DNA of 36,315 nt, from NCBI RefSeq assembly GCF_937906425.1, contig NZ_CALCYR010000174.1:1-36315 (forward strand), in the 5' to 3' direction. The stretch comes from an uncultured Methanobrevibacter sp. (GTDB lineage: Archaea; Methanobacteriota; Methanobacteria; Methanobacteriales; Methanobacteriaceae). Shown here one piece after another: positions 1 to 36,315 of this stretch; within the stretch, counting starts at the first letter, position 1; the number at the start of each line of letters is the position of its first letter. The notes under the pieces were generated by a model, which was given only the letters and a program-made list of their open reading frames with translations, was not told the DNA's origin and made no database searches. The translations under genes and the position numbers were made by a program.

Positions 1-3000
1 GAACTGGTTACAATCAATTTCTCACTGTTGTTTTCAACTGCAAGGTAATTGTCATTACCCATGTATTTAGCTGAAATCTCATAGACATCAGAAGCAAGAC
101 CATTAATTACAATGCTTCCTTCACCATTTTCATCCAATTCAACAGCATAAGCAATTCCATCAACCCTTACAAGAACAACTCCATAAACTGGCTCATCAGA
201 GTTACCAATTACCTTAACAGTAATTGTAGCAGGAGTGTTGTAAACATATTCACCGCCAGTGACCTCAAGGACAGCATCACTAGCCTTTTCAACTGCAATG
301 CTTCCTAAAGCATTGGCAACAAGATAGTTGTCACTTACAAATTCTACATAACTTACATAATCACCGGCACTTAGGTTTTCAAATTCAGCTTGACCACTAC
401 CATTAATTACAGTTACATTCTTAACGGTTCCGTTTACATTGATTGTAGCGTTTCCGTTTAAAAGAGCCCCTTCAAGACCGCTTACAGTAATGTTTACAAC
501 AGCCACTTCACCATAATCAATAGTGACATTTTCAACAGCAATGTCAACCTTAGAGTCTGAAGCCTTGCTTACTTCAACAGTCACATTATCCTCAACAATG
601 GAAGGATCATAATCAGTGCTGTTAAACATTACATCAATTGTGTATGTGCCAACATCCAAAATGCCGAAGTTATAAGTTCCTACACCATCAGCAACACTTA
701 CGTCAATCCATTCTCCACCATTAATTCTAATTTGAACGGTTCCGGTAATATTATATCCTTCTGAATCAACAAGACTGATGTTTGCAATAAGATCATTGCC
801 GTAAACAATATCAGAAGCGCTAAGATCAATTATCGCCTTATTGGATTTGACAATAATCAATTCCTCACTGTCGTTTAAAGCAGAGTTATAATTATCATCA
901 CCAAGGAATTTAGCCTCAATGCCATAAGTGCCTGAAGCAAGACCGGTAATGTTAAGATCTCCAATACCATCAACAACACTTACAGCATATCTGGTTCCGT
1001 TAACAACTACAACAACAGTGCCGTTTAAGAGAGTGCCTCCATTAGCAACTACCCTTACAAATACAGTAGCAGGGTTATTGTAGATGTATTCGCCACCAGT
1101 AAGTTCAAGAGTAGCATTAGCCTTAGCAACACTTACAGTACCACTTGCAACAGCGGTTTCGTAGTTATTGGAAATGAATTCAACGCTTGAGACATAATTG
1201 CCAGCTTCCAATCCGGCAAATTCAGCTTGAGCAATACCCTCAGTAACAGTTACAGTTTCACTGTGACCGTTAACTGTAATGGTTGCAGTACCATTCAATA
1301 GAGCACCTTCAAGACCGGTTACAGTAATGTTTACAACAGCCACATCACCATAATCAATAGTGACATTTTCAACAGCAATGTCAACCTTAGAGTCTGAAGC
1401 CTTGCTTACTTCAACAGTCACATTATCCTCAACAATGGAAGGATCATAATCAGTGTTGTTAAACATTACATCAATTGTGTATGTGCCAACATCCAATTTG
1501 CCGAAGTTGTAGCTTCCTACACCATCAGTAACACTTACATCAATCCATTCTCCGCCATTAATTCTAATTTGAACGGTTCCGGTAATATTGTATCCTTCTG
1601 AATCAACAAGACTGATGTTTGCAAGAACATCATTGCCATAAACAACATCCTCAGATACTAAATCAATTATAGCCAATTTGGAACTGGTTACAATCAATTT
1701 CTCACTGTTGTTTTCAACTGCAAGGTAATTGTCATTACCCATGTATTTAGCTGAAATCTCATAGACATCAGAAGCAAGACCATTAATTACAATGCTTCCT
1801 TCACCATTTTCATCCAATTCAACAGCATAAGCAATTCCATCAACCCTTACAAGAACAACTCCATAAACTGGCTCATCAGAGTTACCAATTACCTTAACAG
1901 TAATTGTAGCAGGAGTGTTGTAAACATATTCACCGCCAGTGACCTCAAGGACAGCATCACTAGCCTTTTCAACTGCAATGCTTCCTAAAGCATTGGCAAC
2001 AAGATAGTTGTCACTTACAAATTCTACATAACTTACATAATCACCGGCACTTAGGTTTTCAAATTCAGCTTGACCACTACCATTAATTACAGTTACATTC
2101 TTAACGGTTCCGTTTACATTGATTGTAGCGTTTCCGTTTAAAAGAGCCCCTTCAAGACCGCTTACAGTAATGTTTACAACAGCCACTTCACCATAATCAA
2201 TAGTGACATTTTCAACAGCAATGTCAACCTTAGAGTCTGAAGCCTTGCTTACTTCAACAGTCACATTATCCTCAACAATGGAAGGATCATAATCAGTGCT
2301 GTTAAACATTACATCAATTGTGTATGTGCCAACATCCAAAATGCCGAAGTTATAAGTTCCTACACCATCAGCAACACTTACGTCAATCCATTCTCCACCA
2401 TTAATTCTAATTTGAACGGTTCCGGTAATATTATATCCTTCTGAATCAACAAGACTGATGTTTGCAATAAGATCATTGCCGTAAACAATATCAGAAGCGC
2501 TAAGATCAATTATCGCCTTATTGGATTTGACAATAATCAATTCCTCACTGTCGTTTAAAGCAGAGTTATAATTATCATCACCAAGGAATTTAGCCTCAAT
2601 GCCATAAGTGCCTGAAGCAAGACCGGTAATGTTAAGATCTCCAATACCATCAACAACACTTACAGCATATCTGGTTCCGTTAACAACTACAACAACAGTG
2701 CCGTTTAAGAGAGTGCCTCCATTAGCAACTACCCTTACAAATACAGTAGCAGGGTTATTGTAGATGTATTCGCCACCAGTAAGTTCAAGAGTAGCATTAG
2801 CCTTAGCAACACTTACAGTACCACTTGCAACAGCGGTTTCGTAGTTATTGGAAATGAATTCAACGCTTGAGACATAATTGCCAGCTTCCAATCCGGCAAA
2901 TTCAGCTTGAGCAATACCCTCAGTAACAGTTACAGTTTCACTGTGACCGTTAACTGTAATGGTTGCAGTACCATTCAATAGAGCACCTTCAAGACCGGTT

Positions 3001-3415
3001 ACAGTAATGTTTACAACAGCCACATCACCATAATCAATAGTGACATTTTCAACAGCAATGTCAACCTTAGAGTCTGAAGCCTTGCTTACTTCAACAGTCA
3101 CATTATCCTCAACAATGGAAGGATCATAATCAGTGTTGTTAAACATTACATCAATTGTGTATGTGCCAACATCCAATTTGCCGAAGTTGTAGCTTCCTAC
3201 ACCATCAGTAACACTTACATCAATCCATTCTCCGCCATTAATTCTAATTTGAACGGTTCCGGTAATATTGTATCCTTCTGAATCAACAAGACTGATGTTT
3301 GCAAGAACATCATTGCCATAAACAACATCCTCAGATACTAAATCAATTATAGCCAATTTGGAACTGGTTACAATCAATTTCTCACTGTTGTTTTCAACTG
3401 CAAGGTAATTGTCAT
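1..3415. repeat. Apparently exact 1,680-bp (560-aa) intragenic tandem repeat, at least 2 copies
   Basis: Every line pair I compared between 1-1735 and 1681-3415 was identical (e.g. 1/1681/3361, 61/1741, 841/2521, 1621/3301). Divergence starts at 3416. Inside each unit, ~484-783 recurs almost identically at ~1321-1620 (offset 837). Confidence 0.95.
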
Positions 3416-6400
3416 CTCCATAGTATTTAGCTGAAATCTCATAGACATCAGAAGCTAAACCGCTGATGGAAATGTTTCCTTTACCCTCATTAAGAACAAT
3501 TGCATAATCCATGCCATTAACATTTACAACTACAACTCCATCTAATGCTTCACCGGAATTGCCGCTGACGCTTACATTGACAATGGCAGGCAAGCCATAG
3601 ACATAGCTTCCTCCACTTACTTCAAGTGTAGCATTAGCCTTGGCAACACTTACGGCAGCTGTTCCGCTGACAGCAGTGTAGTTGGCATTTGTAAATTCTG
3701 CAAAGGATATGTAGGTTCCTGCAAGTAAATCTTCAAATTCAGCTTGAGCAAAACCATCAATAACATCTACATTCTTAGTTGTTCCATTAACCTTGATGCT
3801 TACTGTTCCATTAAGACCAATGCCATTCTCATCCTTAACACTTACTTTGACTATAGCCACATCACCATATTTAATGCCTACATCCTCAACAGTGATTATT
3901 GCACTTGCAGCCTTTACGCTTACATTTACACTGTCTTCAACAATGGAAGGATCATATGCAGTGCTATTGAACATTACATCAATTCTGTAAGTGTCAACAG
4001 CTAAGTCAGTGAAGTTATAAGTTCCTACACCCTCAGCAACACTTACATCAATCCAATCTCCGCCATCAATTCTAATTTGAACGGTTCCAGTCAATCCATA
4101 AGTCTCATTATCAACAAGAGTGATGACTGCAGTAATGTTGTTTCCATAAATTACATCTTGAGCAGTTACATCAATGAAGGCGACTTTAGAGCTTGTAATG
4201 ATCAATTTCTCAGTATTGTTTTCAATGGCAGTGTAATTTTCATTTCCGACATATCTTGCACTGATGTTATAAACATCGGAAGCCAATCCATCAATGTCTA
4301 CACTTCCTTCACCATTTTCGTCCAATACAATAGCATAACTAATTCCGCTTACATTAAGGATTACAACACCGGTTAATGCTTCATTTGAATTACCTTTAAC
4401 TTCTACGCTTACAGTGGCTGTGTATCCATATACATAGGTTCCGCCATTTACTATAAGGGTAGGTTCAGCCCTATCCACTGTTACAGTACCGCTTTCAAAT
4501 CCTGCATCATAGTTTTCATTGATGAAGAGAACATCTGAGGTGTATGCGCCTGCAGCAAGACCTGTGAAATTGGCTTGACCTATACCATCGACAACATCCA
4601 CTTCAATAGTTTTTCCATCCACTGTAATGGTTGCAGTACCATTCAATGGAGCTCCTTCAAGACCTGTTACAGTAATGTTTACAGTAGCGTTTTCACCATA
4701 GTAAATTCTTACATCCTCAACTATAATGTCAATGGATGAATCTACCTTAGCAACTGTTACGCTAGTGTTTGCAGTTACATTATCAGGAACAAAGCTTGCA
4801 TTTACAAATTCAACATCAATGGAGTAGACCGCTGCATCCAATTTACCGAAGTTGTAGCTTCCTGCACCATCAGTAACACTTACATCAATCCAATCTCCAC
4901 CATTAATTCTAATTTGAACGGTTCCGCTTAAGTTATATCCTTCACCATCTACAAGACTAATATTTGCAATTACGTTCTTGCCATAAATCACGTCTTGAGA
5001 GCTTACATTAAGAATTGCAAGTTTGGATCTTGTAATGATCAGGTTTTCAGTGTTGTTTTCAACAGGGGCATAATTATCATCACCAATGTATCTTGCAGCA
5101 ATATTATATCTATTTGAAGCAAGACCTGTAATTTCAACACTGCCCTTACCATTTTCATCCAATACAACAGCGTAATCAACATCATTTACATTTACTACAA
5201 CAACACCGCTTAATGCCAAACCATCATTACCTCTTACGGTAAGATTGACTATGGCTACAGTGCCGTATTCATATTCTCCACCAATTACTTCAAGGCTAGC
5301 GTTAACAGCTCTTGCAACTACTACAGAACCTGTTCCATTTGTACTTGTGTAGTTTACATTGCTAAACTCTACATAGGATACATAAGTGCCTGCAAGCAAA
5401 TCAGCGAAATCAGCTTGGGCAACACCCTCAAGAACATTTGCATTCTTAGTTGTTCCATTAACCTTGATGCTTACTGTTCCGTTAAGACCAACACCATTGA
5501 TGTCAGTTACATTGACCTTGACTATAGCCACATCACCATATCCGATGCTTACATCCTCAACCTTAATGATTACTTCATCAGCATAAACATGAACCTCTGT
5601 ACCGTTTACAACAGTTGCAGGATCATATGCATCATTGCTAAAGCTTACATTAATGGTGTAGTTTCCTACAGCCCATTTACCGAGATCAATTTCAAGTTTG
5701 CCATTGTCTATCGCTACATTTTCCCAGCTTCCAATACCTTCAACGGTAATGTTTACAAATCCTGTAATATTGTATCCTTCACCGTCAACAAGGATGATTG
5801 TAGCAGTCACATTGTTTCCGTAAACAAGATCAAGAGCGCTTACACTTATGAATGCATCCTTGGAACTTGTAATATGCAATTTCTCAGTGTTGTTTTCAAC
5901 AGCCTTATAATTCTCATCACCAAGGTATTCTGCACTAATGTCATAGGTGCTTGAAGCAAGTCCCTTAATGTATAATTCTCCAGTTCCATTACTGAGTGTA
6001 ATTGCATATGTGGTTTCATCAACAGAGACAAGAACAGTTCCGTTAAGGAATTCTCCATCATTGCCGGTTACGGTAACATTGATTCTGGCACTTGTGTTGT
6101 AAGGATATGAACCGCCGCTTACATAAAGGCTAGCGTTTTGAGCCTTTCTCACAATCACAGAACCTGAAGCGAAACCAGGAGCATAATTGTCATTAGCAAA
6201 TACTACATTGGAGACATAACTGCCTGCATTCAAGTTTTCAAAGAGAGCTTGACCGGTACCGTTAACAACATTTACATCACGAGTGGTTCCGTTTACGGTA
6301 ATGTTAGCCTTACCGTTAAGTCTTTCATTGTCAATTCCGATAACAGTAATGTTTACAATTGCAATTTCACCATAGGAAATGTCCACATTCTCAACAGTAA

Positions 6401-9400
6401 TGTTCAATTGGTTGTCTCCCATAAGGCTGACACTAGCATTAGTTGTGTCATTTACAAGAGCAGGATCATAATAGGAATCCTCAAATTTAACATCAATTGT
6501 GTAGTTTCCAACAGCCAATGAGCCAAAGTCATAAGTTCCTACACCCTCAGTAACTGTTACATCAATCCATTCACCGCCGTCAATTCTAATTTGAACGGTT
6601 CCAGTCAAGTTGTATCCTTCACCGTCAAGCAATTTGATATGAGCAATCAAAGGATCTCCATAGATTACATTTTCAGCGCTTACATCGATTATTGCTGTCT
6701 TGGAACGTGTAATGTTCAATTTTTCACTGTTGTTTACAACAGCCTTATAATTGTCATCTCCAAGGTATTCTGCACTAATGTCATAAATGTTTGAAGCAAG
6801 TCCGCTAATGTTGACCTCACCTATACCATTTGCAACACTTACAGCATATTTGGTTCCATTAACAATTATTACAACAGTACCGTTAAGCATTGTGCCATCA
6901 TTACCTTTAACTGTCACATTAACATTAGCTAAAGTGCCGTATTCATAATCGCCACCACTAACCTCAAGGACAGCATCAAGTGCCTTAGTAACATTTACAT
7001 ATCCTGCAGCACTTGCAGCGGTATAGTTAGCATTAGTAAATTCAACCTCTGAAACGTATTTGCCAACAGGCAATACTCCAAAGTCTTTTTCTGCCACACC
7101 ATCAGTAACAGTTACAGTTTCACTTTGACCGTTAACTGTAATAATGGCAGTACCATTGAGAGGTGCACCGTCAACACCTGTTACAGTAATGTTTACTCTT
7201 GCATTTGTGCCATATGCAATGCTTATGTTTTCAACTGCAATGACAGGAGCAACAGCCTTAACACTTACATCACAGCTATCATTTACAGGAGCATTATCAT
7301 ACTCCTCATTTACAACTACATTAATGGTGTAGTTTCCTACAGCCCATTTGCCGAGATCAATTTCAAGTTTGCCATTGCCTATCGCTACATTTTCCCAGCT
7401 TCCAATACCTTCAACGCTAATGTTAAGGGTTCCTGTTAAATTGTTTCCTTCACCGTCAACAAGGACAATTGTAGCAGTCACATTGTTTCCATAATCAACA
7501 TCAGAAGCGGTTATGCTTAGATATGCTTTCTTGGAGCTTGTAATGTTAAGCTTTTCACTGTTATTTACAACATTTTCATAATTGCTGTCTCCAATGTAAG
7601 TAGCATTGATGTCATAGATTCCAGAGGCAAGTCCGGCAACATCAAGTTTGCCTTCACCAGAACTGTTTAATACAATAGCATAATCGGTTCCGTTAAGTTT
7701 TACGATTACAACACCAGTTAAATCCTCATTTGAGTTACCTTTAACTTTAACGCTTATTGTAGCGGTGGTGCCATATTCATAATCACCGCCAATTACTTCA
7801 AGTGTAGCATTTGTAGCTCTGATTACTGTTACAGTACCGCTAGCACTTGTGGTTATGTAATTAGGGCCTTCAAATACAATATCGGATATGTATTTTCCAA
7901 CCTCAAGACCTGTGAAGTTTGCTTCAGCAATACCCCCTATTACGGAAACAGGTTTGTTTTCTCCGTTTACAGTAATATTAGCAGAACCGCTAATCAATTG
8001 ACCGGTAGTATTTTTAACAGTAATGTTTACAGTGGCAACACCGCCATACTTGATAGTGATGTTTTCAACTGCAATGACAACATCAGCAGGACTTACAGTT
8101 ACTTCAGTGCTGTTAACAACTTTGGAAGGTTCATAGTAAGTGTCTGCAAAGCTTACATTAATGACATAATCATCTGCATCCCTTACGCCGAAGTTATAAT
8201 CTTTAACACCGTTTTCAACTTCAATTGAAATCCAGCTGACACCATCATCAATACTGATAGAAACAGTACCGTTAAGGAGCTTGCCTTCATCATCAACTAA
8301 TTTTACAGTAGCAATTAAATCCTCACCATAAACCACATCTTCAGCATCTACACTTACAAATGCAATCTTGGATTTTGTAATGTTCAATTTTTCAGTATCA
8401 TTTACAAGATTTGCATAATTCTCATCACCAATGTAAGTAGCATTGATCTCATAGATTCCAGAGGCAAGTCCAGTAATGTTAACTGTTCCTTGACCGCTGG
8501 CATTCAATATGACTGCATAATCTACATTGTTTACAGTAACTATTACAACACCGCTTAAAGCCAGATCATCATTTCCGTGTACACTTACATTTACTTGAGC
8601 AATAGTGCCGTATGGATAGTCTCCGCCAATAACAACAAGGCTAGCGTTAGTAGCCCTATCAACCCTTACAGTACCATAAGCAAGAGTAGTATTGTAATTA
8701 GGGTTTGTAAATACTACTTCAGAGACATAATTTCCAGCAAGTAAAGCAGTGAAGTCTTCATAAGCCACACCATTTGTAACAGTTACAGGTTTGGAAGTAC
8801 CGTTTACAGTAATATTAGCAGAACCGTTAATCACTTGACCTGTAGTGTCTTTAACTGTAATGTTTACACGAGCAGCATCTCCATAATTAATAGTGACATT
8901 TTCAACTGCAATGACAACAGCAGCAGGACTTACAACAAACTCGCCAGTGATTGTCTTAGTGGTGTAATTAGCACAGCCACTGTATACAATTTCAATAGTG
9001 TAGGAGCCTGCATTAGGTTTTACAAGTTTCACTTCAAGTCCATCAGTGCCGATAATCAATACTTTAGTATCCACAATACCTGTACTGTTATTTACAGTTA
9101 CAGTTAATGTGCCGCTTGCACCTTCAGGAACAGTGATTGCAATAGTTTCATCAGCGCCATAAACAATGTCAGGACTGTCTTCACTAATTGCAGGATCAAC
9201 CGGACTTACAACAAATCCGCCAGTGATTGTTTTGGTTTCATAATTAGTATCGCCGGAGTAGACAAGTTCAACTGTGTATTCTCCACCCTCAGGTTTGGAC
9301 TTGCTTACAGTGAAAGTCTTGTCCTCTTCGCTAAGAGTCGCAATAGTGATTGTTTCTCCTACTTGAGTTCCATTTACCTTAACAATGATTGTACCTGTAG

Positions 9401-12400
9401 CGTCACCGGCAATGGTAACTGTGATTTCCTCATCAGCGCCATAAACAATGTCAGGACTGACTTCACTCATAACTACTTCAGCCTTAGTCACTGCAAAGGC
9501 ACCTGTAATGGTCTTGGCATTATAATTGTTGTCACCGGAGTAGATTACAGTAATATTGTGTTGAACATCTACAACAGGCTTGACCATAACAAATACAAGG
9601 TCGCTTACACTATGGTTTCCAATTTCCACCTCATCAACTAAAACCTTAATGGTTCCGGTAGGATCAAGCACGCCTTCAATACCATCAATGCTTACAGTAA
9701 TGGTCTCATCCGCACCATAAACAATTGTAGCTGCACTGGATTGAGTTAATGTCACTTCATTGCGGGCAACAGCAAATTCGCCGCTTACAGACTTATTGGT
9801 GTAATTGCCGTCTCCACTATAGAATGCAGTGAATTCATAGTTTCCAGCTAAAGGAGCTGTAATGTTAAATACAGCTTGATGGTTTTCATCAATGCCTATA
9901 GGAGTGTAATAAGAACCGTTTACAACAAGATAAACTGTACCGGTAGCATCATTAGGAAGAGTGATAGTAATAGTCTCATTCTCACTGTAATCAATGTTAG
10001 GACTGACTTCACTCATTTCAAATGTGTCGTTTTTACTTACAGCAAACTCGCCAGTGATTGTTTTGGTATTATAATTATTGTCACCAGAGTAAGTTACAGT
10101 AATATTGTGTCTTGAATCTACACCAGGTTTTGAAACTGTAAATATAAGTTCCCTATCTCCTGCAATAGCTTCAGTAATGGTGACAGGGTCTAAATCAACT
10201 CCATCAACAGTTACTGTAACTTTACCTGTAGCGCCGCCTGAAATGCTTACATTAATCTTCTCATCATTTCCATATACAATGTCTGGAGAGACTTCGCTTA
10301 ATTGAACATTAATCAAGGTCACTTCAAACTCTGCTGAAGCATTACTGTCAAGATAGTTGTGATCATCTGTGTAGTTTAGGCTTACTGTGTAATTGCCTAC
10401 ATCCAAACCACTTACTTGATAGATATATTCGCTGGTTTCATTAAATGGATCAATCACTTCAGAGCGGATTATTTCATCACTGCTTGCGTTTCTAATAGTT
10501 ATGTTAAGTTTACCGCTTGCATTATAGTTATTCAAGCTAATTGTAATGTTTTCCATTGCAAGATATTCAATTGTTTCAGCACTGACAGCTATTGAAGATG
10601 CAGATTTATATACATTGAATGTTCTTGTAGTCTCTACAACACCATAGTTAGGGTCATTAGGAGTACATGTAATGTTTATTCTATAACCATTTGCAACTTC
10701 AAGATATGGTCTGTCTCCACCTTGGATTACAAAGCTGGCCTTACCTGATTCAATAGCAGCAGATTTAGTATAATCTCCAAATACAATTGAAACTGTACCA
10801 GAGTCAACACCTTCTACATATACAACAAGATTTTGCTCATCATGATAATATGTATCATTTAAATCAATTCTAAGTGTAAGATCTGTTGGGCTAACCTTAA
10901 ATGTGCCACTGATGGAACTTGCATTATAGTTAGTATCTCCACTGTATGAAGCATTTACCTCATATTCTCCAGCGCCAAGTCCTTCAATAGTGAAACTTGC
11001 AACTCCATCTGCACCAATTTCCTTACTCATTTCATAGACAGTGCCATTAACCTTAATGCTTACAAACATGCTAGGTTTTTCTGCACCTGCTACATCAACA
11101 CCACTTACAGTTACATTAATATATTCATTAGCACCATATGTGATGTTTTCAAGTTCAATAGCCATTGCAGGAACTGTTTTGTTAATGTGGAATGGCTCAT
11201 TAGCAGCAATGGAACGATATCTCACATCACCATTATAGCTAGCAAATACTCTGTAATTGCTTGCATTCAAGATTCCTAAATCAAAGCTGACTGCACCATC
11301 TGTTAAGTCTTTAGTTTGTGTAATTATTTCAGTGCCGATATCTACATTAATTGTTACATTACCTGTAGGGTTTACACCGCCTTCAACAGGAAGGACAGTA
11401 ACCCTGATGATTTCATTATTACCATAGGTCAGATTGGAAGGAACAATATTAATTCCTGCAGGATTTGCTTGAGATACAACAAACTCAACTGGCAAATTAT
11501 TCATATCATCATAGTTTGGATCTCCGCTATAACTAGCAGTCACATAATAATTTGCAACATTTAATCCTTCAAATACAATTTGACCATGTCCGCCAGTCAT
11601 GTTTACAGATTTTGTTACTTCGCCAATTTTAATTGTAATGTTACCGCTTACATCACTGTTAGGAATTGTAATGTCAATGACTTCCTCAGCACCGTAAGTA
11701 ATGTTTATTGGACTAATGATAATTGTTGGAGCAATCTTATAAACTTCAAAGTCTGCAGAAAGCTCTTTATCATTATAGTTATCATCATCTACATAATGAG
11801 CAACAACGGTATAATTCTTGATTGCCAATCCTTCAATTGTAAATTCTGCAATACCGTTAACTAAAGCCACTTTGCTGCTTGTGTAGACTGTTGTTTCACT
11901 ATCATTAATCACAAGATATACATTACCGCTTGCGTTTTTATCTCCTACAGTTACAGTAATGATTTCATTTGTACCGAAACTAATATTTGTAGGGCTTACA
12001 GTCATATCAGCAATATCTGCCTTGTTTACCATGAAGTAAGCAAGTTCACTGCTTGCATTATAATCATTGTTACCATTGAATGTAGCGTTTACAACATACT
12101 TTGTGTCCTTGTATACAAGACCGCTTGCATTAAATCTTGCAACACCATTTGAAACCGGAATTGTTTGATTTATCTTTGTACCTTCAATAAAGAGGGTTAC
12201 AAATCCGGAATCAATAAGAATTCCATTTTTACCATATACGGTAACATTGATTAACTCATCATCACCGTATTGAATATCATTTACTTCAATTACTATATTT
12301 GATACTGCCTTATCAACAATAAATGGATTTTTAACCTCTGTTTGCTCGAAGTGCTCATCTCCAGTATAGTTTGCAAATACGAAGTATCTGCCTGCAGGCA

Positions 12401-15400
12401 ATGTCACATTAGTATAACTTAAGTCAAAGGTTAAGTTACGGATATCGCCATCAACACTAGCTTCACTAAGGTTTTTAGTGAAAGTGTAAGTATCGGCAGC
12501 TGTTGAAAGGGTAATTGTTACATTTCCTGTAGCATCATGAGGTGTGATTACACTTACATATTCTGTGTCAGTAAAGTTAATGTCTATAGGTTCAACACTC
12601 ATGAAACTTACAACAAACTCATATTCATCTGTACTGTTTTCATAGTTAGGGTCACCATAATACTCAACTGTAACATTATAAAGACCTAAAGGCAAGTTCT
12701 CAAATATAGAGCTTACACCATGGATATCGGTTTGTGTAAAGTCAGCAATTACTGTACTGTTAACAATTTCATTGCTACTGTTTCTAATTGTAATGTTTAC
12801 ATTACCGTGGACCTTAGGATCGGTAAGAACAACGCTGATTGTCTCATCTTGACTGATTCTAATGTCACGTCCATATACCTCTACATTGGAAACCGCTTTT
12901 GATACATTAAATGAACTGCTTACATTCTTATTTGAGTAGTTTCCAGAACTTATGAAATTAGCTTGAACAAGATAATTGTCTTTTGCATTCAAATCACTTA
13001 AAACAAATATTGCACGACCATTTTCAAGAGTTTGGGTATCTTTAAGTACAGTATCAAGATAGAGTTCAATGCTTCCTGTAGCATCATCTGCAACATAGAC
13101 TTCTATAGTTTCATCATCACAGAATGTAATGTCGGATGCAGATACAGCCATGCCTTCAGGTTGAGCAGGCAATACCTTAAAGCTTCCATCAATTTGCTTA
13201 ATTACATAATTTATATCTCCAGAGTATACAATGGAAATATTATGTTTATCGTCTGCAGAAGGTTTAATGATTGTAAAGCTTAACTCATCCAATCCAATTG
13301 TCCTATTTCCTAAGAGCTGCTCATCAAGGTATAATTTAAAGTTACCTGTAAGGTCTGATTCGACATCATTGATTGTAATTATTAAATTATTACCATAATA
13401 TATTTCAGCATCATAAGAAGCAGTCCATCCGGAATTGATTTTAGATACATTAAAGCTTCCGTTAATGGTTTTGGAATTATAGTTATTGTCACCATTATAG
13501 ATAGCTGAGAAATTATATTCGCCAGCATTCGGTTTGACAATTGTGAATACTGCCTTATTGTCTGTGATTGTAACCGGATCATAGTATGTGCCGTTAACAA
13601 CAAGGGATACAGTTCCGCTTACTGTATCATCAAAGCTGTTAATGGTAATTATTTCATTATTTCCATACTCAATGTTGGAACTGGATTCACTAATGCTGGT
13701 ATCAATCTTGTGAATAATGAAGTATGCAGAATTACTGCTATTATTATAGTTCAAATCATTGAAATATTCAACATTTACCCTATATGTGCCAGCATCAATT
13801 ACATCATTATAGCTCAATTCTTTAGTGCCGGTTGCCATATCGACAGTATCTGTTTTCACTACAGAGCCGTTATTAGCATTGATTATTTGAACTAAAACAC
13901 TGCCGCTTGCATTCACTGCGCTTAAGTTTAATGTAAACTTAAGTTCTTCTTTATAATTGAAGTTTGTAGTGTTTACAGCAATATCAGAAACTGCCTTAGA
14001 GACATTGAAGCTAGTATTGTATTCTTTTGGATTGTAATTTGAATCTCCATTATATGTAACGCTTACATTATACTCGCCAGCTTGGAGATAGTTTGAATCA
14101 CCATTTGGAATAGTTAAACTTGCTCTTCCGCCACTCAATGCAATTGGCTCTCCATACGGTACATCATTAAGTTTAATTGTAACAGTTCCGATAGCATCAT
14201 CAGCAACAAATAGGCTAATGGTTTCAGGGTTTCTATATATAATGTTTTGAGCTGAAACCACCATTGATGAGACATCAGCAAGATCTACCTTAAAGGTCGC
14301 AGTAACTGTCTTAGTAATATAAATATCATCACCGGAGTAGATAACAGTTACATTGTGCTCTGGGTCAGCTGAAGGTTTGACCTTGATAAATATAAGATTG
14401 CTCATACTGTGGTTACCGATTTCCTCACCATCAACTAAAACCTTAATGGTTCCAGTAGGGGCAGGAGCGCCTTGAACACCGGCAATGCTTACAGCAATGT
14501 TTTCATCCGCACCATATATAATGTCTTCAGTTGTTACATTAAGATCAAATGAACTGATTGGAGTAACTTTCATGGTTACTTCAAATGCAACAGTTGTTTC
14601 GTTAGCGTTGAAGTTATTGTCACCACTGTATGTTACATTAATTTCACTGTATTCTCCAATAGGAAGGGAGGTAACATTAACTACAGCAAGTCCATTTGCA
14701 CCAACATCAGCATAATATGGTTCAAAACCATTAACAACAACTTTTACTCTGCCTGTTGCACTGCTATTCAATTGAACATTTATTACTTGATCTGCCATAT
14801 ATTCTGCACTTTCAGGATTAGCTATAGCACTGATTGTAGTGTTGGCCTTTTCTACAGTAAAGCTAGTTTCATTAAATGTAGATTTAAAGTATTCATTTCC
14901 ATTATAGATTGCAGTAATATCATAAGTACCTGGAGACAATTCAGAGATTTCATCTTCCGCTTGAGAACTGCTGTTAAGAGTCTTTTCCCTTCTACCATTC
15001 AAGATAAATGTTACTGTACCGTTTGCACCAGGAACACTTGCAATGGCAGTGGCAGTTTGTCCATAAACAATATCTTCAACGCTTATTGAAAGGTCCACTT
15101 CACGTAAGTTTACAATGAATGTAGTTCTATTGTTTGCAGCTGTGTGATGCTCATCCCCTTCAAATACAGCACTTACCTCATATGTATATGCAGGAAGGTC
15201 ATGTAATGTTAATGTTGCAGTATTGTTCTGAATTTGAACCGGATCATATGTGGTTCCGTTTACAGTGAATGTTACATTACCTGCAAACACAAAGGGTTCA
15301 TTTGGACTTAATGTAGCTGTTATATCAACCTGTTGACCTTCATTGGTCTTTTCAACATTAATATTTAATGTAGTCTCAGCAGTTACATATAACAAACCAG
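1..15400 (-). other. Tandem bacterial-Ig-like domain stalk (~90-95 aa units)
   Basis: Recurring pattern I-x-YG...G-x-V...V-N-G...G-x-A...L-x-x-G-x-Y-x-I/V-x-A-x-Y-x-G-D-x-N-Y throughout, rich in Val/Thr/Asn/Gly. Confidence 0.8.
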
Positions 15401-18400
15401 TCTTGACTTCGTTTTTCTTCAATCCGCCTTCTGTTGCACTGACTACATATAAACCTTGATTAGTTTCCAAAAGGGTTCCATAGTTCATTTTGCCCACATA
15501 AGTTGAATCAACATAAGTATGGCCTCCATTGATTACATCAAACTTAAATGAATTTGGAACAACAATTGTATTGTTATTGTCATCCTTAATGGATGCATTC
15601 AATACAACGCTTTCACCTTGCATTACAGTTACTGAACTGTTGTCCAATACAACTGTGTAGGTTTGTGTTTCAATGCTTCCAAGATTTATTATGACATTAT
15701 CAAATGTATTTTTATCTAACCATAAGCTACCTTCATTGTATACAGTGTAATCACCGGTTTCAGTTTCAGTAGCATTGTTTCTTGTAAGGTAAACACTGGT
15801 ATCAGGACTGATTACAATAGGATTCTTAGCGCTTAAGTTAGAGTCAACTAAACTTGAGTTACCTCCGTCAAAGAGGATTGCAGTTGCATTATCGTTTAGG
15901 GAACTTAAGTTCTTAAGTTCAGCATTAGTAATTGTAATGTTGCCATTTGCATAGATTGCACCAGCTCTACCATAATTTACATTGGATCTATCAATTATTA
16001 TATTATCCACATTAGCGCTGCTTTCATTAAGGAGGATTGCACCAGCCAAGAGGTTTGCGCTTGAATTTGAAATATTGGTATTGTTGATTGTAATATTTGA
16101 GGAATTTGTCCAAGTGATTGAACCTCCATATCTGTCTGAAAGACTGTCACTAATGTTTATATTATCCATTATTGTGTTATTTGCATTGTTTGCAGCAATT
16201 GAACCACCGGAAACAATTGCAGAGTTCTTAGTGAAGTTTGAATCTGTGATGTTTAATCCATTTGAATTATCGAGATAGATTGCACCACCATCACCATAGG
16301 AATTACCTTGAACATATGCACCAACAGTATTTGATGTGAAGCTTGAATTTACAATGCTACCATTGGTATTGTTTTCAATCATGATTGCTCCACCATATTC
16401 AAGAGCTATGTTTGATTCGAAAGTGGAATTTGCAATAATACCCTTAGCACCATCTCTCCAGTGGATAGCTCCACCATTGCTTGCAGTGTTAGTCTTGAAT
16501 GTGGTATTTGTGATTGTATCATTTTCAGTACCCAACCATACAATAGCTCCACCGTTTACGCCAGCAGAGTTATCAGTGAATGTTACATTATAGATTAAAC
16601 TTGACTCACCAGCAAGTCCAATAGCACCACCATCTTCTGTTGCACTGTTATTTGTAAAGTTGGAATTGGATATTGTTCCATTTTTACCTACCCAGTGAAG
16701 TGCACCATCATCTCTTGCAGTGTTGTTTTCAAATATGGAAAGATCTACCTTGAAATCATCACCATCACTTACATATATTGCACCACCATGGTCTGCACTG
16801 TTGTATGTGAAATTGGAATTCAGGATTTCCACATCATCAATTCCTTCAGCAAATATTGCACCACCATTTTCACTGGCTGAGTTGTGGTCAAAGACAATTC
16901 CATTAATAATAGCATTATCTGCACGTTCACCTACATAGATTGCACCACCGCTCTTAGCATGGTTATAATCAAATCTGGAATTGTTCAATTCACCAACACT
17001 TGCATTCCAATATATAGCACCACCTAATTCTGCAGCAGTGTTGTTTGTAAAGTTTGAATTAATAATAGCTGTACCAGTATCGTTTACTGCAATAGCACCA
17101 CCGGAATATAAAGCGCTGTTGTTTTCAAAGGTGTCATTTTCAATTCTTGCACCGTTTCCTGTCAATAGAATAGCTCCGGCATAACCTCCTTGACGGGTTT
17201 CAATACCTAAATCCATAGCCTTATTGTTTGTAAAGCTACAGTTTATAAGGGAGTCGTTTTCACCATTGAAGAATACTGCACCACCTGCACGCTTAGCGAC
17301 ATTATTGTCAAAAGTACAGTTGAAGTAAGTAGTGTTGTTTCCTAAAACAACTGTAGCTCCTCCTCTACCAGCACCTTCTCCTCTTGTACCTAAAGCAGTG
17401 TTATTGATAAAGCTAGTGTTTGTAATGTTTCCGTTGCTTCCTTGGAATCCTACTGCACCAGCATTTCCACTGGCTGTGTTGTTGATGAAATTGGAATCAT
17501 GGATTTCACCATACATTGATCCTTGAGCGAAACAGATAGCACCAGCATTGAATCCTGCAATATTGTTTGTAAAGTTGGAAGAGAGGACCTTACCATAGTA
17601 ACTTCCTTCGAAACAGATTGCACTTGCATTGTTTCCAGCATAGTTAGAATCGAAACTTGAGTCTTTGACTGTGGTATAGTTACCTTCTACAAATGCAGCT
17701 CCACCTCTGGCTTGACTTTCTCCATTATCAAGAACACCTAAAGCAGAGTTGTTTATGAATGTGGAAGATTCGATTGTACCGTTTAAACCATTCCAGAAGA
17801 TTCCTCCACCATTTCCGTCTTTAGCTGTGTTGTTAATAAATGTGGAATTAGCAACTAAACCATTATGAGCACCTTCATACCAATCAATAGCACCACCATT
17901 TGTACCGGCAGTGTTATTTGTGAAATTACAGTTGTTTACTGTAGTGTTTAAACATTCTCCGTCCTCGGTAGCCTTTTGAACATATATAGCTCCACCACGA
18001 CGAACAGCATCGTTGAATGAGAAAGTTGAATTTTCAACCAAACCGTAGGAACCGGTCCAAATGACAGCACCACCGTCACCACCGTCTTCAATGGTTCCAT
18101 TGACTAAACCATGAGCGTCATTGTTGTTGAAAGTGGAGTTAATGATTGAACCGTATTCACCATTCCAGTAGATAGCACCACCGCTGCGGTTAGCTGTGTT
18201 GTTTTCAAATACAGAATTAGATACAGAACCGTTAACAGCACCTTCATACCAATCAATAGCACCACCATTGGTACCGGCAGTGTTATTTATAAAGGTACAG
18301 TTGTTTACAGCAGTATCATTACATACTTCTTCATTTGTAGCCTTTTGAAGATATATAGCTCCACCACGACGAGCAGCATCGTTGAATGAAAATGTTGAAT

Positions 18401-21400
18401 ATTCAATTATACCATAGGAACCGGTCCAGATAACAGCACCACCGTCACCACCGTCTACAATGGTTCCATTGACTAAACCATGAGCATCATTGTTTGTAAA
18501 TGTAGTATTTGAAATGGTACCGTTTAAACCGTTCCAGTAAACAGCTCCACCACTGCGGTTAGCTGTATTGTTTTCAAATGTTGAGTTTGCAAGGACACCA
18601 TAGTGAGCACCTTCGAACCAGTCGATTGCTCCTCCATTGGTACCTGCTGTGTTGTTTGTAAAGGTACAGTTGTTTACAGTAGTGTTTAAACATTCTGTGG
18701 CATCATTAGCCTTTTGAAGATATATAGCTCCACCACGACGAACAGCATCGTTGAGGGAGAAAGTTGAATTTTCAATTAAACCGTAGGAACCGGTCCAAAT
18801 GACAGCACCACCGTCACCGCCTTTATCCCTATCTGTTTCGTTAACTAAACCAAAAGCGTCATTGTTTATAAATTCAGAGTTTGCAATTGTACCGTTTTCA
18901 CCATTCCAGTAGATAGCTCCACCACTGCGGTTAGCATAGTTGTCAATAAAGCTGGAATTAGCAACTAAACCATTATGAGCACCTTCATACCAGTCAATAG
19001 CACCACCATTGGTACCTGCTGTGTTGAAGATAAAGCTTGAATTGATTACAGAAGTGTTTTCACAAGCACTTTCATCACTAAGCTTTTGCAGATAGATAGC
19101 TCCACCACGGTGAACAGCGTCATTGTCATTAAATGTACAGAACTCGATAGTACCTTCAGAACCGGTCCAGATGACAGCACCACCGTCACCACCGAAACCT
19201 ATGGATCCTATTTCAACCTCACCTAAAGCTGTGTTGTTTATGAAGTCAGTGTGTGAGATTGTACCGTTATGACCTGTCCAGTAGATAGCACCACCGCTTC
19301 TGGTAGCATTGTTGTTTTCAAAGTATGAATTATTTACAAGACCGTCTCCTGCTCCTTCATACCAGTAGATAGCTCCACCATCGGATCCTGCAATGTTATC
19401 CATGAATGTAAGATTATTAAAGCTTGCATTTGTAGAGTTTCTAAGGAAGAGTGCTCCTCCACGACCACCGGATTTAAGAGTAGCATTATAAATAGCCTTG
19501 TTGTTTATGAAAATGGAATCGGTAAGGTTTGCAGTGTCTCCATGCCATACAATAGCACCACCATCACCACCGATCTTTTCTTCAAACTGGTCTATACGGA
19601 CTTCACCTGTTGCAGTGTTATTGGTAAAGTTGGACAAATGAATAGTACCGTTATGACCTACCCAGTAGACTGCACCTGCACTGCGCTTAGCAGTGTTGTT
19701 TATGAAAAGGGAATTATCAATAGTACCGTTTTCAGCTCCGTCAAAGAACTCAACTGCTCCACCAAGGTTACCTGCAGAGTTGTTGATAAATACATCATCA
19801 GCCAATACACAGTTTTTAGCCTCTCTCAAGAATACAGCTCCACCACGACCACCAGTGGAATTGTTTCCGTAACCTAATGTGTCATTGAATACAGCCTCAT
19901 TAAATGTGAATGTACAGTTGGTAATATTACCTGCAGTACCTCTCCAAAGAATAGCACCACCGTCACCACCTGTATATTCATTATATACAGAGTATTGTAT
20001 AAGGTTTAAAGCCTTGTTATAGCTGAATGTGGAATTGTATACAGTACCGTTTTCACCAGCCCAGTGAATAGCTCCACCACTACGGTTAGCAGTGTTATTG
20101 AGGAAGTTGGAATCACCGATTGTACCATTGTCTGCACCAGCAAACCAGTAGATAGCACCACCGTCAGCACCAGCAAAGTTATCGGTAAAGTTAGAACCTA
20201 TGAAGTGAGAATTGGAACTGTTTCTAATGAATACAGCACCACCACGACCACCAGTATCATTAAACTGATTACCGGAATAGTCAGAAATAGCGGTGTTGTT
20301 GATAAAGTTACAGTTAGTAATGTTAGCTACATTACCGTGCCATGCAATAGCACCACCATTACCACCGGAAATGTTTCCTTCTTCACTGGTAAACATTAAG
20401 ATACGTACAGCACCTACAGCAGTGTTATTGATAAACTGGGAATTAGCTACAGTACCGTTGGTACCTAACCAGTAGATAGCACCACCTGAACAGTTAGCAG
20501 TGTTGTTTATGAATACAGAATTGTTAAGGAAACCGTCTTTAGCTCCTTCATAGAACTCAATAGCACCACCAAGGTTACCTGCAGTGTTGTTTATGAATAC
20601 ATTATCTGACAAGGTACAATCAATAGCCTGTCTCAGGAATATAGCACCACCACGACCACCTGTATTGTTGCTTGCACAAGTGCTGTTATATATAGCTTCG
20701 TTGAATTCAAATGTACAGTTTGTAATGCTTCCTCCAGTATCTCTCCAGAGAAGAGCACCACCGTCACCACCGGTAAGCTCTTCATAAACTTGATATTGAA
20801 CAATGTTTAAAGCCTTGTTATATCTGAATGTGGAATTGGAAATAACTCCATCTGCACCAGCCCAGTGAATAGCTCCACCACTACGGTTAGCAGTGTTGTT
20901 TTCAAAGTATGAATTATTCAAGGCACCATTGTTAGCACCATCAAACCAGTAGATCGCACCACCGTCAGCACCGGCAGTGTTGTTGATAAAGTTGGAACCT
21001 ATGAACTCGGAATCGGAACTGTTTCTAATGAATACAGCACCACCACGACCACCAGTATCATTAAATCTATTCATTACACTCTCTGAATAGTCAGCAATAG
21101 CTGTGTTTAAGGTAAAGTTACAGTTAGTGATTGTCGCATCATTACCGTGCCATGCAATAGCACCACCATTACCACCTGAAATGTTTCCATCTTCGGTTTC
21201 AAACATTAAGATACGTAATGAACCTACAGCAGTGTTGTTGAGGAAGTTGGAATTGGATACAGTACCGTTGGTACCTAACCAGTAGATAGCACCACCTGAA
21301 CAGTTAGCAGTGTTGTTTATAAATTCAGAACGATCCAAGACAACATTCTTAGCTCCTTCATAGAACTCAATAGCACCACCAAGATTGCCTGCAGTGTTAT

Positions 21401-24400
21401 TATAAAATTTATTATCGGTTAAGGTACAGTTTTCAGCCATTCTTAAGAATACAGCACCACCACGACCACCAGTTGAAGGGTCTAGAGCGTTTTCATTATA
21501 TACAGCAGTGTTTGAAATGAATGTACAGTTTGTAATGTTACCTCCAGTATCTCTCCAGAGAACAGCACCACCGTCACCACCGCTTACCTCATCATAAACT
21601 TGATATTGAACACGGTTTAAAGCGGAGTTGTTTATGAATACTGTATTGGAAATAACACCATCTGCACCAGCCCAATGGATAGCTCCACCACTACGGTTAG
21701 CACTGTTATTTATAAACTTGGAATCTGATACAACACCAAAGTCAGCACCATCATACCAATAGATAGCACCACCGCCAGCTCCGGCAGTGTTGTTTATAAA
21801 GTTGGAAGATAAGAAACTGGAATTGGAACTGTTTCTAATGAATACAGCACCACCACGACCACCTTTATCATCAAATCCTGAATTTGCATTATATACAGCA
21901 GTGTTGAATGTAAAGTTACACTTAGTGATGGTTGCATTATCACCGTGCCATGCAATAGCACCACCGTTACCACCGGTAATGTTATTTGCCTCGAATGTAT
22001 TTGTGTGAACCTTACCGCTTGCAGTGTTGTTTTCAAATACTGAATTTGATACTGTACCATGCATTCCTAACCAGTACATTGCTCCTCCGGAACTTCCAGC
22101 TGTGTTGTTTATGAATGTTGCATTGTTCACAATACCATATCTTGCACCGGTATAGAACTCGACAGCTCCTCCAAGGTTGCCTGCAGTGTTGTCGATGAAG
22201 ATGTCATCCTCAAGGACGCAATAGAAAGCCTCTCTCAGGAAGACCGCTCCTCCACGACCGCCTGTATTGTTGCTTGCGCAAGTGCTGTTGTGGACAGCCT
22301 CGTTTGAAATGAAGGTACAGTTTGTAATGTTTCCGCGAGTACCTCTCCAGAGGATAGCACCACCGTCACCACCGGTTTCTTCTACATATACTACATATTG
22401 AACAAGGTTTTTTGCAGTGTTGTTTATGAATGTTGAATTGTAGACTGTACCGTTTTCACCAGCCCAGTGAATAGCTCCTCCGCTACGGCCAGCTGTGTTG
22501 TTTTCAAACCATGAATTTTGGATGGTACCGTTGTTGGCATCACCATACCAGTAGATCGCACCTGCATCACCTTCAGCAGTGTTGTTGATAAAGTTGGAAG
22601 TACATATTTGGGTATTGGAACTGTTTAAGAGAATGATTGCTCCTCCACGTCCGCTGTTATCAAATGTTGCATTGCGGACTGCAGTGTTGTTTGTAAAGTT
22701 ACAGTTGGTGATTGTTGCATAGTCTCCAATCCATCCTATAGCACCACCGTCACCACCGGACTTGTCACCGTCAATAAGATTGGAAACTTGACCTAGAGCC
22801 CTGTTGTTTTTAAAGATTGTGTTTGAAATTGTAAGATAATCCTCTTCACCATAGATAGCTCCAGCTGAACCGTATGAAGTGTGGTTTTCAAATACACAAT
22901 CCTCTATTATCAAGTTTGCACCTTCACAGTAGATTGCTCCTCCAAGGTTGTCTTCGTTGAATCCATCTGATCTGTGTGTGTAGTTTGTTACACCGTTTAC
23001 AAAAGTAATGTTTCTCAATACAACATTGTCTGCAGTAATATTGAATATTCTTGAAAAGTGCAATGCGTCAAGAGTGAAACCGTTACCGTTAATGATAAGT
23101 GTGGCGTTTATGTACATCTGACCGTCGTCATTGTAATAATCATCCTGAGTGCTGTCATATGTGTATGTGTATGAACGTGTCAGGTTAAGTTCAGTACGTC
23201 CACGGGAAATTGCAGCATCAATTAAACCTTGAAGAACTGTAAAGTTTCCTCTTGGATCAAATACTTCAAATGTTGTGTTGAACTGTTTGTAGAGGTATCG
23301 ATCTTCAGAGAATCCGAATATTACAGTGAAATTTCCTTCCCTCTCGCTTGCAAGGATAAATGAAATGACGCCGTCTACAAAATCATTGTCTCCAGTAGGA
23401 ACTGAATCGGTAGGATATGTGTAAGTACGGTATTCATCTGTGAAGTTGTATTTGTATGTAACCTTACCGTTTCTACTTTTTGTAGCATCAGAAGGAGCAT
23501 ATACAGTAATTGTACCTGTGAAACCCTTGATAGCAAGTTCCCAATCGATGTCGTAATCGTCATTGTCAAGGAAATAGGATTCTACAATAAATTCTCTGTC
23601 ACCGAGTTTACCTGTAACCTTCTCTGTGGAATTTCTTTCAATACCGTCTCCCTTGAACAAGTCATAATCAACATATGCGGTAGTGGTATCTATTAGAACA
23701 TAAGCTCCACCACCATTGTAGGAAGCAATATTTTCTTTGAATGTTGAATTGGCAATCTGGGTAACTCTTCCATCGTTGAGGTAGGCTCCTCCACCATTTT
23801 GAGCTGTGTTGTTTTCAAGGGTACAGTTTGTAATTGTGTTTGAATTGTCTGCACCTCTGCCGCTGTCATAGATAGCACCACCATTTGTACCTGCACTGTT
23901 GTTTAGGAAATTACAGTTTTTGACATTTTGCTGGTTTGAGTCAAGGTACAATGCACCTCCAACACCTGATTTTGCACTGTTGTTAGTGAAGTTACAGTTG
24001 TCTACGATACCGTTGTCACTGTTAAACCATACTGCACCTGCGGAAACAGTAGCTGTGTTGTTTGTGAAAACAGTGTTTGTGAGATTTGCCTTAGCCGCAT
24101 TGTAAAGGTCAATTGCACCTCCGTTGTTTGCGCTGTTGTTTATATAGTTTTGCTTGTCTATGATTATGCCTTCACCGCCATACCAGTACAGACCTCCTCC
24201 ATACCCGGCTGAGTTGGCTGTGAAGTTCATGTTTGTGAGGTTTATGTTTGAAGCGGTTCCAGATATTGCACCTCCGCTGCCGTATGCAGAATTGTTTGTA
24301 AATAATAAATTATAGAATTTGGAAAAGTCATTAGATGAACCTGAACCGATTGACAATGCTCCACCGTCTCCTGTAGTAGCCTTGTTATCTGTAAAGTTTA

Positions 24401-26681
24401 TATTGTAAACATTTAAATCATTACCTGAAACATATAATGCACCTGCACTGCCACCAGTGTTATTGTAGAATCTTAAATCATAAATTTTTCCCTCAACAAG
24501 CCATGGCACGTAAGCTGCACCGCCTGATAATGCTGCGCTGTTGTTTGTAAAGTTACAGTTTGTAATAAGCCAATTCTTATAAAGGTTGTTTAAGTTCTCG
24601 TAGTTGTTACTAAAGAGACTTGTTGCAATAGCTCCACCAGACCTTCCAGCAGAGTTATTGTAGAATTTGATGTTTTGGAAACTTAGATTAGCATCTCCGG
24701 CAGCATGATAGAAGTAGAATGCACCACCATACCTTGCAGCATAGTTGTCTGTAAAGTTACAGTCCCTAATGTCTATGTCATAACAGTAGTCCAAGAGAAT
24801 AGCACCATTTGCGGAAGCATTGTTTCCTTCAAACTTACAGTATCTGAATATTATGCCGTTTCCTCTGTTAATACCGACTGCACTTCCACCATATGAATCT
24901 GAAAGTGTGGAATTGTTTTTTGTAAAATTACAGTATAATATTTGAACATCAGTGTAGGAATTAGCCAGTTGTGCTGAATATAAATGGATTGCTCCACCTG
25001 AACCTGCATAGTTGCTGTCGAAATTATTGTTTGTTATTCTGATGGTTTCTCCATTCCTTGCAAAATAAATGGATCCTCCTTCATTATCCGCATTATTTCC
25101 AGTGAAGTTGGAATTAGTTACAGTGATTGTTTTAGCATTTTGACCAAAGGATAATGCTCCACCGGTTGATCCTGAGTTATCAGTAAATTTACAGGAGTTG
25201 ATTTGAATATTTTCAGGCTCATTGATTGCATAAACAGCACCACCGCTGGTAATAGCTTCATTTGATGTGAAGTTACAATTTGTAATTACCTCATTGGCGA
25301 CTCCATAACCTAAAAAGATACCTGCACCATTATTAGCTTGATTATCTTCAAATATATTATTGGTGAATGAAGTTCCATTTGCATTCCAGTAGATGGCTCC
25401 TCCATTGGAAACACCAGTATTGTTGATGAATTTGGAATTAGTAATCCTTGAAGAATCACTTGCACTATATGGTGCATATAATGCGCCTCCAAAGTATGCG
25501 GAATTGCTGTCAAATACACAATTGTCTACAACAGCCCTAGCTACAGTGTTAAATCTTATAGCTCCGCCTCTACCTTCATCATCTTCATCAGAACTTTCTG
25601 CCTTGTTGCCTGTGAAATTGGAATTTTGGATGTTTACCGGATTGTCAGTCTTATAAATCATGATTGCACCTACAACTTGTCCGGTATTATTATCAAAATT
25701 ACAGGAATTTATTGAAATTGTGCCGAAACTTATGTAAAGAGCAGCCCTATTTGAAGCAACATTTCCAGTGAAATTACTGCCTGTAATTGTACAAGTTTGA
25801 CCGTAGTTGGTATTAGAACCATATATTGCAGAACCATATGTACCAATATTTCCATCAAATCTACAGTTGCTTATGGACAAACCTACATATCTTTGTACAT
25901 ATATTGCTCCACCATAACTACTTGCAGTATTATTTGTGAAAGTACAATTGGAAAAAGTCCATGTTCTGTAAGTGTTACTAGAAGTACCATAAGCGCATAC
26001 AGCCGCACCATTTCCAGAACATAAATTGTTTATAAACTGACAGTTGTTGAATGTCAGGGTACATCTGCTATCTGCATAAACAGCTCCGCCATCATTTTGA
26101 CCAGTTCCAGCATTCCTAAAGATTATATTATTAAATGTAATAGTCCTTTGTCCAGTAATATAAAATATCTGTCCACGAGCATTAGCATCAAGAATATGAT
26201 TATTACCATTTATAGTAAGATCTTTATTAATTGTAATCCTACTATAGTCTGCAGTGTTAGTGCCTACAGTGTAATCTTGTGTTAAAGATTTGGTATTTCC
26301 ATTTTGGTTAATAAGTGTCTGCAAATTAGCAAGAGTATCACTTAACTTATTAGCCCCTAAATTGCTTTCAGATTTTGAACTCGCCTTTACAATCTCCTGT
26401 TCAGAATAACCCTTGTCCTCATTGAGCTCTCCTGAATCATTCTCTCCTATTAAATTACTTGAATCATCGATGGAGACATCCAGATCTTCATCTTGATTCT
26501 CTTCAACAGTCCTAGTATCCGCAATATCATTTGATACAGTATCCTTAACAATATTCGTGTCACTATTATTGTAATCTGAAATTATTGTATCGGATGACTG
26601 ATCATCTATAGCTGATACAGCCCCTATTATTAAAAAGAATAATAGAATTAAAATGATTAAAAAATTCTTTTTGAATTTCAT
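1..26681 (-). CDS. Giant secreted adhesin-like protein (ALP), >=8,893 aa, 3'-partial; GGA-repeat beta-helix head plus Ig-like repeat stalk
   Basis: I translated the minus strand by hand. It starts MKFKKNFLIILILLFFLIIGAVSA|IDDQSSD at ATG 26681 (alternative ATG 26684) behind an AAAGGGGA RBS-like motif. The same frame reads as sensible protein at 14,900-15,000 (LNGRREKTLNSSSQAEDEISELSPGTYDITAIYNGNEYF) and at the window edge (GNDNYLAVENNSEKLIVTS). The ORF track lists no ORF in this frame, which fits a frame with no stop in the window. The AVSA-type signal peptide, GGAIY repeats and Y-x-G-D-x-N-Y Ig repeats are typical of Methanobrevibacter ALPs. Confidence 0.93.
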   Translation of the reverse strand, partial: MKFKKNFLIILILLFFLIIGAVSAIDDQSSDTIISDYNNSDTNIVKDTVSNDIADTRTVEENQDEDLDVSIDDSSNLIGENDSGELNEDKGYSEQEIVKASSKSESNLGANKLSDTLANLQTLINQNGNTKSLTQDYTVGTNTADYSRITINKDLTINGNNHILDANARGQIFYITGQRTITFNNIIFRNAGTGQNDGGAVYADSRCTLTFNNCQFINNLCSGNGAAVCAYGTSSNTYRTWTFSNCTFTNNTASSYGGAIYVQRYVGLSISNCRFDGNIGTYGSAIYGSNTNYGQTCTITGSNFTGNVASNRAALYISFGTISINSCNFDNNTGQVVGAIMIYKTDNPVNIQNSNFTGNKAESSDEDDEGRGGAIRFNTVARAVVDNCVFDSNSAYFGGALYAPYSASDSSRITNSKFINNTGVSNGGAIYWNANGTSFTNNIFEDNQANNGAGIFLGYGVANEVITNCNFTSNEAITSGGAVYAINEPENIQINSCKFTDNSGSTGGALSFGQNAKTITVTNSNFTGNNADNEGGSIYFARNGETIRITNNNFDSNYAGSGGAIHLYSAQLANSYTDVQILYCNFTKNNSTLSDSYGGSAVGINRGNGIIFRYCKFEGNNASANGAILLDYCYDIDIRDCNFTDNYAARYGGAFYFYHAAGDANLSFQNIKFYNNSAGRSGGAIATSLFSNNYENLNNLYKNWLITNCNFTNNSAALSGGAAYVPWLVEGKIYDLRFYNNTGGSAGALYVSGNDLNVYNINFTDNKATTGDGGALSIGSGSSNDFSKFYNLLFTNNSAYGSGGAISGTASNINLTNMNFTANSAGYGGGLYWYGGEGIIIDKQNYINNSANNGGAIDLYNAAKANLTNTVFTNNTATVSAGAVWFNSDNGIVDNCNFTNNSAKSGVGGALYLDSNQQNVKNCNFLNNSAGTNGGAIYDSGRGADNSNTITNCTLENNTAQNGGGAYLNDGRVTQIANSTFKENIASYNGGGAYVLIDTTTAYVDYDLFKGDGIERNSTEKVTGKLGDREFIVESYFLDNDDYDIDWELAIKGFTGTITVYAPSDATKSRNGKVTYKYNFTDEYRTYTYPTDSVPTGDNDFVDGVISFILASEREGNFTVIFGFSEDRYLYKQFNTTFEVFDPRGNFTVLQGLIDAAISRGRTELNLTRSYTYTYDSTQDDYYNDDGQMYINATLIINGNGFTLDALHFSRIFNITADNVVLRNITFVNGVTNYTHRSDGFNEDNLGGAIYCEGANLIIEDCVFENHTSYGSAGAIYGEEDYLTISNTIFKNNRALGQVSNLIDGDKSGGDGGAIGWIGDYATITNCNFTNNTAVRNATFDNSGRGGAIILLNSSNTQICTSNFINNTAEGDAGAIYWYGDANNGTIQNSWFENNTAGRSGGAIHWAGENGTVYNSTFINNTAKNLVQYVVYVEETGGDGGAILWRGTRGNITNCTFISNEAVHNSTCASNNTGGRGGAVFLREAFYCVLEDDIFIDNTAGNLGGAVEFYTGARYGIVNNATFINNTAGSSGGAMYWLGMHGTVSNSVFENNTASGKVHTNTFEANNITGGNGGAIAWHGDNATITKCNFTFNTAVYNANSGFDDKGGRGGAVFIRNSSNSSFLSSNFINNTAGAGGGAIYWYDGADFGVVSDSKFINNSANRSGGAIHWAGADGVISNTVFINNSALNRVQYQVYDEVSGGDGGAVLWRDTGGNITNCTFISNTAVYNENALDPSTGGRGGAVFLRMAENCTLTDNKFYNNTAGNLGGAIEFYEGAKNVVLDRSEFINNTANCSGGAIYWLGTNGTVSNSNFLNNTAVGSLRILMFETEDGNISGGNGGAIAWHGNDATITNCNFTLNTAIADYSESVMNRFNDTGGRGGAVFIRNSSDSEFIGSNFINNTAGADGGAIYWFDGANNGALNNSYFENNTANRSGGAIHWAGADGVISNSTFRYNKALNIVQYQVYEELTGGDGGALLWRDTGGSITNCTFEFNEAIYNSTCASNNTGGRGGAIFLRQAIDCTLSDNVFINNTAGNLGGAIEFYEGAKDGFLNNSVFINNTANCSGGAIYWLGTNGTVANSQFINNTAVGAVRILMFTSEEGNISGGNGGAIAWHGNVANITNCNFINNTAISDYSGNQFNDTGGRGGAVFIRNSSNSHFIGSNFTDNFAGADGGAIYWFAGADNGTIGDSNFLNNTANRSGGAIHWAGENGTVYNSTFSYNKALNLIQYSVYNEYTGGDGGAILWRGTAGNITNCTFTFNEAVFNDTLGYGNNSTGGRGGAVFLREAKNCVLADDVFINNSAGNLGGAVEFFDGAENGTIDNSLFINNTAKRSAGAVYWVGHNGTIHLSNFTNNTATGEVRIDQFEEKIGGDGGAIVWHGDTANLTDSIFINNKAIYNATLKSGGRGGALFLRNSTNASFNNLTFMDNIAGSDGGAIYWYEGAGDGLVNNSYFENNNATRSGGAIYWTGHNGTISHTDFINNTALGEVEIGSIGFGGDGGAVIWTGSEGTIEFCTFNDNDAVHRGGAIYLQKLSDESACENTSVINSSFIFNTAGTNGGAIDWYEGAHNGLVANSSFIDNYANRSGGAIYWNGENGTIANSEFINNDAFGLVNETDRDKGGDGGAVIWTGSYGLIENSTFSLNDAVRRGGAIYLQKANDATECLNTTVNNCTFTNNTAGTNGGAIDWFEGAHYGVLANSTFENNTANRSGGAVYWNGLNGTISNTTFTNNDAHGLVNGTIVDGGDGGAVIWTGSYGIIEYSTFSFNDAARRGGAIYLQKATNEEVCNDTAVNNCTFINNTAGTNGGAIDWYEGAVNGSVSNSVFENNTANRSGGAIYWNGEYGSIINSTFNNNDAHGLVNGTIEDGGDGGAVIWTGSYGLVENSTFSFNDAVRRGGAIYVQKATEDGECLNTTVNNCNFTNNTAGTNGGAIDWYEGAHNGLVANSTFINNTAKDGNGGGIFWNGLNGTIESSTFINNSALGVLDNGESQARGGAAFVEGNYTTVKDSSFDSNYAGNNASAICFEGSYYGKVLSSNFTNNIAGFNAGAICFAQGSMYGEIHDSNFINNTASGNAGAVGFQGSNGNITNTSFINNTALGTRGEGAGRGGATVVLGNNTTYFNCTFDNNVAKRAGGAVFFNGENDSLINCSFTNNKAMDLGIETRQGGYAGAILLTGNGARIENDTFENNSALYSGGAIAVNDTGTAIINSNFTNNTAAELGGAIYWNASVGELNNSRFDYNHAKSGGAIYVGERADNAIINGIVFDHNSASENGGAIFAEGIDDVEILNSNFTYNSADHGGAIYVSDGDDFKVDLSIFENNTARDDGALHWVGKNGTISNSNFTNNSATEDGGAIGLAGESSLIYNVTFTDNSAGVNGGAIVWLGTENDTITNTTFKTNTASNGGAIHWRDGAKGIIANSTFESNIALEYGGAIMIENNTNGSIVNSSFTSNTVGAYVQGNSYGDGGAIYLDNSNGLNITDSNFTKNSAIVSGGSIAANNANNTIMDNINISDSLSDRYGGSITWTNSSNITINNTNISNSSANLLAGAILLNESSANVDNIIIDRSNVNYGRAGAIYANGNITITNAELKNLSSLNDNATAILFDGGNSSLVDSNLSAKNPIVISPDTSVYLTRNNATETETGDYTVYNEGSLWLDKNTFDNVIINLGSIETQTYTVVLDNSSVTVMQGESVVLNASIKDDNNNTIVVPNSFKFDVINGGHTYVDSTYVGKMNYGTLLETNQGLYVVSATEGGLKKNEVKTGLLYVTAETTLNINVEKTNEGQQVDITATLSPNEPFVFAGNVTFTVNGTTYDPVQIQNNTATLTLHDLPAYTYEVSAVFEGDEHHTAANNRTTFIVNLREVDLSISVEDIVYGQTATAIASVPGANGTVTFILNGRREKTLNSSSQAEDEISELSPGTYDITAIYNGNEYFKSTFNETSFTVEKANTTISAIANPESAEYMADQVINVQLNSSATGRVKVVVNGFEPYYADVGANGLAVVNVTSLPIGEYSEINVTYSGDNNFNANETTVAFEVTMKVTPISSFDLNVTTEDIIYGADENIAVSIAGVQGAPAPTGTIKVLVDGEEIGNHSMSNLIFIKVKPSADPEHNVTVIYSGDDIYITKTVTATFKVDLADVSSMVVSAQNIIYRNPETISLFVADDAIGTVTIKLNDVPYGEPIALSGGRASLTIPNGDSNYLQAGEYNVSVTYNGDSNYNPKEYNTSFNVSKAVSDIAVNTTNFNYKEELKFTLNLSAVNASGSVLVQIINANNGSVVKTDTVDMATGTKELSYNDVIDAGTYRVNVEYFNDLNYNNSSNSAYFIIHKIDTSISESSSNIEYGNNEIITINSFDDTVSGTVSLVVNGTYYDPVTITDNKAVFTIVKPNAGEYNFSAIYNGDNNYNSKTINGSFNVSKINSGWTASYDAEIYYGNNLIITINDVESDLTGNFKLYLDEQLLGNRTIGLDELSFTIIKPSADDKHNISIVYSGDINYVIKQIDGSFKVLPAQPEGMAVSASDITFCDDETIEVYVADDATGSIELYLDTVLKDTQTLENGRAIFVLSDLNAKDNYLVQANFISSGNYSNKNVSSSFNVSKAVSNVEVYGRDIRISQDETISVVLTDPKVHGNVNITIRNSSNEIVNSTVIADFTQTDIHGVSSIFENLPLGLYNVTVEYYGDPNYENSTDEYEFVVSFMSVEPIDINFTDTEYVSVITPHDATGNVTITLSTAADTYTFTKNLSEASVDGDIRNLTFDLSYTNVTLPAGRYFVFANYTGDEHFEQTEVKNPFIVDKAVSNIVIEVNDIQYGDDELINVTVYGKNGILIDSGFVTLFIEGTKINQTIPVSNGVARFNASGLVYKDTKYVVNATFNGNNDYNASSELAYFMVNKADIADMTVSPTNISFGTNEIITVTVGDKNASGNVYLVINDSETTVYTSSKVALVNGIAEFTIEGLAIKNYTVVAHYVDDDNYNDKELSADFEVYKIAPTIIISPINITYGAEEVIDITIPNSDVSGNITIKIGEVTKSVNMTGGHGQIVFEGLNVANYYVTASYSGDPNYDDMNNLPVEFVVSQANPAGINIVPSNLTYGNNEIIRVTVLPVEGGVNPTGNVTINVDIGTEIITQTKDLTDGAVSFDLGILNASNYRVFASYNGDVRYRSIAANEPFHINKTVPAMAIELENITYGANEYINVTVSGVDVAGAEKPSMFVSIKVNGTVYEMSKEIGADGVASFTIEGLGAGEYEVNASYSGDTNYNASSISGTFKVSPTDLTLRIDLNDTYYHDEQNLVVYVEGVDSGTVSIVFGDYTKSAAIESGKASFVIQGGDRPYLEVANGYRINITCTPNDPNYGVVETTRTFNVYKSASSIAVSAETIEYLAMENITISLNNYNASGKLNITIRNASSDEIIRSEVIDPFNETSEYIYQVSGLDVGNYTVSLNYTDDHNYLDSNASAEFEVTLINVQLSEVSPDIVYGNDEKINVSISGGATGKVTVTVDGVDLDPVTITEAIAGDRELIFTVSKPGVDSRHNITVTYSGDNNYNTKTITGEFAVSKNDTFEMSEVSPNIDYSENETITITLPNDATGTVYLVVNGSYYTPIGIDENHQAVFNITAPLAGNYEFTAFYSGDGNYTNKSVSGEFAVARNEVTLTQSSAATIVYGADETITVSIDGIEGVLDPTGTIKVLVDEVEIGNHSVSDLVFVMVKPVVDVQHNITVIYSGDNNYNAKTITGAFAVTKAEVVMSEVSPDIVYGADEEITVTIAGDATGTIIVKVNGTQVGETITIATLSEEDKTFTVSKSKPEGGEYTVELVYSGDTNYETKTITGGFVVSPVDPAISEDSPDIVYGADETIAITVPEGASGTLTVTVNNSTGIVDTKVLIIGTDGLEVKLVKPNAGSYTIEIVYSGCANYTTKTITGEFVVSPAAVVIAVENVTINYGDAARVNITVKDTTGQVINGSANITVNGTSKPVTVTNGVAYEDFTALLAGNYVSEVVFTNPNYNTTLAYGTVRVDRATNASLVVIGGDYPYGTIAQVNVSVHGNDDLALSGVVIVTVNNVDYAVILNASGQGTVNITGLASGIYEINATYIGDENYANLVNDTEKLNITKSKIAFVSVDAEDVVYGEDLIATVKLVDDEGKLLNGTVSISIDDGVSWISIEVENGVKDYNFGVRDADDYVINVSFADTYYEPSKVVNSTEVTVSPADVVIAVENITIKYGGVATVNITVKNTTGQLISGSANITVNGENKPVSVIGGIAEANFTGLEVGKYISDIVFEGPNYITTSASGTVTVIRATNATLEVIGGDYEYGTTATISVKVKGNSNEDLTGVVIVKLNGTDYAIVLNSSGEGKLDVAGLASGIYDINATYIGDSNYENVVNNSEKLNITSSKKAYLSITASDVDYGNNVTATIVLVDGEGNNLTGTLNISVEGIGSWENVAIGNGKLEIDLGKWAVGNYTINVVVNEEYDNAPVNDSCDVSVKAVAPVIAVENISIAYGTNARVNITVTGVDGAPLNGTAIITVNGQSETVTVTDGVAEKDFGVLPVGKYVSEVEFTNANYTAASAAGYVNVTKALDAVLEVSGGDYEYGTLANVNVTVKGNDGTMLNGTVVIIVNGTKYAVSVANGIGEVNISGLASNIYDISAEYLGDDNYKAVVNNSEKLNITRSKTAIIDVSAENVIYGDPLIAHIKLLDGEGYNLTGTVQIRIDGGEWIDVTVTEGVGTYDFGSLAVGNYTIDVKFEDSYYDPALVNDTTNASVSLMGDNQLNITVENVDISYGEIAIVNITVIGIDNERLNGKANITVNGTTRDVNVVNGTGQALFENLNAGSYVSNVVFANDNYAPGFASGSVIVRKAQNASLYVSGGSYPYNTSARINVTVTGNDGEFLNGTVLVSVDETTYAITLSNGTGELYIKGLASSTYDISAEYLGDENYKAVENNTEKLHITSSKDAFISVSALDLVYGNNVTATIILVDGEGYNITGFVNITVEGIGSWENVAIDNGKLEIDLGKWAVGNYTINVSFSNDAYDPATVVNGTEVHVYADEVIIKVEDVSIGYGDVAIVKVNVTDINGVGLNGTVSIKVNGTTKNANVLEGVAQADFADLLAGTYVSYVEFSNVNYTSTNGTGSVVVARAVNASLEVIGGEYEYGTVAIVNLTVRGNDGLALSGVVVVNVNDVDYAVVLDENGKGSVEITGLASNRYNIAARYIGDDNYAPVENNTENLIITRSKLAILNVSSQDVIYGKNVIANISLVDGEGYNLSGTVQIRINGGDWIDVSVTDGAGSYNFGKLDAAVYSIDVEFVNASFVPDNVTANTSVTVAKVDSSIDIIVEDVRIYYGENATVNITVTGLEGAPLNGTATITVDGKTIEVDVVDGIGQANFTGLAAGAYTSDVLFINENYDAGFESGTVTVDRAEPTLIVNGGTYVYGYTATVSVEVKGNSNEALTGVVILNVSGISYAIVLDENGEGSVDIDGLASDVYNISARYVGNENYTAIENNTEKLIITSSKVAFIDVTAQDVIYGNNITAVITLVDNETYGLTGTVQIRIDGGDWIDVSVAEGVGTYNFTDLAVDTYRIDVMFNSTAYDPSIVEDSVNVSVKAASAIITVEDVGIKYGDVAIVKVSVKDENGIGLNGTVSIKVNGTTKNVDVIDGFAQAEFEDLLAGTYISFAEFTNANYTAVSGTAAVSVAKANATLEVSGGSYVYGLPAIVNVSVSGNSGEALDGVVVVNVNGMDYAIVLNEGKGNISISGLASDVYEISAKYYGDDNYLAVENNSEKLIVTSSKLAIIDLVSEDVVYGNDVLANISLVDSEGYNITGTVQIRINGGEWIDVSVTDGVGSYNFGKLDVGTYTIDVMFNNTDYDPSIVEDNVTVEVSKASDSKVDIAVENVTIDYGDVAVVNITVTGLEGALLNGTATITVNGHSETVTVTEGIAQAEFAGLEAGNYVSSVEFISNNYETAVASGTVSVAKANATLELTGGEYIYNNPATVFVRVVANGGTLLNGTVVVVVNGTRYAVSVVDGIGDLNITGLASGTYGIEAKFLGDDNYNSALNDSEELIIVKSNKAIIDLSASDIVYGNDLIANISLVDSEGYNITGTVQIRINGGEWIDVSVADGVGTYNFGILDVGTYTIDVMFNSTDYDPSIVEDNVTVEVSKASDSKVDIAVENVTIDYGEVAVVNITVSGLEGALLNGNATINVNGTVKNVTVINGSGQAEFENLSAGDYVSYVEFVSDNYLVANALGSIAVEKASDAVLEVTGGEYVYNTPATITVKVIGNSDEPVYGVVLVRVDGIAYAVELDENGEGSIVINGLASDVYEISAKYMGNDNYLAVENNSEKLIVTSSKLAIIDLVSEDVVYGNDVLANISLVDSEGYNITGTVQIRINGGEWIDVSVTDGVGSYNFGKLDVGTYTIDVMFNNTDYDPSIVEDNVTVEVSKASDSKVDIAVENVTIDYGDVAVVNITVTGLEGALLNGTATITVNGHSETVTVTEGIAQAEFAGLEAGNYVSSVEFISNNYETAVASGTVSVAKANATLELTGGEYIYNNPATVFVRVVANGGTLLNGTVVVVVNGTRYAVSVVDGIGDLNITGLASGTYGIEAKFLGDDNYNSALNDSEELIIVKSNKAIIDLSASDIVYGNDLIANISLVDSEGYNITGTVQIRINGGEWIDVSVADGVGTYNFGILDVGTYTIDVMFNSTDYDPSIVEDNVTVEVSKASDSKVDIAVENVTIDYGEVAVVNITVSGLEGALLNGNATINVNGTVKNVTVINGSGQAEFENLSAGDYVSYVEFVSDNYLVANALGSIAVEKASDAVLEVTGGEYVYNTPATITVKVIGNSDEPVYGVVLVRVDGIAYAVELDENGEGSIVINGLASDVYEISAKYMGNDNYLAVENNSEKLIVTS
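17800..19300. repeat. ~369-372-bp (123-124 aa) intragenic repeat, ~4 copies
   Basis: The ccaccacg motif (RRGGAIY/HRGGAIY) occurs at ~17992, 18361, 18730 and 19102, and the flanking blocks are near-identical. Confidence 0.85.
19250..22850. repeat. ~800-bp intragenic repeat (pairs of ~400-bp half-units), 4-5 copies
   Basis: The RSGGAIHWAG-encoding block occurs at ~20080, 20881, 21691 and 22483. GRGGA recurs about every 400 bp from ~19461 to ~22648. Confidence 0.8.
23700..26340 (-). other. Beta-helix module 1 (pectin-lyase-like / polymorphic-membrane-protein GGA repeats)
   Basis: Cap TLANLQTLINQNG...ITINKDLTINGNNHILDANARGQIF, followed by recurring N-C-x-F-x-x-N-x-A...GGAIY coils. Boundaries are approximate. 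Confidence 0.8.
26610..26681 (-). other. Sec signal peptide of the giant ALP
   Basis: Basic n-region (MKFKK), hydrophobic h-region (FLIILILLFFLIIG), AVSA cleavage motif, then an acidic low-complexity linker. Confidence 0.85.
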
Positions 26682-26689
26682 CATATCCC

Positions 26690-26815
26690 CTTTATCATAT
26701 TTTTTTAAAAATACTTATCAGATTTTTTTTAAAAAGTTTATCAAATTTTTTTTAAAAAATACTTATCAGATTTTTTAAAAATATTTATCAAATTTTTTTT
26801 AAATATTTATCACTT
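26690..26815. repeat. Six-copy 22-25-bp tandem repeat (TTATCA + T-tract/A-tract) directly upstream of the ALP RBS
   Basis: ttatca at 26692, 26715, 26738, 26763, 26785 and 26807, separated by T(6-8)A(3-6) tracts. Confidence 0.85.
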
Positions 26816-26897
26816 TTATTTAAATAATCCACTTTTTTATTCTTAATGTGAGACAATAAAATAGGAAATATCAACTTAAAAAAATTAAATGTCATTA

Positions 26898-27013
26898 TTT
26901 AGCTGAAATTTTCAAAACATTATAATACTTTATAATATATCGCTCGATAATAACTCAATAATCTTTTATTTCTAAAAAGCTTAATTCACATTAAAATTGA
27001 AAATTCAGCTAAA
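26898..27013. repeat. 17/18-bp inverted repeat pair enclosing 81 bp
   Basis: tttagctgaaattttcaa (26898-26915) and ttgaaaattcagctaaa (26997-27013) are reverse complements apart from a 1-nt indel. Confidence 0.75.
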
Positions 27014-27061
27014 AAAGATTATGCCTATGAAACCCCTTTCAATATTGAACCAACATTAAAC

Positions 27062-27140
27062 CTTAAAACTGTCTAGAAAAAAATCTTTTTTTTCAAACAA
27101 AAGCTTAAAACTGTCTAAAAAAATCTTCTTTTCAAACAAT
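27062..27140. repeat. ~42-bp direct repeat, 2 copies
   Basis: cttaaaactgtcta...aaaaaatctt(t/c)ttttcaaacaa occurs twice, with a partial third copy near 27181. Confidence 0.75.
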
Positions 27141-27539
27141 TTCCTCAATTACACATTTCAACACATATTTCATAAAGAATAAAATCTTTTCAAACAATTA
27201 TTAAAAATGTAACTTAATATTATGAACTATCTAAAAAATTTTTTTTCAATTTATTTTTGTCGACTTAATATAAAAATTTCTTAAATGTATAATAGATACC
27301 AGAAATTAAAAAAAATTAATTTCCAACATTTTATCTAACTATCAAAGTTAGAACCTTATGTCACCAATGCGCTTAAGTTTCTCTTAAAAGTTAAATCTTT
27401 ACAAATAACAAAGACTTTAAAAAGACTCCATAACTGTAAAAGATTAAATTAATACAAAGTTAAATCTTTACAATTATAAAAGTCAGCTAAAGAAATTAGA
27501 TCTTTACTATGAAGGCCCAGTCATAACTTTATTAAAAAC

Positions 27540-27690
27540 TTACTAGACCATTAAAAACAATCCAGAACTTAATAAAAAAAAATTACTAGACTATTAAAAA
27601 CAATCCAGAACTTAATAAAAAAAATTACTAGACCATTAAAAACAATCCAGAATCTTATTAAAGATTTCCTAGACCATTAGAACTTTATAA
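27540..27690. repeat. ~43-bp tandem repeat, 3 copies plus a partial copy
   Basis: Unit ttactagac(c/t)attaaaaacaatccagaacttaataaaaaaaa. The sequence between cores is also repeated, so this is not a CRISPR array. Confidence 0.9.
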
Positions 27691-27784
27691 ATCGTTAAAG
27701 ATTTAAACTTCCAATCAAACTTAAAACTTCACACCACACAGAAGTGTACATAAAGCATACATATAATATATAGTACTATAATAA

Positions 27785-27799
27785 TTTATAAAGGTTTCC
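27785..27799 (-). promoter_or_regulatory. Candidate archaeal BRE-TATA promoter facing the ALP gene
   Basis: Minus strand reads GGAAACC-TTTATAAA. The region is very AT-rich, so a chance match is possible. Confidence 0.35.
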
Positions 27800-28454
27800 A
27801 TTTTTTAAACAAAAATAAATAAAATCTAAAAAAGAGCAATCAGAAATAATAGCTGAAATTGTAAAAAGAAGAATTTTTATCCTTTAAAAAAATATACAGA
27901 GAAAAATAAATTTGTAAAAAAAATCATGCGCAAAAACTTAAAAAAACTATAAAAAAATTAAAAGATTCAAATGAATAAAATTCATTTTACTGTATACAAA
28001 AAAGCAAGATTAGTTTACAAAAATTATGGATTTTTTTTAAAAATTAGAATATTCGGATTGAACAAAATTATAGATTTTTAATCAACAAGGGGAAAATATA
28101 ACCAAAATATTAATTAAGATTTTATAAAAATTTAGAAAATTAAATGAAAATTAAAGAAAAAATTAAATAAATTAAATAAAATTAAGAAAAAACTATAATT
28201 TTACTAACACCCCCTATATAAGATTTATAAAAAAGCATGATTTAATAAAAATTACAATCTAAAAGCAATATTCAAATAAAAGTATAAAATTCAAATTCAT
28301 TAATAAAATTCAAAAAAATAATAAAAATTCAATAAAAATAACAAAATTCAAAAAAATAATAAAAATTCAATTTGAATAATAAAATTCAAATTCATTAACA
28401 AAATTCAAAAAACTTATAAAAATTTAATTTGATTAACAAAATTCAATTTAAACT

Positions 28455-28472
28455 GCAAAAGATTAATATATA
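28455..28472 (+). promoter_or_regulatory. Candidate BRE-TATA promoter for the 28525 ORF
   Basis: Purine-rich gcaaaaga followed by TTAATATA about 55 nt upstream of the ATG; GGAG RBS-like motif at 28513-28516. Confidence 0.4.
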
Positions 28473-28524
28473 ATCAAAGATAAAGCAAAGGCAAGGATGG
28501 TGTGAGTCAAATGGAGCTAAAATT

Positions 28525-29154
28525 ATGGAAAAGGAACTTTTCTCAAACTGGGCTTCCAATCCCAATATTGAAAACCTCTGCTTTAAAACATTGGATGGAA
28601 AACTAACAAATCTTATCTTTCACAGCAAAAGACTTAATGAAATGGATTATAAAAAAATACTTGAAAATTCCCTGGAACTGGAACTAAAACACAAACTAAA
28701 AGTAAAAACCATAGTCCTTTCAGTAGAAGAAGAGCATAATTTTACAAAAATAATGGATCATCATGACAAAAACAAACCCCATAAGATACAGGTAATATCA
28801 AGCCAAAGCATTGATGAGGAAATGGAACTTAAAAGAATAAAAAAACTGATAGTTAAAAAAAGACCAATAAGCAAAACAGATATAATTGCATTAATATTTT
28901 TACCTGTGATGAATTTATCAAAAGAAAAGGAACTTTTATTTGAAGGAGGAAGATTACTTACAAAAATTAAAGGACTTAAGGAAAATGAACTTGATGCAAT
29001 ATTAACACATCATATGACAAGGGCAATGGATTGTTTGGATTCAAATGAATTTAAGGAACTTTTAGAAGTTTATAAAAAAGGAAAAATTTCAATGGAAAGA
29101 ATTCAAAGAATTTTAAAAGAAGTAAAAAGAATAATGAAAGAAGCAAATGAGTAA
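28525..29154 (+). CDS. Hypothetical protein, 209 aa; possibly a degenerate Rpn/PD-(D/E)XK-like Methanobrevibacter paralog family member
   Basis: Clean ORF with RBS. NLCFKTLDGKLTNLIFHS...KVKTIVLS...DIIALIFLPVM resembles, from memory, the DxxFxxxDGxxxHxEFQS...VxTxVI...LxxLPLM pattern, but the acidic catalytic residues are missing. The ORF itself is likely real; the family call is tentative. Confidence 0.7.
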   Translation: MEKELFSNWASNPNIENLCFKTLDGKLTNLIFHSKRLNEMDYKKILENSLELELKHKLKVKTIVLSVEEEHNFTKIMDHHDKNKPHKIQVISSQSIDEEMELKRIKKLIVKKRPISKTDIIALIFLPVMNLSKEKELLFEGGRLLTKIKGLKENELDAILTHHMTRAMDCLDSNEFKELLEVYKKGKISMERIQRILKEVKRIMKEANE

Positions 29155-29260
29155 AAAAAGAAATTAAAAGAAGTAAAAAGAATAATGAAAGAAATAAATG
29201 GATAAAAAGAATTTTAAAAGAAGTAAAAAGATTAATGAAAGAAGCAAATGGGTAAAAAAG
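29105..29260. repeat. ~50-bp tandem repeat, 3 copies; the first copy is the 3' end of the 28525 ORF
   Basis: aaagaattttaaaagaagtaaaaagaataatgaaagaagcaaatg variants start at ~29105, 29157 and 29206. Confidence 0.85.
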
Positions 29261-29350
29261 GGATTTAGATAAGGATTTAAAAAAAATAAAAAAAGAAATT
29301 TAAAAAATAATTGATTAAAAATATCAGAGATGAACTGAAAAAGTAAAAAA

Positions 29351-29442
29351 AGGATTTAAACTAATAATCAACCTTAATTCCCAAAATTTCTCTTTTAGGA
29401 TTTAAACTAATAATCAACCTTAATTCCCAAAATTTCTCTTTT
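29351..29442. repeat. Exact 46-bp tandem duplication spanning the marker-12 stop codon
   Basis: aggatttaaactaataatcaaccttaattcccaaaatttctctttt at 29351-29396 and 29397-29442. Confidence 0.92.
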
Positions 29443-30408
29443 TCCACCATAAATGTCTCTTGCTATTTGAGCTGCTCCAATAGCTCCAGACTCACTTGAA
29501 ATGATTTTAAAAAGATACTTGTCCTTGAAGTATTCATTTAACTTGGCCTCAAAGTCAACAGGTTCCTTCATAGATCCCATTGAACCTGTAAGTACGATTC
29601 CATCCACGGGATTCTTACTAACTGCAATAAGTCCTGCAATCTCCATTGCAACAGTCATAATCATGGAATCAATAGCTAAAACTGCTCTTTCATCCCCATT
29701 TTCATATGCATTAAGAAGGTCTTCCTTCATGAATGCAACCTTATTGTCAATGTTTGCAATCTTTACAGCTCCTGCATGGGAAAAACATTCATTTGCAGTT
29801 TTTCTTCCTTCATCAATGTCCCTAATCATTTCAAGATCCAACGGCCCATGAACAATGCCCATTGCACCGCAACATGCATCTATAGCTCCCTTTATCTTAG
29901 CATCCTCTATAAGAAGATCAACGCTGTTTGAACTGATATCAGCAACTATCATGTTTTCCCAATCTGTTTCAAGATATGCATTATATGCAATGCTTACCTT
30001 TTCAGGACTTGCATGATGGGAATATGCTGCCCTAAATAAGGGGTCAAGAAAATCACAATCCTTATGCAATCCAGGAATCATAAGACATGGAATATCAGTA
30101 TTTTCTATTTCAGAATAAACTGAAGTGCCTCCACCAGTTACCTTGCCTGCACCATTTATGGATAATATTCCACGATTTTTAACCTTTTCCATAGGAAGAA
30201 TGGTATTTATTCCATCTCCCATTGCATAGGTAACTATCATTAAATCAATATCACTTAAATCTACACGTTTTGATAATTCTTCAATGGCTGAAACTCTTCC
30301 AGCCTTACTGTCTTCACGAGAAATCTTAAAAACATCCAGAACTTTTTCATTATCCATTATTGCAAATGAAATTCCAGTAGTTCCATGATCCATTCCTACA
30401 AATACCAT
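29407..30408 (-). CDS. Methanogenesis marker protein 12 (UPF0285 family; ASKHA/acetate-kinase-like fold)
   Basis: MVFVGMDHGTTGI N-terminus, YAMGDG, GAGKVTGGGT, YSHHASPEKVSIAY, DISSNSV, DACCGAMG, GPLDLEMIR, ESGAIGAAQIA. ATG 30408 is preferred over GTG 30417 because AAGTGAT upstream would act as the RBS. Confidence 0.9.
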   Translation of the reverse strand: MVFVGMDHGTTGISFAIMDNEKVLDVFKISREDSKAGRVSAIEELSKRVDLSDIDLMIVTYAMGDGINTILPMEKVKNRGILSINGAGKVTGGGTSVYSEIENTDIPCLMIPGLHKDCDFLDPLFRAAYSHHASPEKVSIAYNAYLETDWENMIVADISSNSVDLLIEDAKIKGAIDACCGAMGIVHGPLDLEMIRDIDEGRKTANECFSHAGAVKIANIDNKVAFMKEDLLNAYENGDERAVLAIDSMIMTVAMEIAGLIAVSKNPVDGIVLTGSMGSMKEPVDFEAKLNEYFKDKYLFKIISSESGAIGAAQIARDIYGGKREILGIKVDY

Positions 30409-30553
30409 TTTTATCACTTAATAATATGAATTTTGATAAGAAAATAGAATAAATTAATTAAAATTAAATCAGAAAATTCAATAATTGAAAATTAAATCAA
30501 ATAAACCCAATAATTAAAAATTAAATCAGAAAATTCAATAATTAAAAATCATT

Positions 30554-30585
30554 AAAGATTCACGATTTTTCGTGAATCTTTTTTT
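30554..30585 (+). terminator. Bacterial intrinsic terminator
   Basis: Perfect 12-bp stem aaagattcacga / tcgtgaatcttt with a 4-nt loop, followed by a T run. Confidence 0.75.
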
Positions 30586-30607
30586 GCGTAAAATTTGTAA
30601 TTTTGCC

Positions 30608-30636
30608 TTGATTTTTTTGAGTTTAGGGGTTATTAT
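30608..30636 (+). promoter_or_regulatory. Sigma-A-type promoter of the mraZ operon
   Basis: TTGATT-17 nt-TATTAT, immediately upstream of the MraZ boxes. Confidence 0.6.
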
Positions 30637-30644
30637 GTAAGCAT

Positions 30645-30694
30645 AAGTGGTAGAAAGTGGTACTTGGTGTCATATATGTGGTACAAAGTGGTGG
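30645..30694 (+). promoter_or_regulatory. MraZ-binding repeats (GTGG boxes)
   Basis: GTGG at 30647, 30657, 30678 and 30688, plus GTGT at 30667, with 10-11-bp spacing. This is the known MraZ autoregulatory arrangement. Confidence 0.8.
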
Positions 30695-30727
30695 ATTTCT
30701 ATATTAACTAACGAAAGGGCGCCGGCT

Positions 30728-31153
30728 ATGTTCATGGGAGAATATAACCATTCGTTAGATGCAAAGGGTAGAGTTATTGTTCCTGCTAAGTTCAGAGAGC
30801 AATTAGGAGATGTCTTCGTCATTTCTCAAGGTCTTGACGGATGTCTGTTTGTCTTCCCACGCAGCGAATGGACTAAATTCGAAGAAAAACTTAAAGAATT
30901 GCCTATGTCAGACAAGAACGCACGTAAGTTTGTACGTTTTTTCCTGGCCGGAGCATCAGAAACGGAAATTGATAAACAGGGCAGAATCCTGATTCCTCCA
31001 GTGTTAAGAGAATTCGCCGGTCTTACAAAGGATATTACTTTTGTCGGAGTCGGTGGCAGAGCAGAAATATGGAGTGCTGACAGATGGAACGAATCAACTT
31101 CGTTTGATGATATGGACGAAGTTGCACAGCATATGTCGGAACTTGGAATATAA
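30728..31153 (+). CDS. mraZ: Division/cell wall cluster transcriptional repressor MraZ
   Basis: [23 protein letters not shown]...GLDGCLF...DKQGRILIP...RAEIW. True start is ATG 30728 (RBS gaaaggg), not GTG 30647. Confidence 0.96.
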
Positions 31154-31174
31154 GTTTTTCAAGAAAGGCTTTAA

Positions 31175-32116
31175 ATGGAATTTGAACATATACCGGTTTT
31201 ATATAACGAAACAATTAATGCTTTAAATGTAAAACCTGAAGGAATATATGCGGATGGTACCCTTGGCGGTGCAGGTCATGCCAGCGGTGTATGTAAGCTT
31301 CTTAATAAAGAAGGAAGATTCATAGGGTTTGATCAGGACGCTGAAGCAATTAAGACAGCCACACAAAGGCTTTCTGAATATAAGGAAAATACGAATATTG
31401 ATATTGTTAAAAGCAATTACGTCAATATGCCTTCTGTTTTAAAGGAAATGGGTGTTGATAAGGTTGACGGAATCTTGCTTGATATAGGAGTTTCTTCTTA
31501 CCAGCTTGATAATGGGGAAAGAGGCTTTTCTTATATGGAGGATGCAAAACTTGATATGAGAATGGATAAGGATAATCCTTTATCTGCCTATGAAGTTGTT
31601 AACACTTATACCAAAGAGGATTTGGCAAGAATAATAAGAAATTATGGCGAAGACAATTTCGCTAATAATATTGCAAAGCACATTGTGCAAAGGCGTAACG
31701 AAAAACCGATTGAAACAACCTTTGAACTTGCAGGGATTATCAAAGAAAGTATACCTGCAAAGATAAGGGCAACCGGTGGTAATCCGGCAAAGAGAACCTT
31801 CCAGGCAATAAGAATTGAGGTTAATAAAGAACTTGAAGTCTTGGAAAAGTCAATTGATGCAATGATTGATATGTTAAATCCGGGCGGAAGACTGGCTATC
31901 ATCACGTTCCACTCATTAGAGGATCGTATTGTTAAGAACAAGTTTAAGGAAGCCGAAGATCCGTGTATTTGTCCAAAGACATTTCCGGTTTGCGTTTGCG
32001 GAAGAGTTCCTTTGGGAAAACAGATTACAAGGAAGCCGATTATCCCGTCAGAGGAAGAAATTTCAAACAATAAGAGAAGTAAAAGTTCTAAACTGAGGGT
32101 TTTTGAAAAGGCCTGA
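31175..32116 (+). CDS. rsmH: 16S rRNA m4C1402 methyltransferase RsmH (MraW)
   Basis: [25 protein letters not shown]...[32 protein letters not shown], and the CICP...CVCG insert seen in Firmicutes. Confidence 0.97.
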
Positions 32117-32142
32117 TTTAAAAGGGAAGAAGAGAGGTCATT

Positions 32143-32631
32143 ATGAGCAGAGTGAGGAAGAATAATTATAACAAAACAGCAAGAAAAGATACATATATTG
32201 AAGGAAATACCGTAAGAAAGTTTGATTTTGACTTTGAAGAGCTTGAAAACGAAGCGGCTTACGAAGAGGTTGAAAGAGAAAATTCGTATCGTCCGAGACG
32301 AAGAAGCCTTAGCATGAGCGGTGGCATGGCTATGTTACTTGCGCTTGTGTCTGCGGCAATCTTAAGCCTTTGTGTTGTTTACTTAAACAGAGAATTTGCA
32401 ATCAGCCAAAAATCGGCACAGATTAATACTTTGAAAGCCGAGCTTGAGGATTTAAAGGCTGAAAACGAGGTATTAAATTACGATGTGAACAGCTATATGG
32501 ATATTGAATATGTTTACACTTATGCAACGGAAGTTCTTGGCATGAGCGTTGCCACCGAAGACCAGATTGTTTTTTATGATGGCACAGACAAGGAATATTT
32601 GGTACAATACAAAGAGGTTCCGGAAGAGTAA
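32143..32631 (+). CDS. ftsL: Cell division protein FtsL-like (bitopic membrane protein with coiled coil)
   Basis: Lies between rsmH and a PBP. YIEGNTVRK N-terminal motif, one TM helix, coiled coil, A...LGM motif. Confidence 0.75.
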   Translation: MSRVRKNNYNKTARKDTYIEGNTVRKFDFDFEELENEAAYEEVERENSYRPRRRSLSMSGGMAMLLALVSAAILSLCVVYLNREFAISQKSAQINTLKAELEDLKAENEVLNYDVNSYMDIEYVYTYATEVLGMSVATEDQIVFYDGTDKEYLVQYKEVPEE

Positions 32632-32661
32632 CGGAATTAATAAGATTAAAGGTAACAAAAA

Positions 32662-34527
32662 ATGAGTAATAGATATACACCGGCAGACAAGGAAAGAACA
32701 AGCGACAATCAGTCAAAACGCATTAAGAGATACATGGCGAGGAAACTGATTATTGTATTCTTCCTTATTATGCTGGTGTTTGCTGTTTTATTCGGAAGAG
32801 TTGTTTATTTTAATTATACAAACGGAGATGCATATTCTAAGACGGTTCTCGATCAGCAAACATATTCAAGCACAACAATTCCATATAAAAGAGGAACTAT
32901 TTTAGACAGAAACGGTAATGTTTTGGCACAAAGCATTATGGTCTATAATCTTGTTCTTGATCCTGCGGTTATGCTTTCCGATAATGATACATCAGATGAT
33001 AACGATCATCCGTATTACGATGCTACAATTGAGGCTTTGGTAAACTGCTTCGGGTATGACGAAACAGAGCTTCGCGAAAAGATTGAATCTAATTCAAACA
33101 GCAGATACGTGGTTTATGAAAAGACACTTGAATACTACGATATTCAGGACTTTTTAACTGCAAAGGATGAAAATGCATATATTCAGGGCGTTTGGTTTGA
33201 AGAGGAATATGAAAGAAGATATCCTTATACAACGCTTGCCGCAACCGTTCTTGGTTTTGTTGATACGGACGGAAGTGCTTCTTACGGCCTTGAAGGCTAT
33301 TACAATGATGTTTTAACGGGCGTAAACGGAAGAGAATACGGATACGTTGATGAAGACAATAATATGGAAAAGGTTGTAAAAGCTGCTGAAGACGGCTCAA
33401 CTTTGGTTTCCACTTTGGATGTTTATATTCAGAGTATTGTTGAAAAATACATTGCTGAGTGGGACGAAATCTATGATGCCAAAAATATCGGCGTTATTAT
33501 TTCAGACCCAAACACCAACGAAATTTATGCAATGGCAACCGATACGGTGTATGACCCAAATAATCCGAGGGATTTATCATATGCATATACCGAAGAGGAA
33601 ATTGCAGAAATGAGCAACGCTGTAAAATATGCCGCAATCCTCGGAAATTGGAACAATTTCTGCGTTTATAACTCTTATGAACCGGGTTCGACTTATAAAC
33701 CGATTGTAAGCGTTGCGGTTCTTGAAGAAAACATTATTGATGAGGATGTATATACTTATGAGTGCGATGGCTATAATGATGTTGGAATTTGGCATATCAA
33801 ATGTAACGTTACAACCGGTCACGGCGTTTTGAATTTGCAGAGTGCGATTGCACTTTCCTGTAATGATTTCTTTATGGAGATGGGTGCGCTTCTTGGACCT
33901 GACAAGTTTCTGGAATATCAGCTTAAGTTTGGCTTTGGCCAATATACGGGCATTGACTTAAGTAATGAAAGATCATGTTCTAACCTTGTTTATTCAAGTG
34001 ATACGCTTAATGAGGTTTCGCTTGCAATCAGTTCTTTCGGACAGGGATTTAATGTTACCATGATCCAAATGGCTTCTGCTTTTTCATCGATTATTAACGG
34101 CGGATATTATTACAAACCGCATGTTGTAAGCGAAATCATCAACAGTTCGGGCGGTGTTGAAGAGTATGTGGGAAGCGAAGTTGTTCGGATTACGTGTACA
34201 CGGGAAACTTCTGATTATTTGAAGCAGGCGCTTTACCTTGGTGTTACTGAGGGTAGCGGTATTCCGGCGCAGATTACGGGATACAAGATTGGCGGTAAAA
34301 CGGGTACAGCTCAGGTTAACGACAGAGAGTCGGAAAACTATGTTTACTCCTTCATTGGCTTTGTGGCTGATGAGGACGATAATCCTCTTATTCAGTGTTA
34401 CGTTGTTGTTGACGAGTGCCAGACCGAAGAGGAAGAAACAGGTTCTTTTGTTGCATCAAGACTTTTTAAAGCTATTATGGAAGAGGTTTTACCGTATTTA
34501 AACATTTATCCTACAGAGATGGAGTGA
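32662..34527 (+). CDS. Class B penicillin-binding protein (FtsI/SpoVD-like transpeptidase); extreme C-terminus possibly replaced
   Basis: N-terminal TM, RGTILDRNG, RRYPY, GLEGYY, catalytic motifs STYK, SCN and KTGT. No PASTA domain seen. Confidence 0.93.
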   Translation: MSNRYTPADKERTSDNQSKRIKRYMARKLIIVFFLIMLVFAVLFGRVVYFNYTNGDAYSKTVLDQQTYSSTTIPYKRGTILDRNGNVLAQSIMVYNLVLDPAVMLSDNDTSDDNDHPYYDATIEALVNCFGYDETELREKIESNSNSRYVVYEKTLEYYDIQDFLTAKDENAYIQGVWFEEEYERRYPYTTLAATVLGFVDTDGSASYGLEGYYNDVLTGVNGREYGYVDEDNNMEKVVKAAEDGSTLVSTLDVYIQSIVEKYIAEWDEIYDAKNIGVIISDPNTNEIYAMATDTVYDPNNPRDLSYAYTEEEIAEMSNAVKYAAILGNWNNFCVYNSYEPGSTYKPIVSVAVLEENIIDEDVYTYECDGYNDVGIWHIKCNVTTGHGVLNLQSAIALSCNDFFMEMGALLGPDKFLEYQLKFGFGQYTGIDLSNERSCSNLVYSSDTLNEVSLAISSFGQGFNVTMIQMASAFSSIINGGYYYKPHVVSEIINSSGGVEEYVGSEVVRITCTRETSDYLKQALYLGVTEGSGIPAQITGYKIGGKTGTAQVNDRESENYVYSFIGFVADEDDNPLIQCYVVVDECQTEEEETGSFVASRLFKAIMEEVLPYLNIYPTEME

Positions 34528-34640
34528 GGTATTTGTGAAGGGCAGAGAAACCGGTAATGGGAATGTACGGCGTGTGCTTTGATGAAGAGATGGCGGGTAA
34601 TTAATTTCGTTATATGATTGCTGATGATTTTTTCGCATGA
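34520..34640 (+). pseudogene. Remnant of an AraC-family regulator GyrI-like effector-binding domain
   Basis: Correcting one frameshift near 34541 gives WSEVFVKAEKPVMGMYGVCFDEEMAGN*FRYMIADD, with an in-frame TAA at 34602-34604. This resembles the FW...GMYGVC.DE.M.G.EF.YMIAD stretch of clostridial AraC/GyrI proteins (recognised from memory). Confidence 0.55.
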
Positions 34641-34695
34641 AGCAGCAAAAATGGAATCCATTATGCAAAAAACTTGCAAAATAAACAGGTTTTCA

Positions 34696-34723
34696 TTGAC
34701 AAAAAGGCATAATCTGCTATAAT
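34696..34723 (+). promoter_or_regulatory. Consensus sigma-A promoter with extended -10
   Basis: TTGACA-16 nt-TATAAT preceded by TGn; RBS GGAGGT at 34753-34758. Confidence 0.85.
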
Positions 34724-34764
34724 ATAATTGATTTTGCGAGAAACTCGTAAATGGAGGTGGAATT

Positions 34765-36078
34765 ATGCTTTTGGAATTCAAAACCAGGAACTATAAGTCG
34801 TTTGTAGATGAGGTGTATTTTTCTATGACACCTGCGCCAAAGCAGAAAGGCCTGGATTACAGTATTCTTTCTATGAAGGCGGGAAGTAAATCTTATAAAG
34901 GCTTAAGCTCAGCTGTTATTTACGGACCGAATGCTTCCGGAAAAACAAATGTTATCGGTGCTATGGATACTTTTCGATCGATTGTCCTTCGTGGCAGTAT
35001 CAGAAATGCGGATGTTGCATCTCCTAATGCAGCGGCTTCAGCGTTGGAGCTTGTCCCAAATTGTAATGGGGTAAAAGAGCCTACGGAGTTTTCTGTCAGA
35101 TTTCTGGCTGATGGACTTTTGGTGGAATATTCTGTGAAAGCGGATCTAGGTTCTTTTATGGATACTGACTACCCAAGAAGGATCATGGAAGAGAAGCTGA
35201 CAGTCAATGAAAAGCAGGTGTTTTTAAGGAATGGAGAGCTAATTGTTAATCTCCCGTCTGTAATCAAGGAATATGTGAATAAGAGCATAAAGAGAAAGAC
35301 ACCTAAGATGTTGGAACTGGCGATAGACAGCTTGTCAGATACGGAACTGTTTTTGACCAACGGATTTAAGTCGATTTACGCACGGGAGTTGGTAAAGAAA
35401 GTTACTTCGTGGTTCAATAACAAATTTATTGTTGTTTATCGTTCCGACGATATGCGCCTCGTCAGAAAGTTTGCTGATCCGAAGGCAAATACCGTTTATG
35501 TGGAGACAACTCTGACGGAAGCTGCAAGAGAGTTCGGTATAACGGGCAACGCTCTGGGCTACAAGTCTGCGGGAAAGGATGATGCAGAGGATACGGTTCT
35601 TTGTTCTATATTAGGAAATAAATTGCTTCCGGCAGAAGTCTTTGAATCTTATGGCACGATTCGGTTTATTAATGAATTTCCTCTTGTTATACTTGTTCTC
35701 TTAAATGGAGGAACGCTTGTCATGGATGAATTTGATGCATCTATTCACCCGATGGCGCTGATGAATATTATTAATGTATTCCATAATGATGATATCAATA
35801 AGAACCATGCTCAGCTGATATTTAACACGCATAATCCGATCTTCCTGGATTCATCCCTGCTCAGGCGGGATGAAATCAAGTTTGTCGAGCGCGACGATGA
35901 GACAGGAAACAGCGTTCATTATGCGCTCTCTGATTTCAAGACTGCTGATGGCGTTCGCAGGGGCGAGGATTATATGAACAATTATTTTGTCAGCAGATAT
36001 GGCGCGATAAAGGATGTTGATTTCAGCCCGCTCCTTGAAAAGGTGATCGCCGGAAATGAGGTGGCCAGGGATGAGTGA
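34765..36078 (+). CDS. ABC-type AAA_21-family ATPase (RloA/AbiLi-like), putative abortive-infection component
   Basis: MLLEFKTRNYKSF N-terminus, Walker A GPNASGKT, ESYGT signature, Walker B/D-loop LVMDEFDASIHP, H-loop QLIFNTHNP, LLRRDEIKFVE, Y...RYGAI C-terminus. Overlaps a RloB-like gene. Confidence 0.88.
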   Translation: MLLEFKTRNYKSFVDEVYFSMTPAPKQKGLDYSILSMKAGSKSYKGLSSAVIYGPNASGKTNVIGAMDTFRSIVLRGSIRNADVASPNAAASALELVPNCNGVKEPTEFSVRFLADGLLVEYSVKADLGSFMDTDYPRRIMEEKLTVNEKQVFLRNGELIVNLPSVIKEYVNKSIKRKTPKMLELAIDSLSDTELFLTNGFKSIYARELVKKVTSWFNNKFIVVYRSDDMRLVRKFADPKANTVYVETTLTEAAREFGITGNALGYKSAGKDDAEDTVLCSILGNKLLPAEVFESYGTIRFINEFPLVILVLLNGGTLVMDEFDASIHPMALMNIINVFHNDDINKNHAQLIFNTHNPIFLDSSLLRRDEIKFVERDDETGNSVHYALSDFKTADGVRRGEDYMNNYFVSRYGAIKDVDFSPLLEKVIAGNEVARDE

Positions 36079-36304
36079 AAAACTGGAAACAAAGAAGTTT
36101 GTATTCACGGTTGAGGGCGAAACGGAGCAGTGGTATCTGGAATGGCTCAGAGATCAGATCAACACATGCGAAGATCGTAAATATAATGCTGCGGTTGATA
36201 CAAAAGTACAGCAGAGCCCCAGAAAATTTTATAAGACCGTAAATGCAAAGAGTGTGCCTGAGACTTTGTCAAGAAATTTGTGTAAGTCTTTTTTACTCAT
36301 CTAA
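36071..36304 (+). pseudogene. RloB/AbiLii-like TOPRIM protein, truncated after ~63 aa by a probable IS insertion
   Basis: ATG 36071 overlaps the ATPase stop (RBS GAGGTGG). TOPRIM glutamate motif FTVEGETEQWYL. The last ~14 codons are read from the IS-like end. Confidence 0.72.
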
Positions 36305-36315
36305 TTCAGCATTCA
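36260..36315 (-). mobile_element. Terminal inverted repeat of a probable IS256-family element (partial)
   Basis: GAGACTTTGTCAAGAAATTTGTGTAA resembles IS256-family ends. On the minus strand a frame ends ...NAELDE-TAA just before TTACACAAATTTCTTGACA. The transposase itself is outside the window. Confidence 0.6.

What the first reader, a model, noticed from the sequence alone, without database searches (positions are those of the whole stretch)
1..26681. Giant archaeal surface protein (>=8,893 aa, still open at the window edge) missed by the ORF track
Seen: signal peptide and the same reading frame at the start, middle and window edge. The ORF track shows only antisense shadow ORFs here. Known: Methanobrevibacter adhesin-like proteins use these domain types, and halomucin (about 9,100 aa) is among the largest described archaeal proteins. 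Inference: no C-terminal anchor has been reached by position 1, so the full protein probably exceeds 9,000 aa. About 55 Ig-like domains (5,100 aa at ~93 aa each) could form a tether on the order of 200 nm presenting beta-helix heads to host glycans, protozoa or syntrophic partners.
Basis: partly seen in the sequence, partly recalled or inferred. Interest (0 to 1): 0.88.

Follow-up and report, generated by a model that had tools for sequence, protein, structure and literature searches.

The report
Giant methanogen adhesin-like surface protein gene
This is a real but incompletely assembled gene for an enormous (roughly 9,000 residues or more) adhesin-like surface protein of a rumen-type methane-producing archaeon: an extreme example of a protein family that is already described, not a new kind of thing.

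Summary
Window 3..26684 (minus strand) is one stop-free frame of 8,894 codons that runs off the contig start. It encodes a signal peptide, two capped right-handed beta-helix blocks (about 3,300 aa) and exactly 55 Ig-like (Big_3_5) domains.

This is the published Group IA layout of Methanobrevibacter adhesin-like proteins (ALPs). ALPs over 8,000 aa are already in print (PMC13658579), and public relatives reach 7,893 aa and 56 Ig domains.

The length is not settled:
- The contig ends 55 nt into a third copy of a perfect 1,680-nt tandem repeat.
- A second contig path joins the frame in phase at aa 5563-5581.
- The right end of the contig, from 30528, is Lachnospiraceae DNA, most likely a chimeric join.

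A 5'-truncated ORF on contig C296 (1,530 aa, with a stop) is the best candidate for the missing C-terminus. That would give about 10,600 aa, but it is unproven.

The adhesin function is inferred. No reads could be examined. This scan has noted similar giant ALP-like proteins before on other DNA.

The parts
26691..26828 (-). Six tandem copies of a 23-nt unit (TGATAARTATTTTTAAAAAAAAT in gene orientation), ending just before the GGGG ribosome-binding stretch and the ATG. Candidate promoter or regulatory array.
   Evidence: Tandem Repeats Finder; sequence read. No other contig of the genome has more than 2 approximate copies.
26604..26684 (-). Start codon and signal peptide, or N-terminal hydrophobic helix (aa 1-27, MMKFKKNFLIILILLFFLIIGAVSA).
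   Evidence: Translation. The n/h/c layout is by inspection; no signal-peptide predictor was available.
26346..26603 (-). Acidic Asp/Ser/Asn-rich linker (aa 28-113).
   Evidence: Translation; composition (24 D+E against 9 K+R in aa 1-113).
23685..26345 (-). First right-handed beta-helix module (RBH1, aa 114-1000), with an N-terminal helical cap.
   Evidence: Pfam Beta_helix and Chlam_PMP. AF2 model of aa 105-1140: mean pLDDT 81.3, a helix cap followed by short strands to about aa 1000. Weak beta-helix matches in the PDB. Cap motif at aa 158.
23280..23684 (-). Spacer of about 135 aa between the two beta-helices (aa 1001-1135). Fold not resolved.
   Evidence: pLDDT below 50 over most of this stretch. 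The stretch is conserved in the 7 closest relatives (alignment A3).
16005..23279 (-). Second beta-helix block (RBH2, aa 1136-3560). It has one cap motif only, a rung period of 26-27 aa, and internal super-repeats of 131-135/264-270 aa and 123 aa.
   Evidence: Pfam, 13 Beta_helix stretches. 369-nt tandem repeat at 17773-19194. Autocorrelation and cap search.
15345..16004 (-). Transition region from beta-helix to stalk (aa 3561-3780).
   Evidence: Translation. Collinear with relatives P0003, P0008 and P0009 through this boundary.
8925..15344 (-). Ig-like (Big_3_5) domains 1-23 (aa 3781-5920), diverged from one another.
9943..9997 (-). 55-mer (aa 5563-5581) that is also the last 55 nt of contig C153. 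This is an assembly-graph branch where a second in-frame upstream path (C296:8993-end plus C153, 4,283 aa) joins.
3..8924 (-). Array of about 10.6 three-domain super-repeats (279 aa each; Ig domains 24-55, aa 5921-8894). Units are 45-72% identical to each other, rising to 100% at the end.
   Evidence: AF2 model of one unit: three beta-sandwich domains, pLDDT 94.8.
1..3415 (-). Perfect tandem repeat of period 1,680 nt (560 aa, 6 Ig domains): 2 copies plus 55 nt, ending at the contig end. Copy number unresolved.
   Evidence: Window 1-1735 is identical to 1681-3415. The terminal 55-mer of the contig recurs at 1681 and 3361.

Best explanation
The frame is the 5' 26.7 kb of a gene for a giant adhesin-like protein (ALP, Group IA layout) of a Methanobrevibacter-type methanogen. 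The protein is exported by a Sec-type N-terminal signal.

Its N-terminal third forms two long right-handed beta-helix rods. At a rung period of 26-27 aa that is about 125 rungs, or roughly 60 nm using a recalled rise of 0.48 nm per rung. These rods are the likely ligand-binding (glycan-binding) heads.

The remaining two thirds are a string of at least 55 Ig-like beta-sandwich domains acting as a semi-rigid extender of the order of 200 nm. That figure uses a recalled rise of about 3.5 nm per domain, taken from bacterial giant adhesins.

The missing C-terminus most likely holds the cell attachment. In this genome that would be a Lys-rich Big_1/Big_3_5 module that could bind the acidic pseudomurein wall. 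The heads would then be presented far from the cell, to bind hydrogen-producing partners (protozoa, bacteria, fungi) or host and plant glycans.

The distal part of the stalk is a young, homogenised cassette array (6 Ig domains per 1,680-nt unit) whose copy number probably varies.

Shown here: the frame, the domain content and their order, the folds (predicted), the family relationship, and the repeat structure. Inferred: export, topology, anchoring, binding, and the true length.
For: - Frame: 8,894 codons without a stop.
- Pfam: Chlam_PMP 228.5 bits, Beta_helix 223.3 bits (13 stretches), Big_3_5 176.5 and 921.7 bits.
- Ig-like domains: 55, all after all beta-helix sequence.
- AF2 models: the three-Ig unit has pLDDT 94.8. 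Its best extended PDB matches are extender regions of giant bacterial adhesins: 6xi1 (TMq 0.50), SiiE 2yn3, MpIBP 5irb. The head model has pLDDT 81.3 with a capped beta-helix, and weak matches to PL6 lyases, phage tailspikes, PfbA and pertactin.
- Relatives: 207 proteins of 4,891-15,565 aa match the N-terminal 1,100 aa. Every name given is Methanobrevibacter or Methanosphaera.
- Collinearity: aa 2-4054/4271 run collinear with the closest relatives at 37-38% identity.
- Composition typical of ALPs: N 11.7%, T 8.8%, and 445 N-X-S/T sequons against 172 expected.
- Neighbour: methanogenesis marker 12 is 80-88% identical to same-genus genomes.
- C-termini: 68 of 120 giant relatives end in a hydrophobic tail, and others in Lys-rich Ig modules. 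All five C-terminal ALP fragments printed from this genome that carry Lys-rich ends stop in such a module.
- Function of the family: one ALP of M. ruminantium (Mru_1499) is reported to bind rumen protozoa, and six ALPs rise in co-culture with Butyrivibrio (review PMC10658910, passages).
Against:
- The contig is demonstrably not clean: from 30528 it is 98.6% identical to a Lachnospiraceae contig.
- A second, equally in-frame upstream path enters the ORF at aa 5563-5581. The N-terminal 5,562 aa and the C-terminal 3,314 aa may therefore belong to different genes or strains.
- The final 560-aa unit is an exact duplicate that short reads cannot resolve.
- No orthologue of the N-terminal 1,100 aa was found in the 24 same-genus genomes searched (best 93.8 bits against 2,403 for self).
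- The syntenic place in G014 holds no giant gene.
- Binding has never been shown for a beta-helix or Ig giant of this type. The ALP papers mostly treat the N-terminal helix as the anchor, which would reverse the proposed topology.
Confidence: 0.8

Rival explanations
1. The 8,894-aa frame is an assembly chimera of two paralogous ALP genes, or two strain variants, joined in phase at the shared 55-mer (aa 5563-5581). In that case the real proteins would be 'aa 1-5562 plus an unknown tail' and 'C296:8993-end + C153 + window 9942..1' (7,597 aa or more).
For: The last 55 nt of C153 equal window 9943-9997, and the end of C296 overlaps the start of C153 by 55 nt. Both paths are stop-free and in phase: 4,283 aa upstream, and 7,597 aa with the downstream part. 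No second outgoing contig exists in the bin, so the topology is 2-in/1-out. The same assembly made at least one cross-organism join in this very contig. From aa 5930 the array resembles C296p (43-49%) and the last C153 domains (up to 43%) more than it resembles this ORF's own upstream domains (30-36%).
Against: The four domains just after the junction (d20-d23) have their best matches in this ORF's own upstream domains (51%, 62%, 51%, 47%). They have no hit in C153 and only 29-38 bits in C296b. A 55-nt repeat is shorter than ordinary reads, so the assembler's path was probably supported by reads. This last point is an inference.
Confidence: 0.25
2. The protein is anchored by its uncleaved N-terminal helix, as assumed for most ALPs. 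The beta-helices would then sit at the wall and the Ig array would be the exposed, variable, interacting part.
For: The ALP papers report an N-terminal membrane-anchoring helix in 48 of the 52 Group I ALPs of two species (PMC11532034, passage). The most rapidly evolving, homogenised part of this protein is the distal Ig array.
Against: The N-terminus ends in a small-residue VSA|ID motif, typical of a cleaved signal (by inspection). The closest relatives carry clear C-terminal attachment devices: a TM helix plus RRFKK, or Lys-rich modules. Bacterial giant adhesins whose stalk folds match best use the Ig string as an extender.
Confidence: 0.3
3. It is not an adhesin but a glycan-active enzyme (lyase or depolymerase) or a protective, heavily glycosylated coat, as proposed for halomucin.
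For: The top structural matches of the head are PL6 alginate lyases, phage tailspike depolymerases and a mannuronan epimerase. The sequon density is 2.6 times the expectation (445 against 172).
Against: Those matches are weak (E 1e-4 to 1e-2, TMq 0.2 or less, 9-13% identity) and reflect the shared beta-helix fold. No enzyme family is found by Pfam or by PDB sequence search. An Ig stalk of about 5,100 aa makes little sense for a coat or an enzyme.
Confidence: 0.12

Closest known systems
Methanobacteriales adhesin-like proteins, Group IA (Gupta and Seedorf 2024, PMC11532034; Tan et al. 2026, PMC13658579), e.g. the largest M. smithii ALP (4,691 aa, seven RBH and 18 ABD domains)
   Same: An N-terminal hydrophobic helix, then beta-helix (RBH) blocks, then a run of Ig-like (ABD/Big_3_5) domains. 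Asn/Thr-rich and repeat-rich. Many paralogues per genome: 63 ORFs with such Ig domains here.
   Different: About twice the length of that example. The second beta-helix block is about 2,425 aa with a single cap, against 1,236 aa quoted as the longest RBH in the two species studied. It has 55 or more Ig domains, against 'more than 40' in print. The stalk ends in a perfectly homogenised 6-domain cassette.
Public giant Methanobrevibacter 'Ig-like domain repeat' proteins (e.g. P0106 7,893 aa; P0120 7,643 aa with 56 Ig domains; M. millerae P0037 6,829 aa; M. ruminantium M1 P0098 4,929 aa)
   Same: The same architecture and domain families. Identity is 26-50% over the N-terminal 1,100 aa and Ig counts are comparable.
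   Different: None of the 120 listed is as long. The nearest relatives (P0002-P0009, 45-50% identical) have 5,338-6,357 aa and 21-32 Ig domains. Ours has about 1,000 aa more beta-helix and a private three-domain super-repeat, whose best outside match among 1.84 billion representatives is 30% identical.
Giant bacterial repeat adhesins with Ig-like extenders (Salmonella SiiE, Marinomonas MpIBP, Aeromonas RTX adhesin)
   Same: A rod of tens of tandem Ig-like domains that holds a binding region far from the cell. The predicted three-domain unit superposes best on these extenders.
   Different: Pfam finds no RTX repeats, no type I secretion signal and no Ca-tandemer signature in the window. The heads are beta-helices. 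The host is an archaeon with a pseudomurein wall. It works like these adhesins but is not a member of their family.
Chlamydial polymorphic membrane proteins and beta-helical autotransporter passengers (pertactin)
   Same: GGA(I/L/V)-type Chlam_PMP repeats (228 bits) and a beta-helix fold. Pertactin appears among the weak structural matches.
   Different: There is no outer membrane in the host, no autotransporter barrel was found, and the beta-helix is followed by an Ig stalk.
Halomucin of Haloquadratum walsbyi (9,159 aa; 'the largest archaeal protein known' at first publication, abstract of PMC4378361)
   Same: A secreted archaeal protein of about 0.9 MDa; ours is 942 kDa for the assembled part.
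   Different: A different organism type and a different proposed role (protection against desiccation). No sequence comparison with halomucin was run here, so only size is compared.

Membership tests
Methanobacteriales adhesin-like proteins (ALP), Group IA | N-terminal hydrophobic helix (signal or membrane-anchoring domain) | tested here: met
   aa 1-27, MMKFKKNFLIILILLFFLIIGAVSA. By inspection only; no predictor was run.
Methanobacteriales adhesin-like proteins (ALP), Group IA | One or more right-handed beta-helix (RBH) domains | tested here: met
   Pfam Beta_helix 223 bits in 13 stretches and Chlam_PMP 228 bits. AF2 head model with pLDDT 81.3. Beta-helix matches in the PDB.
Methanobacteriales adhesin-like proteins (ALP), Group IA | Repeated archaeal Big (Ig-like, Big_3_5) domains | tested here: met
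   55 domains. Big_3_5 921.7 bits with 36 stretches in the C-terminal half. AF2 model shows three beta-sandwiches, pLDDT 94.8.
Methanobacteriales adhesin-like proteins (ALP), Group IA | All RBH domains precede all Ig-like domains, and no 'other' domain type is present | tested here: met
   The last beta-helix motif is at about aa 3520 and the first Ig domain at aa 3781. No other Pfam family passes its cut-off. The missing C-terminus could still add another type.
Methanobacteriales adhesin-like proteins (ALP), Group IA | Asn/Thr-rich, repeat-rich composition | tested here: met
   N 11.7%, T 8.8%. Repeats.
Methanobacteriales adhesin-like proteins (ALP), Group IA | Encoded by a member of the Methanobacteriales | tested here: met
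   Named relatives are all Methanobrevibacter or Methanosphaera. The neighbouring methanogenesis marker 12 is 80-88% identical in 15 of 18 same-genus genomes. Note that the contig also carries bacterial DNA from 30528.
Methanobacteriales adhesin-like proteins (ALP), Group IA | Adhesion to partner cells or host | not testable with these tools
   Only reported for Mru_1499 (review passages).
RTX / type I-secreted giant Ig-repeat adhesins (SiiE, MpIBP, LapA type) | Tandem Ig-like extender domains | tested here: met
   Foldseek matches 6xi1 (TMq 0.50), 2yn3 and 5irb.
RTX / type I-secreted giant Ig-repeat adhesins (SiiE, MpIBP, LapA type) | RTX nonapeptide repeats and a C-terminal type I secretion signal | tested here: not met
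   No such Pfam family in the 8,894 aa or in the candidate C-terminus C296p. The true C-terminus is unproven.
Chlamydia Pmp / autotransporter family | C-terminal outer-membrane beta-barrel translocator | tested here: not met
   No autotransporter domain in the window or in C296p. The host is a monoderm archaeon.

The most novel reading that the evidence does not exclude
The gene continues, after more copies of the 1,680-nt cassette and a short unassembled piece, into contig C296 (ORF 3-4592: 1,530 aa, 17 Ig domains, a Lys-rich Big_1-type end and a stop codon). That would give a protein of about 10,600 aa or more with about 73 Ig-like domains, larger than halomucin and than any ALP listed here. 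It would have a length-variable stalk (cassette copy number), and expression possibly switched by the six 23-nt promoter-proximal repeats. It would lie in a tandem cluster with a second giant ALP (C296:8993 -> C153) that exchanges sequence with it.
Probability: 0.4. Interest if true: 0.55.

Novelty: new member of a known kind. Interest (0 to 1): 0.36.

Why it matters
ALPs make up about a tenth of some gut methanogen genomes and are the main candidates for how methanogens attach to hydrogen-producing partners, yet almost none has been studied. This gene marks the upper end of the family: about 0.94 MDa assembled and possibly over 1.1 MDa, with a predicted reach of a few hundred nanometres. It also shows how the stalk grows, by amplification and homogenisation of a six-domain cassette.

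The practical lesson is just as useful. Such genes sit exactly where short-read metagenome assemblies break or mis-join, so sizes read from metagenome-assembled genomes need long-read confirmation. The protein's size alone does not make it a new kind of system.

Tried and rejected
- **Public sequencing runs.** I looked for runs to check depth, junctions and expression.
- **Contig that continues the gene.** No other contig shares a 20-mer with the contig end or a 55-mer with it. The terminal 55-mer gave 0 matches in JGI metagenome contigs.
- **Orthologues.** None was found for the N-terminal 1,100 aa in the 24 same-genus genomes searched. The place syntenic to methanogenesis marker 12 in G014 holds only ORFs of 567 aa or less.
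- **Solved structures by sequence.** 0 hits for the head and 0 for three stalk units.
- **Domain-by-domain identity to link C-terminal fragments.** Values of 35-50% between almost any pair were not decisive. A profile of the 279-aa super-repeat did discriminate.
- **Known sorting signal.** The PTGNP-hydrophobic-RRFKK tail of relatives has no NCBIfam model and is not found in this genome (0 ORFs).
- **A pseudomurein-linked bacterial-type division cluster in a methanogen.** I considered this for mraZ-rsmH-ftsL-PBP and rejected it. The DNA is 98.6% identical to a Lachnospiraceae contig. The PBP was not found in the 24 same-genus genomes, apart from one 23.7-bit hit. A search of papers for pseudomurein, MraZ, penicillin-binding protein, Methanobacteriales and dcw listed pseudomurein papers with 0 occurrences of MraZ.
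- **The junction in other assemblies.** 0 matches in JGI metagenome contigs.
- **Supplementary tables of the ALP papers.** These hold per-protein lengths and domain maps. I did not consult them, and they may name ALPs longer than those seen here.
Full report
**What is there**

The window is the whole of contig C174. At 36,315 bp it is the longest of 316 contigs in a 2.43-Mb draft genome with 30.8% G+C and an N50 of 10.6 kb. On the minus strand, 26684 down to 3 is one open frame of 8,894 codons with an ATG start and no stop, and it runs off the contig start. If open-ended frames are not listed, only five antisense ORFs of 100 aa or more appear in 1..26600, which explains the 'missed' gene.

**Anatomy**

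The layout along the protein is as follows.

| Residues | Feature | Evidence |
|---|---|---|
| 1-27 | Sec-type signal peptide or hydrophobic helix | by inspection |
| 28-113 | acidic linker | |
| 114-1000 | capped right-handed beta-helix (RBH1) | |
| 1001-1135 | spacer, fold unresolved | |
| 1136-3560 | second beta-helix block with a single cap motif (RBH2) | |
| 3781-8890 | 55 Ig-like domains | |

- Pfam gives Chlam_PMP 228.5 bits, Beta_helix 223.3 bits (13 stretches), and Big_3_5 176.5 and 921.7 bits.
- RBH2 has a rung period of 26-27 aa and super-periods of 131-135/264-270 and 123 aa.
- An HMM iterated on the protein itself finds exactly 55 Ig-like domains with a period of about 93 aa.
- From aa 5921 the domains form about 10.6 three-domain super-repeats of 279 aa. 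The units are 45-72% identical, rising to 100% at the end.
- The assembled part has a mass of 942 kDa, pI 4.15, 11.7% Asn, and 445 N-X-S/T sequons against 172 expected from composition.
- AlphaFold2 models agree. The three-domain unit is three beta-sandwiches (pLDDT 94.8). Its best extended PDB matches are the extender regions of giant bacterial adhesins: 6xi1, SiiE and MpIBP.
- The head, aa 105-1140, is a helix-capped beta-helix (pLDDT 81.3; the spacer is below 50). It has only weak, fold-level matches to PL6 lyases, tailspikes, PfbA and pertactin.
- No solved structure is related by sequence.

**Whose gene is it, and is it known?**

The N-terminal 1,100 aa match 207 proteins of 4,891-15,565 aa (543 candidates scored, best 120 listed). 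Every source name is Methanobrevibacter or Methanosphaera, as 'adhesin-like' or 'Ig-like domain repeat' protein. The closest relatives (P0002-P0009, 45-50% identity) have 5,338-6,357 aa. The longest listed has 7,893 aa.

Among the 120 listed relatives, Ig-domain counts reach 56, with a median of 29 when this protein is included. Residues 2 to about 4,054-4,271 are collinear with three of the closest relatives at 37-38% identity, with about 1,000 extra residues of beta-helix in ours.

The neighbouring gene, methanogenesis marker 12, is 80-88% identical in 15 of 18 same-genus genomes.

Two papers describe exactly this family. One covers ALPs built from an N-terminal membrane helix, RBH and 'archaeal Big' domains, with Group IA defined as all RBH before all Ig (PMC11532034, passages). 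[quoted passage not shown] All sequence-testable features of Group IA are met. The kind is therefore known, and this is an extreme member.

The gene is not conserved as an orthologue. In the 24 same-genus genomes searched, the best match to the N-terminal 1,100 aa scores 93.8 bits, against 2,403 for self. The place next to marker 12 in G014 carries no giant gene. The three-domain super-repeat is private too: among 1.84 billion representatives, the best outside hit to the 560-aa cassette is 30% identical.

**How far can the length be trusted?**

There are three problems.

1. *The contig ends in an unresolved perfect repeat.* Window 1-1735 is identical, base for base, to 1681-3415. The contig therefore ends with two copies plus 55 nt of a perfect 1,680-nt (560 aa, six Ig domains) tandem repeat. 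Contig ends across this genome overlap other contigs by exactly 55 nt (218 such links). The assembly thus behaves like a k=55 graph, and the contig stops at a self-loop. At least two tandem copies must exist for the loop to exist (an inference), but the true number is unknown.

2. *A second path joins the frame.* The last 55 nt of contig C153 equal window 9943-9997 (aa 5563-5581), and the end of C296 overlaps the start of C153. A second upstream path (C296:8993-end plus C153, 4,283 aa) is open and in phase. It would make a 7,597-aa protein with the same downstream part. No second outgoing contig is present.
   - For the assembled path: the four domains after the junction have their best matches in this ORF's own upstream domains (51, 62, 51 and 47%) and none in C153.
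   - Against it: from aa 5930 the array resembles other fragments more than it resembles its own upstream domains.
   - I put the assembled join at about 0.7-0.75.

3. *The contig carries bacterial DNA.* Window 30528-34511 is 98.6% identical (3,984 nt, 56 mismatches) to a 6.2-kb contig of a rumen Lachnospiraceae MAG. That contig's upstream genes are ychF and lgt, not marker 12. The break lies in an AT-rich repeat that shares a 16-mer with the bacterial sequence. So this assembly did produce at least one cross-organism join, or holds a very recent insert.

**The missing C-terminus**

Of the 120 giant relatives, 68 end in a hydrophobic tail, typically ...PTGNP-hydrophobic-RRFKK, and many of the rest end in a Lys-rich Ig module. 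Ours ends 4 aa after an Ig domain, so the end is missing.

In this genome, 0 ORFs carry the PTGNP-type tail. The C-terminal fragments C15, C84, C257, C296 and C302 all end in the Lys-rich module.

The ORF C296:3-4592 (1,530 aa, 17 Ig domains, Big_1/CarboxypepD_reg/Big_3_5, with a stop) is the best candidate for the missing end:
- Its first 36 aa match the cassette in register at 29 of 36 positions.
- Its first 113 aa match at 59 of 113, the same range as the array's own units against the cassette (53-62 of 113).
- It keeps the A-B-C three-domain order.
- A profile of the super-repeat scores it at 216.5 bits, against 109.4 for the next ORF in the genome.
- Among 144 of the 150 best public representatives, the next best scores 152.5 bits. 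The six that already had ids were not rescored. P0148 in that list is this very ORF.

Its DNA differs from the cassette at synonymous sites and there is no k-mer overlap. A gap must therefore be assumed: about 150 aa if collinear, which is shorter than the 1-kb contig floor. With this tail the protein would have about 10,600 aa. I give this model about 0.4-0.5.

**How it most likely works**

Shown here: the domain order, the predicted folds, the family, and the cassette structure. Inferred: everything below.

- The protein is exported through Sec.
- It is probably attached by its C-terminus. In this genome that would be through the basic Ig module binding the wall.
- An Ig rod of the order of 200 nm then presents about 60 nm of beta-helix, a fold that commonly binds polysaccharides. 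These lengths use recalled per-domain and per-rung rises.
- The targets would be hydrogen producers or host and plant glycans. The only experimental precedents are Mru_1499 binding rumen protozoa and ALP induction in co-culture, both taken from review passages.

Rival readings are given with the evidence for and against each: N-terminal anchoring (0.3), an assembly chimera (0.25), and an enzyme or coat (0.12).

**Verdict**

This is a real ALP-type giant gene (0.9 that a protein of 7,500 aa or more of this type is encoded here). It is a new member of a known kind. Its size is near or beyond the family's published maximum but is not secured, and its function is inferred. Earlier notes of this scan on other genomes reached the same class for similar proteins. 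I did not test those notes.

Noticed in passing
window 30528-36315: The right end of the contig is Lachnospiraceae-type DNA carrying mraZ, rsmH, an ftsL-like gene, a class B penicillin-binding protein and an AAA_21 ATPase. It is 98.6% identical over 3,984 nt to a rumen Lachnospiraceae MAG contig (L017), which has ychF and lgt upstream instead of the archaeal gene. The PBP was not found in the 24 same-genus genomes searched. None of the 80 best genome loci is titled as an archaeon. Most likely a chimeric join at an AT-rich repeat; a real, very recent bacterial insert is not excluded (about 0.1).
   Followed up: partly
G000 contig C192 (locus L105 1-3100): The native neighbour of methanogenesis marker 12 in G014 is ilvC. 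Its homologue in this genome sits on C192:2025-3041. It is preceded by a fragment of a VirD4-like conjugation protein (CD1115 family) and a large serine recombinase, and the first 500 nt are 52.6% G+C. Both sides of the same archaeal intergenic region therefore run into bacterial-type DNA.
   Followed up: partly
window 26685-28524: A 1.84-kb intergenic region of about 22% G+C, with no ORF of 60 aa or more, upstream of the giant gene. It is packed with tandem arrays: 23 nt x 6 directly before the start codon (26691-26828), 42 nt x 2 (27058-27139), 43 nt x 3 (27534-27662), and units of 19/38/57 nt (28243-28452). There is no Rfam match. It may control expression, or phase variation, of the gene.
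   Followed up: partly
G000 contigs C296 (8993-15729) and C153 (locus L003): A second giant ALP gene with its own signal peptide. It is open for 4,283 aa across two contigs linked by a 55-nt overlap, and it ends on a 55-mer shared with the window's gene. It lies on the same contig and strand as the candidate C-terminus of the window's gene and an 880-aa ALP, which suggests a tandem ALP cluster.
   Followed up: partly
relatives P0008, P0037, P0067, P0073, P0090, P0106, P0112, P0120 and others (C-termini): Many giant relatives share a conserved C-terminal signal, [YH]-P-T-G-N-P followed by about 18 hydrophobic residues and R-R-F-K-K. It resembles a sortase or archaeosortase-type tripartite sorting signal. 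No NCBIfam model matched it, and no ORF of this genome carries it.
   Followed up: partly
window 28525-29154 (+): A 209-aa ORF between the giant gene and methanogenesis marker 12, with no Pfam or NCBIfam family. Proteins at 90% identity or more occur only on short contigs of public run assemblies. It has no counterpart next to marker 12 in five same-genus loci.
   Followed up: partly
whole genome G000: 63 of 1,265 stop-to-stop ORFs of 200 aa or more carry Ig-like ALP domains, and many are cut by contig ends. About 11 are N-terminal pieces and 7 are C-terminal pieces, so ALP genes are a main cause of the fragmentation of this assembly.
   Followed up: partly
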